Shown here: piece after piece, positions 1 through 64,000 of the stretch | Layout of the letters: the number at the start of each line of letters is the position of its first letter | Position numbering within the stretch: position 1 is the stretch's first letter | Virus record (IMG/VR): IMGVR_UViG_3300028392_002123 | Source: a virus | Taxonomy: Duplodnaviria > Caudoviricetes | Strand: one strand, 5' to 3' | Length of the DNA: 64,000 nt | Notes under the pieces: model-generated | Told to the model about the DNA's origin: nothing | The model's input: only the letters and a program-made list of their open reading frames with translations | Databases searched by the model: none | Position numbers and translations under genes: made by a program

Positions 1-828
1 ATTGCTAATGCCTGTGCCACTACTACCAGCACCAGCACTGATTACTCCGTTGTTAATAGTAATAGTTGTACCGTCGACTTTAACACCACCAAGTACACTT
101 GTTGTTGCTATTGGTAAAGTGTAAGCTGAAGGGATAGTTGGCTTGTTTGTTAAATCGTTATAGTTGCCACTAAAATTGCTGCCGCCGCCTGTTGCACTGA
201 CAACACCGTTGCCATCAATGCTTAAACCAGTACCAATTTTAATACCGCCCAAAACGCTGCCGCTGGCAGTTGGTAACGTATATGACCCGCCGCCGCCATT
301 AACACCAGGGCCAGCACTGATCTTTGCTGTAACCCCATCACTGTCCATAGTTACATTTAGGCCTTCAAAATTAAATTTTGTTGCGTTACCTATGTTTACA
401 CCCTGTTGGGCAACTGGAATATTAGCCAACAAACCTGTAATAGTTGCTACTTGATTATTATCGATTGCAACTGTGGCACCTCTAAAATCTAAAGTAAGAG
501 CTTCGCCTCTAGTTGCTCCGTTTTCTTTAATACCAATTCCAGAAACAACAGAAACTCCATTACCTGGACCCGAGTCAGTGACAACATTGAAAGTTAATTT
601 ACCAGTAGCGTCGTTGTAATTGCTGATTAATCTTAAATGAAGATTACTACCATGAGCATCGACTTCGACCATTTCGCCGACAACGTCTTGTATTTGTTCT
701 GTGGATGTTGCTGGAGCATTAACATAAGCACCAAGACTTGAGCTCCATACTAAACTTTCACCGTCTGTGGGATTATCGAGTTCCAACGGTAATTGTGAAT
801 TACTTAAATTGTTTATGTAAATTGTCAT
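1..828 (-). CDS. Tail/head fibre-like protein (3' end runs off the window)
   Basis: Not in ORF track; translated by hand from ATG at 828 (MTIYINNLSNSQLPLE...) with no stop to position 1. Gly/Thr/Ser-rich, two YTLP(T/I)A..SVLGG(I/V)K repeats and a GNYNDLTNKPTIP motif typical of phage fibre proteins. Confidence 0.75.
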   Translation of the reverse strand, partial: MTIYINNLSNSQLPLELDNPTDGESLVWSSSLGAYVNAPATSTEQIQDVVGEMVEVDAHGSNLHLRLISNYNDATGKLTFNVVTDSGPGNGVSVVSGIGIKENGATRGEALTLDFRGATVAIDNNQVATITGLLANIPVAQQGVNIGNATKFNFEGLNVTMDSDGVTAKISAGPGVNGGGGSYTLPTASGSVLGGIKIGTGLSIDGNGVVSATGGGSNFSGNYNDLTNKPTIPSAYTLPIATTSVLGGVKVDGTTITINNGVISAGAGSSGTGISN

Positions 829-829
829 A

Positions 830-1198
830 TTATATACTCAACATAACTTTTGTTATATCACCTATTGATGATGTGTCTGACAGATAACTGCGGGTTTTTC
901 TAAATCTTAGTAAAACAAAATTACCTGAAAAACTAAAGCTTTCTGTTCCTATCTTTGGAGTAGTATATTCCTTGTAAGGAATATTTCTATGCATCCATAT
1001 AGGAAACCAGTCTGCTTCGGTTGGATCTAATTCTAGTGTTCCTTCTATTTGTATTCTTCCGATAAAGTTGTTAAAACTAACTGCAAGCGTTTGGAATCCG
1101 TCTCTGTAACCATAGTAACCATCACCTCGTAGGGGATTACTAACTTGATCAGGTTGTCCGTTACCCAACATTAATGTTGCAACTGTTAAATTATTCAT
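830..1198 (-). CDS. Hypothetical protein, possibly virion-associated
   Basis: 122 aa ORF tightly packed between neighbours on the same strand. Confidence 0.6.
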   Translation of the reverse strand: MNNLTVATLMLGNGQPDQVSNPLRGDGYYGYRDGFQTLAVSFNNFIGRIQIEGTLELDPTEADWFPIWMHRNIPYKEYTTPKIGTESFSFSGNFVLLRFRKTRSYLSDTSSIGDITKVMLSI

Positions 1199-1365
1199 GT
1201 TTTCTCAACTTCTACTACAACAGAATCTCCAACTAGTTCCTGAGCTACTTGCTCTAGGGCTTGTTGAATATCAGCACCAGCGATTCCGCTGTGTGTGTCT
1301 GCATCGCTGTCTTTAACGATTTTACTGAATTTAATGATAATTACATCTTCTATGATCTTAGCCAT
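1195..1365 (-). CDS. Small hypothetical protein
   Basis: ATG at 1365 (MAKIIEDV) preceded by GGAG and an upstream TAAATA at 1384-1389. Confidence 0.6.
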   Translation of the reverse strand: MAKIIEDVIIIKFSKIVKDSDADTHSGIAGADIQQALEQVAQELVGDSVVVEVEKT

Positions 1366-1442
1366 GTTGCCTCTCCAATACAATATTTAGCCAAAAAGAA
1401 AGGCGCAAACGAAATTGCGCCTTTGCAAAACAGAGGATTATA

Positions 1443-2183
1443 TTATAATTCTGATACTAAAACTGCTTCTTCTACATGGGATACATACTCGTTTAGCCGT
1501 AATTTTGCCATCATCAAATCTATATCTTCATTGAAGTACACAGCTAGAGTTGTATTAGAAGTGCGCCAACTTGGCTTTTTATTCAATGTGTTTAGATTCA
1601 TGGCAAAGCACAATTCTAAGCCCACATTAGTTTTAGCCCTGTGCTCGTCGGGATACGTATCTTCCAGCCAAACTCTAAAATTGTACAGTTCTTCTTTTCT
1701 AAATTTAGCAGTATTTTTAATATACAGTTTGTATCTATACTGCTTATTAAACAGGCTTTTTCGAACACGGATTTTGTTGTCAATTTCCATGTACTCTGCA
1801 TGTTTGGGATTTAAAGGTCTGTATAACATTATAATATTAGAAACGATGCGATCCCTCAGCATCAATTCTAAGATTAGATTATCATTGAAGTACAAATTTA
1901 CAGTACAGCCTTCTTGCCTTATGCGATAGTCTAGCTTAGATTCTTGATATTCGTCGAGGATATTTCTAATAATACTAGTAATTTCAACATTGACATTATA
2001 ATAGTTAGAACGCCTTGCCCGCCAATTGTAATGACCGTTATTAATAAACGAAGTGCTGGCCTTTTCTTTGACTGCTTCAAACTGTAGCTTATGAGTATAC
2101 TTTTTATAAAAACTCTTTTGAGGAGTTCTTATTACAATATGGTTGGGTATTACCACTAACTCATTGGAATTCATAGTCTTCAC
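1443..2183 (-). CDS. Hypothetical protein
   Basis: 246 aa ORF overlapping the clpA 3' end; no motif recognised. Confidence 0.6.
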   Translation of the reverse strand: MKTMNSNELVVIPNHIVIRTPQKSFYKKYTHKLQFEAVKEKASTSFINNGHYNWRARRSNYYNVNVEITSIIRNILDEYQESKLDYRIRQEGCTVNLYFNDNLILELMLRDRIVSNIIMLYRPLNPKHAEYMEIDNKIRVRKSLFNKQYRYKLYIKNTAKFRKEELYNFRVWLEDTYPDEHRAKTNVGLELCFAMNLNTLNKKPSWRTSNTTLAVYFNEDIDLMMAKLRLNEYVSHVEEAVLVSEL

Positions 2184-4353
2184 CGTTATAAGTTATTTTA
2201 ATGTTAACCCCCGACAGATTTTCAAAGACAATTTTCTTACTCAATGGCTTTTTAATTTTTTCTGCAATAATACGCTTCATAGGTCTTGCACCCATTTTTT
2301 CATCAAAGCCGTCTTCGATAAGTTTCAGTATTGCACCATCATCTAGTTCCAATGAAATATTCTTGGGTTCTAACAATTCGTTAATTTCGTTGATAAATTT
2401 AATTACAATCGGACGAATCATCGGTTTATCAAGTTTATTAAATTCGATGATAGAATCTAATCGATTTCTAAATTCCGGAGTAAAGTGTTTATTAACTGCT
2501 TCGATGCTGGCATTGCTGTTAGTACTGTTATCAAAGCCAATTTTATTTCTTTCACCTTCTCTTGCGCCCAAGTTAGAAGTTAGGATTAAAATAATGTTTC
2601 TGCAACTAACAGTTTTTCCACTGCTACTGGTCAGCATACCATTGTCCATAATGCCCAATAAGATATTAAGCACATCAGGGTGAGCTTTTTCAACCTCGTC
2701 TAAGAGCAATACAGCATTGGGTGTTTGTTCTAAGTCATTGATTAATTTGCCTGCGCCGCTGCCGCCTTCACCGTAGCCCACATAGCCAGGAGGTGCACCA
2801 ATCAAGCTGGCAACTTTATGACTTTCTATGTATTCACTCATGTCATAGCGTAATAGTTCCATGCCCAATACATTGGCCAGTTGTTGCGCTAGTTCAGTTT
2901 TACCAACACCTGTTGGACCAACAAACAAATAACTTCCCAAGGGTTTGGTTAGCTCCTTTAAACCTGCTTTACTGATATAAACAGCATCTAATAGTTTTTC
3001 CACGGCCTTGTCCTGCCCGAAAACTTTGGTCTTAATGTCGTGTTCATAGTTCACCGGCTTGTATTCGTTGAGCACTTCCATTTGTTCGATGGGTACCCTG
3101 GCTTGTTCGCTTACTTCTTTCTTGACCTGGTCAACAGTTAGGAATTTATCTAAGGCATCTATTTTTATCTTGGCCATGGCACTATCTAAAACATCCAGTG
3201 CTTTATCGGGCAAATATTTGTCGTGCATGTGTTTAACAGTTAAATCCACACAGGCATCGATGGCCAGGGTATCTACTTCAACTCCATGATAAAATTCATA
3301 TTGATGAATACTGCAATGTAGCATATTTTTACAGTCTTCAGGACTCATTTCATCTATGTCTAATTTAGTAAAACGACGAGCCAACGCACGATCCGGTTCA
3401 ATTGATTCCCTGTATTCTTCATAGGTAGTACTGCCAATGATTTGAATTTTTCCCTTGGTTAATGCTGGTTTGATCAAGTTTGCCATGTCTGTACTGCTTG
3501 ATCCTGCGGCACCTGCGCCAACAATGGTGTGTATTTCGTCAATGAATAAAATGACATTGTCTCTATTTTCTAGTATATCAAATACTTGTTTGACACGTTC
3601 TTCAAAATCTCCTCGATACTTAGTACCGGCCATTAATGCGCCCATGTCTAGATTATAGATAATATGTTCTTTAATTGTACCAGGAACATCATCTTCAACG
3701 ATACGTCTAGCCAAGCCTTCAACAATGGCAGTTTTACCTACCCCTGGATCTCCTACTAGGATTGCATTTTTCTTTTTACGTCTAGCTAGAATTTGTACAA
3801 GTTTTTCAACTTCCTCACTGCGGCCGATCAGCATGTCTATTTCTCCTGCTTCGGCATCTTTGTTTAAATTGATACAATATTCTTCTAGAACTTTTTCTTC
3901 TAATTTAGATTTTTTAGTTTCCACACGTTCCATTTTACCAATACTTTCCAGGAAAGTGTCTTTGGTAACGCCGTGTTCGTGCAGATAAAAATATGCATGA
4001 CTATGTTTTTCACTGAGAATACTTAACAGCATATCAGGCGGACTAATAGAAGCTCTTCCATTAAAAATAGCCTGGGTAAACGCACGATTGAATGAGCGTT
4101 CTAACGTCTGTGTTTTTCTGGGTTTAGTCAGTCCTGGGACAACTAGATCCTCAATGCCTTCTAAGAAATTTGTCAAGTCTTCTACTATTGGTTCTGGGGC
4201 AACGCTCATGACTGACAATGACTCTTGGATATCTTTGTGTTCTAATAGAACCAAAGTTAAATGTTCCAAAGTAACATATTCGTGTTCTTTGTTTAATGCC
4301 AAGCGAAATGCTTTTTCGACAATTTCGTTAATTTGTTGTTTATCTTCTTCCAT
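2161..4353 (-). CDS. clpA: ATP-dependent Clp protease ATPase subunit ClpA
   Basis: Clp N-domain; two AAA modules with Walker A GDPGVGKT and GPTGVGKT, Walker B LFIDEIH and LLLDEVEKAHPDV; FTPEFRNRLD and MGARPM motifs; no ClpB middle domain. Confidence 0.93.
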   Translation of the reverse strand: MEEDKQQINEIVEKAFRLALNKEHEYVTLEHLTLVLLEHKDIQESLSVMSVAPEPIVEDLTNFLEGIEDLVVPGLTKPRKTQTLERSFNRAFTQAIFNGRASISPPDMLLSILSEKHSHAYFYLHEHGVTKDTFLESIGKMERVETKKSKLEEKVLEEYCINLNKDAEAGEIDMLIGRSEEVEKLVQILARRKKKNAILVGDPGVGKTAIVEGLARRIVEDDVPGTIKEHIIYNLDMGALMAGTKYRGDFEERVKQVFDILENRDNVILFIDEIHTIVGAGAAGSSSTDMANLIKPALTKGKIQIIGSTTYEEYRESIEPDRALARRFTKLDIDEMSPEDCKNMLHCSIHQYEFYHGVEVDTLAIDACVDLTVKHMHDKYLPDKALDVLDSAMAKIKIDALDKFLTVDQVKKEVSEQARVPIEQMEVLNEYKPVNYEHDIKTKVFGQDKAVEKLLDAVYISKAGLKELTKPLGSYLFVGPTGVGKTELAQQLANVLGMELLRYDMSEYIESHKVASLIGAPPGYVGYGEGGSGAGKLINDLEQTPNAVLLLDEVEKAHPDVLNILLGIMDNGMLTSSSGKTVSCRNIILILTSNLGAREGERNKIGFDNSTNSNASIEAVNKHFTPEFRNRLDSIIEFNKLDKPMIRPIVIKFINEINELLEPKNISLELDDGAILKLIEDGFDEKMGARPMKRIIAEKIKKPLSKKIVFENLSGVNIKITYNGEDYEFQ

Positions 4354-4380
4354 AGGCCTTCAGTCTAAAATTTATAGTGT

Positions 4381-4410
4381 ATTGTAACACTACAGATATT
4401 TAACTGTCAA
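4381..4410 (-). promoter_or_regulatory. sigma70-type promoter for clpA (TTGACA-N18-TACAAT) with an internal TAAATA
   Basis: Read directly on the minus strand. Confidence 0.65.
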
Positions 4411-4436
4411 GACTTATTCTTTGAGTTAGTAGTTAA

Positions 4437-4703
4437 TTACTTGCCAGCTTTATCAAAAATTTCTTTTTGAATGCCATACCATTCAATCCAAGTATCTAAT
4501 TTAACAGCACATTCGTAGTAGGCAGTATAATTGTTTACCACAGTTTTGGTTAGTTCACTGAACACCGTTGTTTCGGTTGGTATAGTCTGTAACTGTGGAC
4601 ATTTTACTTTGATAACATCGGGTGCATCTGGAAATTTAGTAGTCACAGGAACAGGACTAGCACAACCCGCCAACGCAAGAACTAATAATAAAGAATATTT
4701 CAT
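4437..4703 (-). CDS. Lipoprotein, putative o-spanin (Rz1-like)
   Basis: Signal peptide with lipobox LAGC, Pro-rich mature region, overlaps the upstream membrane/coiled-coil gene. Confidence 0.6.
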   Translation of the reverse strand: MKYSLLLVLALAGCASPVPVTTKFPDAPDVIKVKCPQLQTIPTETTVFSELTKTVVNNYTAYYECAVKLDTWIEWYGIQKEIFDKAGK

Positions 4704-5143
4704 TTTGCTTCCTCTACAGTTTTATTTAATGCGGCCGCATTATGCGCCTTGACCACAGGAGCAGGTACAGGACAGGTATTGTCAAGTTTTGTAATTTCTC
4801 TATCAACATATTTAACAACTTCACTGCCAGGGATTCGAACTAGTTCTAATTTTTTAACAACTCGTTCTACAATTTTTACATTTTGTTTTTGACTTTCGGC
4901 CTCTGCTTTTGCTAACTTAGTTTCTACTTCTTTTACTTTAAGTTGCCAAGCATCATAGTCTGCAAGTCCGCCTTCGAGATATACTCCTAAAGATAATATA
5001 AGAATACTACAGACCTGAATAGCCAATCTATATGGCGCAATTTGAGGAATAAATGTCAAAACAAATCCAACAATTATTCCTAATATGCCGGCAATTACTA
5101 CTAAATGAATTGCCCAGTTAGGCAATATAGATAATATCCACAT
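4700..5143 (-). CDS. Putative i-spanin (Rz-like)
   Basis: N-terminal hydrophobic segments followed by a coiled-coil and a C-terminal Cys; paired with the downstream lipoprotein. Confidence 0.55.
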   Translation of the reverse strand: MWILSILPNWAIHLVVIAGILGIIVGFVLTFIPQIAPYRLAIQVCSILILSLGVYLEGGLADYDAWQLKVKEVETKLAKAEAESQKQNVKIVERVVKKLELVRIPGSEVVKYVDREITKLDNTCPVPAPVVKAHNAAALNKTVEEAK

Positions 5144-5146
5144 ACG

Positions 5147-5371
5147 TTATCCTTTGTATCTAAAAGTTATTCTGCCCTTGGTTAGATCATATGGGCTCAT
5201 TTCCACTTCCACTCTATCAAGATTTAATATATTGATATTGTGTTTTCTTATCTTACCGCTGATCACTGCGGTTATTACTACACCTGCATCTTTTAGTTTA
5301 ACCCTAAATGTTGCGTTGGGCAAACATTCAATTACTTGACCTTCCAGTTTAATTAATTCTTCTTTGCTCAT
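5147..5371 (-). CDS. infA: Translation initiation factor IF-1
   Basis: [26 protein letters not shown]...[31 protein letters not shown] matches the IF-1 consensus. Confidence 0.95.
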
Positions 5372-5889
5372 CAGTAATTTAATAAAAATTTGAACCTAGA
5401 TTTAATCGACTCTTCTACTGCCTTTTGTTCTAGTTCTTCTGGCGTTTGGCCGTAAGTTGTGGGGTCAACATTAATGTGCGCGGCAAATGTTTCTTCATCG
5501 AAAGGTAAAGCATTCTGCAAGTCACTTGTGATAAATTTCCAATTTTTGATGGCACTTAATCTTTTGCTGTCATTCAAAATATCTTGTATGCTGGTAAATG
5601 CATTTGGATCTCTTTTTAGTTCGACATAAATTAAGTATCTGCCTTTGTCGTCGGTGGCAGGACTGACTTCAACATCTTCAAATTCTGCCACACCATGTTC
5701 GATGAATAGTGCAAGATCATTGGCAGGTTTTTGATCCTTAACCGGTATGGCTAAAACAATATAATCTCGATCTTCACCTAGTTTTGTTTTATGCATGTCA
5801 ATCATGACTTCGTCATAGACTAACCATTGTAGATCACCTTCGTGAAGGCTTTCATTAAGTTTGTTGTTCTTTGTTCTCGTCATTGGCAT
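5371..5889 (-). CDS. Hypothetical protein
   Basis: 172 aa acidic ORF, operonic. Confidence 0.6.
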
Positions 5890-6397
5890 TACCTTTTGCG
5901 GCTTCGTCGTCGTTTAAGTTTTCGTCATAGGCATTGGATACATCTTCCATGTCTACTTTTCCGCTACTTGTATCTACTTTGTCGGTTTGCATTTCGTCTA
6001 CAAAGTGACGTGGCATAGTTATTTTAACAACCCATACAGGAGCTTCTAAAATCTTAGCTTTTAATCTGCCGCGGTCATCTACTTCGTAGTCGTCATCGCC
6101 TTTAATTTTACCCACGTATTTTAGAATTTCTTTGCCGTACCAAACTTTACAGCCGTGGTCAACGAGACGTTCAGCACCTGCAGGATCTGGCATCATTTTG
6201 TAGGGATACATTAGTGTAACAGTGATCCAATATCTGTCAATTTTTGGACCATCGACAATTTCGCCTTTTAGCCAATTGTCAAATACATAAAGATCTAAAT
6301 TATCTAATGTACGCTCAAATTCCATGAGAATGTCCAAGACATTATCACTGCTAAAAGCCGTGTCCAAAGTGGTATATATTGTGTCGATATCAATCAT
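5855..6397 (-). CDS. Hypothetical protein of a type recurrent in jumbo myoviruses
   Basis: 180 aa ORF (DILMEFERTLDNLDLYVF.NW..GE.VDGP..RYW); TAAATA 5 nt before the ATG. Confidence 0.65.
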   Translation of the reverse strand: MIDIDTIYTTLDTAFSSDNVLDILMEFERTLDNLDLYVFDNWLKGEIVDGPKIDRYWITVTLMYPYKMMPDPAGAERLVDHGCKVWYGKEILKYVGKIKGDDDYEVDDRGRLKAKILEAPVWVVKITMPRHFVDEMQTDKVDTSSGKVDMEDVSNAYDENLNDDEAAKGNANDENKEQQT

Positions 6398-6421
6398 GCA
6401 TATATTTAGCCGCAGATTTAA

Positions 6422-8044
6422 TTATCTTACTGTGGACTTTAATCTAGGATAAACCGCCCCAGTTGCGGGTCTAGTGCCATAGTTTTGTTTAGGAAATGTA
6501 GCACCTATACGTGTTGACGATAATAAATTGTAGATTATATCCGCTCTTGGGCTACCCAAACCTGTGGCCGCATCCCAGCCTGTTGTGGCCGCATAGCCAT
6601 TAACGCTACCTAAACCATGCCATGAATAGTTATTATAGCCCGTAGTAATATCTGTTACTGTATTGCTATTTCCATATAATAAAGTCATTAATTCACCGAA
6701 CTGTATTCTTCTTCCTAACAATTGATTTAATCTAGCAAATACTCCAGCAAGAAATGGCGCAGCCGCGCTGGTACCGCCATTTTGATTTAAACTTCCATTT
6801 ACATAAAAAGTATATCCAGTATAAGGATCTGCAGGTGCTGATATATCTGGAACACCTCTTCTGGTAACTACTGTGGGACTGCCTGTTTGTCCAGATTTAT
6901 TATATGTTGTGTAATATAAAGTAGGACTTGCTTGCCAAGTTGGCCTAGAGCTATAAGTGCTGATACCACCACCGCTGCCAGACCATACAGTTTCTGTGTT
7001 TAATGTGTTATCATTATTTAAAAAAATACTGGTCCCGCCGCTGGCAATTACATACTGACTACTAGCGGGATATTCTGCCTGCCAATTATTCCCGCCATCA
7101 TCGCCCGAGGAAAAAAATGTTAAAATACCTTTAGCAATACAAGACTGAAATGGCACGGCCAGATAGTCGCTGATATCTCCACCATATCCCCAGCTAACAG
7201 TTAACACACTGGGATTGTTTACATTGTCATTGGCAATGGCATTTACCATGTCGTAGAAACCTTGACTAGTATTCGGAGCATAATAAACTACTATTTTTGC
7301 TTTTGGCGCAACGGCGCCTGCACAATAAATATCCATCATTGTTTCAGCATCGCTGACTGTGGTAAATGTTGCACCATCTACAGAATAGTTTGTAACTGTG
7401 GGAGGTGTTAGTCCTACTTGTGTAAATGTTCTATTCACATCGGATTGATTCCATCCGCTACCTTGGAATTCTATGATTGCAATAGTTTGGCCTGCGCCGT
7501 CCCCTGCAGGAACTCGATATGCAGTGGCAACTTGAAGCGGGGTCACTGGATATTTGCTAGGATACGTGTTTGGAGCCGGACTAGGATCTGCATCACTGAC
7601 AGAAAAATTTCTAATTCTTGGTTGTACAGTAAGAGATTCATCAAATCCTAATACTAATTCTACAACAGCATCGATTTCTAAGGGAACAGTTATAGTGTCT
7701 TCATGAGTAAGATATGTTCTTGGACCATCGGTGACTGTTAATAATTGAATTTTGAAAAATGTATTGAACTGTTTAACACTACCTTCTATTTTCACCACAG
7801 CCATACCTTTATCGGATTCAACAACCAGTAATAAATTAGACCTTGCCCACTGCTCTACTAATTCAATTTCATCTTCAAGCGCACCAAATTGATAAACATA
7901 TTGATCATGATCTAATACCGGCTGTGTACCTGCAATAACACCGTCTGTATATTCTTTAAGAGTCATTCCGTTTTCATGTTTATCCCTTCGAAGATACACA
8001 CTGATAATTATTTTTTCATTTAAGTCTGCTAGAATAGATTGCAC
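6422..8044 (-). CDS. S53 family serine-carboxyl peptidase (sedolisin/kumamolisin-like) with pro-domain
   Basis: Catalytic motifs ETMMD (Glu/Asp), SSGDDG (oxyanion Asp), GGTSAAAP (Ser); RGVPDISA; GWDAATGLGSP calcium-binding region. Confidence 0.9.
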   Translation of the reverse strand: MQSILADLNEKIIISVYLRRDKHENGMTLKEYTDGVIAGTQPVLDHDQYVYQFGALEDEIELVEQWARSNLLLVVESDKGMAVVKIEGSVKQFNTFFKIQLLTVTDGPRTYLTHEDTITVPLEIDAVVELVLGFDESLTVQPRIRNFSVSDADPSPAPNTYPSKYPVTPLQVATAYRVPAGDGAGQTIAIIEFQGSGWNQSDVNRTFTQVGLTPPTVTNYSVDGATFTTVSDAETMMDIYCAGAVAPKAKIVVYYAPNTSQGFYDMVNAIANDNVNNPSVLTVSWGYGGDISDYLAVPFQSCIAKGILTFFSSGDDGGNNWQAEYPASSQYVIASGGTSIFLNNDNTLNTETVWSGSGGGISTYSSRPTWQASPTLYYTTYNKSGQTGSPTVVTRRGVPDISAPADPYTGYTFYVNGSLNQNGGTSAAAPFLAGVFARLNQLLGRRIQFGELMTLLYGNSNTVTDITTGYNNYSWHGLGSVNGYAATTGWDAATGLGSPRADIIYNLLSSTRIGATFPKQNYGTRPATGAVYPRLKSTVR

Positions 8045-8045
8045 A

Positions 8046-10049
8046 TTAAGCCTCTAATGGTAGGTATGTTATTGCCACTGTAATAGCAGTAGTGCTATTG
8101 CTGTTGTTGGTAATTTTTAAATATGCACTAGCGTTTGGTATTGGGTCATTGTTAAACCCTATTACAGCTGGAGTGAAATATGTTGTAGTAGCTGTCGTTG
8201 AAATTGTTTCTGCTAGAACACCACTACCTGGAGTTGGATCTGTTGATATAGTTCTACTAGCATCTGCTGTTCTTGCGGCTAGACTAGAATATACAGTGAC
8301 CCATGCCCCAGCAGTGACTTGTATGCTATACAAAGCATAACCAGTGGCAGCGGTCACTAATGTACTATAACTGGCTCCAGGAGCAAGACTTGGTGAGGCA
8401 TACGACACAGTTCTTCTACTTAATAAGTTATTTGAACGAGTAGTATTAACCCATTGCTGTGTATTGCCGTTGTATGTTAAATATTGTCCATCGGCTACTT
8501 GTGTAAGTGTTACATCTAATAATTCATCTAATACTGATGGAATAGTTGGTTTATTTGTTAAGTTATTGTAATTAATACCAGCTGTTGGACTGCTAAATGT
8601 AATTCCGCCAGTTGAGTCACCACCAAGTACAACTGTAGATCCTGCCGCACCCATTATGTGTACATCGCCGGTGCTAGCAATTTGAATTCCACTACTACCA
8701 ATGGTTATGTTTTGCGCCGCAACTTGTCCAAACGATACTGTAGTATCATCCTTGAGAATAAAGAAATCGCCTGGCGCAAGTTTTGATGTATCTGCAACAA
8801 CCGGTTTATTGCTTAAATTATTATAATCTGTTGTTCCTGCAGGACCAGCATCACCTGTATCTCCTTTTGCGCCAGTGGCTCCTTGTGGGCCAGCAGGTCC
8901 TTGAATACCTTGTGGGCCAGTATTACCTGTATCCCCTTTTGGACCAATATCGCCTCGATCTCCTTTTGGACCAATATCGCCTTGATCGCCTTTTGGCCCA
9001 GTATCTCCCTTGTCACCTTTGAGGCCTTGCTCACCTCGCGGCCCGGCAACGCCTTGTGGACCTGGAGCTCCTTGAACACCAGTTGCACCAGTTGCACCAG
9101 TATCACCTTTTTGTCCTGTTACAGGGCCAACATCTGCCCATAAAGTTCCAGTCCATATCCATACATGTCCATTATATTCTGCAATGTATGCATCACCTAT
9201 AGCACCAGTATATGAATGATTTAAATTAGTGTAATCATATACAACACCCACTAATCTAGCAAATACTGCTTGTTGACCTTGTTCGCCACGTGGACCTGTG
9301 TCCCCTTGAGGCCCACGTTCTCCTTGTATGCCTCGAGGTCCTTGAATACCCTGCGGGCCCTGAGCACCATCTGCTCCAGCTGTACCCCTAGCACCGGCAA
9401 CTCCGCGTGGTCCCGGAGCTCCTTGGGGACCTTGCGGGCCGCGTGGCCCTTGTGCGCTGGCACTCCAGTGTAGATTTCCCCGGCCGTCGGTTGTTAGTAT
9501 ATTACCAGGCGAACCTCCGCCCAATCCAAGCATAGAAGCATCGTCGATGATAACACGACCCTGTGGATTTAAATATATATTACCATTGTCAAAGCTTTTT
9601 ATTACATTAATTTCTAATTCGCCGCCGGGCGCAATAGCCGCACGTCCTATTAGTCCATTGCCGTCATTGACTCCAAATACTAATCTGGATCTAATCATAC
9701 CCGGTCTGTCAGGATTATAACTGTCTAACAAAGGAGCTTCTATTTCATCGATAAATGTGGAAATAAAAGAAGCGCCTAGATATTGATGGCCATCAAAACC
9801 TTTGGTTATATATGAAGAAATAACATCGTTGGGTTCTAGTATTTTTGGATTGCCAATAGTTCCCCTGCTTCTCTTAGTCAATAAGGTTGCGCCTGTAGTT
9901 ATATTATCATCTATGCTTATAGTACTAACTAATGCGCCGGTACTGACGTCCCATTTTAACTCAGAATTAGCATTTTTTGACGGCGATAAATCTGTACCGT
10001 TATTAGCATACCAGCTTAGATCGCCCATAGTTCCGTTATAAATTGTCAC
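8046..10049 (-). CDS. Collagen-like (Gly-X-Y) fibre protein
   Basis: Two long G-X-Y tracts separated by a GDAY...HVWIWTG..W.DVG domain; YNNL(S/T)NKP motifs; GTG start. Confidence 0.85.
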   Translation of the reverse strand: MTIYNGTMGDLSWYANNGTDLSPSKNANSELKWDVSTGALVSTISIDDNITTGATLLTKRSRGTIGNPKILEPNDVISSYITKGFDGHQYLGASFISTFIDEIEAPLLDSYNPDRPGMIRSRLVFGVNDGNGLIGRAAIAPGGELEINVIKSFDNGNIYLNPQGRVIIDDASMLGLGGGSPGNILTTDGRGNLHWSASAQGPRGPQGPQGAPGPRGVAGARGTAGADGAQGPQGIQGPRGIQGERGPQGDTGPRGEQGQQAVFARLVGVVYDYTNLNHSYTGAIGDAYIAEYNGHVWIWTGTLWADVGPVTGQKGDTGATGATGVQGAPGPQGVAGPRGEQGLKGDKGDTGPKGDQGDIGPKGDRGDIGPKGDTGNTGPQGIQGPAGPQGATGAKGDTGDAGPAGTTDYNNLSNKPVVADTSKLAPGDFFILKDDTTVSFGQVAAQNITIGSSGIQIASTGDVHIMGAAGSTVVLGGDSTGGITFSSPTAGINYNNLTNKPTIPSVLDELLDVTLTQVADGQYLTYNGNTQQWVNTTRSNNLLSRRTVSYASPSLAPGASYSTLVTAATGYALYSIQVTAGAWVTVYSSLAARTADASRTISTDPTPGSGVLAETISTTATTTYFTPAVIGFNNDPIPNASAYLKITNNSNSTTAITVAITYLPLEA
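8935..9010 (-). repeat. 27-bp-period tandem repeat encoding GPKGD(Q/R/T)GD(I/T)
   Basis: Repeated ggaccaatatcgcc units in the collagen tract. Confidence 0.7.
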
Positions 10050-10154
10050 GATGTTATCCTTATTATCAATTAATACATTAAGTACTTTATAGAACTATTT
10101 ACCAAAATTTTAGGTATAAAACTGGTTCTTTTTGATCATCGTGTAAATATCTTT

Positions 10155-10925
10155 GTGAAGCTGGTCCATAACAAGTCTAGTACTCCTTTAAGGAGAACAG
10201 AGATGACTAAAAAGCAACGAAAGGTTCTTGCCCCGCAAGACCCTGCTACAGTTTTGCACATTGAAAAATTTAGAAAAAACAGACTACACAGAGTAGAGAT
10301 CATTCCGAAAAACCTCAGACAAGAAGACTATCTTGTAGAACTCGAGGACAATAATAAACACATAGTATTTGCAATAGGCCCAGCTGGCACGGGTAAAACC
10401 CTGCTGGCGTGTTTACTTGCGATTCGTGAGTTTAAAGCGGGTAATATAGATAAAATTGTTATCACTAGACCCGCAGTTAGTGTTGATGAACAACACGGAT
10501 TTTTACCAGGCACTTTAATAGAAAAAATGGCACCTTGGACACGCCCTATTTTTGACGTGTTCGAAGAATATTGGAATCCCAAACACATTGAAAATATGAT
10601 TGAGGAAAATGCCATCGAAGTTGCTCCACTGGCCTACATGAGAGGAAGGACTTTCAAAAATGCCATCATCATAGCAGACGAAATGCAGAATGCAACCCCA
10701 AGCCAAATGAAGATGTTGCTGACACGCATAGGAGACGGAAGTAGAATCTTCGTCACTGGCGATCTAGCACAACATGACAGAGGCTATGAAGAAAACGGAC
10801 TACGAGACTTTATACATCGATTAGCTAGTTCACGAACTAGTATGATTGGATGCGTAGAGTTTGAACAGCAGGATGTCGAACGTCATGCTGTAGTAGCCGA
10901 GGTATTGAAAATTTACGGCGAATAA
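10155..10925 (+). CDS. phoH: PhoH-family ATPase
   Basis: GPAGTGKT Walker A, IVITRPAV, GFLPG, EVAPLAYMRGRTF, IIADEMQN, LLTRIG, VTGDLAQ.D. Start may be GTG 10155 or ATG 10203 (AGGAG SD). Confidence 0.93.
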   Translation: MKLVHNKSSTPLRRTEMTKKQRKVLAPQDPATVLHIEKFRKNRLHRVEIIPKNLRQEDYLVELEDNNKHIVFAIGPAGTGKTLLACLLAIREFKAGNIDKIVITRPAVSVDEQHGFLPGTLIEKMAPWTRPIFDVFEEYWNPKHIENMIEENAIEVAPLAYMRGRTFKNAIIIADEMQNATPSQMKMLLTRIGDGSRIFVTGDLAQHDRGYEENGLRDFIHRLASSRTSMIGCVEFEQQDVERHAVVAEVLKIYGE

Positions 10926-10928
10926 GTA

Positions 10929-11522
10929 TTAGGCAACTGGACCAGCTACCACTATTTCGTAGATTTCTTTCCAATTCTTTACCCTAGGAATTTCTGGATG
11001 TTCAAAGTCCATGTTATGTCCGTGTTCCATTAGAATTGATTTCAAACCTACACGATTGCCGGCAACAGCATTGTCTATTTTATCTTCAATCCAGTAATAT
11101 CCTCGATCTTGATATTTTGACAAAACTGCATCCTTATCAGCACCAGTGTCTAAAAAGATAAATTTGTCAAAGGCAGTTTTTCCAAATAGCTTCTTAAGGT
11201 TCATTTTTCGTAGCTCTTGTGCATTTTTATCTTTGCTTAGACTAGTTATACAATGAAATACATAACCATGCTCTTCATGCAATCGTTTAATATAATACAT
11301 GGCATCACGTAAAGGAGGAAGAAATCCTATACTTGCAGATTCATTGAAGATCTTAATTAATTTTTTACCTTGTTCTCGATCGATTCCATATCTTAGTCCG
11401 ATATCGTATTTTAATTCTCCGCCTTGAACTTTGTTAAAACCATGTGTTTGTAAATAGATATCAAAGGCATATTCCCAGTCTAGTAGTACGCCATCTGCAT
11501 CGGTTAATATAATCTTATTCAC
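10929..11522 (-). CDS. HAD-superfamily phosphatase, 5'(3')-deoxyribonucleotidase-like
   Basis: N-terminal DADGVL motif I and WIEDK motif. Confidence 0.75.
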   Translation of the reverse strand: MNKIILTDADGVLLDWEYAFDIYLQTHGFNKVQGGELKYDIGLRYGIDREQGKKLIKIFNESASIGFLPPLRDAMYYIKRLHEEHGYVFHCITSLSKDKNAQELRKMNLKKLFGKTAFDKFIFLDTGADKDAVLSKYQDRGYYWIEDKIDNAVAGNRVGLKSILMEHGHNMDFEHPEIPRVKNWKEIYEIVVAGPVA

Positions 11523-12463
11523 GTTAGTCCTCTACGTAGTCTGTCAAGTTTAACAATGGTAGCACTTAGGTTAATTTCCGGATCTGAACACATGCTGTGA
11601 TTCACCATACCTTCTTTGAGAATGATAATAGCCAAATCTTGTACATCCAAGTCGTCACTCCAGAAATTTAAATTACGGAATAAGAATTTAAAAACTTCTT
11701 CGTATTCTTCAAGGCCAATCTTTTTACAGATCATTTCTCTGGCTTGACGAATATTTCCATTTTGAAACATAGCAATAGCTTCTAGCTTCCATTCGCTGGT
11801 ATCAGTGCCAGAGCCTGCATTAGGCAATACCAGTGTGCCACCTCGACTATACTGTTGTGCTGTGTTAATTGCTTTGCGTAAATCTGGATAGGTTGCTTTA
11901 ACAAAACTGGTCAAAGTATCTACATCAAACTCACAGCCTTCGTCTGCTAAAATCTGTCCCACACGCACAGTGAATTCTGTTTCATCTAGCTGATGGAATG
12001 CAAAGCCCTGACATCTGCTGTGTAGTGCAGGCATGATTTTATGCGGCATATTACAGGTAAGAATAAAACGTGCCACCATGCTGTATTGTTCTAGCATGCC
12101 ACGCAATACTCCCTGTGCCGTTGGACTTAGATAGTCTGCTTCGTCTAGAATAATAACACGATAATCGCCAAAGGCCATGCTCTTACAAAAGTTACTGACT
12201 TTGTCACGAAGATTTTCTGCTCCTGTTTCGTGACTGGCATTAATGAACATGATGTCAGCACGTTGTACACCTAGCTCGTTGCATAGAACTTTGGCCAGTG
12301 TAGTTTTGCCTGTTCCTGGACTGCCGCTTAACAGTAAATGAGGAATATTTTTATCTTGAATCCAACCCTCAACCATGAGTTTTTGGCTGGGATCAATCCA
12401 AACGTAATCTTTAATAGTGGCGGGTCTATATTTCTCGACCCAGAGATAGTTTTGTGAAGTCAT
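11519..12463 (-). CDS. Sliding-clamp loader small subunit (RFC / T4 gp44-like)
   Basis: LWVEKYRP, GSPGTGKTT, IILDEAD, RFILTCN, ALHSRC, YPDLRKAIN. Confidence 0.92.
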   Translation of the reverse strand: MTSQNYLWVEKYRPATIKDYVWIDPSQKLMVEGWIQDKNIPHLLLSGSPGTGKTTLAKVLCNELGVQRADIMFINASHETGAENLRDKVSNFCKSMAFGDYRVIILDEADYLSPTAQGVLRGMLEQYSMVARFILTCNMPHKIMPALHSRCQGFAFHQLDETEFTVRVGQILADEGCEFDVDTLTSFVKATYPDLRKAINTAQQYSRGGTLVLPNAGSGTDTSEWKLEAIAMFQNGNIRQAREMICKKIGLEEYEEVFKFLFRNLNFWSDDLDVQDLAIIILKEGMVNHSMCSDPEINLSATIVKLDRLRRGLT

Positions 12464-12468
12464 GTTTT

Positions 12469-12497
12469 ATTATAAAGGATTTAAAGGGAAATGTCAA
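12469..12497 (-). promoter_or_regulatory. Consensus sigma70 promoter TTGACA-N17-TATAAT, 5 nt before the clamp-loader ATG
   Basis: Read directly; no SD between the -10 box and the ATG. Confidence 0.85.
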
Positions 12498-12499
12498 TT

Positions 12500-12871
12500 T
12501 TAGCGAGCGCCAAAATCTTCGGGGCGATGAGCAGAACTGCTCGTGTCAAAACTTTCGCCAAACATTGTATCATCGGGTTTTTCCGGAGCAACTGCTAGGA
12601 TACCTTCGGGATCAATTTTTTGGAATTTGAATACTTTGCCATTGTCGTCTTTGATTTCAATGGTCATAGTCCAGCGGCCGTGTTCGCAGAGAATCCAATC
12701 GTCGGCCTTGACATCTGTGATATCATCTGCTACTTGCCATACTCGACCCCAGCGTGGGCGAATACCTTCTAATTTACCATTATCGTCTTTGAGAATGATA
12801 CCACTTTTGGTAACACGCTCGCCTTGTTCTAGTACAGCAAATATATTGCCTGGTAATGGTTTAATTTTCAT
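12500..12871 (-). CDS. groES: Co-chaperonin GroES-like protein
   Basis: MKIKPLPG...ERVTKSGIIL mobile-loop motif, G.V..V, as in phage Cpn10 homologues. Confidence 0.75.
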   Translation of the reverse strand: MKIKPLPGNIFAVLEQGERVTKSGIILKDDNGKLEGIRPRWGRVWQVADDITDVKADDWILCEHGRWTMTIEIKDDNGKVFKFQKIDPEGILAVAPEKPDDTMFGESFDTSSSAHRPEDFGAR

Positions 12872-13216
12872 TTAAAATTCCTTGTTTGTATTTCTTGCGT
12901 CTAGTTCTGTGAGATATTCTACACTACCGTCGCTGTAAGTAACTTCTGTTCTAGTAATCCCATCAATGCCAACTACTTCTCTGCGTTTTATTTCTGTTTG
13001 AGAAGGATTTAAATTTACTGTTGTTGATGCAGTCATATTAGCATCATGGAACTTATTTGCAATTTCCTGCGCTGTTGCTACAATCTTTCCTCCAGCGCCT
13101 AACATATCACCACGTGCATTTCTAGGTGCGTTGCCCACTGCGGTTGTTGTGCCTCTGGATGCAGAGAATGCCTGCATGTTAAATTCTCTCCCTTTGGCTG
13201 TTCTGTGTTTGCTCAT
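12872..13216 (-). CDS. Hypothetical protein
   Basis: 114 aa, AVGNAPRNARGDMLGAGGKIV segment; operonic. Confidence 0.6.
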   Translation of the reverse strand: MSKHRTAKGREFNMQAFSASRGTTTAVGNAPRNARGDMLGAGGKIVATAQEIANKFHDANMTASTTVNLNPSQTEIKRREVVGIDGITRTEVTYSDGSVEYLTELDARNTNKEF

Positions 13217-13686
13217 TTTAAAAATTCCTTAATGTCTAAATTATATTTAAGACTGTTGACTCTGTGTATGCCCAGCAAATACAAACAATAACTGGCCACA
13301 CTACTGCCTCGTCCGACTCCATAGATAACATCATTTAATATAATAACTTCGCTGAAGTATGCTAAAAATCTTAATAGGTCAAACAAATCTCTTTCTTCGA
13401 ATAATTCTAATTCTTCATTGACCCGATTAACTTGATCTTGATTACTACATTTATCCAGCAAAAATTGTTTTATATCCAAGCTTTTATAAGGCTCGGGTAT
13501 ATTCCAAGATAAGTTATCTTCTGCCAGTGTAAATGGATTAGTCAATTTATTAGACTTACAATTTTTATCAAACTGATTCCACATTGAAATATTACTGGGC
13601 AATATTTTTACTTGCCTTTGTTCTAATAACAATTCCACTAGGTCGTCGTCGCTGACAAAAGCAAATCCCTGTTCATTTAGAAACAT
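13213..13686 (-). CDS. DnaE (Pol III alpha)-like fragment
   Basis: C-terminal YGVGRGSSVASYCLYLLGIHRVNSLKYNLDIKEFLK matches DnaE GRGS..GS.V.Y.LGIT..DP...L.FERFL. Likely start ATG 13686, just after the upstream stop. Confidence 0.75.
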   Translation of the reverse strand: MFLNEQGFAFVSDDDLVELLLEQRQVKILPSNISMWNQFDKNCKSNKLTNPFTLAEDNLSWNIPEPYKSLDIKQFLLDKCSNQDQVNRVNEELELFEERDLFDLLRFLAYFSEVIILNDVIYGVGRGSSVASYCLYLLGIHRVNSLKYNLDIKEFLK

Positions 13687-13687
13687 A

Positions 13688-13909
13688 TTATCCGATGCTA
13701 ATGAAGTTGTCAAATTTATCATCTGGGTTATTTGTATTTTGTACTTGTCTGAGTTCAAATTGAGCAAGACGGCACTCTTCTAACATAAAGTTGAACTGGC
13801 CAAGAATTTGTGGATTTGCGCCAGCTCTTATTGCAACGTTTAGTTTTTTCAAAAGAGTTTTTTCTTGCTCTATTAAAGAATTTAGTTTAGTTTGATATTC
13901 GTCGGCCAT
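13688..13909 (-). CDS. Hypothetical helical protein
   Basis: 73 aa operonic ORF. Confidence 0.55.
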   Translation of the reverse strand: MADEYQTKLNSLIEQEKTLLKKLNVAIRAGANPQILGQFNFMLEECRLAQFELRQVQNTNNPDDKFDNFISIG

Positions 13910-14236
13910 TTAAAAATTCACGCTTAATCCACAACCGCAGGATCCTTTTATGTTGGGATTAACAATAGTTAACTTACTGTTAAGTCCATCTTTTTGCATA
14001 ACTATCATACTTGCAAACATCTTATCTGCTGTGGATTTATTCAAGTATAACATATTGTCCTGCGTAAGTCTAATACTAAATTCACCAGTTTCTTCGTCTG
14101 TGGTAGTCCATCGATATTCATAACCATTACAGCCGCCATCAACTAGCTCTAAGTGAACGTGTTTCTTCCCGTCATTTTTGATCATGTCAGAAATATACTT
14201 TGCGGCCGCTGTGGTTACTTCAATAGGATGAATCAT
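13910..14236 (-). CDS. sufA: A-type Fe-S carrier (SufA/IscA, HesB family)
   Basis: GGCNGYEY and terminal CGCGLS motifs. Confidence 0.85.
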   Translation of the reverse strand: MIHPIEVTTAAAKYISDMIKNDGKKHVHLELVDGGCNGYEYRWTTTDEETGEFSIRLTQDNMLYLNKSTADKMFASMIVMQKDGLNSKLTIVNPNIKGSCGCGLSVNF

Positions 14237-14541
14237 GATTTTAATAGAACTTTGATTAAATCTGCTTTAACTGCACGAGCCTTAACTTCAAGTCCACGCT
14301 CTTGTGCCAGTGCCAATAATTCAGCTTTGGTTTTCTTTTCCAAATCTGCTTTCTTAAAACTAGGTTTAACTTCTAGTACAGTTGTTGTAACCGCTTCTGC
14401 TTTTTCAACAGGAAGAACTACAGGTACATCTGCAACGGCTGTTGGAACAACAGCAACTTCAACTTTATACGGTGCTTCTGGAGCCGTAGGTGTTTCAGCG
14501 GTCTTCGCGCCAAATATCCATGTCATCATTTTCTTGATCAT
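14233..14541 (-). CDS. Small protein with a C-terminal HeH/Rho-N-like helical motif
   Basis: KADLEKKTKAELLALAQERGLEVKARAVKADLIKVL after a low-complexity linker. Confidence 0.55.
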   Translation of the reverse strand: MIKKMMTWIFGAKTAETPTAPEAPYKVEVAVVPTAVADVPVVLPVEKAEAVTTTVLEVKPSFKKADLEKKTKAELLALAQERGLEVKARAVKADLIKVLLKS

Positions 14542-14860
14542 AATTATAAATTCCCATTTCTAGTCTAGATTCTTCGCTGATCCTGTCCGGTGTCCAAGCA
14601 GGATCAAAGACTACATCTAATGATGTTGTTCTACTTGTATTTAACATCGTACAAGCATTTTCTACCTGCAGCCGTACTTCAGCGGGTATTTCTTCAGCAC
14701 TTGGACAGAAAGCACTGGTCAATGTCATTATAATTTTAACGTCGGTGTCGGTTACTGTTAACTCGTAAAACAGTCCCAAGTCCCATATATTAACTGGAAT
14801 TTCAGGATCGTGAACTGTTTTTATATTTTCAATAATTTGTTCTCGGAGTTGATCATTCAT
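14495..14860 (-). CDS. sufT: DUF59 Fe-S assembly protein (SufT/PaaD-like)
   Basis: VHDPEIPVNIWDLGL, MTLTSAFCPSA, VVFDPAWTPDRISEE.RL.MG. Confidence 0.88.
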   Translation of the reverse strand: MNDQLREQIIENIKTVHDPEIPVNIWDLGLFYELTVTDTDVKIIMTLTSAFCPSAEEIPAEVRLQVENACTMLNTSRTTSLDVVFDPAWTPDRISEESRLEMGIYNYDQENDDMDIWREDR

Positions 14861-15264
14861 AGTGTTTTCATTTTCTCCAGGAGATTGGCTACTCCGTTTT
14901 GTCTACCCATGGACAGCAATGGTGCTAGTCCAATCTGTTCCAGTGATTTGATGCTAAAGCTTTGTCTTTGATTATTGTCTGCTTGATTATACCAATCGCA
15001 GATCATCGACGCAATACCTTGTACGATTAAACTTTCCCCGTAGCAGTAAAAATTATTATCTATACGCTCTAGCCATAGGTTACTAGTACATCCTTTAACC
15101 AAATTAGATTCTAGTAATTCCACTTGGAACGCAGGCCTAGCTATTGCTCCATATTCAATGATCCAATCATATTTGTCCAGTGATTCTTCTAGGTCGAATA
15201 AATCACTAAACATGTCTCGAAAGTCTAGCATAGATTCCTCCCAGTTTATCGAATACTGTTTCAA
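14857..15264 (-). CDS. sufE: SufE-like sulfur acceptor
   Basis: NLVKGCTSNLW (conserved Cys), GESLIVQGI, LSMGRQNG. The true start is probably a downstream ATG. Confidence 0.75.
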   Translation of the reverse strand: MKQYSINWEESMLDFRDMFSDLFDLEESLDKYDWIIEYGAIARPAFQVELLESNLVKGCTSNLWLERIDNNFYCYGESLIVQGIASMICDWYNQADNNQRQSFSIKSLEQIGLAPLLSMGRQNGVANLLEKMKTL

Positions 15265-16393
15265 TTTCCGAATATGTAGTATAACATGCCCAACTAATTC
15301 TCAACATGCCAGTTGTACCCAGGGCAGTTAATAATGGCTGAGCACATAATTTACCACTGCGAACCATTATATTGCTAGCATCCAGCATCATGGCATAATC
15401 CTCTACTTGACCAAATTTAGGTATTAAACTAATTAGGCCACTGTCACATTGTGATGTTGCAATAAACTGCTCCGATGATATATGATCATTAACAAATGAT
15501 GCCATGGTACGATCGTGTGATTCTATTTCTGTTTGATTGGCCATTAACCAATCGATTAATTTAGGCAAGGTATATATGGCCGCAAGATTTTGTGTGCCAC
15601 TTTCAAATCTAGAAGCATCCTGAGTCCATGTAGCACCAGTATTGCTGACATTAAGTACAGAGCCGCCACCCGGATGCACAGGCGGATACAACTTCCATAT
15701 AGGATCAATTAATAATGTACCTAATCCTGTGGGCCCATATATTTTATGCCACGACCATGCAACAAAATCAAAGCCATTATAGTCGATGTTACGTTTGCTG
15801 ATAATTTGTGCGGCATCGATTACAGTTGTGCAGGCATAGGTATGTGCTATTTTTTTAATTCTATCCAAGTCATTGACTTTGCCTAATACATTGCTGACAG
15901 CACTGACTGCAATAATTTTACAACCTGCAGAATCTTGTTTGACCTGTTGTTCTAATGCGTCTAAATCTAGTAGTCCAGTGGGATCTAAGTTAATGTCAAT
16001 GATATTCCATCGTCCGGCATCCAGAGCCAATTGTCTAAAAGGTAATGTCAAACTATGGTGACTGTCGATTCCTAGATAGATATTACCACCTATCATGGCA
16101 TTATTAATTAGTTGCACAGCATCATATAAACCTTGACTGGTACCGCTGTTGAAAACAACACGATCACAGGGATCTTTTATGCCCAGCCATTCGCCTATTC
16201 GAATTTTAGATTTAGAATATTCCAAGTCTATTAGTGTACCCATACTGTGTCCACTACGATGAGCATTGGATTTAAATTCCAACATAAAATCTCGCTGATC
16301 ATCTGCAACGGAATAATATGTTTGACTAGTGGCCGCAGAATCCAAATATACTATGTCTGGTCTGCGTTTAAAAAATGGAAAATTTTCACGCAT
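15206..16393 (-). CDS. sufS: Cysteine desulfurase, SufS family
   Basis: YLDSAATSQ, IDAAQ, SWHKIYGPTGLG (PLP Lys), RFESGTQN, VRSGKLCAQPL (catalytic Cys). Confidence 0.9.
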   Translation of the reverse strand: MRENFPFFKRRPDIVYLDSAATSQTYYSVADDQRDFMLEFKSNAHRSGHSMGTLIDLEYSKSKIRIGEWLGIKDPCDRVVFNSGTSQGLYDAVQLINNAMIGGNIYLGIDSHHSLTLPFRQLALDAGRWNIIDINLDPTGLLDLDALEQQVKQDSAGCKIIAVSAVSNVLGKVNDLDRIKKIAHTYACTTVIDAAQIISKRNIDYNGFDFVAWSWHKIYGPTGLGTLLIDPIWKLYPPVHPGGGSVLNVSNTGATWTQDASRFESGTQNLAAIYTLPKLIDWLMANQTEIESHDRTMASFVNDHISSEQFIATSQCDSGLISLIPKFGQVEDYAMMLDASNIMVRSGKLCAQPLLTALGTTGMLRISWACYTTYSEIETVFDKLGGIYARLSRHV

Positions 16394-16847
16394 TATCTAA
16401 TAAACTCTGTTTAATCATTTCTTTGTAATCAACAATACCTCTACTGCTGAGGTAATACTTATCTTCTGCTTTTAGTGTTCCTAGTGCATTGCCATGTGTT
16501 GCAATGATATTACTGTTGGCAATAAACATTTCTGGCCTTGCTTTGATAACACTTTTGTCAAAGGGCCAACTGCGAATTTGAATGTCAGTTTCAACCCCTT
16601 CTACATCCTTGGGTACTATTAAATTACAAACACAGTCCACTGAAGCTTTATTTTCTGCAAATACATATATTTTTATTTTGCTTTTACTAAAGGGCAGTGG
16701 ATCTATTTTGATATTAGCTGTACACGATCCTTTAGTCTGAATAATATAAATGTCAATGGTCTGTAACTTTTCCGTGGAAAAGGTAGTAAAATGCATGTCG
16801 ATATTTTCCATGTCTTCGCAGACACGTTTAACGTTTAATAGACCCAT
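16386..16847 (-). CDS. sufD: Short SufD-like protein
   Basis: C-terminal ATHGNALGTLKAEDKYYLSSRGI matches SufD/SufB C-terminus; position between sufC and sufS; only 153 aa. Confidence 0.65.
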   Translation of the reverse strand: MGLLNVKRVCEDMENIDMHFTTFSTEKLQTIDIYIIQTKGSCTANIKIDPLPFSKSKIKIYVFAENKASVDCVCNLIVPKDVEGVETDIQIRSWPFDKSVIKARPEMFIANSNIIATHGNALGTLKAEDKYYLSSRGIVDYKEMIKQSLLDNA

Positions 16848-17490
16848 TGCTTAATTCTATTTGATTACTGCTGTATAAATCTTGTAGTTCTTTGTCATGT
16901 GTTACTAATAACACACAGCCGTTATTTCTAATTTCTGTGACTAAATTAATAATTTTTTCTCTACTAGATTGTTCTAGGCCAGAATCTGGTTCATCTAGTA
17001 AAAGAACCTTGATACCATTTTTAAGTAATACTACCTGTGCTAACTCGTTTTTCTTACGTTCGCCGCCGCTGGCACCGTCATTGAACGGCCGCTTCTCCCA
17101 GCCTGCGGGCAGGCCAATCCAATTGAATATTGATTTAGTAATTTTAATTAATTCACTGGTGCTACCTGCTACGTTTTGAGATTTTTGTATTTCTTTAAAC
17201 AGAGTCATGGTATTAACACCATTTATAGTCGGAGGCGCTTGATGAGACATAAAAACTCCACCACGGCTTCTTTCATAGCAGGGCAAGTCCAACAATTCTT
17301 TGTCTCCTAGTTGAATACTGCCTGTGGCTGTAATGTCTGGTCTTCCCATGATGGTGTGCAACAATGTACTTTTTCCACTGCCGTTTGATCCTGTGATTAG
17401 CAGACATTCTCCGTAATTTACAGTCACGGATAGATTGGAAATAATTTCCTTGTCTCCAATTTTAGCTGACAGATTTTTTATTGTTAACAT
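16828..17490 (-). CDS. sufC: SufC ABC-type ATPase
   Basis: GSNGSGKSTL, IMGRP, RSRGGVFMSHQAP, ASGGERKKNE, LLLDEPDSGL. Confidence 0.9.
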   Translation of the reverse strand: MLTIKNLSAKIGDKEIISNLSVTVNYGECLLITGSNGSGKSTLLHTIMGRPDITATGSIQLGDKELLDLPCYERSRGGVFMSHQAPPTINGVNTMTLFKEIQKSQNVAGSTSELIKITKSIFNWIGLPAGWEKRPFNDGASGGERKKNELAQVVLLKNGIKVLLLDEPDSGLEQSSREKIINLVTEIRNNGCVLLVTHDKELQDLYSSNQIELSNGSIKR

Positions 17491-17716
17491 TAATTTTATT
17501 TTCTTCTAGTACAGGCGCAATTCTTTCCAACTCTTCTGGGTGAGCATAACGCACTTCTTTCATACCCGACCAACTATCTTCGGTGAAAACTCTCACGGGT
17601 TTCCAATATTTGTGTACAATATTATTCACTATAACTATAGCAATAACAAACACAATAAAGCCCAAGGCTGTTAGTATACTTCCGGCTAAAAATACTGCCG
17701 CTTGATCCATATCCAT
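17462..17716 (-). CDS. Small single-pass membrane protein inserted between sufB and sufC
   Basis: Hydrophobic N-terminal stretch; overlaps both neighbours. Confidence 0.55.
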   Translation of the reverse strand: MDMDQAAVFLAGSILTALGFIVFVIAIVIVNNIVHKYWKPVRVFTEDSWSGMKEVRYAHPEELERIAPVLEENKINVNNKKSVS

Positions 17717-19131
17717 TATCCAATACTCCCTTCCATTGTTACTGATAATAATTTATTTGCCTCGGCCGCAAACTCCAAAGGCAATGTGTTCAACACACTA
17801 CGACAAAATCCACTAACGATTGCACCTGCGGCGCTTTCTGGATCCAGTCCTCTTGACGTCAAGTAATATAACTCTTCGTCACTGACACGGCCTGTTGTGG
17901 CTTCATGTTCTACTTGAGCAGTTTCATTTCTACAATCTGTATAAGGGATTGTATTTGATCTGCTATTATTTCCAATCATCAAACTGTCGCATTGTGTAAA
18001 ATTACGAGCATTTTTAGCGCCGGGAGTCATACGAACCAGACCTCTATATGTCATCGTGCTATTACCCAAGCTGATACCTTTACTGATAATTTTACTACGA
18101 GTGTTGGCGCCAATGTGAATCATTTTTGTACCAGTGTCAGCCTGTTGTCTACCACGAGTGACAGCCACTGAGTAGAACTCACCTGTTGACCCATCACCCT
18201 GAAGGACGCAACTGGGGTACTTCCAGGTAATGGCTGATCCTGTTTCCACCTGAGTCCAACTAACTCTGCTTTTGGCTCCACGACATTGGGCACGTTTGGT
18301 GACAAAGTTGTAGACTCCGCCGATACCGTGCTCATCTCCTGGGTACCAGTTTTGTACAGTTGAATATTTAATCTCTGCCCTGTCAAGGGCAACAAGTTCG
18401 ACCACTGCGGCATGTAACTGATTCTCGTCACGTTGGGGTGCTGTACATCCTTCCAAGTAAGATACATAACTGTCCTTGTCTGCTATAATTAAGGTGCGTT
18501 CAAATTGACCGCTACCAGCACTATTAATTCTAAAGTAAGTGCTCAACTCTAATGGGCATCGTTTGCCTTCTGGAATATAAACAAAACTGCCATCACTGAA
18601 TACTGCCGAGTTAATACAGGCAAACCAGTTATCGCCCTGAGGTATAACTGAGCCTACATATTGTCGTACTAGATCAGGATGATGTTGTACTGCTTCGTTA
18701 AAACTACAAAAGATAATGCCTTCTTCTGCTAGTTTCTCTTTGTATGTTGTGCCAATACTAACGCTGTCAAAGACTGCATCAACAGCAACACCTGCTAACT
18801 TGGCACGTTCTTTTAAAGGGATACCCAACTTTTCAAAGTCATCCAGAATTTCCTGTGGTACTTCATCGAGACTTTTAAATTGTTTCTTAGGTCGACTGTG
18901 ATAGTAAATGTTGTCGTAGTCCGGGCGTGTGTACTTTAACTCGGCCCAGTCAGGCTCAGTCATTGTAGATAGTTTGGCTAGTGCATTAAGCCTGAATTCA
19001 AGTAGCCATTCGGGTTCATTGTTTTTAGCACTGATTATACGAACAGTATGCTCGTTCAAACCTTTACCGATTAATTCGGTGTCAACATTAGTAACCCACC
19101 CTGCCAAATATTCGTGTTCTAGTTCATTCAT
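17716..19131 (-). CDS. sufB: Fe-S cluster scaffold SufB
   Basis: [78 protein letters not shown]. Likely start ATG 19131. Confidence 0.96.
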
Positions 19132-19331
19132 TGTTTTATTATATCGAATATGTTGCCATATTCGTATCTTGTCCAATCATCCATATCTACATAAGTGTTA
19201 ATACACCTACGATATATTTTCTTTAACCATACTCGTTCGCCGCTGACAGTTTTAACTGGCCTCCAAGCAAACCAAATATCCCAGGGCATAACTTCTATTT
19301 TTCTAGCAACATTGCCTATAGGATCAAACAA
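19128..19331 (-). CDS. Hypothetical protein
   Basis: 67 aa Trp-rich operonic ORF. Confidence 0.55.
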
Positions 19332-19661
19332 TTATTGCCACCTTAACATAAACATCATCTTATCTTCTTGACTATCAAACTCAAGAAGCATGCCGATTAG
19401 TTTACATTGTACACTACTTATAGCACACCAGTCAAATATATTTTGCTCATTATCAATCCAAAATTTTGGATCGCAGATTAACAGCAAAGGTTTTTGACCT
19501 AAATTAGCATGTGCGTCAACAAATTTTATGCCCTGATCTTTTAACATTTTATGTGCAATATCGGCATGCTTGAGTACTTTGACAAATCTGTCGCCCTGCG
19601 CTTCTTCTACCCAAATCTCCCAACACAATTTACTAGAATTAAAATAAGCATAGGGGTTCAA
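19332..19661 (-). CDS. Hypothetical protein
   Basis: 109 aa operonic ORF ending in F.LRW-type motif. Confidence 0.55.
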   Translation of the reverse strand: MNPYAYFNSSKLCWEIWVEEAQGDRFVKVLKHADIAHKMLKDQGIKFVDAHANLGQKPLLLICDPKFWIDNEQNIFDWCAISSVQCKLIGMLLEFDSQEDKMMFMLRWQ

Positions 19662-19662
19662 G

Positions 19663-19902
19663 TTAGCCCCATTTTAATTTATAAACAAAAGCATCTTGAT
19701 CTGTTAGCTTGGCTCGAATAGCGTATCTGTATCCGTAGGCCATATGATCAATAGATTGATGGTAAACAGGTGTTTCTACAGCGTGTTCCATCACCCATTT
19801 ACCAGCATCACTGTTTTGCCAATCCCACAAAGGTTGGGCCGCATAGATTTCCGGATCTTCTACGTCACCAACCATAAATGTATGGACAGTTATCACTAAC
19901 AT
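19663..19902 (-). CDS. Hypothetical protein
   Basis: 79 aa operonic ORF (GDVEDPEIYAAQPLWDW). Confidence 0.6.
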   Translation of the reverse strand: MLVITVHTFMVGDVEDPEIYAAQPLWDWQNSDAGKWVMEHAVETPVYHQSIDHMAYGYRYAIRAKLTDQDAFVYKLKWG

Positions 19903-20222
19903 TATTTAAAAATAATCAAAGCCATCAAACAGGCCTGGATAAAAAATCCAAATCCAATGGTAACAATGTTTAAGATATCTTTTTGAATTGTTGATTTAAC
20001 AAAAAATAAAAACAATCCCGACCATGCCAGTAATACTAAATCCACAGGCGGCGTCTTTTCAGTTAGTCCTGTTAAGATTGCCATCAAGGTAGGTATAGTA
20101 GCAAGGTGTAATAAGATTACTGCAATCCATCCTGTGGTCTCTGCACTAATTTTAGTAAAATGTTCTGTGAATGTTGTTTGAATAGAATTCAAAATTTCAT
20201 TGAGATCAAATTTAAATTTCAT
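19902..20222 (-). CDS. Hypothetical membrane protein
   Basis: Three hydrophobic segments. Confidence 0.6.
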   Translation of the reverse strand: MKFKFDLNEILNSIQTTFTEHFTKISAETTGWIAVILLHLATIPTLMAILTGLTEKTPPVDLVLLAWSGLFLFFVKSTIQKDILNIVTIGFGFFIQACLMALIIFK

Positions 20223-20827
20223 TTTTGCTTTCCTTTATTAGGTTTCGTTTCTGTTGCTACAACTACTACCTGTTTAGTATAGTTGCTGGGATTATCACTG
20301 TAAAAAATATGAGCACCTACTTTGGCCACACGTTCTTTGTTCCATTGAGGATTTACATATTCAGCATGATAATACATGGCATTTTGCAAACTAGGTAATC
20401 TAAATCCTTCTAGTAAAACCTTTTTTGCCGCTTCCATACTTTGATCATATGCTTCTTTATTTTTTGGTTTTATCCCGGCCTTGCCTTCGCAATACCAACT
20501 AAATTGACAAAGGACTTTGTCGTAGACTATGTTTTTTTGATAAACCACTTTGCAAATGTCACCGGGAAACTTGCCACTCTCGGCTCGATTCAGCGTTACT
20601 TGTGCAACAGCGGCCTTACCTTCAAAAGGCTCATAACCAGCTTCGTGGTATATGTTTTGTGCCAAACAGTCTAATTGCTTTTCTCTCACTCCAGCAGTTA
20701 TACTAGTTGGCCTCATTTTTTCAGCAGTACGTAAATTGTTCATCTTATACTCATAGGTAAAATTGATGATCCAACATACTAGGATCAATCCTAGCAATCC
20801 TGCTATTAGTTTCATGATGCGTATCAT
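20219..20827 (-). CDS. Cell-wall hydrolase, SleB/Hydrolase_2 family
   Basis: CLAQNIYHEAG.E...GKAAVAQVTLNR, IC.VVYQ, CQFSW, YYHA.YV.P.W, GAHIFY; N-terminal anchor. Confidence 0.88.
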   Translation of the reverse strand: MIRIMKLIAGLLGLILVCWIINFTYEYKMNNLRTAEKMRPTSITAGVREKQLDCLAQNIYHEAGYEPFEGKAAVAQVTLNRAESGKFPGDICKVVYQKNIVYDKVLCQFSWYCEGKAGIKPKNKEAYDQSMEAAKKVLLEGFRLPSLQNAMYYHAEYVNPQWNKERVAKVGAHIFYSDNPSNYTKQVVVVATETKPNKGKQK

Positions 20828-20897
20828 AGTTTTAAACCTCCTTTACGCAGTTATATATAATAGGCGATTAACACTTTTGCACCTAGGCAAAAGTACT

Positions 20898-20926
20898 ATT
20901 ATAACAGCCTATTTGTAGAAAGTCAA
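20898..20926 (-). promoter_or_regulatory. sigma70 promoter TTGACT-N17-TATAAT
   Basis: Read directly upstream of the SleB-like gene. Confidence 0.75.
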
Positions 20927-20936
20927 TTAAAACGGT

Positions 20937-22988
20937 TTACTTGCTAGTAGCACGGTAAACTCCGTCCCAATCTTTTGGTAAATCAACTGACTTCATTTCT
21001 TTGCAACGCTCTATCCAATTTTCATAATAATGGTTCATTTGTCCGTCAAATTCTTCCATTAGGTTGTTGCAAAGTTCGATAGCCGCATCGAATCGTTGTG
21101 TTCGATACTCAGACAACATTGCATTGTGAGTTTCTCTGGCTATTAGATAACCTGGCATCGCGCCGGCATCTGTTATCAACACGGTGTGTATATTAACTCC
21201 TTCTTTCTTGCCTTTAACGGCAATACAATCTAATTCTAAAGTAAAGAATTCATCCTTTACATATTCAGCAGTTTTCGTACCAAGTACGATTCGTACACCG
21301 TACGGTTTACTCTGGCCCTCCAGTCTGGAAGCCAAATTAACACCGTCACCGAGGCAAGTATAGTCAAAACGCTGATCACTTCCCATATTACCCACCACAA
21401 CAGTATCACTATTAATTCCAAGACCCATACCAAAAGCTGGTATGCCTTCTGCTGTAACTTCTCGATTAAATTCATCCAAACTCTCCAACATCTGCAGGCC
21501 TGTGCGTACTGCATCTTTAGCATGGTTGCCATTGTCTAATGGTGCATTCCAAAATGCCATTTGTGCATCGCCTATATATTTGTCTAATGTACCTTTATTT
21601 TCTAAAATCTTTTTTGTCATAGCAGTCATATAACGATTCATAATTTTAGTAAGTCCTTGTACATCCTTGCCATAGTGTTCACTAATTGTGGTAAAGCCAC
21701 GAACATCAGTGAACATAATACTTAGCTCTCTACTCTCGCCGCCCAGCTTTAATAACTCAGGCTGACGTTGTAGTTGTGCTACAAGATCTGGACTTAGGTA
21801 AGTTCCAAACTGTTTTTTAATCTGTTGTTTTTGTAAAAACTCACTTACAAACTTGACCCCGTAAGCATGTAAAGCAACCAAAATAATGCCGCTGACCAAC
21901 AAAGTGGAATCAAGAAGATAAAGATAATTTGAATAAGCAAACTTACTGCCGACAATAGAAAGAGCAACAATAGCAACAGTACTAGCAAGTCCAAGATAAG
22001 TCCACCTTGTTAAAAATAATAAAATAATACCCGCTATTAATATAGCAATTATTTCTGCGCCATCTGCCCAGTCGGGTCTTTGTATTATAACACCGTTGGC
22101 CAAAGTTGCTATAACCGCGGCCTGCACATGATGCGGAAATACCGCACCTATGCTCGTTGGCAAAGGATTACTAATGCCTGCGGCTGTTGGTCCTACTACA
22201 ACAATGGCACCACCAAAGTCTTTGGGCAAATCAGTCAATGACACAGATTTACTTTGCTGACTCCAATCAATCCATACGCGGCCTAAATTGTCTGTGGCTA
22301 TAGGACCAAACTTTGGAATACGCATTTTTTCAACACCACCTTCAAATAGCTTGACTTGAAAAGTAGAATCCCCAGCGGCAACACGCAACGTCTCTAGGCT
22401 TAATCCTGGGTATAACTTTTCGTTGACAGCAACCACCAGGGGTACACGACGATTAACACCATCTACTTCCGGTAATGTGTTTACTATGCCCACACCTGCG
22501 GCATTATTTTCTAATTGCGGTATGTTGGCAATCAATCCAGGATATGTGACTATTTGATCCAACCATTCGGGATTTAATACAGCACTACCTGGCACACGTG
22601 GATTATTTTTATTTTTAGAATTAGGTATACTGACTAAGACAACAGGATAGTTTTTAAGTATGGCGCCAAGATCCCTATCTCCACCAGTACGATCAGGCTC
22701 AGCCATAAGCACATTGAGAACAACAAGGCCAGCGTTGCGATGATACAGGTCTTCAATAATTTCAGCATAGTTAACCCTCGGTAACGGCCATTGGCCTAAT
22801 TTATCCAGTGCCGCTTCATCTATATTCACTGTATAGATATTGTTTTCTGTTTGTGTTTTTCCAGCGATCAATGTATCGAAATAACGCAGTCTTACACTTT
22901 CAACAAATGTAGGATCTGCGATTCTTATACCTAACACCAGCACAAGGGTTATTAGTGCTGTCCACGGACTTAGCAATATTTTTTTCAT
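20937..22988 (-). CDS. CHASE2-domain class III adenylate cyclase
   Basis: N-terminal TM, CHASE2-like region (VNIDEAALDKLGQWPLPR), three TMs, cyclase motifs FTDVRGFT, LDKYIGDA, GINSD.VVVGNMGS..RFDYT.LGDGVNLASRLEG. Confidence 0.93.
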   Translation of the reverse strand: MKKILLSPWTALITLVLVLGIRIADPTFVESVRLRYFDTLIAGKTQTENNIYTVNIDEAALDKLGQWPLPRVNYAEIIEDLYHRNAGLVVLNVLMAEPDRTGGDRDLGAILKNYPVVLVSIPNSKNKNNPRVPGSAVLNPEWLDQIVTYPGLIANIPQLENNAAGVGIVNTLPEVDGVNRRVPLVVAVNEKLYPGLSLETLRVAAGDSTFQVKLFEGGVEKMRIPKFGPIATDNLGRVWIDWSQQSKSVSLTDLPKDFGGAIVVVGPTAAGISNPLPTSIGAVFPHHVQAAVIATLANGVIIQRPDWADGAEIIAILIAGIILLFLTRWTYLGLASTVAIVALSIVGSKFAYSNYLYLLDSTLLVSGIILVALHAYGVKFVSEFLQKQQIKKQFGTYLSPDLVAQLQRQPELLKLGGESRELSIMFTDVRGFTTISEHYGKDVQGLTKIMNRYMTAMTKKILENKGTLDKYIGDAQMAFWNAPLDNGNHAKDAVRTGLQMLESLDEFNREVTAEGIPAFGMGLGINSDTVVVGNMGSDQRFDYTCLGDGVNLASRLEGQSKPYGVRIVLGTKTAEYVKDEFFTLELDCIAVKGKKEGVNIHTVLITDAGAMPGYLIARETHNAMLSEYRTQRFDAAIELCNNLMEEFDGQMNHYYENWIERCKEMKSVDLPKDWDGVYRATSK

Positions 22989-23533
22989 AGGCTAAAAGGT
23001 AACCAAATTCCTTGACCTAACAAAAGAATACCCACAACAGCAACATATAAACTTACCTTATACATCTTATTGTTAACTGCAAGAATACTGGCAGATAATA
23101 AAACGATTGCTAGTTGGAATGCCATGCTGGCAAATGTTAACCATGGGCTGTGTTTACTAGCTTCATCTCTGGCCTTTTCATAGCCCTGGGCCTTGGCCAA
23201 TAATTCTTTTTTACCTTCACCTTTTTCAGGATCAGTTTCATAGCGATCAATTTTTGCCTGTAGTTTTTCAGCCTTGACTCGTTCACCGCGAGTTATATAG
23301 TCATCACGCTGACCCTCGGCAATGGCCTGTTTGATAGATTTGGATTGAAAAAATGCGTATGTGTCTGTGGCTTTTAGTGTATTCTTTAATACAGCACCAC
23401 TGAAACTATTAGCAAAGTAAGTAGTAATAGCCATGAACAACGCCATAATAACAATGACTAATCCGGCTTTATCTTTAATTAATGCTTCGCGTTCGCTACG
23501 AGACAACGGTTTATCTAATTTTACTTCTGACAT
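22985..23533 (-). CDS. DUF4337-like membrane protein
   Basis: N- and C-terminal TM segments, ATDTYAFFQSKSIKQ motif. Confidence 0.65.
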   Translation of the reverse strand: MSEVKLDKPLSRSEREALIKDKAGLVIVIMALFMAITTYFANSFSGAVLKNTLKATDTYAFFQSKSIKQAIAEGQRDDYITRGERVKAEKLQAKIDRYETDPEKGEGKKELLAKAQGYEKARDEASKHSPWLTFASMAFQLAIVLLSASILAVNNKMYKVSLYVAVVGILLLGQGIWLPFSL

Positions 23534-23535
23534 GA

Positions 23536-23652
23536 TTAATCCTTTTTAAATGCGGCCAATACTTTTGCCTGAATGTTTTTTGCAAACTGTGGCTGAGGAA
23601 AATTCCAACCTATAAAAGCACCCAGTGCTAACCAAAATAATGTTTCTAACAT
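23536..23652 (-). CDS. 38 aa membrane peptide
   Basis: Hand-translated MLETLFWLALGAFIGWNFPQP...; GGAGG SD and upstream TAAATA. Confidence 0.6.
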   Translation of the reverse strand: MLETLFWLALGAFIGWNFPQPQFAKNIQAKVLAAFKKD

Positions 23653-23699
23653 AATTGTACCTCCCTAAAATATAAAATATTTACCAAAAACTTATTTGA

Positions 23700-24002
23700 C
23701 TACAGCTTAACATTGGCTTTTGGCTCTTTTTTCGTAGTTTTACTGTTATTCCCTGCACCTAGTACGCAGGCCGCAGATTCATTGAACTGAATCAGAGTCC
23801 AAGACTTGGTCTCTTCATTGACCAATAGTGCATATTTACTAACGGTGTCCTGTCCGGTCCAAATTGGAAATTCTCCGTATGTTGTAGTAAGAGGTCCAAT
23901 AATATTGGTAGGCGTATCACATATCAATTCTTTATCTACTGTTACGGGGTTTGGGTAAGCCAAAACAGGTAATAGTAGAACACAAGCTAATAATTGTTTC
24001 AT
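23700..24002 (-). CDS. Small secreted protein with two mature-region Cys
   Basis: Signal peptide; AGGAG SD and TAAATA upstream. Confidence 0.6.
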   Translation of the reverse strand: MKQLLACVLLLPVLAYPNPVTVDKELICDTPTNIIGPLTTTYGEFPIWTGQDTVSKYALLVNEETKSWTLIQFNESAACVLGAGNNSKTTKKEPKANVKL

Positions 24003-24024
24003 TGTGTTCTCCTTAGAAAAGTAT

Positions 24025-25161
24025 TTATTGCCCTTGATTCACAGTAATCTTAGCACATCCGCCGGCCGAAGCACAGTTACTGGTAATCGAATAAAATTGT
24101 TGTGTATTACCGCTTTGGGTTAAACTCAAGTCTTGTGCTAGCCCTGACAGACTAACCTTGGCCATATGACCAGCACTTCCCTGTTGAGTAATGTCAACAT
24201 TTTTATTGCCTCCACTTAGTGTAACTTCGGCATAGTGACTGCCACTATCCTTTTGCTGGATAGCAACTGTGTTGTTACTGTCTTGAATATTAACAAAGGC
24301 ACCTTTACCGCCGCCGGTACTTTGCTGAATAATGTTAACAGTATTATTATTACCCGATATATTTGTTTCTGTATAGTTTATTTGAGTGGATGAATTTCCT
24401 CGTTGGGTAATAGTAGTATTATTAGAAGAGCCGTTGCCGTTGTATTCAACATAATTTTGCTTGGTTCCCGACTGTTCTACTGTAATAGTATTTGCATTGC
24501 CTATTTGATCAATATATACTTTACTATCATTAGTTGTGCGAGAAGAGAATCCTAAAACCTTAGACATATTTGCAGTAGTTGCATTAAACGGTGAAGCACT
24601 ACCTCCGCAACATAAAGGTGGCGGCCCGGCCGGCTGTGCTGTTTGACCAGCGGCCAAGGGAGTGGTACTACCATTGGCGGCATACGCATTGACCTGAGCG
24701 GCTGTTGGATTCAATGTACCAGTCCACGTAACCCCGGCTGATCCAGATAGTCCAGTGGTCATACTGAATAGTTGACCAGTGTTATTATCGTTGCCTACAA
24801 AAAAGAAAAAGTCGTTGCCCATGTTAATAATATGCCCAGTACCCATGTTGTCTATGGCAGTACCGTTACTTCTGTAGTGTACAGCCAGCCAAGGATTGCC
24901 AGCGTCCTTTTGCGAGTTATCAATGAATGCTATGTAGTCGCCTGCGGCCCAAGTTATGCGGCCGCTGGTCCAGGGAATTTTGTATGCTGTGCCTGGATTC
25001 TTACTGTAGATTTGACAAGTGGTAGTGTACATACAAGCACTGACATTCCACTGACTGTCTGCAATTTGTGCTTGGCCAAACTTTAAATCAACAAGCCCTG
25101 TTGCTTGTCCAGTGGAGCATAGTGCAAATAATAAAAAAAATATTGATAAAAATCTTGTCAT
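24025..25161 (-). CDS. Secreted protein with C-terminal curlin-like repeats
   Basis: Signal peptide, about 190 aa non-repetitive domain, then N...I.Q.G..N repeats (NTITVEQSG, NTTITQRG, NTVNIIQQS, NTVAIQQK, NVDITQQG). Confidence 0.7.
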   Translation of the reverse strand: MTRFLSIFFLLFALCSTGQATGLVDLKFGQAQIADSQWNVSACMYTTTCQIYSKNPGTAYKIPWTSGRITWAAGDYIAFIDNSQKDAGNPWLAVHYRSNGTAIDNMGTGHIINMGNDFFFFVGNDNNTGQLFSMTTGLSGSAGVTWTGTLNPTAAQVNAYAANGSTTPLAAGQTAQPAGPPPLCCGGSASPFNATTANMSKVLGFSSRTTNDSKVYIDQIGNANTITVEQSGTKQNYVEYNGNGSSNNTTITQRGNSSTQINYTETNISGNNNTVNIIQQSTGGGKGAFVNIQDSNNTVAIQQKDSGSHYAEVTLSGGNKNVDITQQGSAGHMAKVSLSGLAQDLSLTQSGNTQQFYSITSNCASAGGCAKITVNQGQ

Positions 25162-26258
25162 CTTCTTAATACACCGTTATTTTGTTTTATATAAACACTA
25201 TTCCCACCACCACCTGCTCCAATTAATTCACTGGCACTGGCATCATCATGTACAATAGTTATTGATGTATTAGATTCATAGCCCTGTGTTTTTACTTCGG
25301 CATAATGATCTGTGTTAGAACGAAAGGCGATACCTTTACCTTTTAACTGAATGTCACTGGCATCTGGATTTGTCCAACTTATACAGATGCCAGTACTTGG
25401 ATTACAGCCTGTTTTTCCTGCGGCCTCAAGTAATGCTAAGATTCTAGCACGTTCGATGTCATCTGCAGATTCTTTAACTCTCTGCGCTAGTCGCCTTGCG
25501 GCTTCTGATTCAATTTCTGCATCTAGCTCTTCTTTCTTTGTGCGACCAGTATTATCACGTATAGCACGTTCAACTTCGTGTGGCCTAACAAGAATTAAGT
25601 TATTATTAATTTTACTTTCTAGTGTATTGATAACCACAGGTGCTGTTGGTCTACTGTCAAAGCTGGTAATATAAGTTGCTTCAAATGCTTTGTCTAATGT
25701 AACTACACCTGCGCCATTAGAAACAACGATAGCTCCTACTTTACAAAGATTTTCTTCTAATTCGTATTTCTTTTGCTGGCTTTCGTCTTTACAACTAGGT
25801 AAAAGAACAACTAGGCTCTGTCCCGTTTCGTCCACTGTCATTGAAAAGTCTGTGCCACGAACAGCAATGTTAGCAGTGGGTGTGTTAACTGCAACTTGTT
25901 GCGGATTATTTTTAGCAATTTGTCCACTGGCATAACGTACTGTGCCCATGGTTACTTTCATGGCCAGTTTGCCGGCATCTGATTTTTTAGGATCGTAGAC
26001 AAAGTCGTCAATGACTAATTTAGAGTTTTCGGTTATTTTAACTTTGGTATCGTCTTTGAATGTAATATTACTAGAACAAGCCTGTGTCAAATATGTGTCC
26101 ATACTTTCTATGCTTGCACCTTTAAGTCCTGGAGATTTATTTTTTCCTCTTAGCACTTCACAGGCAGATCCTTTATTGTCTGCTACAACACCAATACTAT
26201 CGCCGGCAATGGCGATAGTATTTTGTAACACTAAAAGAAAGAGAAATAATCGCCACAT
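25158..26258 (-). CDS. FecR-domain periplasmic protein
   Basis: Signal peptide; ITFKDDTKVKITENSKLVIDDFVYDP, GTVRYASG, V.TPTANIAVRGTDFSMTVDE.G.S.V.L motifs. Confidence 0.8.
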   Translation of the reverse strand: MWRLFLFLLVLQNTIAIAGDSIGVVADNKGSACEVLRGKNKSPGLKGASIESMDTYLTQACSSNITFKDDTKVKITENSKLVIDDFVYDPKKSDAGKLAMKVTMGTVRYASGQIAKNNPQQVAVNTPTANIAVRGTDFSMTVDETGQSLVVLLPSCKDESQQKKYELEENLCKVGAIVVSNGAGVVTLDKAFEATYITSFDSRPTAPVVINTLESKINNNLILVRPHEVERAIRDNTGRTKKEELDAEIESEAARRLAQRVKESADDIERARILALLEAAGKTGCNPSTGICISWTNPDASDIQLKGKGIAFRSNTDHYAEVKTQGYESNTSITIVHDDASASELIGAGGGGNSVYIKQNNGVLRR

Positions 26259-26261
26259 GAA

Positions 26262-27068
26262 TTACCTCACAATGGCAGTTGCCGCTCCGACAATAGCAGT
26301 ACTACTTGTTCTAACTGTTATAGTATTATTGCTACCTGTTGTTCGAATATCCACAGTAGTATCATTCATACCCTGTTGTTGAGTTGTAATGCTGTTAAAA
26401 CTACCAGCAATAACTTCCTTTAAATTATGACCATTGGCACCAGCTGAGTCAATCTGTTGAATATTTAATACGTTGCTGTTACCTGTGATACTAATATCAC
26501 TTACACCATTTGAACTTTTCAATTCTTTAGTGATTTGATTTAAATTTCCAGTTATCGATATAGTACTTGTAATATCATTGCCTACTAACTGTTGAAGTAC
26601 TAAATTGGTATCTCCAGTTATTGTTTCTGTCACTGTGTTACGCAAATTACTAGCATTATTAGTGTCTCCAATAGAGAGTCTAGTTAAATTGTTGATCCCA
26701 GTGACAGTACTAGAATATGAATTGTTATTACCTTGGATATTATATTGTGCTCCATTACCATTGCCATGTTGTATCAATGACAGCGTATTAGAACTGCCTG
26801 TAATTGTAGCATAGTTAGTTGAGCTAGGTGCTGCCGGTGCAACAGTTGTAATGCCGCTGGCGGATATCGAATTTGTGGCAGTTGATGCTGTTCCTCCAAC
26901 GTTGTTGGTGCCACCGACTTGTTCAATAGTAACCGTATTACTATTACCGACTTGTTCGATATAAACTTTATTTGGGCCTGTTGCAGATTGTGCAATAGCA
27001 TACGCAGTTGCAGTAGAAAGTGCAAGGCCAACTAAAGTCATTGATAACATCTTTGTCGCTTTTTTCAT
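26262..27068 (-). CDS. Curlin-like major subunit (CsgA/CsgB-like)
   Basis: Signal peptide followed by Asn/Gln/Gly/Ser/Thr-rich repeats (N.VYIEQVGNSNTVTIEQVG, NTLSLIQHGNGN, NVLNIQQI..N). Confidence 0.78.
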   Translation of the reverse strand: MKKATKMLSMTLVGLALSTATAYAIAQSATGPNKVYIEQVGNSNTVTIEQVGGTNNVGGTASTATNSISASGITTVAPAAPSSTNYATITGSSNTLSLIQHGNGNGAQYNIQGNNNSYSSTVTGINNLTRLSIGDTNNASNLRNTVTETITGDTNLVLQQLVGNDITSTISITGNLNQITKELKSSNGVSDISITGNSNVLNIQQIDSAGANGHNLKEVIAGSFNSITTQQQGMNDTTVDIRTTGSNNTITVRTSSTAIVGAATAIVR

Positions 27069-27216
27069 TTTATAACATAGATAGATTATTTTTTCTCTAC
27101 CTAAGCCCCTGGGTTAAACCCTGTTACTTACCCTGTTTATTTTGCCAGGGTGTGTGATTTTCGTACCACACACTACACAAGCAAGATCCATGCAAGAATT
27201 TTTCTTAAATCCATGC

Positions 27217-28329
27217 TTACTTAGAACCATCTTTTAAATACCTTTTTAATTCTGACCCTTTATCTTTTTTGTTGTCAACGGCCGAACTTTCTGTTTTGTT
27301 TCTTCCATCATCTTTTGGCTTGCTGGGCTCGCTCTGTGCGGATGAATCAGTGGGCTCTGCAACGGTGGCGGATGTTTTTGAGGTTTGTGTTTGAACCAAC
27401 TCATTTTTCTTCTCCTTGATTAACGGAACATCTTCTGTGTTAGAAATTGTCACAGGTCTTTCAATATGCTCTGGTAATGGCGGCATTTTTACCGCAGGTT
27501 TTTCTTCCTGGAAAGCCCAGTGGCCTTTTCTCACACCTTCTTGTATGGTATTAATCACCGCGGCTTGAACTGCTACATCAATTGCTTTGTTTATACTTTC
27601 ATTAATGCTACCGCCAATTTCTCCTTCAAGAGCAGTGGCATTTGCACCTAAATCTGTTCCGTCACCTATAAATCTTAATAATGTAATTTTATCCATATAG
27701 CTTAATACAGTTTTAGTTACCGTGGTTGTTGTTAAAATTTCTCCTGTGGCCACACTGACTGTACGCAATGTAACTGTGACAGTATCACTTTGATATTGTG
27801 TGCTGGCTCCTATGCCGAATATACGAACACCTGATCCACCTGTTAATGTATTGCTATCATAGCCAACTATGCCGCCTTCAATGATGATACCTGCAAACAC
27901 CATTGGTGGTAAAGGTTTAGCATCTTTACCTTGATATTGTTCACGGGCTTGTCTAATCATTTGACGCTCTTTGATTAGGTTATCCAAGCCAACACGTTCC
28001 AATACCATGAACCATCTTGCATCACCGGCTTCTTGTAGTGCCCTAATAAGATAACTTTCAGCACCCTGTGTAACTGCTGAACTTAAACTGGCAATGTTAG
28101 GCATTGACTTGCGTTGGCCTGTCTTATCTGTAAATCCATAAACAGCCACAGCGATTGGTCCGCCAGCAGGGGGTGCTAATTTATTCTGTTCCTTTTTCAA
28201 AAACTTACTAGTTTCTATAACGGGTTCATCAAACTGATTACCAGTCATTTTTTCTCTAACTGCGGACCCAGTGGCACACCCGGTTAAAATTGCTACTACG
28301 GCCAAGGATAAAACTGTTCTTTTCATCAT
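27217..28329 (-). CDS. csgG: Curli secretion channel CsgG
   Basis: Lipobox LTGC; VAVYGFTDKTGQRK, SSAVTQGA, WFMVLERVGLDNLIKERQMIR, IIEGGIVGYDSN..TGG.G.R; low-complexity C-terminal tail. Confidence 0.93.
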   Translation of the reverse strand: MMKRTVLSLAVVAILTGCATGSAVREKMTGNQFDEPVIETSKFLKKEQNKLAPPAGGPIAVAVYGFTDKTGQRKSMPNIASLSSAVTQGAESYLIRALQEAGDARWFMVLERVGLDNLIKERQMIRQAREQYQGKDAKPLPPMVFAGIIIEGGIVGYDSNTLTGGSGVRIFGIGASTQYQSDTVTVTLRTVSVATGEILTTTTVTKTVLSYMDKITLLRFIGDGTDLGANATALEGEIGGSINESINKAIDVAVQAAVINTIQEGVRKGHWAFQEEKPAVKMPPLPEHIERPVTISNTEDVPLIKEKKNELVQTQTSKTSATVAEPTDSSAQSEPSKPKDDGRNKTESSAVDNKKDKGSELKRYLKDGSK

Positions 28330-28339
28330 TTATATCTTT

Positions 28340-28831
28340 TCATATCTTAAATGCCGCATATGGCATTGTTAATTCTGTGTAATTGTTTGGATTATTCATA
28401 TCTACTATTCGAACAACAATGTTATTTCCAACAATACTCCAAGTAATGTTTTGTCCACCGATGTCAATATCTCCGCAAGGACCTCCAACACTCAATGGGG
28501 TACAAGTTGGAGCACTAGTAGTTGATCCAAACAAACTGTCACTGATACGTTTTGCTAGTTCACTGTAAATTCTTGTTTCTAAACTAGCTTGAAATCTTGC
28601 CTGTGGGGTGTTTGCGGCATCTCTTTCAGCGGCCGCTTTTAAAGCATCTGCCGCTGCCTTATTTTTTTCTTTTTGCTGATCTTCTAGTTGTTTAATAGTC
28701 AGCACATGACTACTATATCCAACGCCACTAAACGCTGGACTATTAAAACTATGTTGCAATTCAGCTGAATACGCATTTGTTAAAATTGACAAAATACCTA
28801 TTAGAATCATAGACTTTTTCATACGAGACAC
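28340..28831 (-). CDS. csgF: Curli assembly protein CsgF-like
   Basis: Signal peptide then AELQHSFNSPAFSG, resembling the CsgF N-terminal F.NP.FGG segment; directly upstream of csgG. Confidence 0.75.
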   Translation of the reverse strand: MSRMKKSMILIGILSILTNAYSAELQHSFNSPAFSGVGYSSHVLTIKQLEDQQKEKNKAAADALKAAAERDAANTPQARFQASLETRIYSELAKRISDSLFGSTTSAPTCTPLSVGGPCGDIDIGGQNITWSIVGNNIVVRIVDMNNPNNYTELTMPYAAFKI

Positions 28832-28963
28832 TCCTTAATTATATTTACAGTCTTAGTTAGTGGTGTAATACACAAGTTTAATCATTACAACCCTTAGTAT
28901 TAAGTACTCAGTTTATTGATTTCAAAAAACATCTAAATAGCTATAGTTAACTAGGAGACAGCC

Positions 28964-29599
28964 ATGGAATTTCTTTTTGATTTCACAGATGAAAAACTTG
29001 CAAAATGTATAAGCAAGAATAAAGATCCACACAGTTGGTATGAAGCATTGGCAGAACAACTGCCTAAATTTTATATAGTTACACCTGCAAGGGTTGCAGG
29101 TTTTATCAGTCAATGCCAACACGAAAGTGCTGATTTTACTATACTAGAAGAAAATTTAAATTATGGATGGAAAGGCCTACGCGGCCTATTTGGAAAATAT
29201 TTTCCCAATGACGATCTTGCCAAGCAGTACGAGCGCAAGCCACAGTTAATTGCCAACAAAATTTACAGCGGCAGAATGGGCAATGGGCCAGAAGCTACCG
29301 GAGACGGATTTAAATTTAGAGGTCGTGGCATATTACAAATTACAGGCCGCAGTAACTATACACAATGTAGTAGAGACTTATTCGGCGACGATACTCTAGC
29401 TGACAATCCAGATTTGTTAACTGAACCAGAATACGCTATTTTAAGTGCCTGCTGGTTCTGGCACAAAAATAGATTAAACGATATCTGCGACAAAGGCGAT
29501 GTAGTGCTACTCAGCAAACGAATCAATGGTGGTACCATTGGCTTAGAAGATCGTATACATCACTGGAACCAGTGTTTACATTCTTTCGAAAGTCAATGA
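28964..29599 (+). CDS. Glycoside hydrolase family 19 endolysin
   Basis: FISQCQHES, EENLNY, GDGFKFRGRGILQITGRSNY, SACWFW, RINGG..GL.DR. Confidence 0.9.
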   Translation: MEFLFDFTDEKLAKCISKNKDPHSWYEALAEQLPKFYIVTPARVAGFISQCQHESADFTILEENLNYGWKGLRGLFGKYFPNDDLAKQYERKPQLIANKIYSGRMGNGPEATGDGFKFRGRGILQITGRSNYTQCSRDLFGDDTLADNPDLLTEPEYAILSACWFWHKNRLNDICDKGDVVLLSKRINGGTIGLEDRIHHWNQCLHSFESQ

Positions 29600-29600
29600 G

Positions 29601-29882
29601 ATGTCAGATGTATTCAAGATTATCGGTGATCTAGGATTTCCTGTAGCTGCCGCACTGGCCGGCGGCTACTTTGTATATCTAACTATTAAACTGTTACTAC
29701 AAGGTGTATTAGGTAGTATCAAAGGTATGGCTGGTATTATTACAGCCCTTGACAATCGTGTAAAAACTATGAACCACGACGTGATTCGTATTGATACTAT
29801 TGTATCCAACGCACTGGGCTTGAGACCCGATGTAGACCGTATTGCTCGAGCAGACGGCAAAAATGATGCAAGGCGTGACTAA
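29601..29882 (+). CDS. Holin-like membrane protein
   Basis: Directly after the endolysin; GFP-containing TM segment plus charged C-terminus. Confidence 0.5.
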   Translation: MSDVFKIIGDLGFPVAAALAGGYFVYLTIKLLLQGVLGSIKGMAGIITALDNRVKTMNHDVIRIDTIVSNALGLRPDVDRIARADGKNDARRD

Positions 29883-30097
29883 TGGAATATACTATTACAA
29901 TTAATCTAGTCTACGTATTATGGGCATTGGCTGTAGTCATATTATTTTATATCTATATAAACGACAACAGCGACGATCGCCTAACTCAAATGCGTCATGA
30001 CGTTGAAATGAGAAAAGAATGGTTTGGCATGTTAGCTGAACAGAATAAACAAAAGGCCAAGAAGGCAAGTTGGAATAATACTTATAGACGATCATGA
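29882..30097 (+). CDS. Small membrane protein
   Basis: N-terminal TM, basic tail. Confidence 0.5.
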   Translation: MEYTITINLVYVLWALAVVILFYIYINDNSDDRLTQMRHDVEMRKEWFGMLAEQNKQKAKKASWNNTYRRS

Positions 30098-30315
30098 AAC
30101 AATACTATGTTTTAACACAGAATCCAGAATTTTTATCTGTACTTAAATTTATTAAAGAACATAAACTAGAATTTGAAGCACATATAAATCGAACAAGATT
30201 TTGGATATCTAATAAAGAAGTAGAATTGATGTTGTTATTAAAATGGGGTAATAATGTTGGAGAAGTATCTCCAAACGAAGACCTTGTTACTGGATATGGA
30301 TATATCGAACTATGA
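30094..30315 (+). CDS. Hypothetical protein
   Basis: 73 aa operonic ORF. Confidence 0.55.
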   Translation: MKQYYVLTQNPEFLSVLKFIKEHKLEFEAHINRTRFWISNKEVELMLLLKWGNNVGEVSPNEDLVTGYGYIEL

Positions 30316-30494
30316 ATAAAATGATTGTAGAAGAAACAACAGAACAAAATTCCGAGCAGTGGATATGGAGCAACAAAGATCTACGTAAACATTGTATGGT
30401 TGCATTTGGTTTTGGAATTTTTGTAGGCACATTAATTGGCTACGAATGGGCATGGCGCCCTGTTGTAGACTGTGCAAGGTACTTGGTGGGATGA
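30312..30494 (+). CDS. Small membrane protein
   Basis: One hydrophobic segment; operonic. Confidence 0.5.
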   Translation: MNKMIVEETTEQNSEQWIWSNKDLRKHCMVAFGFGIFVGTLIGYEWAWRPVVDCARYLVG

Positions 30495-30497
30495 TAC

Positions 30498-30680
30498 ATG
30501 ATACACTACGACTACATCTGGGATCTATATCCAAACTATATGTTATTAGATGAAGAATTAAACATTGGCGGCCTGGGATGGAAAGAAGGCGATTACTTTA
30601 AAATTGAAAAGGTAAATGGTCGTATGATGCTACGTAAAGTAGAAAAAATTGAAGCATTCTTAATATGCGGGAATGAATAA
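30498..30680 (+). CDS. AbrB/MazE-like small DNA-binding protein (tentative)
   Basis: LGWKEGDYFKI...NG.MMLRKV pattern. Confidence 0.4.
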   Translation: MIHYDYIWDLYPNYMLLDEELNIGGLGWKEGDYFKIEKVNGRMMLRKVEKIEAFLICGNE

Positions 30681-30692
30681 AGGTGTAGGGTA

Positions 30693-31466
30693 ATGGATCC
30701 AATTACCCTATTCGCCATGGCTAATACTGCTGTAGCGGCAGTAAAAAAAGGATGCCAATTATACAAAGATATCAAAGGTGCTGCCGGAGATGTTAAGGCC
30801 GTACTCAAAGACCTTGACGAACAGTTTCATAACAATCATAAAGACAAGCCTGCCACAGTTACGCAACGCAACGCTTACATAGAAGAAAAAAATCGTGTAA
30901 TAGAACTAAACAAACGTGGCGGCGAAACAGCAGGCATCTATACAGAAATAGGTGAACATCTAGGCACATACTACGATAACTTAAACAAGTGTATGGCTAT
31001 TTTTGAAGAAGAAGAACGTCGAAGTCGAACTGAAGTATACACCGGTGATGCTAGCCTAGGCAAACGGGCACTACAACGTGTTCTAATGAAAAAACAATTA
31101 GAACAAATGGGTACCGAGCTACGTGAACTAATGATTTATCAAAGTCCGCCTGAACTAGGTGCGCTGTATACTGAAGTCGAAGAGATGATGAAAATCATGG
31201 GTAAGGAACAAAAAACTTTACTAACTAGACAAATACAAAAACAGGCTGTACAAGACGCAAGACATGCGGCACGTATGAAAAAGCTAAGAGATGAAGCCAT
31301 ATATGGTATTTGTATTTTAATAATAATATTGGCCATGGGCGGTATGTTTATGTGGGTGGCATATGATCGTCAACAAAAATATCCTCAATATGGAGATGAG
31401 TTGTTCCCAAAAAGTGAAAAACAGCGACGATTAGAAGCTCAACCTCAGATCTATGTGGGCAGGTAA
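30693..31466 (+). CDS. Hypothetical coiled-coil protein with C-terminal TM
   Basis: 257 aa ORF beginning MDPITLFAMANTAVAAVKKG. Confidence 0.65.
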   Translation: MDPITLFAMANTAVAAVKKGCQLYKDIKGAAGDVKAVLKDLDEQFHNNHKDKPATVTQRNAYIEEKNRVIELNKRGGETAGIYTEIGEHLGTYYDNLNKCMAIFEEEERRSRTEVYTGDASLGKRALQRVLMKKQLEQMGTELRELMIYQSPPELGALYTEVEEMMKIMGKEQKTLLTRQIQKQAVQDARHAARMKKLRDEAIYGICILIIILAMGGMFMWVAYDRQQKYPQYGDELFPKSEKQRRLEAQPQIYVGR

Positions 31467-31485
31467 ATAAAAAGAGGAGCAAATA

Positions 31486-31830
31486 ATGGATGTAGTAGAA
31501 CTAGTAAACAAATATGGATTTCCAATAGTCATGGCTGTTGGCATGGGATTTATTATCAAATACGTGTGGGAATGGGCCACCAAAGAAGTCAAGCCAGTGA
31601 TCAGTGATGCCAATACTGTGCTTATTGCTCTAATCGATCGTATCCGTATGCTGGACAATGATTTAATTCGACTAAATCAAAAGGTTAATACTGTGTTAAC
31701 TATTCGTGGCAAGATGATTGAAAGTGATCGTGTTATGGAAACTGCTATTGTAGAAGCACAGGCCAATGTCAAGTTTCACGACGCCATGGATGAAGCTGAT
31801 AATATCAGCAATAAAAATAAAAAATCTTAA
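31486..31830 (+). CDS. Holin-like membrane protein, paralog of 29601-29882
   Basis: Shared GFP...G.F..(TM)...AL..R...(N/D)D.IR pattern; AGGAG SD. Confidence 0.5.
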   Translation: MDVVELVNKYGFPIVMAVGMGFIIKYVWEWATKEVKPVISDANTVLIALIDRIRMLDNDLIRLNQKVNTVLTIRGKMIESDRVMETAIVEAQANVKFHDAMDEADNISNKNKKS

Positions 31831-32606
31831 AGTTTTTTAAGAATAGGTACAATCCACTTAGCAACATCAAATTCATACCATGCGTGACTGTCATGTTCCC
31901 GACTGGGAAATGCATGATGATTATTGTGTAATGCTCCTGATCCCTGCCAGGTTATCCAACTATACCATGTGATATTTCTGCTGTTATCTTTGGTGTCAAA
32001 TCTACGTGTACCCCATAGGTGTCCGGCACTATTAGTAAATCCTGATAGTATCATACCTAGACTAGATCCCAGTGCTAAAAATAACGGAATGTGCCAATCT
32101 ATTAAAGCTGGCAAAATCATTCCTATATACCATATTTTAATACTATGGATTTCTAAAAATTTATAATAAGGAACCATCCATAACTTTTTTGCCAAAGACA
32201 CTGACATATTAGGAGTTTCTTTTTCTAATTGCCAACCCATGAAGGCATGCCAAAATCCATTTTGTACTGGACTATGCGGATCTCTAGGCTTGTCAGCATG
32301 GCCATGATGAGTTAAATGATATATGCGCCAAGCAATAGGAGTTCCAAATGCACCTAACATGGGCAATACTGCTCCTACCTTCGCCACGGTAGGTCTACAT
32401 TTAAATGCTTCGTGTGCAAAATATCTATGTAAGAAAATACCTTCACCTACCACATAATAAAAGAACCAAGAAAATGCTGTAAAGTAGAGCCAATAAAAAT
32501 TTGTTTCCGTACATAAAACAACTATAGCTATGGCCGCTAGCACATACTGAACAACAATAGTTTTAAGTGTATAATTTCTAAATGTATTCATTATTTTTGT
32601 TTTCAA
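31827..32606 (-). CDS. Membrane fatty-acid desaturase (delta-9-like)
   Basis: His boxes HRYFAH, HLTHH, HNNHH; D.RDPHSP. Confidence 0.88.
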   Translation of the reverse strand: MKTKIMNTFRNYTLKTIVVQYVLAAIAIVVLCTETNFYWLYFTAFSWFFYYVVGEGIFLHRYFAHEAFKCRPTVAKVGAVLPMLGAFGTPIAWRIYHLTHHGHADKPRDPHSPVQNGFWHAFMGWQLEKETPNMSVSLAKKLWMVPYYKFLEIHSIKIWYIGMILPALIDWHIPLFLALGSSLGMILSGFTNSAGHLWGTRRFDTKDNSRNITWYSWITWQGSGALHNNHHAFPSREHDSHAWYEFDVAKWIVPILKKL

Positions 32607-33342
32607 ATAGTTTTGTATATATCAAATATACATAGTCTTTATTAAATTTAGAATCGCTGCCATAATTTAAATCATAGGGCCTATCATGATGATTTTTATG
32701 CAGGCCTTCACCTGCTCCACCCATTAGTAGACTCATCCAAACAGAAATATTAACTGGGCCTGAGCCATTTTTTCCACCATGCGACCAATAGTTAAAAGAT
32801 GTAACTGCTATCAAGTATCTAAGATTTAATAAAGAAAAACTTAGAAAAAACAAATCAGTGTCTATTAGATAAAATACTGCTAAATTTGCAAACCATAGAA
32901 GATAAAAATGTTTTTGTACAAACATAACATCTTTATTTTTAAACACATCACTGAGTGGTACTCTAATATTCTCAGGTACATTAAAGTTACCAATTAAACA
33001 ATTCCAAAATCCCAATTTGGGATTATGCGGATCTTGGTCTGAATCAGGATGTTTATGATGCAGTCTATGTCCCGCTACATATTCTACAGGTTTAACTAAT
33101 GCGGTGCAGACTACGCACCACAGCATGAATATACCAACAGGTCTGCTGGGACTGACTAATTTATGTGCCAGCCAACGATGATAAGCAAAGTTGGCAATTT
33201 TAGTTATAATATCAAATACTAAAAATACAACAACGGCCTTTAGTACGGTTCCACCATTGTCGAAATATACAAAAAGGCCGATGAAGGACAACAAACATAA
33301 AATTAAAAATTTAAATATTTGTTGTTGTTTGATAGTAAACAT
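32578..33342 (-). CDS. Membrane fatty-acid desaturase (delta-9-like)
   Basis: His boxes HRWLAH, HRLHHKH, HKNHH; DSDQDPHNP. Confidence 0.88.
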   Translation of the reverse strand: MFTIKQQQIFKFLILCLLSFIGLFVYFDNGGTVLKAVVVFLVFDIITKIANFAYHRWLAHKLVSPSRPVGIFMLWCVVCTALVKPVEYVAGHRLHHKHPDSDQDPHNPKLGFWNCLIGNFNVPENIRVPLSDVFKNKDVMFVQKHFYLLWFANLAVFYLIDTDLFFLSFSLLNLRYLIAVTSFNYWSHGGKNGSGPVNISVWMSLLMGGAGEGLHKNHHDRPYDLNYGSDSKFNKDYVYLIYTKLFENKNNEYI

Positions 33343-33848
33343 TAACTGAGAAGATCTTCATTCCACTCACGATGCCCTTCTCTGAAGGCCATGTTGCTTT
33401 GAGTTTCACGTACTTCAACCCTGTAGCACCATAAACGTTCTGCTTCGCCTGGGCCCCACATTTCGGGAATATATACGCCATTAACATATTTATACAACAT
33501 GTCGCTGAGACCTTCACAGCCTAGTTTAGGTAGTACGACAATCTTAGCCATTTTCTTTTCTTGTAACAGTTTGTATGTCTCCATCTCTGGATCATCTTGT
33601 GCCACAATTAAAGTGTGATCGAATTGATCTTCTAAGATCTTTTTAAGTTCTTTTAGGCCTCCATAATCAGCCGCCCAGTTACGAACGTCCAAGTTATTGG
33701 TACCGAAATAAAACTTCATTGAAAAACTGTAACCATGTATTAGATTACAGTGACTATCAGCCCGCCATTGCCTGTAGGCGCAGGGAAATGCATCGTGATA
33801 TTCTTTTGTTGATGTATACTTGTAGTATACTGGTTGAAAATTTGCCAT
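33342..33848 (-). CDS. queD: 6-pyruvoyl-tetrahydropterin synthase / QueD-like protein
   Basis: AYRQWRADSHCNLIHGYS, DYGGLKELK..LEDQFDHT, VEVRET..N.A. Confidence 0.82.
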   Translation of the reverse strand: MANFQPVYYKYTSTKEYHDAFPCAYRQWRADSHCNLIHGYSFSMKFYFGTNNLDVRNWAADYGGLKELKKILEDQFDHTLIVAQDDPEMETYKLLQEKKMAKIVVLPKLGCEGLSDMLYKYVNGVYIPEMWGPGEAERLWCYRVEVRETQSNMAFREGHREWNEDLLS

Positions 33849-33920
33849 TGTTATCTCCTTTAGATTAGCAATGACACGCAGAGTATTTAAAGAGGGATGA
33901 GCGTCGTAAAAGTCCTCTAT
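33849..33920 (-). ncRNA. Candidate structured 5' leader (possible riboswitch) of the queD-like gene
   Basis: AGAGG/CCUCU stem at the predicted transcript start; loop ACGC complementary to downstream GCGU; AAAGGAG SD follows. Confidence 0.45.
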
Positions 33921-33926
33921 CTTGCG

Positions 33927-33956
33927 ATTATATACTTATCTCTGTGTGTCTGTCAA
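33927..33956 (-). promoter_or_regulatory. sigma70 promoter TTGACA-N18-TATAAT
   Basis: Perfect hexamers read directly. Confidence 0.8.
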
Positions 33957-33957
33957 G

Positions 33958-34797
33958 TTAAGGTCTACCGATAAGCATAAACCTTTTGTATCCTTTTAAT
34001 TGAAGTTCACCTTCATATAAAACTTCTTTCATTGGGAATTTCTTCTTCATATGATCAACTGTGTGTACACAATTAATATGTTCATCGATGTCAAATAAAT
34101 TATTACTTTGTATAACTACGATGGGATCGGATTCAAGTTCTTTGAAACGTATTTGATTGTACCAGCTATCATCCATGTGTTCTGCACTGGTGTTAATGAT
34201 CAAGTTGGGAAGGAATTTTTCTTCAAAAACTTTTTCCTTTTTAAAATCTTCCACGGGCAAGACATATCCTGTTTTTTGTAAGATAATATCGTTTAAGTCA
34301 GTGCAGACACTTTTGACCTTAAAGTCTGTGAGTTTGTCTAAATTAAAAATATTATCTGAAAAGGTACATGCAGTTCTATCCATGTCGACTATTCTAATTT
34401 TATTATAATCAAATTTAAAATAATCCACTAACTGTCCGAACCAGCCGGCCAATATCAATACGTTTGGTTTATCAAGATTAATTTTACTAAGTTCTGTTGA
34501 TAACCAAATTTTACTTTGTACTTGACCTCGGCTATATGCATCACACAATACTGCACCATCTCCTTGATATCTAAAATATTTGTGAAAGATATCAAGGTGT
34601 TTGTTTGGTGCAAATTTTCTAACAGTACCGATAAACTCTTCCGCACTTCCATCAGATTCTGATTTAATTGTTGGATTATTTGCATAGAGAAGTTTAAGCA
34701 CAAAAAGTATATAATTCCTGGCTTGGTCTTCTTGCATAAAACCAAAGTATTCTTCTAGTCCGTGTAACCAATGTAAAGATCCAGTGCCCGATTCCAT
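33958..34797 (-). CDS. Putative class I SAM-dependent methyltransferase-like protein
   Basis: VLILAGWFG motif I-like segment, IRIVDMD acidic strand end, LIINTSAEHM. Confidence 0.5.
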   Translation of the reverse strand: MESGTGSLHWLHGLEEYFGFMQEDQARNYILFVLKLLYANNPTIKSESDGSAEEFIGTVRKFAPNKHLDIFHKYFRYQGDGAVLCDAYSRGQVQSKIWLSTELSKINLDKPNVLILAGWFGQLVDYFKFDYNKIRIVDMDRTACTFSDNIFNLDKLTDFKVKSVCTDLNDIILQKTGYVLPVEDFKKEKVFEEKFLPNLIINTSAEHMDDSWYNQIRFKELESDPIVVIQSNNLFDIDEHINCVHTVDHMKKKFPMKEVLYEGELQLKGYKRFMLIGRP

Positions 34798-35363
34798 TAT
34801 TTTCTTTCAGGGTATTTTGTCATATTTAGATTCCTGAAACAACTTTGTAGTGCCACAATCTGACTCCAGCAGTCCCAAGCGGCATGATGCAGTCTAGGAT
34901 TAGGACGTTCATGTTCGATCAAGCCATATACTGTTCTAGCGTCTCGAACTTGCCAATACTTCCAAGGAAATCCTCTGCCCAAATGTTTGCACACTTGTTC
35001 AAGAATAACAATATCAAATGCAGGACCGTTGGCCCACATGTTATCAAAACTTTTACACCATCTATGAAAGTCTAGCATTACCTGTTGAATAGGGTGTCTG
35101 TCATCATCTGTAAATGCTTCAAATTGAACTTCGGGTTTTTGTTGTCCCCACCAAGCCAAAGTGTTATCATCTATATGTGCTTCGGGCCATGTAAAACTAG
35201 CAGGGTCAATTCTACGATAAAATGTATCCATGAGGATCTTATCGCCTTCGTAACTTTCCCTGTCATCACCAAACGGGTCGAAACGAATAGCACCAATGGT
35301 AATTACCACGCTGTTAGGCGTAGTTGCCAATGTTTCGATGTCCAACATGATATCATTGGCCAT
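34797..35363 (-). CDS. DEDDh 3'-5' exoribonuclease (Rv2179c-like)
   Basis: MLDIETLA, IGAIRFDP, WANGPAFDIVIL, WQVRDART, HHAAWD. Confidence 0.8.
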   Translation of the reverse strand: MANDIMLDIETLATTPNSVVITIGAIRFDPFGDDRESYEGDKILMDTFYRRIDPASFTWPEAHIDDNTLAWWGQQKPEVQFEAFTDDDRHPIQQVMLDFHRWCKSFDNMWANGPAFDIVILEQVCKHLGRGFPWKYWQVRDARTVYGLIEHERPNPRLHHAAWDCWSQIVALQSCFRNLNMTKYPERK

Positions 35364-35532
35364 TGCTGTCTTTCTTTTTCAGTGACCAAGTGCCGTCTTT
35401 GTTATCAGTCCATTCTAATACATCGCCCTCTTGCCAACCTGCTTCTTCGAGCATATCTGGGGGAAATGTCAAAATACAGTCTCCGGTTGCAGGGTCTTCT
35501 TCTACATTCAATATCCACGATTTATTCGTCAT
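35353..35532 (-). CDS. AbrB/MazE-like small protein
   Basis: Hand-translated 59 aa: ...GDCILTFPPDMLEEAGWQEGDVLEWTDNKDGTWSLKK. Confidence 0.55.
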   Translation of the reverse strand: MTNKSWILNVEEDPATGDCILTFPPDMLEEAGWQEGDVLEWTDNKDGTWSLKKKDSNGQ

Positions 35533-36034
35533 GTTTGATTACCTCTACTCCACTTTTTTTAAGGAATTTGATACCACTATCATCTCTATAGTCTTCACTA
35601 TAAAATACACGGCTAATACCTGACTGAAAAATAAGTTTACTGCATTCCATACAAGGAGCGTGAGTAACAAATAAATCAGCGCCAAGACCACTGTCATTAG
35701 ACTTCGCCAATTTTGCAATAGCATTTGATTCTGCATGTAATACTTCTGGTTTAGTTTTTAACCCGTAACGAACATTTCGCTGTGCTGTTTCATGCCAACC
35801 TTCAAAAGGATACTGTGTATCAAATTCGTCGGGATCTAACCAGCCTCCGGCACCTTTATCCCAGACTTTATCTTCACAGTTATTTTCCCAGCCTGCAGGC
35901 ATGCCATTGTAGCCCATGCTGATAACTCTGTCGTCTTTGACAATGACTGCGCCCACTTGTAGTCTACGAGCATGACTCATTTTAGCTACTTCGTGGGCAA
36001 TATTGTTATATAGTTTTTGGAATTTAGGCTTCAT
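35522..36034 (-). CDS. dCMP deaminase
   Basis: QVGAVIVKD.RVISMGYNGMP, LHAESNAI, THAPCMECSK. Confidence 0.92.
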   Translation of the reverse strand: MKPKFQKLYNNIAHEVAKMSHARRLQVGAVIVKDDRVISMGYNGMPAGWENNCEDKVWDKGAGGWLDPDEFDTQYPFEGWHETAQRNVRYGLKTKPEVLHAESNAIAKLAKSNDSGLGADLFVTHAPCMECSKLIFQSGISRVFYSEDYRDDSGIKFLKKSGVEVIKHDE

Positions 36035-36040
36035 AGCAAG

Positions 36041-36069
36041 ATTGTACTATAAAGCCTTGACGTTGTCAA
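36041..36069 (-). promoter_or_regulatory. sigma70 promoter TTGACA-N17-TACAAT, 6 nt before the dCMP deaminase ATG
   Basis: Read directly; no SD. Confidence 0.8.
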
Positions 36070-36072
36070 TAC

Positions 36073-36696
36073 TTACTTAACCAAAGTAACAAGTATGCCA
36101 ACCGGTGTAGTTATAGGATCGCAGTCTACACCAAAATTTTCTTTTACCCAATGATTGGTAAAATGGTTCCATGTGCAATCATATTTGGTACTGAACTGCA
36201 ATAGCTTTTTGTTTTGTTGAATTACTTCAGTGAAGATTGTTGTATGATCTTCAAAGGCGTCATAGCGAGGATACTCGATGCTAAAGCCGCCAACTTGATG
36301 CCACCAAGCAAAGCTGTCTAAGTCCGGACGATAGATCATCATGATCCATGCATCTGGATATTGAGCCTTAATAGCATCTAAGTGATAGGCCCACTCATGA
36401 CTTTTAATAAACTGTGTGCCTTCTTTTACTGGCCATGGTGCATCTACGTTGGTTTGATCTAATTCTGCTGGATATTCCATGCCCCGACCAAAGTAAGTAC
36501 CTGTGTGTCCAGTAAATTTAATTTTATCCGGATTACGTTCTGCATCAATACTTTCCAAATGAGTATTATGCCATTCTCTTTCTTCTTTACGGTCACTGAT
36601 GTTAGCACCTGGCATAGTTTCTAACATTTGAATAATGTAACTCCAGCGACTGCCTATACCTCCGGTACAGAATATTCTTTGAGGTAATTTGCTCAT
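36073..36696 (-). CDS. Hypothetical protein, possibly sulfotransferase-fold
   Basis: N-terminal IFCTGGIGSRWS loop and IKSH / MIYRPD segments loosely resemble P-loop sulfotransferases. Confidence 0.35.
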   Translation of the reverse strand: MSKLPQRIFCTGGIGSRWSYIIQMLETMPGANISDRKEEREWHNTHLESIDAERNPDKIKFTGHTGTYFGRGMEYPAELDQTNVDAPWPVKEGTQFIKSHEWAYHLDAIKAQYPDAWIMMIYRPDLDSFAWWHQVGGFSIEYPRYDAFEDHTTIFTEVIQQNKKLLQFSTKYDCTWNHFTNHWVKENFGVDCDPITTPVGILVTLVK

Positions 36697-36697
36697 T

Positions 36698-37573
36698 TTA
36701 TTTCCTAGTTAATTTTTGTTCTGCTAAAATTTGAAACTGCTCGAACTCGTCGGGTTTCATAAAAACAGTATGTTCTGTACCAGGGTAAGCACGATTAACA
36801 ACATCATCTATATATTGCTCATAACCCTTTTCTATAATAGGTACTAAGTCTACGTAGACTTTGCTGTGACGAGGTGTATGTTTTTCATACATCTTAAATA
36901 AGTCTGCTCCAATAATATGCACACCGTCGCCTCGGTTACCCGATCCCAAACTAATAATAGGGATAGGTAGTTTTTCTTGTAGGTACTCGACAACTTCGGA
37001 TGTAACAACTTCTGCCATGATACTAAAACAGCCTGCTTCATAAAAAGCCAACGCATCATCTAGCAATGACATTGCATCAACTGCGGTTTTTCCCTGAGCT
37101 TTAAAACCACTTTGTTGTGCATTACGCATTGGACAAATTCCAATATGTCCTTGCACTGGAATACCAGCACGTATAATTGCCTGTATATTTTTAGCGTGAT
37201 ACTGATTGCCTTCACACTTCATTACTTCTGCGCCGCCACGAGCAACGTACATAGCGGCATTTTCAATAGCCTGTGCTTCGCTGTAGTGATAACTCATGTA
37301 AGGCATGTCTACCATGCGTAGGCCATATTGACTGCCACGCTTGACAGCCTGCGCCATGAACATGACTTCTTCGAAGGTCACAGTTGTTGTGCTTTCGTGT
37401 CCAAATAATACCATACCGCCAGTATCACTGACACAGAGAATATCTATGCCCAAACGATCTGCAATGATAGCATTTTCGTAGTCATAAACAGCCAGTTGAG
37501 TTATCGGCTGTTTATTTTTCTTCTTAGCAAGTAATCGATCTATTGTTACTTTTTTTCTAGTTTCGGTGTTCAT
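36698..37573 (-). CDS. panB: 3-methyl-2-oxobutanoate hydroxymethyltransferase
   Basis: AVYDY, IDILCVSD..GMV, VDMPYMSY, KCEG, GIPVQGHIG..P, FKAQGKT, EAGCFSI..E.V. Confidence 0.9.
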   Translation of the reverse strand: MNTETRKKVTIDRLLAKKKNKQPITQLAVYDYENAIIADRLGIDILCVSDTGGMVLFGHESTTTVTFEEVMFMAQAVKRGSQYGLRMVDMPYMSYHYSEAQAIENAAMYVARGGAEVMKCEGNQYHAKNIQAIIRAGIPVQGHIGICPMRNAQQSGFKAQGKTAVDAMSLLDDALAFYEAGCFSIMAEVVTSEVVEYLQEKLPIPIISLGSGNRGDGVHIIGADLFKMYEKHTPRHSKVYVDLVPIIEKGYEQYIDDVVNRAYPGTEHTVFMKPDEFEQFQILAEQKLTRK

Positions 37574-37574
37574 T

Positions 37575-38081
37575 TTAACCTTTGAGATAGTCTAGAACGT
37601 CTTCTGGTTTAGTCACGTTGATTTCGGAAAAATCATCTAACGCAAAGTATTCTATGACGCCATTATTTACAACAGCGGACCATCTTTGACTACGCACTCC
37701 TAGACCTTGATAAGTGAAGTCATAGTCTAGACGTGCATTTCTTATAAAGAAACCATCTCCGTCTGCCAAAATAATCAAATCATTGGTGTTTGTTGTTGCT
37801 AAGATTTTCTTTTCAAATTCTTTACAAACAAAAAAGTCTTGGGCATAAATTGCATAAACATGATCAACATACTCCAGCATTTCTTTAGTCATGTTAGCAT
37901 ACATGATAGCCTGTTCGGTGTCCAGTCTACTAAACGGTGCCGGTCCTCCAAAAAATACAACTCGACTATTATCTGTGATATCTTTTAATTTAAGACTGAC
38001 AGCAACACCATCCGAGTTGATCCTATATACTACACCCAAATCTAAGCTTTCGCCGATTTTGGGAAGATTGTCGATATCCAT
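37575..38081 (-). CDS. Peroxiredoxin-5/redoxin-like protein lacking the peroxidatic Cys
   Basis: VVFFGGPAPFSRLD in place of PGAFTPTC; ADGDG.F, GLGVRSQRW..VVNNGVIE. Confidence 0.7.
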   Translation of the reverse strand: MDIDNLPKIGESLDLGVVYRINSDGVAVSLKLKDITDNSRVVFFGGPAPFSRLDTEQAIMYANMTKEMLEYVDHVYAIYAQDFFVCKEFEKKILATTNTNDLIILADGDGFFIRNARLDYDFTYQGLGVRSQRWSAVVNNGVIEYFALDDFSEINVTKPEDVLDYLKG

Positions 38082-38104
38082 ATATTATCTCCTATAGGAT
38101 ATAT

Positions 38105-38779
38105 TTAATCTTTCTTGTCGCCAAATAACTGTAGCAAGCTTAAGAAGATATTGATAAAGTCCAAGTACAATGTCAGCGCACCACACACTTCTGCAGCCGG
38201 ACTGGAGTCAGTACTGACCATCTCACGGATCTGTTGTGTGTCATAGGCAGTCAAGCCCATGAAGATCACAATGGCCAGTGCTGAGATAACCATTTGCATA
38301 ACTGAGCTACCAATAAAGATATTGATAATGCTGGCGATGATAATAGCAATTAGTCCAACAAACATGAACTTGCCTAGACTGTCCAAATCTTTCTTGGTAA
38401 AGTATCCGTAAAAACTCATTGTACCAAATAGAACACTAGCACCCATGAACGCACTAAAGATACTGCTCATTGTATACACAGCAAAGATTACAGCAAAGCT
38501 CAAGCCCATAATAGCCGCAAAACCTGCCAGCAATAGTACCGCAGTTTCTTTTGGCGGATTAGCGTTGAGTGCAATAGTAATACCGAACACGGCCGCAAGC
38601 GGTGCCAGCATCACTACCCAATGCATTGCACCTGTAAAGAAAAACTTGACAAGTTCTGGCGTAGTTCCAACAAAATAACTAACCAACATACTTACCAGTG
38701 TGGCCAGACCCATGTAGCCATAGACACGACCCATGGCTTGATTAATTTCTCCTGCGGAGCGATAAGTTACATATTCCAT
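38105..38779 (-). CDS. Bax inhibitor-1 / YccA family membrane protein
   Basis: Seven hydrophobic segments, YGYFTKKDL, TAYDTQQIR, ALTLYLDFINIFL.LL. Confidence 0.9.
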   Translation of the reverse strand: MEYVTYRSAGEINQAMGRVYGYMGLATLVSMLVSYFVGTTPELVKFFFTGAMHWVVMLAPLAAVFGITIALNANPPKETAVLLLAGFAAIMGLSFAVIFAVYTMSSIFSAFMGASVLFGTMSFYGYFTKKDLDSLGKFMFVGLIAIIIASIINIFIGSSVMQMVISALAIVIFMGLTAYDTQQIREMVSTDSSPAAEVCGALTLYLDFINIFLSLLQLFGDKKD

Positions 38780-38784
38780 TTTGA

Positions 38785-39108
38785 TTACCTTTCAAGTAGA
38801 TTTAATTTATTTTTGATGTCTTTGAATTCCTCGGCTGTGGGTAGCTCGGGTTTCTTTTTTATTATAGTTGGCCAAATTTTACTAAGCTCTGCATTGATTG
38901 CAATATAAGGATGTTGACTGATATCTATGTCAGTGTCAGCAACAATAGCATCTACTGGACACTCCGGCACACATACACCACAGTCAATACATTCGTCTGG
39001 ATCGATTACAAGAAAGTTTGGACCTTCTTTAAAACAATCCACAGGACATACAGACACACAGTCTGTATACTTACATTTAATACACGATTCAGTGACTACG
39101 TATGTCAT
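38785..39108 (-). CDS. fdxA: Ferredoxin, FdxA-type (7Fe)
   Basis: [51 protein letters not shown]. Confidence 0.93.
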
Positions 39109-39268
39109 TATTAATATTACCTTCTATTTTTTCGTTATAAATTATTTGTTCTGTAATTTCAACACGGCCGCCACATCTTTGACAGATAACATCAGGTTCC
39201 ATTCGATGTTGATCAAAGGAAGAATAGCATTGTGTACAATGTAGTAGCCATTTAGAGTTTGGTTGCAT
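39089..39268 (-). CDS. Small zinc-ribbon protein
   Basis: CTQC...CQRCGG; ATG 7 nt after TAAATA. Confidence 0.55.
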
Positions 39269-39278
39269 GGTCGAATAT

Positions 39279-39671
39279 TTATCGACGCATACTTGAAATT
39301 TCCTTGGCTTCGTCGTCGGTAAAAATAGGCACAGCATTTGATTTATGCATGGTACCGATACCTTTGACCTTGGTACCTGTGTACACGGGATTGGGTTTAT
39401 AAGTTGCTACACCAACTTCGCCGGTGTTGCGCGAAGGGATATGACTGGTCGATCTTCCCGCAGGTACTTCTAATTTATAAGTCAGCGGTTCAGCCGACAT
39501 AGCACGGCGACGTTTCTTATCTTCGGCATCTACACCCCATTGCTTTTGCAGGGCCTTCCAAGACTCGTCTAATTCTCTAGCTTTGCGGGCTTCGTCGGCA
39601 TTGCGGAATTTGACCTTGCCTTTTTTCTTGCCGTTATAGCTAAGTGCAGGATGATGTAAGTGCATACTCAT
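39279..39671 (-). CDS. Hypothetical basic protein
   Basis: 130 aa; KGIGTMHKSNAVPIF segment. Confidence 0.65.
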   Translation of the reverse strand: MSMHLHHPALSYNGKKKGKVKFRNADEARKARELDESWKALQKQWGVDAEDKKRRRAMSAEPLTYKLEVPAGRSTSHIPSRNTGEVGVATYKPNPVYTGTKVKGIGTMHKSNAVPIFTDDEAKEISSMRR

Positions 39672-39696
39672 AGATTACTCCAGTAATTATGCTAAT

Positions 39697-39725
39697 ATTA
39701 TAATATAAATCTAATTAATTGTCAA
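39697..39725 (-). promoter_or_regulatory. Consensus sigma70 promoter TTGACA-N17-TATAAT
   Basis: Read directly. Confidence 0.85.
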
Positions 39726-39726
39726 G

Positions 39727-39972
39727 TTATTTTGATAGTTGATATATCAAAACAGCTTCGTCTAAGGCCTGTTTTAGTGTGGGATTGGTTTTGGCGGCCC
39801 TGCGAATTTGTCCCCAAAGTTGATCTTCCTTTATCTGTTCATGAAGATCAAAGGCTCTGGGACTTTGGCTGTGAAGTTGGCGTTGATTACTACCGGCTTC
39901 CCTGACATAGATAGTTTCGCCGCCATCTGGACTTTCGTAGATCACTGCTTCGGTAATTTTACTAACCATCAT
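39727..39972 (-). CDS. Hypothetical protein
   Basis: [12 protein letters not shown] motif; operonic. Confidence 0.6.
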
Positions 39973-40289
39973 ACACTGAATGAACTACCGCAACCGCAAC
40001 TAGTCTGAGCATTGGGATTTTTGATTACAAAATTTGCACCGGCAAAATCTACTACAAAATCAATTTCGGCACCGGTTAAATATTGCATACTCATCGAATC
40101 TACTAAAAATTTTACTCCCTCTTGTTCGATGACAAAATCGTCATCTTCTTGACTAGTTTCAAAAGTAAACCCATAACTCATTCCACTACAGCCTCCGCCT
40201 TGAACAAATATTCTCAGGCCTGTGTTAGGTTCTTCTTCTTCAAGTAAATATTTTACTTGTTTTGCAGTTGCATCGGTAATTGTAATCAT
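39969..40289 (-). CDS. erpA: A-type Fe-S carrier ErpA/IscA
   Basis: [45 protein letters not shown]. Confidence 0.9.
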
Positions 40290-40291
40290 TG

Positions 40292-40846
40292 TTAATTCCT
40301 TTTAAACAACGAGAGGTAATTGGAAAAATCATTTCCCTGAAACCTTATACTAGCACATATCCTATGGCTATTTCCATTAATGGTAACATTATGTGGTACT
40401 GTTGTTTTTACTAAACAAGGTCCGTCGGACCATGCATAGCTTTCTATTAAATCACAGTCTTTTAAATCAAATCCCACGTATGAGTTTGTTCCTGTACGTG
40501 CCGGCCCGTCCCAACTAGGTAAAGATTTTTCTTTATACCAATTCATTGTCCATGGACTATCACAGCGTATCCAATTTATTGCGGCACGGTCGCCTAAATC
40601 ATATGAACCATCAACATGTATAGTCATATAATAAGGTGCAGGAGGGATAACAAAAATTTGTACCTCTCTCAATTTGAGGCCCATGCCTTTATATGATTTA
40701 ACTAATTCTGGTCTAAGAATAGTTTCGTCTTTGTAATATAGTAATTGTCCGTCAGTCTTGAGTGTTAGTTCGGGTGTTAGATCTGGGATAAAAGGCCACG
40801 CTTGCCATTCGGGTATGGAAATTTTATAATGAAGATCATCGCTCAT
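40292..40846 (-). CDS. 2OG-Fe(II) oxygenase-like protein
   Basis: HVD...AINW...MNWY...[10 protein letters not shown]...RICASIRF. Confidence 0.6.
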
Positions 40847-40847
40847 A

Positions 40848-41357
40848 TTACAAATTGTTATCCATGATAAACTCTTTGACTATGTCAAAGGTATATGGAG
40901 GATTGAAACCCAGAGTAAAAACAACACGCGGTTCATTGAAGTTCAAAACTGCATGTTCAGTTTTTGTGTCAATTAGATAATAATGTCGTGGTTTATATTT
41001 TAACTCTTTGATATGATGCAGGTCTTCGCCTGTTTCATATGGTCGTCCCCAAAACGAATGACTGTCCCAGCCTGTCATTAACATATTAATAGCACAGGTT
41101 CTCACAGTATCTTTGTGAAATTTATAGTGCAGATTAGATCCCATTTTAAGAAAAACAGGCGACGTGGATTTTATATCAAATTCGTTATACAGCGCCGCCA
41201 TGACTGGATCACTGCGTATCAACATTTCTGGTAATACCAGTATGTCGAAACTGTATTGATTAAACCATTTAGCATCAGGCATGTCAATACACCCTGCAAT
41301 TTGATCATATATACTGCACGGAGTCTTAAGTTCGTAAAAGCATTCGTTTATTATCAT
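40848..41357 (-). CDS. 2OG-Fe(II) oxygenase-like protein
   Basis: FHKD..R.CAIN...EHAVLN...R. Confidence 0.6.
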   Translation of the reverse strand: MIINECFYELKTPCSIYDQIAGCIDMPDAKWFNQYSFDILVLPEMLIRSDPVMAALYNEFDIKSTSPVFLKMGSNLHYKFHKDTVRTCAINMLMTGWDSHSFWGRPYETGEDLHHIKELKYKPRHYYLIDTKTEHAVLNFNEPRVVFTLGFNPPYTFDIVKEFIMDNNL

Positions 41358-41369
41358 TATAATATTTAC

Positions 41370-41951
41370 CTAGTAAGCATCTTGGTAATCTTCTAGTACA
41401 TACCAGCCTAATTTTTTAAGGTCTGCTCGGATCTCATCCGTGACCACCATTTCCGAAACAAATGCCTGTGCTTCTTTATATCTAACTTGCTGTTCTTCTG
41501 TTAGTGCATTAAATTCTTCAGGAGACAATTCGTCATTATTTTTTATACCACTACAGTACCAATCAATGTAGTCGCCCTTTTCCTGCATGTCAGCAATGAT
41601 GCCACCGGCATAGCGCCAGCTGGCACTCCAAGTCTGGCCAGCCAATCTGGGTATGAATTCATTTTTTTGAAAAGTATTATTGCAAATGGCCGCGTAAAGG
41701 TTTTGTGCATAGACGTCGTTGTCGCGAACTTTTTCCAATATCCACGGAGTACTGCGTAGATCATACTCCATGTTATTTTCTTGCCAAGCGGGATCGGCTT
41801 CCCGTTGTTGTTTATCAATATCCCAACTATCGTAATATTCGGCCATGGCCTTGGTGTCCTCGTCATTTTCCGGAGTCCGGCCATCTTCGGCTCGTCGTTT
41901 TAGGAAGTTTTCTTTTTGAAAAGTATTTCTTTGTGGACTGTTTGACAGCAT
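41370..41951 (-). CDS. Hypothetical protein
   Basis: 193 aa; YAQNLYAAICNN, SWRYAGGIIADM, GDYIDWYCSG segments. Confidence 0.65.
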   Translation of the reverse strand: MLSNSPQRNTFQKENFLKRRAEDGRTPENDEDTKAMAEYYDSWDIDKQQREADPAWQENNMEYDLRSTPWILEKVRDNDVYAQNLYAAICNNTFQKNEFIPRLAGQTWSASWRYAGGIIADMQEKGDYIDWYCSGIKNNDELSPEEFNALTEEQQVRYKEAQAFVSEMVVTDEIRADLKKLGWYVLEDYQDAY

Positions 41952-41957
41952 ATTAGT

Positions 41958-42587
41958 CTATATTATGGGTCGAAATTCTGGTTTAATAACCCCTGTCTGC
42001 AACAGCAAGGGACTTTGAAGTTTACTTGGCAATACTACATAGAATCCTTTGTAGTCTTCTTTGAGCTGATCCAATTTTTCCTGAGTATCGATATAGCGAT
42101 CAATATAAAAGTTAATGCGTTTGACTTTTTTATATATTTGTTCTTGCCAAATCTTAATACCTTCCTTGGTACGTGGGCCCTGTGTTATTGAAAAGAAATA
42201 ATAGATACCTTGGTTGATAAATGGATCAAATGCCAAATAGCCCATGTCATTTTCCCAGATATTATTGCTTGCTGGAGTATACCCCGGAGCGGTGTACACA
42301 AACAATAAACAAAAATATGGAACAACTCTAACAGGTTTGCTCCATAATTTATTCAAACTACTGGTTACAACGAACCTAACGATTTTATCATTGTCGATTT
42401 CCGCCGAAATAAAAAAATTTTTATGCGGATCGGATTCTCTGCTGGTCCACCATTTAATGTACCAATCAAAGGTCAAACTCAATCCTTCGGTGGAATATGA
42501 CTTTGATTTTTCAAATAATATTTGATCGAGACATTGCCTAAAAAGTACAATGTCGTTTTCGTCATCAGGGTTTAATAAACGTATCAT
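41958..42587 (-). CDS. Hypothetical protein
   Basis: 209 aa ORF directly downstream of the tRNA. Confidence 0.55.
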   Translation of the reverse strand: MIRLLNPDDENDIVLFRQCLDQILFEKSKSYSTEGLSLTFDWYIKWWTSRESDPHKNFFISAEIDNDKIVRFVVTSSLNKLWSKPVRVVPYFCLLFVYTAPGYTPASNNIWENDMGYLAFDPFINQGIYYFFSITQGPRTKEGIKIWQEQIYKKVKRINFYIDRYIDTQEKLDQLKEDYKGFYVVLPSKLQSPLLLQTGVIKPEFRPII

Positions 42588-42603
42588 TGCTGTCCTATAT
42601 AAT

Positions 42604-42679
42604 TGGTTGCGGGTGAAGGATTCGAACCTCCGTCCTCCAGGTTATGAGCCTGACAGTCTGACCACTGACGTAACCCGCG
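42604..42679 (-). tRNA. tRNA-fMet (CAU), initiator type
   Basis: 76 nt cloverleaf CGCGGGU...ACCCGCAACCA; C1:A72 mismatch, G11:C24, loop CUCAUAA, encoded CCA. Confidence 0.9.
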
Positions 42680-42688
42680 GTATGCTAT

Positions 42689-43258
42689 TTATAGTAAGCC
42701 TTCTTGCGTTAATATTTGTACAGTACGATCGCTGAGTGCAATCTCTGTGCGTACATTTAACTCAAGCAATTCGTCTTGCAATTTTTGTTTAGATTTTTTT
42801 ACTAAACTGACCAAGATTTTAAAACCTTTGATATCTTCTTCTTGGAAGATACTGGTAGAAACTGTGTTTTCGAAGCCGTAGATACTGCGACTGTCTTCTT
42901 TACGATTTCTAATTTTTGCCAATTTACCTTCGATGTGTGTGGGATCTTCTCGAACTGCCTTGGCCATGAATGCGGTATAACTTTGGATTTGTTTATCCAA
43001 GTGTGCAATGTCTGCCAAGCGCATGTCAACACCCACTTGATTATTGGCCGCACTAGTGGCTTTGCGAATTTCATAGACCGCAGACACCAAAGTGTCTTTA
43101 CGTGCAAGATCTTCTTTGAATTTCATAACTGCTTTGGCTAGTTCTGGTTCAACAGTTTGAAATTCATTGAGACTGACTTCAGTGACCAAATTAATAGACT
43201 TGATCGCGTCATTGATGCTATTTTGCAGTACAGAAGCTTTACGTAAACTAATGTTCAT
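42689..43258 (-). CDS. Hypothetical coiled-coil protein
   Basis: 189 aa; AAGGA SD. Confidence 0.65.
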   Translation of the reverse strand: MNISLRKASVLQNSINDAIKSINLVTEVSLNEFQTVEPELAKAVMKFKEDLARKDTLVSAVYEIRKATSAANNQVGVDMRLADIAHLDKQIQSYTAFMAKAVREDPTHIEGKLAKIRNRKEDSRSIYGFENTVSTSIFQEEDIKGFKILVSLVKKSKQKLQDELLELNVRTEIALSDRTVQILTQEGLL

Positions 43259-43267
43259 TTTTATTCC

Positions 43268-43441
43268 TTACTTTTTGTCTTTGTTATTTCGACCGGTGCG
43301 CTGACGACTTTCAGCTTCTGCAATAGCCACATAGCTACGCATAAAAGCACCACGCTTGTGCGGATCACTGATAGTTGATGCCGCCATTTTTACCAAACTA
43401 CCGATTTTAACGGCCTTGGGATCATATCCTCTACATGTCAT
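43268..43441 (-). CDS. 57 aa hypothetical protein
   Basis: Hand-translated MTCRGYDPKAVKIG...; AAAGGA SD and its own promoter. Confidence 0.6.
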   Translation of the reverse strand: MTCRGYDPKAVKIGSLVKMAASTISDPHKRGAFMRSYVAIAEAESRQRTGRNNKDKK

Positions 43442-43464
43442 TTTATTTCCTTTAAGTTAACAAT

Positions 43465-43493
43465 ATTATACAACAAAATTAAAACAGAGTCAA
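43465..43493 (-). promoter_or_regulatory. sigma70 promoter TTGACT-N17-TATAAT
   Basis: Read directly. Confidence 0.8.
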
Positions 43494-43499
43494 GAAAGC

Positions 43500-43770
43500 A
43501 AGTAACCAACTGGACAAAAAACAGTGAAATTAATTTCTTAATTTCCAACAAGTCACAATGCACAAAGCACAGAGACTTGTATATGTCTGGTTAGCAAATC
43601 ACAAAGTCGATAAAGTTCGGACCAGTTCACACAAGTGCGGGGCGTTTTCAAGGCGCCTGCCATTGGAGTTATGTTCGTAATCGCATGTAGCGATAACGAG
43701 TGTCAGTTCTCATCTCTTTCTTTTCTCCGGGTAGTTCGCTTTCGCTACTACCAAAACTATAAATCTGTGT
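43500..43770 (-). ncRNA. Candidate structured RNA downstream of tRNA-Pro
   Basis: At least five hairpins including a GAAA tetraloop and a final 7-bp stem followed by a U-tract. Confidence 0.4.
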
Positions 43771-43778
43771 TGGTAAAT

Positions 43779-43855
43779 TGGTCGGAGTACAAGGATTCGA
43801 ACCTTGGACCCCCTGGTCCCAAACCAGGTGCGCTACCAGACTGCGCCACACTCCG
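43779..43855 (-). tRNA. tRNA-Pro (UGG)
   Basis: Cloverleaf CGGAGUG..., loop UUUGGGA, TTCGAAT, CCA. Confidence 0.95.
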
Positions 43856-43937
43856 AATAAAATCTTGCCTTATTAGAACGGTTAGGCTACCGGTTAAATT
43901 CTCGACTCTAACTGTGATTCAATCTCGGTGGAAAAAA

Positions 43938-44567
43938 TTATTCTAGTCTGCTAAATCCCCATTGACGTTCTTCACACCACCAACAGTGACCGCAGTGGCC
44001 ACTAGTTAGTATAAGATCTTCGCAGGACCTTGTCAAGGGAAATATATCGTCTAATACATTCAATTCCTTATATATACCCGAAATTACTTTTTTATCAACG
44101 TTGATAAAAGGTCTATAATTCCTATTGTTATTCCCTGTGTAAAATGGTTTAATATCATAGGGATTGCGTTCTGATCGAGTACGACTATTATCTGTAAATT
44201 TATCTGTTACTTCTACCGGAGGATTTGCTGTTACCCCTGTGTACAAATAATTTATTTTTCCCGAGTTAAGATCTGCAATACCATGCGTTAACATATTACT
44301 TTCTGTTTGTTCATCGACAAACACAACATGATGATAGACATTATTTCTATTTAACATATCTATACATTTGCCAATTACTTTTAATGCATAATGCGGTGCT
44401 GTTCTACTTTTTGCTTTATTGGCACATGTATAAACATGCACAGCACCTTTTGCATATTTCATTAAAATATACAGCAATATTGAACTGTCGGCTCCTCCGC
44501 TGACACTAACACCGATCGGTCCATCATGAATGTCAATGTTAACATTATTAATTGTCAACGTCTGCAT
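43938..44567 (-). CDS. QueC-like PP-loop ATPase (7-cyano-7-deazaguanine synthase family)
   Basis: [10 protein letters not shown]-loop and C-terminal TRSC...[10 protein letters not shown] Zn site. Likely start ATG 44567. Confidence 0.7.
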
Positions 44568-44568
44568 G

Positions 44569-44853
44569 TTATTCTGTTTTATTTGATTCTTCAGCGTCCC
44601 GACGGAACTCATCTTCCATCCACAACATTTTTCGATGCTGATACATTTCTTCGCTGAGTCCGTGCCAGCCGATACACTTGCCTGTTGGGCTACGGCCGCA
44701 ACCACACTTGCCAAATTCTTCTGCGTTTTCTTTTACTCTTACCTGCATAGCCTGTTCCTTATTTTTATTAAAAATTCTGTCCCAATTGGATGCATAAGTT
44801 TCTGCACCAATGCTAAATGGACGAGGTGAGCTACCTTTGCCGCCATCACTCAT
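44569..44853 (-). CDS. Small protein with CDGSH-like Cys3His motif
   Basis: [15 protein letters not shown]. Confidence 0.55.
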
Positions 44854-44890
44854 AGTAATTCCTCAAAATTGTATAATTACTTATTCATAG

Positions 44891-44919
44891 ATTATACAAT
44901 AGATCCTGCAGGCAGTCAA
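44891..44919 (-). promoter_or_regulatory. sigma70 promoter TTGACT-N17-TATAAT
   Basis: Read directly. Confidence 0.8.
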
Positions 44920-45056
44920 GCAGTTTTTAACTTTTTTAAATTATCTATTGCCAATTTTACATCATTGACATTGATACATAATCTCTGTGCTATTTCAAAT
45001 GCACTAAGCCTAAGTTCTAAATAGGATCTAATTTCTGCAAGTATAAGACGCGACAT
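44916..45056 (-). CDS. 46 aa protein, HTH-like
   Basis: Hand-translated ...LSAFEIAQRLCINVNDVKLAI...; GGAG SD. Confidence 0.5.
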   Translation of the reverse strand: MSRLILAEIRSYLELRLSAFEIAQRLCINVNDVKLAIDNLKKLKTA

Positions 45057-45128
45057 ACTAATCTCCAGGTATATAATATATAACGCATGAACTTAGTCTG
45101 TCGTTGACAACACACTATAAATATTTTG

Positions 45129-45896
45129 ATGCAAGACTTATTTGATATACTATACACACCCCTGGACTGTCCGCCAATGCCTAAAATAGATGTGGACAAA
45201 CTGGATCTTTGGCAACAAGATCGAGTCAATAATTTTGACAAGAACAAATCAGCAAGCGCGGCCGAACTTCAGTCCAATGCTCGCACTTGGTTTATGAAAA
45301 AATCTTTTTTTCAAGGAGATCAAAATCAATATCCCTGGGATCTATCTATGTTATATTATAATAAAAATAACAGCAACGTGGGATGGTTAGGCGGATTTGA
45401 TAAAGAGTTCCCCGAACTAGTAGAGTATATTAACTCAGCTTTTGGAATACCAGTGCATGAATTTGGCACAGTATTATTACTGCCTGTTAAAAAATCACAT
45501 ACTGGAATATACTGGCATAGAGATGATGATACATCGGGTCTGCGTATGTACATTGAACACGAAGATCCAGTGAACAATACATTAATAATGCGTAGATCTG
45601 TGACCAGAGATAGATGGCCCTTGCCATGGCAGTATGATATTACTAGGCCGTTAAATGGATTTCAAGAAGAAGATTTAACCTGCAACATTGTCAGTAAAAA
45701 TCAATGTTTCTTCCTGAACAATATTAGAGCATTGCATGCCACAGTGACCAAAGCACCTGAGCGCAGAAGATTCACATTGTTGTTTGGCGACAAGTTAAAT
45801 AGAGTCATGCCAAATAGAATTAATCAACTCACCGAAGATTTAATCAAACGTAGTGCTGAAAAATACAAAGAGCAGGCCATACTATGGCCGGTTTAA
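45129..45896 (+). CDS. 2OG-Fe(II) oxygenase-like protein
   Basis: WHRDD...LHATV...RRF; ATG 5 nt after TATAAATA. Confidence 0.55.
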   Translation: MQDLFDILYTPLDCPPMPKIDVDKLDLWQQDRVNNFDKNKSASAAELQSNARTWFMKKSFFQGDQNQYPWDLSMLYYNKNNSNVGWLGGFDKEFPELVEYINSAFGIPVHEFGTVLLLPVKKSHTGIYWHRDDDTSGLRMYIEHEDPVNNTLIMRRSVTRDRWPLPWQYDITRPLNGFQEEDLTCNIVSKNQCFFLNNIRALHATVTKAPERRRFTLLFGDKLNRVMPNRINQLTEDLIKRSAEKYKEQAILWPV

Positions 45897-46090
45897 ACAG
45901 CAGTCAATGCTTGTTTGAGTGCCGCTAACTCTGCGTCAGACATAACTAATTCTAGTTTGTTCTGCTCTGCATCTGGATTACGGGCCCATGCATAAGTTGT
46001 AAAAATTCGAACATGGTTGTCATATGGGGCAACGTTTAATTTACGAACTTCGCAGTACAACTTATAACCTGCTTTGTCACTGATAATCAT
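45893..46090 (-). CDS. Hypothetical protein
   Basis: 65 aa; AGGAG SD. Confidence 0.6.
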   Translation of the reverse strand: MIISDKAGYKLYCEVRKLNVAPYDNHVRIFTTYAWARNPDAEQNKLELVMSDAELAALKQALTAV

Positions 46091-46109
46091 ATCGACTCCT
46101 TTTAAAATA

Positions 46110-46185
46110 TGGCTCCCCGAGCTGGGTTCGAACCAGCGACCAGCGGATTAACAGTCCGTTACTCTACCAACTGAGCTATCAGGGA
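46110..46185 (-). tRNA. tRNA-Asn (GUU)
   Basis: Cloverleaf UCCCUGA..., loop CUGUUAA, CCA. Confidence 0.95.
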
Positions 46186-46191
46186 ATAATT

Positions 46192-46267
46192 TGGTGGAAG
46201 TTGACGGGATCGAACCGCCGACATTCTGCGTGTAAGGCAGACGCTCTACCATCTGAGCTAAACTTCC
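46192..46267 (-). tRNA. tRNA-Val (UAC)
   Basis: Cloverleaf GGAAGUU..., loop CUUACAC, CCA. Confidence 0.95.
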
Positions 46268-46269
46268 TA

Positions 46270-46413
46270 TTATCTTGTAAAATACCTTTTTATCTTGATC
46301 CAGTAGTACCTAACTCCACGTGGAGTTTTGATCCAATCTGCATCAAACCAAAAACCTATTTCTCGGGGCATATTGCCATATGCCTTGTTTAAAGTATCTT
46401 CTTGCTTTGACAT
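46270..46413 (-). CDS. 47 aa basic protein between tRNAs
   Basis: Hand-translated MSKQEDTLNKAYGNMPREIG...; AAGGAG SD. Confidence 0.6.
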   Translation of the reverse strand: MSKQEDTLNKAYGNMPREIGFWFDADWIKTPRGVRYYWIKIKRYFTR

Positions 46414-46432
46414 ATATGCTCCTTATAGTAAA

Positions 46433-46508
46433 TGGTGGAGGTGACAGGGATCGAACCCGCGACCTACTGGTTGCAAACCAGTCGCTCTCCCAATTGAGCT
46501 ACACCCCC
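46433..46508 (-). tRNA. tRNA-Ala (UGC)
   Basis: G3:U70 identity pair, loop UUUGCAA, CCA. Confidence 0.95.
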
Positions 46509-46509
46509 A

Positions 46510-47313
46510 TTAATTTTTAAACTTGGCTAAATTTAACTTAACCAATAATTCTATTGTTCTTGCCGCTGGATCGAGTTCATACCATTTTCTTCCATAGCGA
46601 TAATTCGCAGGATCATCATGATGATTTCGATGCCAAGCATCTCCGTTATTAATATTCAGCATAACCAGTACTAGGCTGTTACTACCTTTATTATTACCTC
46701 CAACAGGTAATAACCATGCAGGAGTGTTATGACCCCATGCGTTAATGCTATGCATCTTGTTGATGGTCAATCCCAACACAGCAATCCAAAATAACAACAA
46801 TTCTGGACTAATAAAATAAAGCGACAATAACCATACTGCATTTATTACCCAACTATATCTTGCAAACCATGCATGAGTAGGGTCCTTGGCTAGATCGGGC
46901 GCATACTGTATTTTAATGGGAGTAAAATACGTACAAAACTGAATCCACAGCCTAGATTTAAAATAAGGACTATGCGGATCACGTTCGGTGTCAGCATGTC
47001 TATGATGTTGTCTATGCACAGCGGCCCAACCTATGCTGGTGCCAACCATGGTAATTGTGAATAAAAATAATCCTAGAATATTCAGATATTTCTTAGGTAC
47101 CCAGGATCTATGCGACCATGCTCTGTGTGCAAAAATAGTAAGATTAATTCCTAGTGCGTATACAGTAATCAACAGTATTGCAATGGAACTAAAATTAAAA
47201 TTATTTGCAATCCAATATACACTGACTATCAAACTAGTGATGCCCACGGTGCTTAACAACCAAGGTTCAATTTTAACTCTGTCTAAGACCATATTATTCT
47301 TTAATGAATACAT
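46510..47313 (-). CDS. Membrane fatty-acid desaturase (delta-9-like), third paralog
   Basis: His boxes HRAWSH, HRQHHRH, HRNHH; DTERDPHSP; WYELDP. Confidence 0.88.
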   Translation of the reverse strand: MYSLKNNMVLDRVKIEPWLLSTVGITSLIVSVYWIANNFNFSSIAILLITVYALGINLTIFAHRAWSHRSWVPKKYLNILGLFLFTITMVGTSIGWAAVHRQHHRHADTERDPHSPYFKSRLWIQFCTYFTPIKIQYAPDLAKDPTHAWFARYSWVINAVWLLSLYFISPELLLFWIAVLGLTINKMHSINAWGHNTPAWLLPVGGNNKGSNSLVLVMLNINNGDAWHRNHHDDPANYRYGRKWYELDPAARTIELLVKLNLAKFKN

Positions 47314-47740
47314 ATTCGTAGTTCACTGTTTCAGTGTTTTCTCTATGTACCACAGCACCATTACGCAAATGAAATTTTCTCGCAGTATCTGTTCTAGGAC
47401 TCAGTGTTATAAATCTACTTATACCGGGTCGAGTTTGTTTTATATGTTTTACTGCATCAAAAATTAACTGTCTACCCGAGCCTGGCTTATAACTCCATAT
47501 GGTGTAGAATACTGCTATATTGGGTTCTTCAGATTCTTCAAACAATTCTAATTCATTGCTGGGAATACTACCCTGATAACTAACACAGGTAATCGCTTTT
47601 GCTTTATGTTCGTCATCACGTAGAACAAAAATATCTTTGTTATTACCCACACGATCCATGTGTGCAATATGTGGTCGTACCGGATCTTCATTTAAATGAA
47701 CGACAAACTTATCGCTGAGATTTTGTACAAGATGCAACAT
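47294..47740 (-). CDS. Hypothetical protein, GNAT-like fold (tentative)
   Basis: FYTIWSYKPGSGRQL...TLSPRT.TARKFHLRNG resembles an acetyl-CoA-binding motif A/B. Confidence 0.45.
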   Translation of the reverse strand: MLHLVQNLSDKFVVHLNEDPVRPHIAHMDRVGNNKDIFVLRDDEHKAKAITCVSYQGSIPSNELELFEESEEPNIAVFYTIWSYKPGSGRQLIFDAVKHIKQTRPGISRFITLSPRTDTARKFHLRNGAVVHRENTETVNYEYVFIKE

Positions 47741-47741
47741 A

Positions 47742-48590
47742 TTAATAATGAATTCCTTCTGTGGGTATACTAGGATCAAATTCGTAATCCTCGGGAAGTT
47801 CAATAACGCTGTTTCTATCTAATAAGTCAATCATTCCTGCACCGGGTATACCTGATATACGTATCTGTCTACGACGACTTGTAACAACAGGCACTCCGTG
47901 ATAAAAATAATCATTGGTTATATAAACGGGATCATCTGCCAATTTATAATTGACCAATTCTTTGCCGTCTAGTGCCCAATACAACGGAACTCCTCCGTTG
48001 GAAATATTAATATTAAGTGTTATAAAACCTTTTGAAAAAACTTTGTTGACACCTGCACTGGACTTTCCATCATAAAGTCCCTTCATATCCCTGTGAATTG
48101 TTGCCATTCCACCAGGATCTAAATGCACACAATGCATCCAAATTATTTTTTCAAAAGGCAATGTATCTTTTATCCATTTAACTATGGCCAAATCTTTAAA
48201 TTCTTCTTTGACATTAAATGTCAAATCAAAACCTTCATTGCGTAAACTAGGCCCTGCGTATTTTCCCATGGTCAATAACAGCGGATCTGTAATTCCTTTT
48301 GCATCTAACTCAACCAAAGAAGCCATCTTCCATGCTCTTCGATTTTTTGTAATTGTTTTATATGTATTAAAGTTTCCAGGTTGTTGCCAACAATCTACTT
48401 CATCATAGGCTGAATCCGGAGCCATTTGCCAAATACTATTTAATTTCTTAGTTGCAGTCAGTCCATCACACGAATTACATATAGTAACTCCTATAGGAGC
48501 AATATATCGGTCGTACTCATCGATGAATGTATCTTGCTGATTTCCAAAGTCTACATTCAATTTGGCAAATGCAAAATTTTTAAAATACAT
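47742..48590 (-). CDS. 2OG-Fe(II) oxygenase-like protein
   Basis: IHRD...NINI...FYHGV...RRQIR. Confidence 0.55.
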   Translation of the reverse strand: MYFKNFAFAKLNVDFGNQQDTFIDEYDRYIAPIGVTICNSCDGLTATKKLNSIWQMAPDSAYDEVDCWQQPGNFNTYKTITKNRRAWKMASLVELDAKGITDPLLLTMGKYAGPSLRNEGFDLTFNVKEEFKDLAIVKWIKDTLPFEKIIWMHCVHLDPGGMATIHRDMKGLYDGKSSAGVNKVFSKGFITLNINISNGGVPLYWALDGKELVNYKLADDPVYITNDYFYHGVPVVTSRRRQIRISGIPGAGMIDLLDRNSVIELPEDYEFDPSIPTEGIHY

Positions 48591-48599
48591 GTTATCGAT

Positions 48600-48821
48600 G
48601 TTCCTGTTATTAGTTGTCCAGCTACTCGCACCACACGAGCCCTGAACTGAGCAGTTACTCTGTCCACGTATTTCTTCTTTTGGTAAAGGTTAACGTTCCT
48701 CACCCTAGGCAGTTTTCGGTATCCCATATAGCGGGACCGTAAGGTCAGGTCCTAGTGTACCCCCTAGTCTATCGTTCAAGGGACGCTCTTATTATAACGT
48801 AAAAGAGTAAACCGGGTTTCT
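48600..48821 (-). ncRNA. Candidate structured RNA downstream of tRNA-Thr
   Basis: Several nested stems in a 220 nt ORF-free stretch. Confidence 0.45.
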
Positions 48822-48897
48822 TGGTGCCCCCACCATGATTCGAACACGGGACCTACTGATTACAAATCAGTTGCTCTACCAGCTGAGCTATAAGGGC
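48822..48897 (-). tRNA. tRNA-Thr (UGU)
   Basis: Cloverleaf GCCCUUA..., loop UUUGUAA, CCA. Confidence 0.95.
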
Positions 48898-48929
48898 AAT
48901 ATTATTACTTATTTTTGCTATTCAAAATT

Positions 48930-49003
48930 TGGAGCGGGATAGCGGAATCGAACCGCTGACTTGAACTTGGAAGGATCTCGTTTTACCACTAAACTAATCC
49001 CGC
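48930..49003 (-). tRNA. tRNA-Gly (UCC)
   Basis: 74 nt, GCGGGAU..., loop CUUCCAA, CCA; anticodon stem has two mismatches. Confidence 0.85.
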
Positions 49004-49014
49004 ACTAAAAGGGA

Positions 49015-49210
49015 GAAACTACGGTTGCAGGACCTAATGCTCTTTCGAGGAAGTATCCAGGCGATGTAGTTTCAAATTTGAAACCATATAAAAACTCTCT
49101 GCGGCGCTTGAATCCACGGTAGCCCTGCTCTTCATGGCCGGTCCCGGTACATGGTCGACATTGACCGGTGTTTCGGTGTTCCACTGTAGCTACTACAGAA
49201 AGTTTTTATA
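49015..49210 (-). ncRNA. Two closed-stem candidate sRNA modules between tRNA-Leu and tRNA-Gly
   Basis: Terminal inverted repeats GAAACTAC/GTAGTTTC and TATAAAAACT/AGTTTTTATA enclosing GC-rich hairpins. Confidence 0.45.
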
Positions 49211-49294
49211 TGGTGCCCCAGAGGAGACTCGAACTCCTACACCTCTCGATAGTGGCTTCTAAGACCACCGCGTCTACCATTCCGCCACCGGGGC
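49211..49294 (-). tRNA. tRNA-Leu (UAG)
   Basis: 84 nt class II tRNA with variable arm, loop CUUAGAA, CCA. Confidence 0.95.
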
Positions 49295-49340
49295 AAATAC
49301 CAACACAAATTTTTAAAGAACAATTTTTCTACAATAACGT

Positions 49341-49369
49341 ATTATACACAGAAACAGATTTACTGTCAA
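49341..49369 (-). promoter_or_regulatory. Consensus sigma70 promoter TTGACA-N17-TATAAT driving the Leu-Gly-Thr tRNA operon
   Basis: Read directly. Confidence 0.88.
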
Positions 49370-49476
49370 TAAAACAGAATTATCATTTCTTAAAATAAAA
49401 GTATTACAGTGGAAGTCTACAAAAGAATTATTGTAGCAGTTTATTTATCTCTAGTCAATGACTAATCTTGCCAAAT

Positions 49477-50037
49477 TCAAATTAATCTTTGATTGACCAC
49501 ATCCCAATTGATGATGCGCCAAATATTTTCTAGATACTTTTTCTTGTCAGCTTGATAGTCTAGGGCCCAGGCGTGTTCCCACCAATCAATTAACAGTACA
49601 ATTCTATCTGTGTTGCCTGTGATGCTGTGGTTGGCAATGGTCTGTATACGACCTGCGCGATCTAAAAAGATCCAACCACTGCCCTGTATGGCCATGGCCT
49701 TGGCACTGACTTGATCTTTAAATTCATCAAAGCTTTTAAAATTACGAGTGATAAAGTCCTTGGAATTTCCAGTAGGTTGATTGCCGGACTTGGGTGCTTG
49801 TAGCTGTGGAAAGAATATATTGTGCAAGTCTGCACCATTCTTATTGAACTTGGCGTCACCTTCGCCTGAGTTATAACGATCTACATAGGCCTTGGCCAAG
49901 GTGCCGTAGTGATAGTCTAGGGTAGCTTCGCTCATCACGGGTGCCAAGTCTGTTCTTTTATAGGGCAGTTTGTTAAGGCTAAGAGTCAACTTAGTGCCTT
50001 CAACCACCATGATATATCTTCTAATATCGTATTGCAT
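49477..50037 (-). CDS. sod: Fe/Mn superoxide dismutase
   Basis: LPY...LAPVMSE.TLDYH, LHNIFF, GSGW, DWWEHA..LDY; four metal ligands retained. Confidence 0.9.
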   Translation of the reverse strand: MQYDIRRYIMVVEGTKLTLSLNKLPYKRTDLAPVMSEATLDYHYGTLAKAYVDRYNSGEGDAKFNKNGADLHNIFFPQLQAPKSGNQPTGNSKDFITRNFKSFDEFKDQVSAKAMAIQGSGWIFLDRAGRIQTIANHSITGNTDRIVLLIDWWEHAWALDYQADKKKYLENIWRIINWDVVNQRLI

Positions 50038-50040
50038 ATG

Positions 50041-50056
50041 ATTATTTATAAATAAT
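50041..50056. promoter_or_regulatory. Palindromic bidirectional T4 late-type promoter (ATTATTTATAAATAAT)
   Basis: Perfect 16 bp palindrome giving TATAAATA on both strands, each 5 nt before a divergent ATG. Confidence 0.75.
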
Positions 50057-50059
50057 TAC

Positions 50060-50494
50060 ATGAGATACTGGGCAGAATATGTCAAAGCCGGTTGGGAATT
50101 AGTAGTATTAGCACAAGGTACTAACAAAGTCTATTTGGATCAAGACTTGGAAGCATTTCTAGTTCATGTTGTTGCTAGAACATTTGAACGCACAGATCTA
50201 TGGACAGAGCCTGTGGCAATTAAACTAATGACTGCACAGCAGTTACCACAGTATCAAAGACAGATAGCACTGAGAAACATAGGTGAGGAATGTCTGTTCA
50301 TTGACGCTTGGCAGATCAAGCAACCACGTTGGCCAGCACCTAAATACTTTGAAGACATGGGCAAGATTGCCTTTGGCTATGCCAGCGTAGCCACTGACCC
50401 TGCAGATGATTTACTGGATGCTGCCGCGGAAAATTTCACCATGGTAAGTCGTGTGCTTAGATATACCAGAGACTTGTATCTACACAATGTCTAA
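50060..50494 (+). CDS. Hypothetical protein
   Basis: 144 aa ORF divergent from sod. Confidence 0.65.
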   Translation: MRYWAEYVKAGWELVVLAQGTNKVYLDQDLEAFLVHVVARTFERTDLWTEPVAIKLMTAQQLPQYQRQIALRNIGEECLFIDAWQIKQPRWPAPKYFEDMGKIAFGYASVATDPADDLLDAAAENFTMVSRVLRYTRDLYLHNV

Positions 50495-51229
50495 GTAATC
50501 TGATTTTTTATACTGGCTGATCAAGGCCTGCTGTTTGTATTTAGATACACTACGTTCCAGCAAATCATGATATTTTTTAATGTCGATGCCGCATTCATCA
50601 AATATTAAAACTAGTTTTCTAAATTCAGGATTGTACAAACTGCCATGTACTGTTCTCAAATTATTCCAAACAAAAGAATTTGTTTCTTCTAGTCTAGGTA
50701 TAAAAAATCTGTCATTCATTTTGCTGTCTGGTAATTTTTCCGCTGTATAAAGAGTCTGCTGGGGATTGTTGTCAAACAGCATTATTCTAAAACTACTGGG
50801 ATAATCAGTGAATTCAGTTTGATCTCTGTGCGGCCTAACTGGCCGATTACTGGACCACAGCTTTATATGTGGTACCACAGTAAAAGGAAATTCTTCCATG
50901 ACACGTTCCATGAAAAAAGGAAATAGAGTTAAAAACTCTTGTTTTGGATTTGTGGTCCAGTGATCAAATTTATTTGTATTCCCCGTGGGAAACACATCTA
51001 CTACGTCGTAGTTTGTTACACCTATCACAGGACTGGCAATATCGGCCTTGATTTTTTTATTTGGCACAGCATGGTTCGCAAACCATTGATTAATTTCTGG
51101 ATAGTTGTACACCGGCACGGCCAAGGGAACATAAGAATATTCTCCAAAAATTTCCAACTCTGCCAGTCTAGGATATTTTTCCAATTGACGGCTGCGGTTG
51201 ATGGTAAACTGAGATCGTTCTGTGATCAA
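50480..51229 (-). CDS. 2OG-Fe(II) oxygenase-like protein
   Basis: PHRD...VHGS...RK. Confidence 0.55.
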   Translation of the reverse strand: MITERSQFTINRSRQLEKYPRLAELEIFGEYSYVPLAVPVYNYPEINQWFANHAVPNKKIKADIASPVIGVTNYDVVDVFPTGNTNKFDHWTTNPKQEFLTLFPFFMERVMEEFPFTVVPHIKLWSSNRPVRPHRDQTEFTDYPSSFRIMLFDNNPQQTLYTAEKLPDSKMNDRFFIPRLEETNSFVWNNLRTVHGSLYNPEFRKLVLIFDECGIDIKKYHDLLERSVSKYKQQALISQYKKSDYLDIV

Positions 51230-51230
51230 T

Positions 51231-51437
51231 TTAACTTTTCCATTCGGAGGCCGCGGACCAGGGCTTGAGGCTGTGTTTAGCCATTAAAAATGTGCGCTCA
51301 CCGGGCTGTTTGCATACAGTGATAAACTCTACACCGTCAATATTTTTAACCTGAGTATAATTTTCACAGTACCAAACATCGCCAGTTAGATCGTTTTTTA
51401 ACAATCGTGCTCGCACGGTACTATTGTTTTTCTTCAT
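51231..51437 (-). CDS. Hypothetical protein
   Basis: Likely start ATG 51437; the longer track ORF overlaps the tRNA. Confidence 0.55.
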   Translation of the reverse strand: MKKNNSTVRARLLKNDLTGDVWYCENYTQVKNIDGVEFITVCKQPGERTFLMAKHSLKPWSAASEWKS

Positions 51438-51476
51438 AAGATAAGACAGCAATTTATAGTAATTGCCAACTATAAT

Positions 51477-51552
51477 TGGAGCGGGCGAAGAGGTTCGAAC
51501 TCTCGACATTTACCTTGGCAAGGTAATGCTCTACCAACTGAGCTACGCCCGC
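51477..51552 (-). tRNA. tRNA-Gly (GCC)
   Basis: Cloverleaf GCGGGCG..., loop UUGCCAA, CCA. Confidence 0.96.
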
Positions 51553-51627
51553 ATTTTCATATATGAAAAGATCTTTCGGAGATCTTTCCTGCGATTTATT
51601 TATATTCAATGTCAAATAAATAGATTT

Positions 51628-52272
51628 ATGCATAGTAATAAATTTAAAGAAACATTCTCCATGGAAAATGCAAAGTTGCCCGTGGGTTTTCAGGACTTAG
51701 ACAGTGATCTGGACCAAAAAGAAGTTCAGGAGTTAATTGACTATATCCACACATTAGACTTAGATTTTTTAACCATGGGCCAAGGTACACGTGGTAATCA
51801 TTTTTATGGCAGTACGTTTTTACGATTACCTGACAGGATTCTTTATGAAGATATAATTCCACAGCCAACTTGGGATAGTTTTTGGCGCTGGGCCCAATTA
51901 CCCAAGAATCCAGACCGAGAAAGAATATATGAAGAACTTAAATTTAAGCTAAGGCCAGCAATTACATCAATGTGCGAAAGTTTGTCTAAATTTACCGGTC
52001 GACGACATTTTCCCATGGGCATAGAAATAAACATTATGCCGCCTAATTCTAGAATTGAAACTCATATTGACAAACATCCTCGAGTTGAGGAAACACACAG
52101 AGTTCACTTAGTACTGGAAACTAACCCAGGCGCACGTATGTTCTGTGGACGTGAATCGCGCCACTGTCCGCAGGGCGCTGTGTTTATTTTCAATAATAAA
52201 ATGAGTCATGCTGTGATAAATGGTGACACTGATCGCAGTCATTTAGTTGTGGACTTTTTAACCTATCGTTAA
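51628..52272 (+). CDS. Aspartyl/asparaginyl beta-hydroxylase-like 2OG oxygenase
   Basis: MPPNSRIETHID...RVHLVL.TN...FIFNNKMSHAVING.TDRSHLVVD; ATG 5 nt after TAAATA. Confidence 0.72.
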   Translation: MHSNKFKETFSMENAKLPVGFQDLDSDLDQKEVQELIDYIHTLDLDFLTMGQGTRGNHFYGSTFLRLPDRILYEDIIPQPTWDSFWRWAQLPKNPDRERIYEELKFKLRPAITSMCESLSKFTGRRHFPMGIEINIMPPNSRIETHIDKHPRVEETHRVHLVLETNPGARMFCGRESRHCPQGAVFIFNNKMSHAVINGDTDRSHLVVDFLTYR

Positions 52273-52631
52273 TCTGCCTGTCTAGTTAGATAATATTTGC
52301 GTAGCTTTTCTGCGCCAAAGTGTTTGTGCATACTAGCTTCAACAGTGGCAGAATCAAAGGGCTTGCAACTAAAAACGTCTAGATAAATTTGGCCCAGGCC
52401 ATCAACAAAGTGAGCTACAATGCTGGAAGTAACAATGACCTGTACCACAGTGAATCCTGCTTTGTCTGGAAATTCACCGGCAGTATATTCGATTCTGGGT
52501 TCGCCAATGGGTTTCATATCTATGTCCTTGACCAAATTTCGAATCCAAGCGTCTACATTTTTGTAGTCCGACATTAATTCTGCGTTGCAACCGCCACAGT
52601 CAATGATTAGATGATAGCCCCAGTATTCCAT
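52269..52631 (-). CDS. speD: S-adenosylmethionine decarboxylase proenzyme
   Basis: WGYHLIID, G.TVVQVI.TSSI.AHF, YLDVFSCKPFD. Confidence 0.8.
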   Translation of the reverse strand: MEYWGYHLIIDCGGCNAELMSDYKNVDAWIRNLVKDIDMKPIGEPRIEYTAGEFPDKAGFTVVQVIVTSSIVAHFVDGLGQIYLDVFSCKPFDSATVEASMHKHFGAEKLRKYYLTRQAD

Positions 52632-52717
52632 TTTTATTCCTTTAGTTATGTATGTATATTATAGCACCTCAATTATTTATTGCCTAGGTACTAAATAATC
52701 AAAAGCAAGGAACAAGC

Positions 52718-53341
52718 GTGAGCTACTACATGAAATTAAAATTGCCGGCCGATCCATTTAAATTCGGAGCAGCCAGAGAAAGTCTAAGAAAAATCACCGG
52801 CGGATATAATATTGTCAAACCTGAGGAAATACTCAATGACCAAGTCATGGACACTTTTGCCACGTGGTCATTGACTCCAAAATTTGTCAGCTTGTTTGGC
52901 CGCAACGATCAGGACAGTAAAATAGAAGACCGCATGATACACACTGACGTGGCTATGAATCGCGACGGCGCCACGTGGCGTAAGTTAATATTTGGCATTA
53001 ATTGGGAAATAGAACAAAGCGAAAATATATTTTCTTGGTGGGACATGTCTAAATTAAAAGAATGCTGGCCCGACGAACAGCTCGGTGAATTCAGTAAATA
53101 TAAAATACTAAATGGTATACACTATGTAAATCGAGGATTTTTAGGTATACCTGACCTAGCAGTTAAACTAGATGAAACTGTGATCTCTGGACCCACTGCG
53201 GTGCGTACAGAAATTCCACATATGACCTTGTATACCAGTCCCACTTATAAAAGACTGGGAATCAGTGTAAGATTTGACGAATCTAAATTTAATTCCTGGG
53301 CGGACGTTGTTGAATTATTAAAACCCCATGAGCTATCATAA
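52718..53341 (+). CDS. 2OG-Fe(II) oxygenase-like protein
   Basis: IHTD...GINW...WW...VRTEIPH...RLGISVRF. Confidence 0.6.
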   Translation: MSYYMKLKLPADPFKFGAARESLRKITGGYNIVKPEEILNDQVMDTFATWSLTPKFVSLFGRNDQDSKIEDRMIHTDVAMNRDGATWRKLIFGINWEIEQSENIFSWWDMSKLKECWPDEQLGEFSKYKILNGIHYVNRGFLGIPDLAVKLDETVISGPTAVRTEIPHMTLYTSPTYKRLGISVRFDESKFNSWADVVELLKPHELS

Positions 53342-53972
53342 ATCACTGAACTTGCCGGCCAACCCTATAATAGATTGGTCCGCACTAAAATCTAAATTGC
53401 CAAGAAATGTGGTCATGAGCAATAAAAACTTTGCCGGCAGTTTTTCATTGCTGGACATCAATAAACATCTAACCACAGAAGTTTTAGATACACTTGGCCA
53501 TGCAGGAATTACAGTAACACATTTAGTTGTTTTTTCCAATGGCAAATCTAGGACCAATGATGTAGAAAGAATGATACACAGCGATGTTAAATGGGATAGA
53601 GAAGATAATTCTTGGAAAAGTATACATTGCGGAATTAACTGGGAATTAGAAGGCACAAATTTATGGAAATGGTGGGACATGACTGCATACCCTGCTGTCT
53701 ACCCCACAGGCCCAATGACTCCGGAAAATCATATACTGCATGGCATACACTATGAACGTAGAGGAAGGTCCGGAGTACATCCAAATGCTAGATTAATCGA
53801 ACAGGCTTATATACCCGGTCCTAGTTTGGTACGCACAGATGTGCCGCACAGCACTATATTTGGCAAGGAAGGCTATACTCCCAGAGCAGGTATTAGTCTA
53901 CGAATAGATGAAACTAATATTTCATCCTGGGAAGATGCTGTAGAATTGTTTAAACCTTTGATCAAAGAATGA
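53328..53972 (+). CDS. 2OG-Fe(II) oxygenase-like protein, tandem paralog
   Basis: IHSD...GINW...WW...VRTDVPH...RAGISLRI. Confidence 0.6.
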   Translation: MSYHKSLNLPANPIIDWSALKSKLPRNVVMSNKNFAGSFSLLDINKHLTTEVLDTLGHAGITVTHLVVFSNGKSRTNDVERMIHSDVKWDREDNSWKSIHCGINWELEGTNLWKWWDMTAYPAVYPTGPMTPENHILHGIHYERRGRSGVHPNARLIEQAYIPGPSLVRTDVPHSTIFGKEGYTPRAGISLRIDETNISSWEDAVELFKPLIKE

Positions 53973-55453
53973 ATGTAATTTTAGTCAATGGCATCTATGA
54001 CTTGATGCCCAGTAGAAGTCTTGGTCCTTACTTGCTAAGACATGTGTTAGCCAAGAATGGCTATACCTGTCAAGTAATCGATCACTGTCAGGAATTCACA
54101 GCCGACGAACTCTACGCTACTATCAAACACTTTATCACCAAGGACACAGTATGCTTGGGATTCAGTACTACATTCTGGCGCGACATAGAACGTAAGATAT
54201 GGAACAACAATGGCGGCATGCCGCCTAACTTAGACACAGCCAGTCGTAGAATTAAACAGGAATATCCCCATATTAAACTAGTGCTAGGTGGTGCAGGCAT
54301 ACGCAATGTGGGTGCCAAGGTGGATCACGTTGACGCACTGGTAGTGGGTGAAGCCGAAGACCTGTTCATTGAACTCTTAGATCACTGGACCAAAGGCACA
54401 GCAGAACCTCCACGTAAAACAAATACAACAGTGAACAAGCCCTACTACAATCAATGTATAAACAAAGATTATGATGTCAGTACCTGCGACTTTATGTGGA
54501 GTTTCAGCGACGCAATTCTGCCCGGAGAACCCCTGCCCTTGGAAACAGCCAGGGGTTGTATTTTTAAGTGCAAGTTTTGTAGTTATCCGCACTTGGGTAA
54601 AAAGAAAATGGACTACTTAAAACCCATAGAACACATACGCGAACACATGATGCACAACTATGAACGTTGGGGTACACGACACTATATCATGCTGGATGAC
54701 ACATTCAATGACAGTGAACACAAGATAGACACACTCTTGGACATGACTCGTCGATTGCCTTTTAAAATAGGCTATGTTGCTTATATTAGAGCTGACTTGG
54801 TGCATAGATTCAAAGGACAGGCGGAAAAGCTACAGGAGTCCGGACTTGAAAGCTGTTTCTTTGGACTTGAAAGTCTACACCCCCAGGCCAGTCAAGCAGT
54901 GGGCAAGGGCTGGAGTGGTCGACATGCCAGAGAATATATACCGCATTTACTGCACGACATATGGCAGGATAAGGTCAATGTGACCACAGGCTTTATTGCA
55001 GGCCTACCCGGAGAAGACGCTGACAGTTTGCTGGACACACTTAAATGGGTCAATGACAATGGCATCATGACATTCTGGTTGGGCTTGGGTATCAGCAGTC
55101 CTGCCAGCTTGGCCGCAGGCAGCATGGATGGTGTGGCCTTTTACAGTGAGTTTGAACGTAACGCTGACAAATACGGCTATAAATTTGACAGCAAAGGTTG
55201 GTGGTACAATGATCTATGGACACATCATACTGCGGAAAAGTTTGCCATGGAACGGCTTAACTATTATAGAAAACTTAAACGTATTAGCTGTTGGTTCCAT
55301 ATTCAGCTACGTGCCTTTGGCTACACAGACGACGAACTATGGGCCATTGCCGGCAGTCAACTCACACACAATGGCTTTTTAACAGATCAGACATTTCTGG
55401 ACCGCAGAGACAAATACGTGGCTGACTATAAGAAATTGTTGTTGACACTATAA
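53969..55453 (+). CDS. B12-binding-domain radical SAM protein
   Basis: N-terminal cobalamin-binding-like domain (LGFSTTF, LVLGG, VGEAE); ETARGCIFKCKFC (CxxxCxxC); DDTFND; FGLESL. Confidence 0.88.
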   Translation: MNVILVNGIYDLMPSRSLGPYLLRHVLAKNGYTCQVIDHCQEFTADELYATIKHFITKDTVCLGFSTTFWRDIERKIWNNNGGMPPNLDTASRRIKQEYPHIKLVLGGAGIRNVGAKVDHVDALVVGEAEDLFIELLDHWTKGTAEPPRKTNTTVNKPYYNQCINKDYDVSTCDFMWSFSDAILPGEPLPLETARGCIFKCKFCSYPHLGKKKMDYLKPIEHIREHMMHNYERWGTRHYIMLDDTFNDSEHKIDTLLDMTRRLPFKIGYVAYIRADLVHRFKGQAEKLQESGLESCFFGLESLHPQASQAVGKGWSGRHAREYIPHLLHDIWQDKVNVTTGFIAGLPGEDADSLLDTLKWVNDNGIMTFWLGLGISSPASLAAGSMDGVAFYSEFERNADKYGYKFDSKGWWYNDLWTHHTAEKFAMERLNYYRKLKRISCWFHIQLRAFGYTDDELWAIAGSQLTHNGFLTDQTFLDRRDKYVADYKKLLLTL

Positions 55454-56158
55454 CAAGCCCCTGCGCTGATATAAAGTTTCTAGACTACAGTCCAGGGCCA
55501 AGGCCACAACCAGTCTAAATCCCGGGCGATCAATGTCCAAACAATGAGCACAGTCTGTGCGTAAAAATGCGGCACAGTGGTTCTTATATAAACCATGTTT
55601 TGTTGTTGTAGGTTGGCCTAGGTACTGCCATTTTTCTAGATAGTCCCTGCCCTTGATGGCCAAGTATTGATAATTCCGCACACCTAGATTTTCATGATCC
55701 TGTATGCCCACCAAGGGATGACCAGGCACAACATTTTCCCACCAATGCATGGGATCATCAGGATCATATTCAATGACCACATTAAAGCGTGTTAGCACTG
55801 GCAGTCTGCGTAAAGGGTCCACTTCATCCCATTTATATCCATCAATATGCGGATATCCTGGCTGAGCTTTATTGGCATTATTGCTGAGGAACACGTCGGG
55901 CCCACAGAGTTCACTGCCCACATAATTTCTTTCAATGCCCCAGGTCGCCAAATAGTCACGTAGTTCTTCCAGGGCCCGACTGCCCTGCCATATTATTTTC
56001 TTATTAAAGAATTTGTGTTCTGCGTCTACAGTAGCGTATTTGTCATAGGCAATATACTTGTTGACAAAAGGATAATAATAAATTTGTTTAATCCATTCCA
56101 CTGCTTCAGCACTAAATTTAAAATCGCTGTGGTGATAACAATAATTTAATTCGCTCAT
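55448..56158 (-). CDS. 2OG-Fe(II) oxygenase-like protein
   Basis: PHIDG...RFN...MHWW...LRTDCAH...R. Confidence 0.55.
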   Translation of the reverse strand: MSELNYCYHHSDFKFSAEAVEWIKQIYYYPFVNKYIAYDKYATVDAEHKFFNKKIIWQGSRALEELRDYLATWGIERNYVGSELCGPDVFLSNNANKAQPGYPHIDGYKWDEVDPLRRLPVLTRFNVVIEYDPDDPMHWWENVVPGHPLVGIQDHENLGVRNYQYLAIKGRDYLEKWQYLGQPTTTKHGLYKNHCAAFLRTDCAHCLDIDRPGFRLVVALALDCSLETLYQRRGLL

Positions 56159-56188
56159 AGTCGTATTTATTATTCATAAATATTCATT

Positions 56189-57637
56189 ATGCACGTCATA
56201 TTTTTAAACAGTATATACACACAAATTCCGCAAAGAAGTCTTGGTCCGTATTTGCTCAAACATCAATTAGCCAAGAATAATTATCAAAGTCAAGTCATTG
56301 ATTTTTGTCAAGACTGGCATGCTGATCAAATTTTACTGCTATTTAAAAAATTTGCCACAGACAAAACTCTGTGTTTGGCACTGAGCAGTACATTTTGGTT
56401 TGACGAAACACAGACTTATTATACCTATGACAACGGAATTCCGCCCAACATTTATCAAGCCGTTAAATTAATTAAACAACAGTTTCCCCAGGTTAAAATC
56501 GTTTTGGGCGGAGCGCACAGTAGTTATATGCGTTATAGAATAGAAGACGTGGACTGTGTGTTCATTGGAGAAAGCGAAGACACACTGGTAGAAGTGTTGG
56601 ACCATTGGTGCCGGGCCGGCCAAGAACCTGTCAGTGAAATTAATCCCGCCACAGGCAAATTAACATACAGAGATCCAAGGAATAAAAAATATCAAATACA
56701 GACCTGTGATTTTATGTGGCAGGAAGAAGACTGTATTATCAACAAAGAAGCTCTGCCCATGGAAACTGCTAGAGGCTGTATATTTAAATGTAGTTTTTGC
56801 GCTTATCCGCACTTGGGTAAAAAGAAATTCGATTATTTAAAACCCAATGATGCCATTAAAAATTATTTAATTAACAATTATAATCGTTGGCAGACCACTA
56901 GTTATATCATCTTAGATGACACTTTCAATGACAGCGAATATAAAATAGATGGATTTTTAGATATTACTAAAAGCCTGCCTTTTAGCATAGAATACGCGGC
57001 CTATATTAGAGCAGACTTGGTCTATAGGTTTGAAGGCATGGCAGACAAGCTGGCAGAAACAGGCCTGCGTGGAGCTTTCTTTGGCATTGAAAGCCTGCAC
57101 CCCCGGGCCAGTCAGATTGTGGGCAAAGGCTGGAGCGGTAGACATGCTCGTGAGTTTGTGCCCAGACTGGTACATGACACGTGGCAGAATAAGATCACTG
57201 CACATTGTGGATTAATTGTGGGACTGCCCGGAGAAACTCGTGAAGATTTAACTACAAGTTTAACCTGGGCCAATGACAACATGATCAATGTTATTTTCTT
57301 TGGCCTGCAGGTCACTAATAACTTACACGAGCGTAGCTATATCAGTGAATTCGAGCGTAACGCTGACAAATATGGATTTAAATTTGACGAGCATGGAAAA
57401 TGGTATAATGACACGTGGACAAGAAATTCTGTTTTAGAATTCAGCGCACAATTAAATCCTCAGCGCAGGCGCATGAATTATTCGGGATTTAATCACGTGG
57501 CCCTGCACACACTGGGCTATACCAATGAAGAAATAATGAACACACACCAGGATCTACTAGTGCGTAACAGTGAGGAATTTCGTCAGCGTAAACAACAATT
57601 CCTCAGGGCCTATTGGAATAAAATTATCAATTTATAA
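56189..57637 (+). CDS. B12-binding-domain radical SAM protein, paralog
   Basis: ETARGCIFKCSFC; same architecture as 53969-55453. Confidence 0.88.
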   Translation: MHVIFLNSIYTQIPQRSLGPYLLKHQLAKNNYQSQVIDFCQDWHADQILLLFKKFATDKTLCLALSSTFWFDETQTYYTYDNGIPPNIYQAVKLIKQQFPQVKIVLGGAHSSYMRYRIEDVDCVFIGESEDTLVEVLDHWCRAGQEPVSEINPATGKLTYRDPRNKKYQIQTCDFMWQEEDCIINKEALPMETARGCIFKCSFCAYPHLGKKKFDYLKPNDAIKNYLINNYNRWQTTSYIILDDTFNDSEYKIDGFLDITKSLPFSIEYAAYIRADLVYRFEGMADKLAETGLRGAFFGIESLHPRASQIVGKGWSGRHAREFVPRLVHDTWQNKITAHCGLIVGLPGETREDLTTSLTWANDNMINVIFFGLQVTNNLHERSYISEFERNADKYGFKFDEHGKWYNDTWTRNSVLEFSAQLNPQRRRMNYSGFNHVALHTLGYTNEEIMNTHQDLLVRNSEEFRQRKQQFLRAYWNKIINL

Positions 57638-57646
57638 ATAACAACA

Positions 57647-58207
57647 ATGATGTATAAAAAATTAATTCTGCCCCGGGATTTAATCACGGAAATTCAAATA
57701 ACTGCCATTGAGGAAATGTCTACATTTGATGTTAATTCTGGACAGCTACATTTCTTAATTAAACCACAGCATGTCATGGGCAAATATTTAAAAATGACCT
57801 ATCCCACTCTGCCCTTTTTATATAATTGTTTATTATTTCATCGTCCCCCTAATTTTCAACAGGCTCTGCACATAGACTGTAACAATGAAGATCCGCCGCA
57901 GTTGATCAACTGTGCCATTAATATACCCCTGCAAAACTGTGACGACAGCTACATGGAATGGTACTCGGGTGCGTATACCACAGAAGTCAATGCCACAGTG
58001 GGTCAGGATGGTAGAACTAGAAAATTCGTTGAACTAGCATGGCAGGGAGAACCCCAGTTAATAGAAAAAACAATAATAGATCAGCCCACGCTGGTACGTG
58101 TTAATCAGCCACATAGAATCAGTTGTATTAGTCGTGTGCGTAGTTTAATTACTTTTAGATTCAGCAAGAATCCTGATTTTGACACAGTGGAAGCTATGAT
58201 GCTTTGA
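57647..58207 (+). CDS. 2OG-Fe(II) oxygenase-like protein
   Basis: LHID...AINIP...MEWY...LVRVNQPH...R. Confidence 0.6.
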   Translation: MMYKKLILPRDLITEIQITAIEEMSTFDVNSGQLHFLIKPQHVMGKYLKMTYPTLPFLYNCLLFHRPPNFQQALHIDCNNEDPPQLINCAINIPLQNCDDSYMEWYSGAYTTEVNATVGQDGRTRKFVELAWQGEPQLIEKTIIDQPTLVRVNQPHRISCISRVRSLITFRFSKNPDFDTVEAMML

Positions 58208-58892
58208 CATCAGCAGGTATTTCTGCAATGCCTGTGATGCGTATTTTTTCCAAGTCAAAAAAGCTACGGGGAATTAAATTCATTTCCTGGGCTCCCCATA
58301 ATAAACGTAGATAAACATCATCTCCACCTAGCTCAGACTTTGAATTTTTCAACATGGGCACAATGCTGAGACAGATTCTGGGTCGGTCCGGTGTGCCATT
58401 TTTCATTTGTACGCTGTGGGGAATTCCTGCGTTTACCACGTAGAGTCCGGACATGTCTAAATGATCTATTTCCATGACGTCCTCGGGAGGAAATGCTAGA
58501 TACTTTGTGCCAGCATTGGTCACTAACTGATGTCGATCTTCAACTCGAACCCTGGGCATGTACCAGCGCATGATATTGTCCGACTCACCTATTACATAGT
58601 TAATTTTAGCAATACAGGGTACAACTCTATGCCCGTCTACGTGTATAAAAGCATCAAAGTCTTCGCCTACACCAGGACGAAAAAATACTTCACTGTGCTT
58701 GACTACCATGCCGCCACGTAGCATCATTTCTTTAAATTGCTCACTGATATATTCGGGATCATATTTGTAGTGTGCAAAAAATGTATAAGGTTGACCTTCT
58801 TTATTCTTAGGAAACGGATAAGTTTCTAATATTGTTTCCTTGCTGGCAGGAGCTATATTTAAAATATTAATGTCTCTATATGTAAATGTCAT
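58194..58892 (-). CDS. 2OG-Fe(II) oxygenase-like protein
   Basis: IHVDG...KINY...MRWY...VNAGIPHSV...RICLS. Confidence 0.6.
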   Translation of the reverse strand: MTFTYRDINILNIAPASKETILETYPFPKNKEGQPYTFFAHYKYDPEYISEQFKEMMLRGGMVVKHSEVFFRPGVGEDFDAFIHVDGHRVVPCIAKINYVIGESDNIMRWYMPRVRVEDRHQLVTNAGTKYLAFPPEDVMEIDHLDMSGLYVVNAGIPHSVQMKNGTPDRPRICLSIVPMLKNSKSELGGDDVYLRLLWGAQEMNLIPRSFFDLEKIRITGIAEIPADVKAS

Positions 58893-59437
58893 TTTAAATA
58901 TCCTTTGAACGTGTCTTCAATTTGATTAAATTTTACTTTTAGGTTGTGTTTATTTAACAGCATAAAACTATAGCAAAGTCTAGGCACGTCAACATTTTCC
59001 ACATTGTGTAACTGTCCAGCATTGACTATGGTAGGCTCTAACAGTGAGCTTTCTGCTACCATTTCCACATCTTCCCTGGCAGCCCACATATAGGGAGTGT
59101 TGATCACTGTCATTTTAAACTGTGCAGAACAGCCGGGTCGAAGCTGCCACCAACGCATAACGCTGGCACCTGGATTAACTATAAAGTTAATTTTAATATG
59201 ATTGTCAATTTGGCGGCCGTCTAAGTGCAGAGCCCAGGGATAGTCGATGTCTGTGGGTTTTTTTAAAAATACTTCGCTGAAGCCAATTTTTAATTCTAAA
59301 CTGGCCAGCCAATCAATAAAATTAACGTCAATTAATTCTCTGTCTAATTTAATTTGTCCGTGTGCAGTGGGAAATTTAACTTCGGGCAGGGACATTTTAA
59401 ATGGCAGCGTTAATTCTCTATAATATATATTTTCCAT
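58889..59437 (-). CDS. 2OG-Fe(II) oxygenase-like protein
   Basis: LHLDG...KINF...MRWW...VNAGQLHNV...RLCYS; likely start ATG 59437. Confidence 0.6.
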   Translation of the reverse strand: MENIYYRELTLPFKMSLPEVKFPTAHGQIKLDRELIDVNFIDWLASLELKIGFSEVFLKKPTDIDYPWALHLDGRQIDNHIKINFIVNPGASVMRWWQLRPGCSAQFKMTVINTPYMWAAREDVEMVAESSLLEPTIVNAGQLHNVENVDVPRLCYSFMLLNKHNLKVKFNQIEDTFKGYLK

Positions 59438-59439
59438 GA

Positions 59440-60219
59440 TTAATTCTTGGCTATCCAAAAGCTTAGATGACAGCGTGTCTGTTCTTCTCTGGGCTGATAC
59501 CAACCCACGCCCACTGACGCCACTGAGTGCATGTAGTCCTTGGTGAATATTTCATAGACCTGACCATCCGCGGGAATATAGTGTCCGACAAAGTCCATGG
59601 GCTGTTGTGCTTCTTCTTGATCAAAGCCTGCTTTCCATTTAAAATTTCTAGCACTGAATAATAGTACGTGCCCGGGGTTGGTCCACAGGGGAATATGAAA
59701 TCTATTTTCCACGGGATCGTCTTTGTGCCAGTAAAGTCCCTGACTGGTACCATTGACTGTTCTATTCTGACAGCGTATGCGTATGGGTGCTTGAAATTTA
59801 TCCTGCATGTAATTGTGCAGTTCTTCCACTATGGTGCCTTTAAATCTAGGCACCAGCTCGGCTAATTGATCATCGGTCATAGCAGGTTCTTCAACGCCCA
59901 CACCGTCAACAACACGACCCCTGCGTCCGGTGCCGCCAAACAACTGTTGATCCAATTCAGTGAATCTAGACAGGTTAGTGGTTAAATTAATATCACCATT
60001 GGTAATTCTGCTGGGATTGACAGCGTTGTAATCATGATGCAGGCTGGCATCACACCAATCCTCTGTGCCCAACTTTTTAAGTTCAACTGTTCTACGCCAG
60101 TGATCAAATCTAATGCCCGCTAGGAATACTCTGTCGCGAACAACTTCGGTTATTTTATTCACGTCCCATTGACTGAGATCTTGTCGTACTTCATAATATT
60201 TTTTAAACAGTGACGTCAT
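59440..60219 (-). CDS. 2OG-Fe(II) oxygenase-like protein
   Basis: WHKD...RFHIPL.TNP...MHSV...RCHL. Confidence 0.6.
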   Translation of the reverse strand: MTSLFKKYYEVRQDLSQWDVNKITEVVRDRVFLAGIRFDHWRRTVELKKLGTEDWCDASLHHDYNAVNPSRITNGDINLTTNLSRFTELDQQLFGGTGRRGRVVDGVGVEEPAMTDDQLAELVPRFKGTIVEELHNYMQDKFQAPIRIRCQNRTVNGTSQGLYWHKDDPVENRFHIPLWTNPGHVLLFSARNFKWKAGFDQEEAQQPMDFVGHYIPADGQVYEIFTKDYMHSVASVGVGWYQPREEQTRCHLSFWIAKN

Positions 60220-60266
60220 GAAATTATTTATAGCAAAAATCGTTTATTTTCACTATAAATATTCAC

Positions 60267-61289
60267 ATGCCCACTAGTCCTTATTTACTGCGCTATAGAG
60301 ATCCCGAGGTTAAAGAACCCGAAAATATAGAAACCAACGAATTTATTCAAAGACAGCTGGGCCGTCGCAGTCTGCGTAATTATGATCCACAGCGTAAAAT
60401 ATCCTGGGAACAGCTCAGTTATTTGATCACTGCCGCGCAATGCAGTCCCAATGGCAGTGGCGCACAAAGTTGGAGTGTGATTGCACTGATCACTGACGAA
60501 GAAAAAAGAATATTCCGGGAAGCCGCAGGCTCTGTTCTAGACGGCACAGATCCTTTGAATAGATTAAACTATGATAACTGTAGTGTATTTTTAATTTGGA
60601 TCGCAGACAACTACAAAAATGAACAGGGTATACGCATTGTAGGCAACAAAGAACTTTCTCCAGAAGAATTAAAACTCATGCCCAAGCATATATCTGCTAC
60701 TATATCTGTGCATCCTGTGCCGGGTAGAGATGACATATTATTTGATGTTGAACAGCATGTGCAAAACTTAGATCAAAGTTATTATTCTATTAGAGCCATG
60801 CAGGACTGTATTATTGCCGCACAGACCTTTGTTATGTGTGCTGAAAGTCTGGGCATGGGCACACTATACATGGGCAGTATAGCACATTGTGAACTAGCCA
60901 GTTTTAAAAATACATTAAATTTACCCAATAAAACTTATCCCCTTTTTGGCATGTGCGTGGGCTATGAACTAGCACCAGGCAGTGATCACAACGGCATACA
61001 TATTAATAATGGGCAAAGCGACTTGTACAGAAAGATCAGATATTCCGATGCAGATTATGCAGACTGGCTGATCAAACCTGTGCAACCACAGGATATTGTT
61101 CTGCATCGTGCCAAATATAATAAAGATGTCAAGGCCAGTTTATTCAAATATAATAAAATCATTTATGAATATGTCAGCAGATTAAAATCTCGCCGGGCAA
61201 ATTATTTGGTTAGTAGAGTAGCACAGCGCATTTATAAAGTAGTTGATCAATTGGGCCTAATGATGGCCATGGGTAATCGATGGCGTTGA
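60267..61289 (+). CDS. Nitroreductase family flavoprotein (NfsA/Frp-like)
   Basis: RRSLRNY, AAQCSP...AQSW, DCIIAAQT...AESLGMGTLYMGSI, LNLP...PLFGMCVGY. Confidence 0.85.
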   Translation: MPTSPYLLRYRDPEVKEPENIETNEFIQRQLGRRSLRNYDPQRKISWEQLSYLITAAQCSPNGSGAQSWSVIALITDEEKRIFREAAGSVLDGTDPLNRLNYDNCSVFLIWIADNYKNEQGIRIVGNKELSPEELKLMPKHISATISVHPVPGRDDILFDVEQHVQNLDQSYYSIRAMQDCIIAAQTFVMCAESLGMGTLYMGSIAHCELASFKNTLNLPNKTYPLFGMCVGYELAPGSDHNGIHINNGQSDLYRKIRYSDADYADWLIKPVQPQDIVLHRAKYNKDVKASLFKYNKIIYEYVSRLKSRRANYLVSRVAQRIYKVVDQLGLMMAMGNRWR

Positions 61290-61320
61290 TCACTAAATAT
61301 TTTAAACAAGTGGAGATACT

Positions 61321-61947
61321 ATGAATTTTGCCGCGGCATATCAAATTATTGGCCGAGTCCCTGACAGTCTATTAGAAAAGGTCAACGAAGAAATTAATCA
61401 TGCACTAACAGATGCTGACTTTAATTACAAAGATAGAAACGTAGAAACCGCAGAACTAAGCTGGCTACGCTTGGACTTTATGCGGCCGCCAGAAGATAAA
61501 AATCGCATGCCATTGTACACTAGTATACTGGCAGTGATCAATCATATCACTGAAAATTATAACATTGATCCATTAAACTCTGTGAGTGTTAGTATGCTCA
61601 AGCCCCTGCAGGTCCTGGATGAGCACACCGATGGCCGCTTTTTACACAGAATTACCAATAGATATTTGGTGCCATTAATGGACAGTGAAGTTAATTATAA
61701 CTATGGTTGGTATGAAAATGAAAAGGTAATCTATCCTTTACGCTATGGCAATATCTATAGAGTTAACAATGCCATTGTTCACAGCGCATTGAATTTGGAA
61801 AATGCCGAAAGATTTAACATATTAATTGACACATGGGAGCCCAGACTCAAGGCCAAATTTAAAGATCATCAAGACTTAATGGCGGCATTAACAGTACTGG
61901 GAGTTAACTATAACTTTGAAAAACGATTGAAAGTGAAACCAAAATGA
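61321..61947 (+). CDS. Asp/Asn beta-hydroxylase-like 2OG oxygenase
   Basis: EHTD...RYLVPL...GNIYRVNNAIVHSALN...R. Confidence 0.62.
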   Translation: MNFAAAYQIIGRVPDSLLEKVNEEINHALTDADFNYKDRNVETAELSWLRLDFMRPPEDKNRMPLYTSILAVINHITENYNIDPLNSVSVSMLKPLQVLDEHTDGRFLHRITNRYLVPLMDSEVNYNYGWYENEKVIYPLRYGNIYRVNNAIVHSALNLENAERFNILIDTWEPRLKAKFKDHQDLMAALTVLGVNYNFEKRLKVKPK

Positions 61948-62168
61948 AATTTGAAGAAAGAATTCCAAGAAGCCTAAGTAAAGTAATTACTTGGAGAATT
62001 ATACTATCTATACAGTATTTCGTTATTGGCTATGTAACCATGGGAACCATAGCCAGTGCCCTGGGATTAGTGGGCATTACCACTGTGGTCAACAGTTGTA
62101 TATATTATCTACACGAACGTGCTTGGAATAAATCCAGCTGGGGCAAAAAGGTAGAAGTAGAAGCATGA
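61944..62168 (+). CDS. DUF2061-like small membrane protein
   Basis: RSLSKVITWRI...YYLHERAWNK..WG. Confidence 0.75.
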   Translation: MKFEERIPRSLSKVITWRIILSIQYFVIGYVTMGTIASALGLVGITTVVNSCIYYLHERAWNKSSWGKKVEVEA

Positions 62169-62749
62169 ACTTTGACTTGCCCTACAAGCATATAGGTCCG
62201 GTGCCCCGAGAATTATTGGAGCAGGCCGAGTCAGGAGTCATTGACTTAGAAGCGTCAGGCGCTTATAATTTTAAACACGGCGAATGGCTACGCTTGGACA
62301 GTTATTATAATCCGGATAATCATCAATTATCTGACATCGTGGGCTCGGGCCTAGTAGATCATGTCATGAGTTTCTTTCCCGGTGAAAAGTTGTTTGGGTG
62401 GAGTGTCAGTCATATACCGCCACATCAGCCCGTGATTGATCATGCTGATCGTATGTTTTTTCATAGATTTGCCAAACGTATTATTGTGCCCATCAATGAC
62501 GTGGGCAATAATGTATTAAATTGGCACTGGTCTTGGAATGATACAAGACGTTGTTATTTCTTTGAATACGGAAATATATATAGATTAAACACAGCATGGA
62601 CACATGGTGTTAAAAATTCTTCTAACAAGGTTAGAAGAGCAGTTTATTTTGATGTTATGGAAACTAAATTTTACGATAAATTCATCACACATCCTGACAT
62701 ACTAACAGTTATATTGGCCAATGCTGCCGGAGAGAGATATGTACTTTAA
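62165..62749 (+). CDS. Asp/Asn beta-hydroxylase-like 2OG oxygenase
   Basis: DHAD...RIIVPI...GNIYRLNTAWTHGVKN...R. Confidence 0.62.
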   Translation: MNFDLPYKHIGPVPRELLEQAESGVIDLEASGAYNFKHGEWLRLDSYYNPDNHQLSDIVGSGLVDHVMSFFPGEKLFGWSVSHIPPHQPVIDHADRMFFHRFAKRIIVPINDVGNNVLNWHWSWNDTRRCYFFEYGNIYRLNTAWTHGVKNSSNKVRRAVYFDVMETKFYDKFITHPDILTVILANAAGERYVL

Positions 62750-63338
62750 AAATATTGCAGAAAACGTGGGCATACTGCCCGATTACATGATAAAAGATAT
62801 CATGGCCTATGAAAGTGATATAGAACCAGTTAAAGATTATCGTGCTGTATTAGGTAAAGAAAATTTAATTCAGAATTTTGTTAAAATGTCGCCAGACCTA
62901 CAACGACAAGTAACACAGGTCAGTAGCTATATTTTATCTTTACAACTGCCTATTCTTAAGGAAATGGTCATATATGAAAGTTTATTAGTTAATATTCCCA
63001 CAGTGACCAGTACGATTGTCATGCCCACACGTTATCTATGCAGGGTGGGTGAATTAATTATTGCTCCTTTAAAAGGTGGTTGCGTCATTGAAAGCGAAGA
63101 ATTTCCCAGTAGTGTAGCATTTAAACCAGGCTACTTGTATAGGATTAACAATAGAGTCAACAGTACCTTTATGGCCACACCAGACTTTCTCTGTGTAGCA
63201 TTTAATCTCTTGGACTTTGATCTTAGACGCTACTTGATGCCCCATGATCTAAGAAGCGCATTTATTCGTCGCAAGGACGAACATTTAAATCCCGACGAAG
63301 CTCCAGACAATCCCGGAGTGCCCAAAGATGCGTACTGA
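62721..63338 (+). CDS. Degenerate paralog of the preceding oxygenases, lacking metal ligands
   Basis: Retains PGYLYRINNRV.. pattern but no HxD or distal His. Confidence 0.45.
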   Translation: MLPERDMYFKNIAENVGILPDYMIKDIMAYESDIEPVKDYRAVLGKENLIQNFVKMSPDLQRQVTQVSSYILSLQLPILKEMVIYESLLVNIPTVTSTIVMPTRYLCRVGELIIAPLKGGCVIESEEFPSSVAFKPGYLYRINNRVNSTFMATPDFLCVAFNLLDFDLRRYLMPHDLRSAFIRRKDEHLNPDEAPDNPGVPKDAY

Positions 63339-64000
63339 ACCTTTGATAGCCAAAAGCGGCCGCGAGTTATCCTGGGGCATACGTATGTATGTTGACAGCT
63401 ACGAAGAACTGGTCAGCATGGGCCGAGAAGAACTGACACGCTTGGTCTATGCTAATAAATTCTTTGCTGTGCGCGGCATGTCAGGCATGACCAAACAACA
63501 GTTCTGGGACTTGTGCAATATGTTCGGCGGAGGCTGTTGGACCAAAGAAGATTACCTTGTGGGCAAAGAACAAAACTTTCCCATAGATGATGATGGCAGT
63601 ACTGATAGAGTATTTGCGTTTTACACTAATCACGGTAATACTGCCAAGGCCATAGGTGATGCTGAAATGAGTTGGCACGTGGATATCCCACTGTGGCCCA
63701 CACACAAAGCTCCTTTACGTGCTTTTTATGCTACTAGTATACCTGACAATCGTTATGGTATCACACGCTTCGCGGATCGTGCCTATGGTTGGCTAACAAT
63801 GACTCCCGAAGAACAAGAAGAAGCTCTTAAGTGGGATTTACTATATCAAAGCTGGTACGAGCCTGGCACTAACCTAACTTGGTTGCCTGTGGTAGATACT
63901 AGTCCTGTGGACGGCAAACCCTATTTACAGTTTACCAGTTTCAGTAACAGCGGCAAAAAATACAGCCACTATGCACATGGCTGGAAAGTACATGGTTGGG
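63328..64000 (+). CDS. TauD/TfdA-family dioxygenase (3' end runs off the window)
   Basis: Not in ORF track; hand-translated from ATG 63328, open to the end: SWHVDIP, L.AFYA...P, G.TRFADRAY, LPVVDTSPVDGKPYL. Confidence 0.8.
   Translation, partial: MRTEPLIAKSGRELSWGIRMYVDSYEELVSMGREELTRLVYANKFFAVRGMSGMTKQQFWDLCNMFGGGCWTKEDYLVGKEQNFPIDDDGSTDRVFAFYTNHGNTAKAIGDAEMSWHVDIPLWPTHKAPLRAFYATSIPDNRYGITRFADRAYGWLTMTPEEQEEALKWDLLYQSWYEPGTNLTWLPVVDTSPVDGKPYLQFTSFSNSGKKYSHYAHGWKVHGW

Follow-up and report, generated by a model that had tools for sequence, protein, structure and literature searches.

What controls the queD-like gene of an uncultured tailed phage, and could the short RNA in front of it act as a sensor of a small molecule? 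The question is raised by a stretch of 64,000 nt, called the window here, from the IMG/VR virus record IMGVR_UViG_3300028392_002123 (Duplodnaviria; Caudoviricetes). The full record extends to 141.7 kb, with about 39% GC and an estimated completeness of 41%. A sequence-only reading of the window had placed a riboswitch-like pseudoknot in the leader of this gene. The proposal is examined here by comparing the leader with those of related phage genes, with the families in Rfam 15 and with RNAs of similar design.

The queD-like gene, its promoter and its pathway

The transcription unit at issue can be described by three features, and all features of the leader lie on the same strand as the gene:

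33951..33956, minus strand: -35 hexamer TTGACA, one half of a 12/12 promoter match
33927..33932, minus strand: -10 hexamer TATAAT, the other half of the 12/12 match
33342..33848, minus strand: QueD/PTPS-family gene of 168 aa with its start AUG at 33848-46, the candidate regulated gene

The two hexamers are separated by a spacer of 18 nt and match a σ70-type promoter at all 12 positions. Transcription is predicted to start at about 33919-33920, which lies 1-2 nt 5′ of the first stem (P1) of the pseudoknot and gives a leader of about 72 nt up to the AUG. The perfect TTGACA-N18-TATAAT promoter and the leader of roughly 70 nt that had been read from the window alone are thus confirmed.

The 168-aa ORF matches PF01242 (PTPS/QueD) with 54.4 bits (cut-off 22.4), and it also matches phrog_2389, annotated as "QueD-like"; the QueD models of NCBIfam match it below their curated cut-offs. 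The window has two ORFs of the desaturase family, and the stop codon of the queD-like gene overlaps the start of the first one. Among 156 distinct proteins linked to the motif, S-H-C-x3-H-G-Y, D77-H78 and E148 are invariant; of these residues, C34, H38, G39, D77, H78 and E148 make up the catalytic Cys-x3-His-Gly, the Asp-His and the pterin-binding Glu. The zinc site of E. coli QueD consists of three histidines (H16, H31 and H33). This canonical three-histidine site does not occur in the phage proteins, in which Tyr/Phe25 and Tyr40 take up two of its positions. The same substitutions are present in the QueDs of Pseudomonas phage Iggy and Acidovorax phage ACP17, both of which are encoded in 7-deazaguanine clusters (in Iggy, in the order QueE-QueC-QueD-FolE-DpdA), and this common signature identifies the window gene as a phage-type QueD.

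More of the pathway can be seen in five large relatives that are 58-100% complete, two of which (353 and 382 kb) reach 98-100%. FolE is encoded in all five, and so is a radical-SAM enzyme resembling QueE (phrog_2076, E = 2e-51). No convincing QueC was found in these genomes, which gave weak PP-loop matches only, and no match to TGT/DpdA was obtained in a search that must be considered weak, since its phrog_887 control matched in no genome. FolE and QueE were not found in the window's own record, that is, in the available 41% of that genome. A phosphoribosyltransferase and a HIT protein recur nearby. Overall, the pathway looks like one leading from GTP to a 7-carboxy-7-deazaguanine-type product.

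Architecture of the pseudoknot

The core of the leader spans 46 nt on the minus strand (33918-33873) and forms an H-type pseudoknot with a P1 of 5 bp and a P2 of 5+2 bp. Its elements, in 5′ to 3′ order, are as follows:

33914..33918, minus strand: 5′ strand of P1, AGAGG, pairing with 33891-33895
33906..33913, minus strand: loop L1, ACUUUUAC, with C33912 and U33911 invariant and the remainder variable
33898..33905, minus strand: 5′ strand of P2, made up of GACGC (P2b, 33905-01), the mismatched U33900 and CA (P2a, 33899-98)
33896..33897, minus strand: loop L2, UC, whose invariant C33896 abuts the 3′ strand of P1 on its 5′ side
33891..33895, minus strand: 3′ strand of P1, CCUCU, pairing with 33914-33918
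33881..33890, minus strand: loop L3, UUAAAUACUC, 10 nt, of which three A's and the terminal UC are invariant; the TAAATA lies within it
33873..33880, minus strand: 3′ strand of P2, made up of UG (P2a, 33880-79), the mismatched C33878 and GUGUC (P2b, 33877-73)

Two invariant G-C pairs close the top of P1. The pairs of P2b are G33905-C33873, A33904-U33874, C33903-G33875, G33902-U33876 and C33901-G33877; past them comes the U33900/C33878 mismatch, followed by the P2a pairs C33899-G33879 and A33898-U33880. L1 varies between 3 and 9 nt in relatives, with an N-C-U to which 0-6 variable nucleotides are added. L3 is A-rich and of fixed length, and its 10 nt would lie along P1. By its likeness to the UC/AC motif of preQ1-I riboswitches, C33896 is a candidate ligand-specificity base (PMC11625349).

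When the leader of the window was folded as a single sequence, the minimum free energy was -8.2 kcal/mol (z = +0.70), and 153 of 200 shuffled sequences folded equally well or better. There is accordingly nothing in the lone sequence beyond chance, and the support for the structure is comparative.

Covariation and conservation

A search of IMG/VR with the QueD-like protein produced 586 relatives, and the best 80 of these, with 88-95% amino-acid identity, were kept. Among these 80, the same element was present at every locus with sufficient upstream DNA. A set of 58 distinct leader cores, gathered by protein homology only, was aligned with MAFFT in a structure-agnostic manner and scored at columns 3-7/27-31 for P1 and at columns 17-21 and 23-24 with 43-44 and 46-50 for P2. 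Paired cells amounted to 88.8%, compared with 75.1 +/- 0.9 in shuffled alignments (0/500), and the covariation score was 0.338, compared with 0.123 +/- 0.012 (0/500). As a control, the pairing partners were slid by 1-3 columns, and covariation then came to 0.081 at most. Compensatory changes on both sides were found in 9 of the 12 pairs, including six of the seven pairs of P2, and the exchanges within P1 were AU/UA, GC/CG and CG/AU/UA. RNAalifold recovers P1 independently. Conservation and covariation among homologues had been put forward as a check of the original proposal, and both were found.

The AGAGG/CCUCU stem of that proposal, presumably identical to P1 of the B. subtilis preQ1-I riboswitch, is complementary as described; it is paired in 99.7% of cases over the 58 leaders, with compensatory changes in three of its five pairs. 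The second helix fared less well in its details. An H-type pseudoknot does exist, and it is conserved and covarying, but the register that had been given for it, ACGC with GCGU, is two nucleotides off. That pairing is literally complementary in the window; across the alignment, a slide of -2 pairs just 49.6% of cells, against the 88.8% obtained with the register described above.

The sample was widened with a covariance model (R1) and a degenerate pattern scan of IMG/VR, and R1 matched 77 of the 80 loci from the scan. In all, about 190 instances with 130 distinct cores were counted, all in contigs of uncultured phages. In an anchor-based count over the 130 cores, the third pair of P1 is CG in 89, AU in 27 and UA in 14. 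In P2a, the C-G pair is invariant and its neighbour is A-U in 126 cores and G-C in four. Positions 1-5 of P2b are paired in 86, 85, 88, 81 and 72% of cores, and the pairing falls to 40% and 29% past the helix. L2 reads UC in 94 cores (72%), CC in 23, AC in nine and UUC in four. The loops are more conserved than the stems: the C-U in L1, the C in L2, the A.A.A..UC in L3 and the U-C mismatch, kept in 130/130 cores, are all retained. The pattern used to collect part of the loci (L090 onward) forces the loop invariants, so that this invariance counts as an independent observation only for the two sets gathered by protein.

To break this circularity, a second clade of QueD proteins, 29% identical to the protein of the window, was gathered by protein alone. 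The element lies directly upstream of the gene in 28 of the 39 loci of this divergent clade, and it has the same loop nucleotides. In an alignment fitted to P2, this helix is 93.4% paired, with a covariation score of 0.488 compared with 0.186.

A structure at the 5′ end of the transcript

Where the element begins relative to transcription was surveyed in 153 distinct upstream regions of relatives, with random windows from the same loci as the control. A -10-like hexamer was found to end 4-12 nt before P1 (mode 7) in 54 of the 153 regions, compared with 4.8% of random windows. In 70 of the 153, a TAAATA or TAAGTA precedes P1, its modal end lying 8 nt before the stem, compared with 0.6% of random windows. 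The latter sequences resemble the core of T4 late promoters. The position of these promoter-like elements ahead of P1 indicates that, with both types of promoter, the pseudoknot is the 5′-terminal structure of the mRNA.

A TAAATA also occurs within the leader itself, and it had been suggested that it would give rise to a later transcript that bypasses the stem. This second promoter is rejected here. The stretch belongs to L3, which is conserved as RNA with the consensus W-U-A-N-A-A-A-Y-U-C, and most relatives spell no promoter there.

Distribution and gene association

An ORF of the QueD family follows the element in 77 of the 80 loci from the pattern scan and in nearly all of them starts 0-42 nt downstream, and the identity of these proteins to that of the window ranges from 94% down to 29%. 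QueD is the first downstream ORF in 186 of 199 instances and the second in six, where the inserted ORF is a small ORF, a cupin-like protein or a methyltransferase; the remaining instances are chance matches to the pattern or truncated contigs. The other neighbours vary, and include UvdE, a glycosyltransferase, a DAHP/KDO8P-synthase-like protein, SOD and a B12-radical-SAM enzyme, among others. An upstream ORF of 279 aa and the commonest downstream neighbour (277 aa) showed no homology to each other.

The 141.7-kb record of the window contains no second copy of the element, the next-best match reaching 11.8 bits (E = 0.85). In one of the relatives (G001), the unit of motif and queD lies outside the stretch with FolE and QueE. 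The motif is absent from the queD genes of Iggy and ACP17, where queD sits within an operon, and a blastn search of INPHARED with two leaders returned chance fragments only among cultured phages. Bacterial genomes, one per GTDB species, were scanned with a pattern for the AGCGG variant, which is the commonest, and gave five matches, of which two were real and the rest chance. Both of the real ones were on phage-like contigs binned into Bacteroidota MAGs. The element is apparently restricted to phages.

Comparison with known RNA families

A search against Rfam had been recommended with the original proposal, and it gave no match to preQ1-I (RF00522) or to any other model. At the gathering threshold, Rfam 15 produced no match over the window. 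At E <= 10, with sequences of 401 and 57 nt and with six other leaders, no family was matched either, the only returns being chance matches to SNORD42, Mu-gpT-DE, mir-549 and ar15. Likewise, no description of this RNA was found in the literature searched. The element is not a member of preQ1-I, preQ1-II or preQ1-III as those families are defined.

Nevertheless, its design is a familiar one. The preQ1-I riboswitches are H-type pseudoknots with a conserved G-C pair at the top of P1, and the two bases before the 3′ strand of P1 are UC in type I and AC in types II and III, their C pairing with the ligand (PMC11625349). In types I and III, the 5′ strand of P1 is followed by UU; L3 is A-rich and, in type I, interrupted by C, and a short P2 buries bases of the SD sequence (PMC11625349). 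The phage element shares many of these hallmarks with the preQ1-I RNAs of B. subtilis queC, T. tengcongensis and E. coli (RF00522). It is an H-type fold at the 5′ end of an mRNA, with a P1 of 5 bp topped by G-C; an invariant C, mostly after U as in type I, stands directly 5′ of the 3′ strand of P1; L3 is A-rich and C-interrupted, and a gene of the 7-deazaguanine pathway follows.

The differences are equally plain. L1 of the phage element is N-C-U plus 0-6 nt, whereas preQ1-I has U or UU in contact with the ligand layer, and its P2 is of 5+2 bp with an invariant U-C mismatch, whereas that of preQ1-I has 3-4 bp and buries the first nucleotides of the SD sequence or leads into a terminator. L2 has a length of 2 nt. 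The 10 nt of L3 do not vary in number and close with U-C, where the structures of preQ1-I, whose L3 docks in the minor groove of P1, have a ligand-contacting A. Moreover, the SD sequence of the phage leaders lies outside P2, 13-25 nt downstream, in a separate helix that sequesters the ribosome-binding site (RBS), and the element is found only in contigs of uncultured phages. Taken together, the preQ1-I-like hallmarks and the position outside every Rfam family bear out the frame in which the leader was originally set, that of a variant or a new class. By analogy, the element would work like a pseudoknot sensor of the preQ1-I type, related to it in design.

Other RNAs offer looser parallels. The preQ1-II (RF01054) and preQ1-III (RF02680) riboswitches are also pseudoknotted sensors, linked to queuosine genes, that act at the level of translation, but theirs are HLout folds of 60-100 nt with embedded or extra hairpins, while the phage element is an H-type fold with no hairpin within L3 and matches neither model. 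SAM-II, SAM-V, fluoride and guanidine-III riboswitches resemble it in having two helices and a pocket of loop nucleotides, yet they show no similarity in sequence or model and are associated with other genes. The THF-I and THF-II (folE motif) riboswitches regulate genes of the branch from GTP to pterins and recognise a guanine-like pterin face; they differ in being built from a hairpin with an internal loop or from a three-way junction, and no Rfam match to them was found here. Finally, the mRNA of T4 gene 32 is a phage transcript whose 5′ end folds into an H-type pseudoknot, ahead of the RBS. Its effector is the ssDNA- and RNA-binding protein that the gene encodes, whereas the present element precedes the gene of a T-fold enzyme and has loop invariants like those of a ligand pocket.

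Putative expression platform

Downstream of the core, the leader contains a predicted hairpin that would occlude the start codon:

33846..33873, minus strand: expression platform, hairpin CAUUG (33873-69)/CAAUG (33850-46) with an inner stem AUCU/AGAU
33855..33860, minus strand: SD sequence AAGGAG

In this prediction, the CAUUG/CAAUG hairpin sequesters the AUG, and C33873 is common to the hairpin and to P2. An RBS-sequestering helix abuts P2 and shares 1-2 nt with the 3′ strand of P2 in each of three classes of platform:

Class A (the window included): (C)AUUG...CAAUG, with the start codon sequestered and an overlap of 1 nt with P2
Class B: CCUAUG...CAUAGG, with the SD sequence sequestered and an overlap of 2 nt with P2
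Class C: (C)AUC...GAUG, with the start codon sequestered and an overlap of 1 nt with P2

Computed access to the RBS was 0.460 with native aptamers and 0.448 with shuffled ones (p = 0.19), and masking the aptamer raised it from 0.46 to 0.62. Given how close the native and shuffled values are, the thermodynamic model shows neither a signal of switching nor the direction in which regulation would go.

A candidate riboswitch and its alternatives

The leader has one of the features generally expected of a riboswitch, namely a conserved, structured and covarying candidate aptamer in the 5′ UTR of a gene of metabolism. In the main reading, to which we assign a probability of about 0.6, the 46-nt core is the aptamer of a candidate riboswitch that controls translation in cis and travels with phage queD-like genes. 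Most likely, then, the RNA is a new small-molecule sensor, similar to the smallest of the preQ1 riboswitches known. Its ligand would present a guanine-like face and bind at the junction of P1 and P2 against the invariant C of L2, as in preQ1-I. The original proposal had named preQ0/preQ1, a pterin or GTP; candidate ligands would be 7-deazaguanines such as preQ1, preQ0 and CDG, or else a pterin that arises along the FolE-QueD-QueE route. By stabilising P2, the ligand would alter access to the RBS of queD. The result could be an ON switch if P2 and the sequestering helix compete, for which class B is the clearest case, or an OFF switch if that helix stacks coaxially on P2, which would amount to classical 7-deazaguanine feedback.

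A more specific proposal is possible, if rather speculative. It holds that the element is an undescribed, phage-restricted class that would sense, in place of preQ1, a compound formed earlier on the FolE-QueD-QueE route (CDG, CPH4 or dihydroneopterin triphosphate) or the nucleotide of that compound. Stabilisation of P2 by this ligand would free the start codon or SD sequence, turning expression ON, and the element would thereby gate a QueC/DpdA-independent 7-deazapurine pathway in giant phages.

How do other explanations fare against the same observations? It is unlikely that the element is a highly divergent but true preQ1-I member, an expanded "type" that binds preQ1 and turns queD off, although this idea overlaps with the main reading. 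The H-type fold, the 5-bp P1 with its G-C top, the UC/AC-like N-C, the C-interrupted, A-rich L3 and the link to the queuosine pathway all speak in its favour, but RF00522 gives no score even at E <= 10, either with the 57-nt sequence or with the six other representatives. In addition, L1 is N-C-U rather than UU, P2 exceeds the usual 3-4 bp with its 7 bp and a mismatch, L2 is of 2 nt, L3 ends in the invariant U-C and the SD sequence is outside the pseudoknot. The phages concerned also seem to lack QueC and QueF, and so would not make preQ1 themselves. Less probable again is a protein-binding translational operator, most plausibly one through which QueD would control its own synthesis, or else one bound by a conserved host factor, much as with T4 gene 32 or ribosomal-protein leaders. 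Pseudoknots at the 5′ end of mRNAs can serve as protein operators, and here a 5′-terminal H-type pseudoknot is directly followed by the RBS and lacks a thermodynamic signature of switching. Furthermore, QueD is the only protein sure to co-occur with the RNA, because RNA and gene travel together. Against this stands the nature of QueD, a T-fold enzyme that is not known to bind RNA. The loops of the RNA are invariant though the protein diverges to 29% identity, which fits an unchanging small-molecule effector more easily, and the layout of the junction, with its C before the 3′ strand of P1 and its A-rich L3, is of the ligand-binding type of pseudoknot.

An effector may not be involved at all. 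A constitutive 5′ structure, serving in RNase protection or as a ribosome standby site or enhancer, would account for a location at the very 5′ end under early-type and late-type promoters alike and for a computed RBS access that does not differ between native and shuffled aptamers; we regard it as improbable, since a mere stabiliser would not need invariant unpaired nucleotides, an L3 fixed at 10 nt or an invariant U-C mismatch. It would also be expected at other phage genes, and what is found is a single copy per genome, always at queD. Far less credible than any of these, and contradicted by the compensatory changes, is the notion that the element is functionless and conserved neutrally through recent common ancestry. 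Many of the leaders do come from closely related contigs, yet 9 of 12 pairs carry compensatory exchanges, the same variants of P1 recur in different platform classes, and the element persists at 29% protein identity and among differing flanking genes.

Significance for phage biology

Other phages use 7-deazaguanine genes to modify their DNA against restriction. Phage-encoded riboswitches are few, and none is known that controls phage 7-deazaguanine genes. The leader described here is a candidate for a new riboswitch, proposed from its sequence comparisons and absent from Rfam 15 and from the literature searched. The RNA is compact, at about 46 nt, its covariation is very clean and some 190 natural instances of it were found; it would extend the smallest riboswitch fold to a new and larger architecture if it does bind preQ1 or preQ0, and it would represent a new ligand class if it binds CDG or a pterin. 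In giant phages, the element marks a FolE-QueD-QueE(-PRTase-HIT) gene set that apparently lacks QueC/DpdA.

Genomic setting of the leader

Several features of the window lie in the region around the motif-queD leader:

34797-38081, strand (-): auxiliary genes upstream of the leader
36041-36069, strand (-): sigma-70-type promoter, TTGACA-17-TACAAT, 11/12 match
39697-39725, strand (-): sigma-70-type promoter, TTGACA-17-TATAAT, 12/12 match
42607-51552, strand (-): nine tRNA genes (Rfam tRNA matches, 55-70 bits)

Apart from a peroxiredoxin-like ORF, the auxiliary genes encode an Rv2179c-like 3'-5' exoribonuclease, a dCMP deaminase and PanB, the ketopantoate hydroxymethyltransferase, at full length (E = 1e-77). 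The two additional near-perfect promoters share the strand of the motif-queD leader and suggest that the surrounding gene block holds several early-type transcription units.

A TATAAT hexamer also occurs within the class B leaders, where the SD is sequestered by a hairpin, CCUAUG...CAUAGG, whose strongly conserved loop reads CUAUAAU(U)AA throughout the class (e.g., L003:2960-3003). The hexamer could be read either as a second promoter or as mere loop sequence.

Extra and variant copies of the motif

In one locus, L102, the motif occurs twice, and the additional copy (L102:6-54, strand (+); 26.4 bits) is degenerate: its P1 reads ACCAG/CUGGU, and it has lost the invariant GG/CC and CUCUGC. This copy is followed by a 309-aa SAM-methyltransferase-like ORF (L102:68-997), and an intact motif-queD unit lies ~1 kb after it. 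A methyltransferase-like ORF also sits between motif and queD in L196. A variant at L234:1429-1470 (17.1 bits), with an L3 of only ~7 nt and a P1 of 4 bp, may represent either decay of the motif or its minimal version.

In a scan of GTDB representative genomes for the commonest variant, the motif was matched in only two, a Haliscomenobacter MAG and a Chitinophagales MAG, in both cases on phage-like contigs binned into these Bacteroidota assemblies. Their location weakly hints at the host, or else reflects binning contamination.

QueD and the putative 7-deazapurine genes

The motif-linked QueD subfamily (the window protein, encoded at 33342-33848 (-), and 156 relatives) has an invariant S-H-C-x3-H-G-Y signature. 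Tyr or Phe occupies two of the three positions that hold the Zn-binding histidines in the canonical enzyme (E. coli QueD), and phages Iggy and ACP17 have QueDs with the same replacement. The metal site may therefore differ from that of bacterial QueD.

Genes for FolE, QueD and a QueE-like radical-SAM enzyme are present in all five large relatives, some of them near-complete (G001-G005; e.g., G001:C1:147000-156500), and close by are genes for a phosphoribosyltransferase and a protein with a HIT domain. QueC was not detected in these five genomes (only weak PP-loop matches), nor was DpdA/TGT, although the latter search was weak, since the control phrog_887 matched no genome. This set may constitute a 7-deazapurine nucleotide route that bypasses the known DNA transglycosylase.

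Follow-up and report, generated by a model that had tools for sequence, protein, structure and literature searches.

Why does a single phage carry so many oxygenase-like genes, and do these genes constitute a working set? The phage is uncultured, derives from lake or freshwater, has a genome of approximately 340 kb and is probably T4-like, with late-type promoter boxes among the grounds for this placement. In the window (the whole 64,000-nucleotide stretch of DNA that was analysed), the initial annotation had reported an array of about 17 genes, naming 16 open reading frames (ORFs) with an HxD motif and a distal His. We asked whether these are genuine members of the Fe(II)/2OG oxygenase superfamily, how they are related, and what they might do.

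An island of Fe(II)/2OG oxygenase-type genes

All 16 ORFs are present at or near the positions first assigned to them (Table 1), each carries HxD...H...R, and each is a real gene under purifying selection. The array itself is real, and it continues beyond the window edge with one further family A gene and two family B-like genes. The resulting island of approximately 35 kb holds about 19 intact oxygenase-type genes. The pattern H.[DE].{40,130}H.{8,11}R occurs in 18 of 18 candidates (the 16 ORFs plus 72052 and 74160 past the edge; genes are named by their first coordinate) and in 13 of the 84 remaining ORFs of the genome piece that are 150-320 aa long (Fisher p 4.6e-12), an enrichment that is partly circular because the ORFs had been picked by that motif.

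Membership of the superfamily is supported by Pfam matches above the gathering score for 51628, 61321 and 63328, by the AF2 fold of family A, and by the Atlas structural neighbours of 40848 and 47742. The proposed division into at least three subfamilies was upheld, as was the motif HxD..IN(W/F/Y)..M.W(W/Y)..V(R/N)...PH..R given for one of them. We find at least five sequence families, with 40848 and 47742 placed by structure and 55448 by profile. Family A comprises seven genes plus 55448 as a distant branch, family B comprises four genes plus 71044, and the Asp/Asn-hydroxylase-like group has five genes; these are joined by one TauD-family gene and one catalytically dead paralogue (62721). Neither Pfam nor PHROGs recognises families A and B, 55448, 40848 or 47742, and hhalign gave no link between family A, family B and the Asp/Asn-hydroxylase-like group. 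Most genes of the array belong to families that are named in no database.

From fold and motif, each enzyme would hold Fe(II) through the HxD...H triad and bind 2OG through the Arg located approximately 10 residues past the distal His. It would then use O2 to hydroxylate or otherwise oxidize its substrate, releasing succinate and CO2.

Table 1. Genes and other features of the island within the window
Feature	Coordinates	Strand	Length (aa)	Details
Family A, oxygenase fold	40292..40846	-	184	HVD77-79, H152, R162; AF2 model
Small DSBH protein	40848..41357	-	169	HKD81-83, H135, R144; Atlas structure
PP-loop ATPase (QueC/TilS-like)	43938..44714	-		
Family B, oxygenase-like	45129..45896	+	255	WHRD130-133, H204, R215; TATAAATA 5 nt ahead of ATG
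Membrane fatty acid desaturase	46510..47313	-		One of four in 142-kb piece
Asp/Asn-hydroxylase-like fold	47742..48590	-	282	HRD166-168, H231; Atlas structure
Fe/Mn superoxide dismutase	49477..50037	-		
Family B, oxygenase-like	50480..51229	-	249	HRD134-136
tRNA-Gly	51477-51552			Inside longer ORF from 51463
Asp_Arg_Hydrox	51628..52272	+	214	PF05118 E 4e-12, 46.7 bits (cut-off 22.6)
SpeD (S-adenosylmethionine decarboxylase)	52269..52631	-		
Family A	52718..53341	+	207	Tandem duplicate of 53328 (2e-38)
Family A	53328..53972	+	214	Paralogy
B12-binding (class B) radical SAM enzyme	53969..55453	+	494	Pfam
Distant family A relative	55448..56158	-	236	HID104-106, N126, M137xWW, H205, R215
Second class B radical SAM enzyme	56189..57637	+	482	Paralogue of 53969 (phmmer 2e-166)
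Family A	57647..58207	+	186	TATAAATA 6 nt ahead of ATG
Family A	58194..58892	-	232	Paralogy
Family A	58889..59437	-	182	From ATG 59437; longest ORF extends to 59503
Family B	59440..60219	-	259	HKD165-167; TATAAATA 5 nt ahead of ATG
Nitroreductase family	60267..61289	+	340	
Asp_Arg_Hydrox	61321..61947	+	208	25.8 bits (cut-off 22.6)
DUF2061 small membrane protein	61944..62168	+	74	
Paralogue of 61321	62165..62749	+	194	HAD93-95; phmmer 1e-24
Catalytically dead paralogue of 61321/62165	62721..63338	+	205	HxD and distal His replaced
TauD-family dioxygenase	63328..64000	+		Cut at window edge; full length 300 aa, to 64230 (genome coordinates)

Structural families

Six members of family A lie in the window (40292, 52718, 53328, 57647, 58194 and 58889); the start of 58889 is most likely the tabulated ATG, which matches the gene call in the related phage L002. 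In an alignment of 32 homologues, H77, H152 and R162 are invariant and D79 is retained in at least 90%. The AF2 model (pLDDT 85.8) adopts a 2OG-oxygenase fold, with HxD on strand 76-79 and with the distal His and the Arg at the starts of strands 152-156 and 162-169. VIA-align matches over residues 1-172 (Z 9.1-7.5) are nearly all 2OG oxygenases, with an Fe2OG dioxygenase domain protein as the top AFDB cluster (TM 0.62, E 2e-6); a sequence-profile search of the PDB gave no match. Family A shares its fold, the strand placement of HxD...H and the spacing of the Arg with PHD2, PBCV-1 vCPH, Ofd2, proline 3-hydroxylase, YcfD/MINA53/NO66 and ALKBH5/6/7, but at just 6-15% sequence identity and with no subfamily standing out. 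Asn91 and Trp103 are conserved residues particular to family A. Among the structural neighbours, protein hydroxylases and nucleic-acid demethylases rank equally, and no substrate class follows from them. Support is weaker for 55448, whose motif residues are invariant across 20 homologues and which aligns with family A by hhalign (E 2.8e-4 and 2e-5) with all motifs in register.

For family B (45129, whose preferred start is the tabulated ATG, 50480 and 59440), assignment as oxygenase-like has weaker support. Its motif residues show little or no variation across 73 homologues, and its sole Pfam link, to the Asp_Arg_Hydrox family (PF05118), runs through one weak member of these 73. Modelling of family B gave a poor result (pLDDT 62.9, best Z 4.4).

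The label Asp/Asn-hydroxylase/LpxO-like, given to another subfamily, stands in its first half from Pfam and structure. LpxO-like is unfit, because no oxygenase of the array carries a membrane segment. Compared with PF05118 (AspH, LpxO, OlsC), 51628 and 61321 pass the Pfam cut-off, 62165 follows by paralogy to 61321, and 40848 and 47742, neither of which matches Pfam, are alike by predicted structure. The ESM Atlas model of 40848 (pLDDT 0.85) scores TM 0.66-0.73 to viral Asp_Arg_Hydrox and 2OG-FeII_Oxy_5 clusters, and that of 47742 scores TM 0.55-0.64 to PF05118 clusters (feature score 0.96). Unlike AspH, LpxO and OlsC, the island proteins are short and soluble, with no membrane anchor and no EGF-type partner in sight. 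The start of 51628 was moved to the tabulated ATG because the longer ORF crosses the tRNA-Gly gene.

One gene had been called TauD-like with its distal His placed past the window edge, and this proved correct. The full-length product of 63328 matches PF02668 (TauD/TfdA) over the whole domain (E 1.7e-8, 35.2 bits, cut-off 27) and has H270/H273, whereas the window stops at residue 224; a close solved or NCBIfam relative was not found.

Promoter boxes and neighbouring genes

The late-type promoters noted at the outset are supported as sequence boxes. T4-late-type TATAAATA boxes are located 5-6 nt ahead of many start codons, with exact copies before 45129, 57647 and 59440 and one-mismatch versions before 51628 and 55448. 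Over the whole window TATAAATA is not enriched (9 found, 7.4 expected), and position before starts alone stands out; the motif is borrowed from T4. Among RNA runs, none contained the stretch. Since the boxes abut start codons, the island genes may undergo late, nearly leaderless expression.

Two B12 radical SAM enzymes, a nitroreductase, SpeD and a desaturase are interleaved with the oxygenases, as first described. For 53969, NCBIfam gives only generic matches, far under cut-offs. A 93-aa ORF between the radical SAM genes of the related phage L007 was considered as a precursor and rejected, as it is a split radical SAM N-terminus. A co-oriented run of 12 genes begins with 61321 and reaches 69643 (genome coordinates); it includes two AspH-like genes, the dead paralogue, the TauD gene, a weak GNAT-like match, a desaturase and five unknowns. 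Upstream of the array are an SUF Fe-S system and an IscA-like gene, and a collagen-repeat protein is encoded at 8046-10049.

Conservation of the island

At least four phage lineages sampled in freshwater metagenomes share the island's gene order, with synteny seen in L002, L012, L007 and an ENA contig. Every gene has a dN/dS of 0-0.29 relative to L002, indicating purifying selection. In the family A tree, most paralogues fall into well-supported orthologue groups across phages, and 52718/53328 is the only apparent lineage-specific duplication. Therefore, the array represents a stable module rather than a recent burst of duplication, and the old, selectively constrained lineages are read as a set with different specificities rather than as redundant copies. 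The recurring order, low dN/dS and old orthologue groups are consistent with a working module, although vertical inheritance alone could produce the conserved gene order. Among relatives, copy number varies, and the nitroreductase or 55448 can be missing.

Possible functions

We hold with moderate confidence that the locus is a conserved accessory island encoding about 19 soluble enzymes of the Fe(II)/2OG-oxygenase fold, in at least five families, maintained as a stable set in freshwater phage. As a best guess, the block of family A and class B radical SAM genes would modify a protein or peptide, and the run from 61321 to 69643 may be a separate lipid or small-molecule branch.

The initial annotation had suggested a combinatorial tailoring system for virion proteins or glycans, host envelope lipids or a small molecule. 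This view, a rather unlikely alternative, amounts to one coordinated pathway, in which a common scaffold would be processed step by step by the oxygenases, both radical SAM enzymes, the desaturases, the GNAT-like protein and the nitroreductase. Given that no synthase for it is in sight, this scaffold could be either a virion glycan or a peptide or protein of ribosomal origin. RiPP clusters such as that for polytheonamide combine class B radical SAM enzymes with Asp/Asn-type hydroxylases. The tight, overlapping and co-oriented genes from 61321 to 69643, and a backbone order kept in four lineages, would suit one pathway; 62721 could be a substrate-holding subunit, and the collagen-repeat protein also counts in favour. 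However, a precursor or substrate gene was looked for and not found, the genes are split between the two strands into numerous short units that each have a promoter box of their own, and tRNA genes, the superoxide dismutase and SpeD are scattered among the oxygenases. The variable gene content of relatives also argues against a single pathway.

It is improbable that some of the enzymes, chiefly family A, act like AlkB or TET on DNA, RNA or tRNA bases in repair or hypermodification. ALKBH7, 5, 6, 3 and 2, AlkB and FTO are among the top structural matches of family A (Z 8.7-7.9), and tRNA genes and the PP-loop ATPase reside within the island, but protein hydroxylases score equally, and the Pfam profiles for AlkB and TET stay unmatched even with the threshold relaxed to E 10. 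Still less likely is a non-oxygenase role for several members, as binding proteins with a cupin fold or as pseudo-enzymes. The Foldseek matches include vicilins and further cupins that are not enzymes, and 62721 is conserved despite a motif loss identical in three phage lineages (dN/dS 0.125), yet His, Asp, His and Arg are kept across homologues of all other members. A metabolic sink or signal, in which 2OG and O2 consumption and succinate production shift host C/N signalling, as proposed for cyanomyoviruses (Sullivan et al. 2010, PMC3037559), is highly improbable, as about 19 diverged paralogues in separate orthologue groups under purifying selection exceed what a bulk 2OG drain needs.

Comparison with cyanophages

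The conserved accessory island that we favour has its nearest counterpart in cyanomyoviruses, from which multi-copy phage 2OG oxygenases are already known (up to 24 per genome). T4-like cyanomyoviruses carry 1-5 2OG-Fe(II) oxygenase genes per genome (Sullivan et al. 2010, PMC3037559), and Synechococcus phage S-SCSM1 carries 24 (PMC9602691). The likeness to these viruses drawn in the initial annotation fits both reports, but the island genes miss the Pfam families reported there. Cyanophage oxygenases are recognised by PF13640, PF13661, PF13759 and PF05721, whereas none of ten island ORFs matched these profiles at E values up to 10. A PHROG search of the island ORFs gave only one weak match (51628), and tblastn of 40292 and 40848 against 50,697 GenBank phage records returned nothing.

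In both settings, large tailed phages carry many small, diverged 2OG-oxygenase-type genes within accessory regions, with tRNA genes and speD nearby. The cyanomyoviruses compared are marine, whereas the island phage is from freshwater. The island further differs in being one packed block of approximately 35 kb that includes two class B radical SAM enzymes and keeps its order across lineages.

An oxygenase gene array that continues past the window

The array comprises about 19 intact 2-oxoglutarate (2OG) oxygenase-like genes and one dead copy, which fall into at least five sequence families. All 16 oxygenase-like ORFs of the initial annotation, referred to here by start coordinate, exist, with three starts corrected. 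ATG codons are the corrected starts of 45129 and 51628 (for the latter, the longer ORF from 51463 runs across a tRNA-Gly gene at 51477-51552), and 58889 probably starts at ATG 59437. The TauD-like ORF 63328 was completed from the genome and ends at 64230 (300 aa). Beyond the window edge, where the same numbering continues into the genome piece, the array extends with 71044-71694, which is similar to family B members, and with two genes at 72052 and 74160 that iterated HMMs place in families B and A, respectively.

Paralogue families were defined by comparing ORFs all against all with phmmer and by running iterated HMMs across all ORFs of the genome piece. Family A includes 40292, 52718, 53328, 57647, 58194, 58889 and 74160-74768; family B includes 45129, 50480, 59440 and 72052-72771; and 61321 and 62165 form a pair. 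A division into subfamilies had been proposed and stands, with the count rising from the original "at least three". Among the families, hhalign gave one significant join, between family A and the 55448 family; family B, the 61321 group, 51628, 47742, 40848 and TauD were not joined by sequence profile.

A strict HxD/E...H...R pattern is present in 18 of 18 candidates versus 13 of 84 other similar-sized ORFs (p 4.6e-12), a control that is partly circular because the ORFs were chosen by motif in the first place. For this reason, motif conservation within families is the stronger evidence, and the HxD and distal His noted originally are indeed conserved inside family A (32 sequences), the 55448 family (20 sequences) and family B (73 sequences).

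Profile and sequence searches

Two ORFs exceed the gathering cut-off of 22.6 bits for Asp_Arg_Hydrox (PF05118), namely 51628 (46.7 bits) and 61321 (25.8 bits), in agreement with the proposed Asp/Asn-hydroxylase-like subfamily. At E 0.01, no PF05118 match was obtained for 62165, 47742 or 40848, nor for the latter two at E 10, and the assignment of these three to the same type comes solely through paralogy or predicted structure. Full-length 63328-64230 matches TauD (PF02668, cut-off 27 bits) at 35.2 bits across residues 27-291 of 300, which upholds the TauD-like call; the window-only fragment gave no Pfam TauD match.

Pfam returned nothing at E 0.01 for families A and B, 55448, 40848 or 47742 (E 10 was tried for ten ORFs), and at thresholds as loose as E 10 ten ORFs failed to match PF13640, PF13661, PF13759 or PF05721. 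A PHROGs search of the ORFs yielded essentially no matches, and NCBIfam gave no match to TauD or 51628. When the alignments of family A, family B and 55448 were run as profiles against PDB sequences, no meaningful match came up, and searching PDB sequences with the first radical SAM protein or with TauD returned nothing. Against GenBank phages, neither megablast of window 50000-64000 nor tblastn of 40292 and 40848 found a match.

Family A and its distant branch

Family A has homologues in 26 clusters among 5.8 billion proteins, all without a Pfam domain. In an alignment of 32 sequences, H77, N91, W103, H152 and R162 are invariant and D79 is conserved at 90% or above. The AlphaFold (AF2) model (pLDDT 85.8, pTM 0.84) places HxD on a strand, with the distal His opening a later strand and R162 at the start of the strand that follows. 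Foldseek neighbours of this model are JmjC ribosomal oxygenases and cupins. VIA-align hits (Z 9.1-7.5 over residues 1-172) are nearly all 2OG oxygenases, including ALKBH5/6/7, proline 3-hydroxylase, Ofd2, the PBCV-1 prolyl hydroxylase and PHD2, such that protein hydroxylases are tied with nucleic-acid demethylases. The best AlphaFold DB cluster is annotated 'Fe2OG dioxygenase domain-containing protein' (TM 0.62, E 2e-6), and the nearest BFVD models are unnamed proteins of uncultured Caudovirales phages (TM up to 0.77).

The 55448 protein has 30 homologues, with H104, D106, N126, W139, W140, H205 and R215 invariant across an alignment of 20 of them. On the strength of hhalign matches to family A (E 2.8e-4 and 2e-5) with all motifs in register, we treat 55448 as a probable distant branch of that family. 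In family A (R162), the 55448 family (R215) and family B (R215), an Arg lies 9-11 residues past the distal His. Collagen prolyl 4-hydroxylases carry an HxD...H...Lys motif, whereas family A has Arg instead of this Lys. The PBCV-1 enzyme vCPH aligns with family A at Z 8.4, level with AlkB homologues and PHD2. Some 30 kb away is a gene for a collagen-repeat protein.

Family B and the singletons

Adoption of the double-stranded beta-helix fold had been set as a check on the oxygenase reading. The fold is predicted for family A (AF2) and for 40848 and 47742, whose ESM Atlas models have Asp_Arg_Hydrox and 2OG-FeII_Oxy_5 clusters as neighbours (TM 0.55-0.73); 40848 resembles a PF13759 cluster in structure only (TM 0.66). 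For family B the fold is only suggested, given a poor model (pLDDT 62.9) and low Z: 4.4 was the highest Z when 48,161 PDB chains were scanned without bias, although approximately 45 of the top 50 were 2OG oxygenases. This is the weakest of the oxygenase groups. Its homologues form 35 clusters, all lacking a Pfam domain, and number 73 in a larger library, where H204 is invariant, H131 and D133 are conserved at 90% or above, and W130, R140 and R215 are nearly invariant.

A transitive link from family B to Asp_Arg_Hydrox was rejected, as it hangs on one of the 73 members; the 41 stronger members include no Asp_Arg_Hydrox match, or any other Pfam match. P0152 matches family B at 8e-6 and also matches 51628 at 4e-7. 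Outside the island, at a further locus (L009, genome coordinates -20755 to -20093), a 220-aa ORF with WNLHLD...PH...R looks like another 2OG-oxygenase-type gene by its motif, and gave no Pfam match at E 0.01.

The AspH-like run and its dead paralogue

The AspH-like genes (resembling Asp_Arg_Hydrox) include 61321 and 62165, whose types retain the HxD...H triad in three phage lineages. In the adjacent paralogue 62721, the HxD and distal His are replaced alike in the three lineages, and its dN/dS of 0.125 indicates purifying selection. It is a conserved dead copy, which may serve as a pseudo-enzyme or a substrate-holding subunit.

The initial annotation labelled this subfamily LpxO-like. LpxO is an inner-membrane enzyme with a membrane anchor, whereas the AspH-like genes here are without that anchor. 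A Kyte-Doolittle scan for 19-residue hydrophobic segments detected none in any oxygenase-like protein, and its positives were the desaturases, DUF2061 and one buried SpeD segment. The label (LpxO/OlsC-type) is withdrawn, and the reading as a membrane enzyme of the LpxO type is rejected. Proteins, peptides and lipids are all possible substrates for the products of the AspH-like genes. The presence of a desaturase and a GNAT-like gene in the 61321-69643 run hints at a lipid or small-molecule branch; the GNAT match near the array is weak, under the Pfam cut-off.

Conservation across related phages

Four related contigs (L002, L012, L007 and an ENA contig) share the same gene backbone in the order SpeD, family A, two radical SAM genes, family A genes, family B, two AspH-like genes, the dead copy, TauD, unknowns and a desaturase. 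Amino-acid identity is 87-100% in L002, 28-85% in the 235-kb IMG/VR contig L012 and 24-76% in the 86-kb contig L007. Copy number varies, with L012 carrying extra family A genes and lacking the nitroreductase, and L007 lacking 55448. The tree of family A places most paralogues, with good support, in groups with their orthologues from other phages, and 52718/53328 looks like the only duplication specific to this lineage. Because old paralogues have each been kept separately, these data argue for distinct specificities.

Relative to L002, every gene has a dN/dS of 0-0.29, and dS is mosaic, at 0.035-0.09 for 53328-60267 and 0.17-0.94 for 52718 and from 61321 onward. This mosaic suggests recent recombination inside the island.

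No precursor gene was found. The sole candidate, a 93-aa ORF between the L007 radical SAM genes, was rejected as a precursor peptide since it encodes the N-terminal part of the second class B radical SAM, a gene that at L007:11980-13460 is divided into this ORF and a 392-aa ORF by a frameshift, a stop codon or an assembly error.

The IMG/VR record is 141,699 bp long with a CheckV completeness of 41%, and gp23 major capsid protein had no match in this incomplete 142-kb record. The same proteins are also found on a 340,548-bp contig, and near-identical DNA is found in freshwater metagenomes only, from at least four studies.

Promoter boxes

The T4-late-type promoter box TATAAATA is not enriched across the window (9 found versus 7.4 expected). 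Its positions nevertheless sustain the claim of late-type promoter boxes, with six exact copies and several one-mismatch copies located 5-6 nt before start codons. The (T/C/A)ATAAATA boxes occupy this fixed distance before ATG, and they are often paired divergently across a common near-palindromic spacer, as at 49477/50060, 55448/56189 and 59440/60267. One exact box (42686-42693) lies 6 nt upstream of tRNA-Met. By T4 late-promoter rules, transcripts would start at or beside the start codon, yielding leaderless mRNAs.

Neighbouring genes

The B12 radical SAMs, nitroreductase, SpeD and desaturases said to be interleaved with the oxygenases were all located in or next to the array. Genes in or adjoining it encode two class B radical SAM paralogues, SpeD, two nitroreductases, a PP-loop ATPase, an Fe/Mn SOD, DUF2061, a metallophosphoesterase, and TctC-like and NMO/FabK-like proteins, and there are nine tRNA genes. 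In NCBIfam, the radical SAM genes have generic class B matches only, far under cut-offs, the best being a lipid-biosynthesis B12/rSAM model (81 of 360 bits). Membrane fatty acid desaturases number four in the 142-kb piece. Upstream are Fe-S assembly genes, and a putative small IscA/HesB-like protein, recognized by sequence, is encoded directly before the array. It is plausible that the phage Fe-S genes supply the many radical SAM enzymes encoded by this genome.

Unusual phage cargo is also present in the window (2161-10049, 20937-22988, 27217-28329 and 36698-37573), including a ClpB-like AAA+ protein, a subtilase with a pro-kumamolisin domain, a 667-aa collagen-repeat protein, a CHASE2-adenylate/guanylate cyclase, CsgG and PanB.

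Coordinates of features in and around the oxygenase array
Feature	Position	Numbering	Remark
SufS/NifS-like class V aminotransferase and SufB/D	15206-19176	window	
Membrane fatty acid desaturase	31827-32606	window	
IscA/HesB-like protein	39969-40289	window	putative
(T/C/A)ATAAATA boxes	45116-45128	window	
(T/C/A)ATAAATA boxes	50043-50059	window	
(T/C/A)ATAAATA boxes	56159-56188	window	
(T/C/A)ATAAATA boxes	57633-57646	window	
(T/C/A)ATAAATA boxes	60225-60266	window	
(T/C/A)ATAAATA box	71695-71710	genome	
Membrane fatty acid desaturase	46510-47313	window	
Dead paralogue of 61321/62165	62721-63338	window	HxD and distal His replaced
Membrane fatty acid desaturase	66324-67184	genome	
Second nitroreductase	76030-76674	beyond window	
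TctC-like binding protein	76686-77603	beyond window	
NMO/FabK-like gene	79755-80714	beyond window	
Membrane fatty acid desaturase	96441-97208	genome	

Possible function and comparison with known systems

Predicted fold and conserved motifs support the view that the island, of about 35 kb, would encode Fe(II)/2OG oxygenase chemistry. A speculative reading, which we consider unlikely as a whole, is that the island is a phage oxidative tailoring factory without a scaffold synthase. In this scheme, about 19 specialised Fe/2OG oxygenases, two class B radical SAMs and membrane desaturases, fed by the phage SUF Fe-S genes and switched on late, would modify many sites of a single target, either a phage protein or peptide made by ribosomes or a lipid, with families A and B being new oxygenase families dedicated to this task. 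The range of testable hypotheses is reduced by the adjoining genes for radical SAM enzymes, desaturase and Fe-S assembly. Should the enzymes turn out to act on proteins or lipids of the virion or the host, this would reveal a further way in which large phages alter infected cells in oxic lake water.

No paper describing such an island was found in the literature, nor was a substrate for phage 2OG oxygenases. Expansions of these genes in phages have been known since at least 2010. Cyanomyoviruses carry 1-5 such oxygenase genes per genome (PMC3037559), and S-SCSM1 has 24 copies from families PF13640, PF13661, PF13759 and PF05721, in a report stating that no study has specifically addressed what these viral genes do (PMC9602691). 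The families of cyanomyoviruses are known to Pfam, whereas the island includes two families new to both Pfam and PHROGs, one of which, family A, has a confident model with a predicted, defined active site. Cyanophage genes are scattered, in contrast to the array here, which is packed closely with class B radical SAM genes and has a conserved gene order, and the habitat also differs, being freshwater. Compact and conserved, with orthologues of each paralogue in several phages, the island lends itself better to testing than the dispersed genes of cyanophages.

Follow-up and report, generated by a model that had tools for sequence, protein, structure and literature searches.

Small stable RNAs other than tRNAs have been known in phage tRNA clusters since species 1 and 2 of T4 (RNAC and RNAD), and their roles are unknown (PMC3014915). 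Both lie within the T4-type tRNA cluster on the tRNA strand (NC_000866 70908-71171) and start 1 nt past a tRNA CCA. To our knowledge, no pseudoknot chain has been described for rnaC or rnaD. Chains of this sort are found in tmRNA (PK1-PK4) and in the upstream pseudoknot domain of the tobamovirus 3' end, where abutting H-type pseudoknots are thought to stack as a rod. In these chains the sequence drifts while the design stays. GOLLD and ROOL RNAs form multimeric cages. They are ornate orphan RNAs (RF01998, RF03087) of phages and prophages, which tend to be positioned beside tRNA genes and are of unknown function (PMC12286853, PMC5737381). Here we describe RNA-1, which joins this known kind, the orphan stable RNAs of phage tRNA clusters. 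It is a conserved, strand-specific RNA structure that sits within tRNA transcription units independently of its neighbours and was found only in phages.

We analysed a 64,000-nt stretch of DNA (the window) from an uncultured phage, whose IMG/VR record is 141.7 kb long and about 41% complete. On its minus strand, a 231-nt gap separates tRNA-Thr(tgt) (48822-48897, with an encoded CCA) from the ATG at 48590 of a 282-aa ORF (47742-48590). RNA-1 follows directly on this tRNA and occupies 48615-48821 (minus); we number it as element positions 1-207, where position n is window position 48822-n. The minus-strand order is promoter, tRNA-Leu(tag), a 207-nt GC-rich spacer, tRNA-Gly(tcc), tRNA-Thr(tgt), RNA-1 and the 282-aa ORF. 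The promoter is of the sigma-70 type (TTGACA-17-TATAAT, 49341-49369, minus), agrees with the consensus at 12 of 12 positions and precedes tRNA-Leu by about 47 nt. The transcript carrying RNA-1 likely starts here, and no terminator-like site was found on the minus strand between it and the 282-aa ORF. The initial annotation had described the stretch behind tRNA-Thr as ORF-free and richer in GC than its surroundings, and this was confirmed. It contains just short chance ORFs (56 aa on the minus strand, 42 and 38 aa on the plus strand), the ATG of the 56-aa frame sits in a hairpin strand that is spelt otherwise in relatives, and the GC content is 0.48 compared with 0.35-0.39 in the flanking genes. 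RNA-1 opens with a near-invariant single-stranded motif, AAACCC (48814-48819, minus; positions 3-8, as judged from alignments), which comes after the tRNA CCA and a short A-rich spacer.

The first relative was obtained with an exact 20-mer scan. In this locus (L200) the same 207 nt sit between tRNA-Thr(tgt) and tRNA-Gly(tcc) and are 93% identical to the window copy. Ten of the 15 differences make up five compensatory pairs, and two more are wobble-compatible. The alignment of the two loci collapses past position 207, and the last 24 nt of the gap (48591-48614, minus) are private to the window; they form the leader of the next gene, with an RBS (AGGAA, 48601-48605) 10 nt from the ATG. Since RNA-1 ends 24 nt from an RBS-bearing ORF, in the window it is physically also a 5' leader. 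The adjacent tRNA-Thr is much less alike between the two phages than RNA-1. tRNA-Thr and RNA-1 jointly are 87% identical to L200 over 299 nt and the other shared tRNAs 71-84%, while the protein genes gave no DNA-level match save one 86-nt stretch at 74%.

A covariance model made from the window and L200 then gave full-length matches in four more giant-phage records, and these exposed an almost invariant 3' end. We scanned for this end with the degenerate motif GCTCNGTNNAGGGCNNNTGTGGTGNNNGTAGCT (24 specified bases). Its matches include at least 119 contigs from IMG/VR and at least 120 from metagenomes, almost all of the latter from lake assemblies, and it matched none of the 185,579 prokaryotic (bacterial and archaeal) species genomes. 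None of the 50,697 GenBank phage records carried RNA-1, as tRNAs alone were matched. All RNA-1 copies known here come from uncultured phages, and the family was found here only in the tRNA gene clusters of uncultured freshwater giant phages. Two other patterns were scanned: GGACCTGACCTTACGGTCCCGC gave no match and ATAGACTAGG..ACCTTA gave 118 chance matches, none of them related. A synteny search through the 282-aa gene found no close relative of it in IMG/VR, and 80 loci sharing a superoxide dismutase gene had neither tRNAs nor RNA-1 beside that gene. Neighbour-gene searches therefore failed to reach the relatives, and the region is mosaic.

RNA-1 is a real, widespread RNA family with a conserved unit of 205-211 nt. 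A covariance model built from homologues, which the initial annotation had suggested, found homologues with compensatory changes, and the window copy scores 198 bits over the full length with the second model (R2), with every helix able to form. Three genomes at least 90% complete contain one copy each; a further one, in a related 316-kb phage (G002) without a canonical RNA-1, is weak and partial. In one locus (L309) there are two copies of different subtypes, 2 kb apart (6242-6451 and 8374-8582).

Folding energy says nothing either way about this RNA, since shuffled sequence reaches a minimum free energy just as good as that of the minus strand (z = -0.09); the plus strand is worse than its shuffles (z = +1.5). 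A chance fold is ruled out by conservation and covariation, not by energy. Mutual information and visual inspection of the alignment gave us the helices. We used 93 distinct copies with full-length covariance-model matches, which form three interior subtypes and go down to about 52% identity. The helices were tested in a MAFFT alignment (A4) and then in an alignment from model R2 (A5). In A5, 84.6% of the structure cells pair, compared with 39-45% when the 3' partners are slid by 1-3 columns. Both sides vary in 44 of the 57 pairs, and the observed values were reached in 0 of 500 column shuffles. A multi-way junction had been proposed for this stretch. The alignments give good support to a different predicted fold, a chain of four abutting H-type pseudoknots followed by a near-invariant 3' module.

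Pseudoknot A (48786-48814, minus) is composed of helices S1 (8-11/21-24) and S2 (15-19/32-36). S2 is the CUCUU/AAGAG stem already seen in the initial annotation; across the 93 relatives it is 99% paired, with four to five pair types. The window S1 has two standard pairs only, C8-G24 and G9-C23. Read in the register of each sequence, S1 has 2-6 bp in more than 15 combinations, for example CGU/ACG, CGGGC/GCCCG, CGUG/CACG and CGGU/ACCG. Pseudoknot B (48762-48785, minus) is composed of S3 (37-39/47-49, CGU/ACG) and S4 (40-43/57-60, CCCU/AGGG). The S3 pair 37-49 is C-G in 47 sequences and G-C in 44, and the S4 pairs 41-59, 42-58 and 43-57 are 82-98% paired with three to five types. Column counts for S1, S3, S4 and hairpin E of pseudoknot D are lower because the subtypes lie one base out of register.

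Pseudoknot C (48705-48761, minus) is formed by S5 (61-63/77-79, GGU/ACC) and S6 (67-71/113-117), and it holds hairpin C inside S6 (positions 83-105, with 83-85/103-105 and 86-90/96-100). S5 and S6 are each 99.3% paired and, like S2 and hairpin F of the 3' module, show up to five pair types. Here the initial annotation was partly right. Its CUAGG/CCUAG stem is S6, which covaries in all five pairs on both sides, and its UCCC/GGGA stem is real and belongs to hairpin C, which is 81% paired with covariation in 8 of 8 pairs. Its GACC-UUAC-GGUC hairpin is not kept: ACC 77-79 pairs with GGU 61-63 in S5, and CGG 83-85 pairs with CCG 103-105 instead. In pseudoknot D (48666-48704, minus), the loop of hairpin E (118-124/134-140) pairs through positions 126-129 (ACGU) with 153-156 (ACGU), across an A-rich linker (141-152). 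Of its pairs, 127-155 forms in 98% of copies and 128-154 in 93%, as U-A/C-G and A-U/G-C types, and the loop helix is spelt UAUAAC/GUUAUG, UGAUA/UAUCA, UGCG/CGCA or ACCUU/AAGGU in relatives.

Each pseudoknot starts one base after the previous one ends, so the chain could stack continuously into a rod. The four pseudoknots probably form a rigid, nuclease-resistant scaffold in this way. One long-range helix was dropped. A 17-bp pairing of 8-25 with 153-170, which RNAalifold proposed from two sequences and which was used in model R1, has an invariant 3' strand and a 5' strand that varies without compensation, and the local helices S1 and S2 account for the 5' strand.

The 3' module (48615-48665, minus) consists of GGACA, hairpin G, a single A and hairpin F. 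Hairpin G is GAGU-AACU-GCUC (162-165/170-173). Hairpin F (175-180/201-206 and 183-187/193-197) has an internal loop GG/UAG and a terminal loop UGUGGUG (48629-48635). It is the GUUCAG..CUCG/CGAG..CUGGAC stem proposed at the outset, and it is 100% paired in the 93 relatives, with covarying pairs. Nearly all copies read GGACAGAGUAAC-N-GCUCAGU-YU-AGGGC-NNN-UGUGGUG-NNN-GUAGCU-RG-AC over positions 157-206, with 39 invariant columns, and the three NNN pairs always compensate. The outliers vary in their stems: the second copy in L309 has GGGU/ACCC as hairpin G, and another locus (L329) has GUCCGG/CCGGAC as helix F1. The G002 copy is a short, divergent 3' module between tRNA-Ser(gct) and tRNA-His (L328 668-790; G002:C1:221467-221589). 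Its F1 is GGACGG/CCGUCC and its hairpin G is GAGU/ACUC, and it keeps GACAGAGUA, GGGGC and the UGUGG loop, which reads AUGUGGAAA in full. Two shortened copies (L216 9607-9753 and L218 1594-1762) retain pseudoknot D and the 3' module. Since the divergent and the shortened copies all keep the module, it is the conserved core of RNA-1, with the pseudoknot chain as its variable scaffold. The window copy has all the features by which we recognise the family, which are four abutting pseudoknots, GACAGAGUA, hairpin G and hairpin F with the UGUGG loop. One of the two shortened copies has just pseudoknot D and the 3' module behind a coding sequence, and the other is fused to a tRNA fragment.

Several likenesses of the module were rejected. 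Indels in 141-156 disrupt every reading frame, so none is conserved in RNA-1, and this also disposes of a tag-like frame ending at the invariant UAA (165-167). Likenesses to P4 of RNase P (ACAGAA/CCCGGCUUA) and to the ACAGAGA box of U6 we regard as coincidences, as the partners are absent and Rfam gave no match.

RNA-1 was proposed initially as a tRNA-associated phage ncRNA, and this is borne out by its genomic setting. All 121 loci carry tRNA genes (1 to 42 each), and the flanking tRNAs are always on the RNA-1 strand. The 3' end of a tRNA lies 165-171 nt upstream of the 3' motif in about 50 loci, which places the start of RNA-1 2-7 nt past the CCA. The upstream neighbours are 12 tRNA species, the commonest being tRNA-Thr(tgt) in 29 loci, and about 50 loci have no tRNA in the 400 nt upstream of RNA-1. 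In about 32 loci the stop codon of a gene for a 191-aa coiled-coil protein lies 0-5 nt ahead of RNA-1. The window has a homologue of this gene, a 189-aa coiled-coil ORF (42689-43258, minus) for which neither Pfam nor PHROGs gave a family. Here it stands directly before tRNA-Met (42604-42679) and not before RNA-1, which means that RNA-1 has moved within the tRNA region. Downstream of RNA-1, at a distance of 10 to 250 nt, 41 loci have tRNA-Gly(tcc) and 40 have tRNA-Met(cat); the gap is filled with other RNA modules, and elsewhere an ORF comes next. In several loci the next tRNA begins 10-16 nt past RNA-1.

These varied neighbours tie RNA-1 to tRNA operons and not to any one gene. RNA-1 had been suggested to be a cis-regulator of the 47742-48590 gene, which was labelled an oxygenase. 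Sequence searches of Pfam, PHROGs and PDB gave no support to this label. Nor is the regulation supported, since the downstream neighbours vary: tRNA-Gly(tcc), tRNA-Met(cat) or other RNA modules come after RNA-1 in relatives, the 282-aa gene is itself without a close relative in IMG/VR, and the conserved part stops 24 nt short of its ATG. The 24-nt leader of the 282-aa gene is not conserved, and RNA-1 has no tie to this gene. The coiled-coil protein was considered as a partner of RNA-1. Its gene was not found in the near-complete RNA-1 genomes G032-G034 and is present in records without RNA-1, so it is not obligate, and our search for partner proteins found none. A link to Ro and Y RNAs was also rejected: the 141.7-kb record (41% complete) contains no TROVE (Ro) domain, and the matches to YrlA, a Y RNA-like family (E 0.34 and 0.016), fall on tRNA genes and not on RNA-1.

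We compared RNA-1 with the known families. Rfam 15 at gathering thresholds gave nine tRNAs and nothing else. With cmscan against Rfam 15, there was nothing on RNA-1 in the window (48300-49500, E <= 10), and the loci of seven relatives gave tRNA and chance matches (E <= 1). The manA motif, offered in the initial annotation as an example of such an RNA, is among the families that found no match in the window or the seven relatives, and the comparison with GOLLD and ROOL that the annotation suggested gave no match on the stretch either. RNA-1 is uncatalogued in that no Rfam 15 family matches it, and it may or may not be among the 10,006 candidates in a 2023 catalogue of viral RNAs from IMG/VR (PMC10690425).

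In position, T4 RNAC and RNAD are the nearest analogues of RNA-1, since RNA-1 too lies within a phage tRNA cluster, on the tRNA strand, and abuts the 3' end of a tRNA. However, the T4 RNAs are shorter (139 and 119 nt), and rnaC ends with a T-arm and rnaD with CCA, while RNA-1 has neither. Homology between them and RNA-1 was not detected: models R1 and R2, run without filters on NC_000866 68000-76000, gave a best score of 7.7 bits, which lies outside rnaC and rnaD. GOLLD and ROOL are three to four times the size of RNA-1 (500-800 nt compared with 205-211 nt) and have other folds. The tmRNA and tobamovirus chains are alike in their abutting pseudoknots, but RNA-1 has no tRNA-like domain: the T-arm, T-loop and CCA of tmRNA are missing from its 3' module. 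ARAGORN found no tmRNA in the window or L200. With the T-box bulge (UGGN) and L15 of RNase P (GGU), RNA-1 has an exposed UGGU in common, which is four bases only. It lacks T-box Stem I, the specifier and the terminator/antiterminator pair as well as the conserved regions of RNase P. Neither family was matched by RNA-1 in Rfam, no terminator was found past hairpin F, and the downstream genes are varied.

On balance, we favour the reading that RNA-1 is a free-standing gene for a stable structured ncRNA of about 205 nt, which would be cut from the tRNA operon transcript and probably acts in trans through its 3' module. Its processing, its action in trans and its partner are what we infer. RNA-1 would be transcribed within the phage tRNA operon, in the order promoter, tRNA-Leu, a second structured RNA, tRNA-Gly, tRNA-Thr and RNA-1. 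Host tRNA-maturation nucleases may free its 5' side by cutting the A-rich spacer after the CCA, and the 3' side may be cut after hairpin F, or at the next tRNA or the next module. The compact fold would let the released RNA persist, and the 3' module would be its working end, binding a conserved partner in trans.

Another explanation is that RNA-1 works in cis as an element of the operon, either as a structured 5' cap or insulator which, once the upstream tRNA has been removed, shields the downstream RNA (mRNA in the window, tRNAs in other loci) from 5'-end-dependent decay, or by organising the processing of the precursor. RNA-1 is always inside tRNA transcription units, often first and right after a protein gene, and in the window it stops 24 nt before the ATG of an RBS-bearing leader. 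In addition, the long AU-rich closing stems of adjoining modules resemble RNase III sites. However, a stabiliser or spacer needs neither about 50 near-invariant nucleotides nor a fixed four-pseudoknot design at about 52% identity, and the tRNAs that follow 10-16 nt downstream in several loci need no such cap. We consider the cis role unlikely.

The complex fold and the many invariant unpaired nucleotides could also belong to a ligand- or tRNA-sensing regulator, similar to a riboswitch or T-box, which governs downstream transcription or processing, and the UGGU loop is reminiscent of the T-box bulge. A regulator of this kind seems distinctly improbable to us. No expression platform is conserved, and the invariant hairpin F has no U-tract behind it here; the tail of F contributes, in relatives, the 5' strand to the stem of the module that follows. 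The downstream genes are of mixed kinds, and a candidate switch between an alternative helix (158-160/175-177) and F1 was rejected since it is uncompensated in the G002 copy. A catalytic role, by self-cleavage or in another way, in trimming the operon transcript, for example to free the 3' end of the upstream tRNA, would suit the nested pseudoknots with invariant unpaired bases and the start a few bases past the CCA of many tRNAs. Nevertheless, no Rfam ribozyme family matches, the spacer after the CCA varies from 2 to 7 nt, about half of the copies have no upstream tRNA and the most conserved part is the far 3' end, which makes catalysis very unlikely. Conservation at the DNA level, as a site of recombination or homing or as a mobile segment that was transferred recently, would explain why the window and L200 agree far better in the RNA-1 block than in the DNA around it and why the block lies at different places of the tRNA region between phages, but it is hardly credible, since the changes are overwhelmingly compensatory on one strand (plus strand z = +1.5), the orientation of RNA-1 always agrees with that of the tRNAs, and G-U is tolerated (22-36 G-U against G-C cells in several pairs), which is sensible for a minus-strand RNA only.

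For RNA-1 as a stable RNA acting in trans, the leading guess for the partner is the single-stranded ACCA-3' of tRNAs, which is complementary to the UGGU of the hairpin F loop; we put it forward as a rather doubtful one. An NCCA end of tRNA pairs with UGGN in T-box antiterminators and with GGU in L15 of RNase P. In RNA-1 loci, 1095 of the 1118 distinct tRNAs encode CCA and 688 end in ACCA. The full proposal, on which we would place little weight, is a trans-acting reader of tRNA 3' ends, where UGGU docks the free ACCA-3' of deacylated or new tRNAs and the pseudoknot rod serves as a handle. Its base is four complementary bases in a 7-nt loop, and the G002 copy has AUGUGGAAA instead. If true, such a reader would enable the phage to sense, shield or escort the many tRNAs of its own, for instance against host enzymes that attack tRNA ends, and RNA-1 would be the first viral RNA to read tRNA 3' ends in trans.

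With hundreds of natural variants, the RNA-1 family offers a better handle on the question which dates from the T4 era. Covariation resolves its secondary structure with the four pseudoknots and sets the variable scaffold clearly apart from the invariant 50-nt end, and the shortened and divergent natural copies show which part is indispensable. The family is confined to phages and common in lake viromes. Since further modular RNAs are present in the same operons, it seems that the tRNAs of giant freshwater phages come with a whole set of structured RNAs.

One of these modules lies in the window, in the spacer between tRNA-Leu(tag) and tRNA-Gly(tcc). This second conserved structured RNA (RNA-2; 49087-49210, minus) is about 125 nt long. 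It is closed by an AU-rich stem of 16 bp (z = -1.95) and contains a T-loop-like GUG-GAUUCAAG-CGC. BLAST found it in 26 of the other loci, where it mostly follows RNA-1 directly. One variant, about 145 nt long, ends with a canonical T-arm (UUGGUUCGAUUCCAA), like T4 rnaC. The remaining gap between RNA-2 and tRNA-Gly (49004-49075, minus) is occupied by a hairpin, GAAACUAC...GUAGUUUC. Between RNA-1 and the next tRNA, we observed at least three more module types in relatives, RNA-3 (about 100 nt), RNA-4 (about 125 nt) and RNA-5 (about 116 nt). They are located at 4005-4097 (minus) in L200 and downstream of RNA-1 in L233, L299, L243, L262 and L277, and their combinations differ. Each of the three is closed by an AU-rich stem, ACUUUAUWAAA...UUUWAUAAAGU, similar to RNase III sites.
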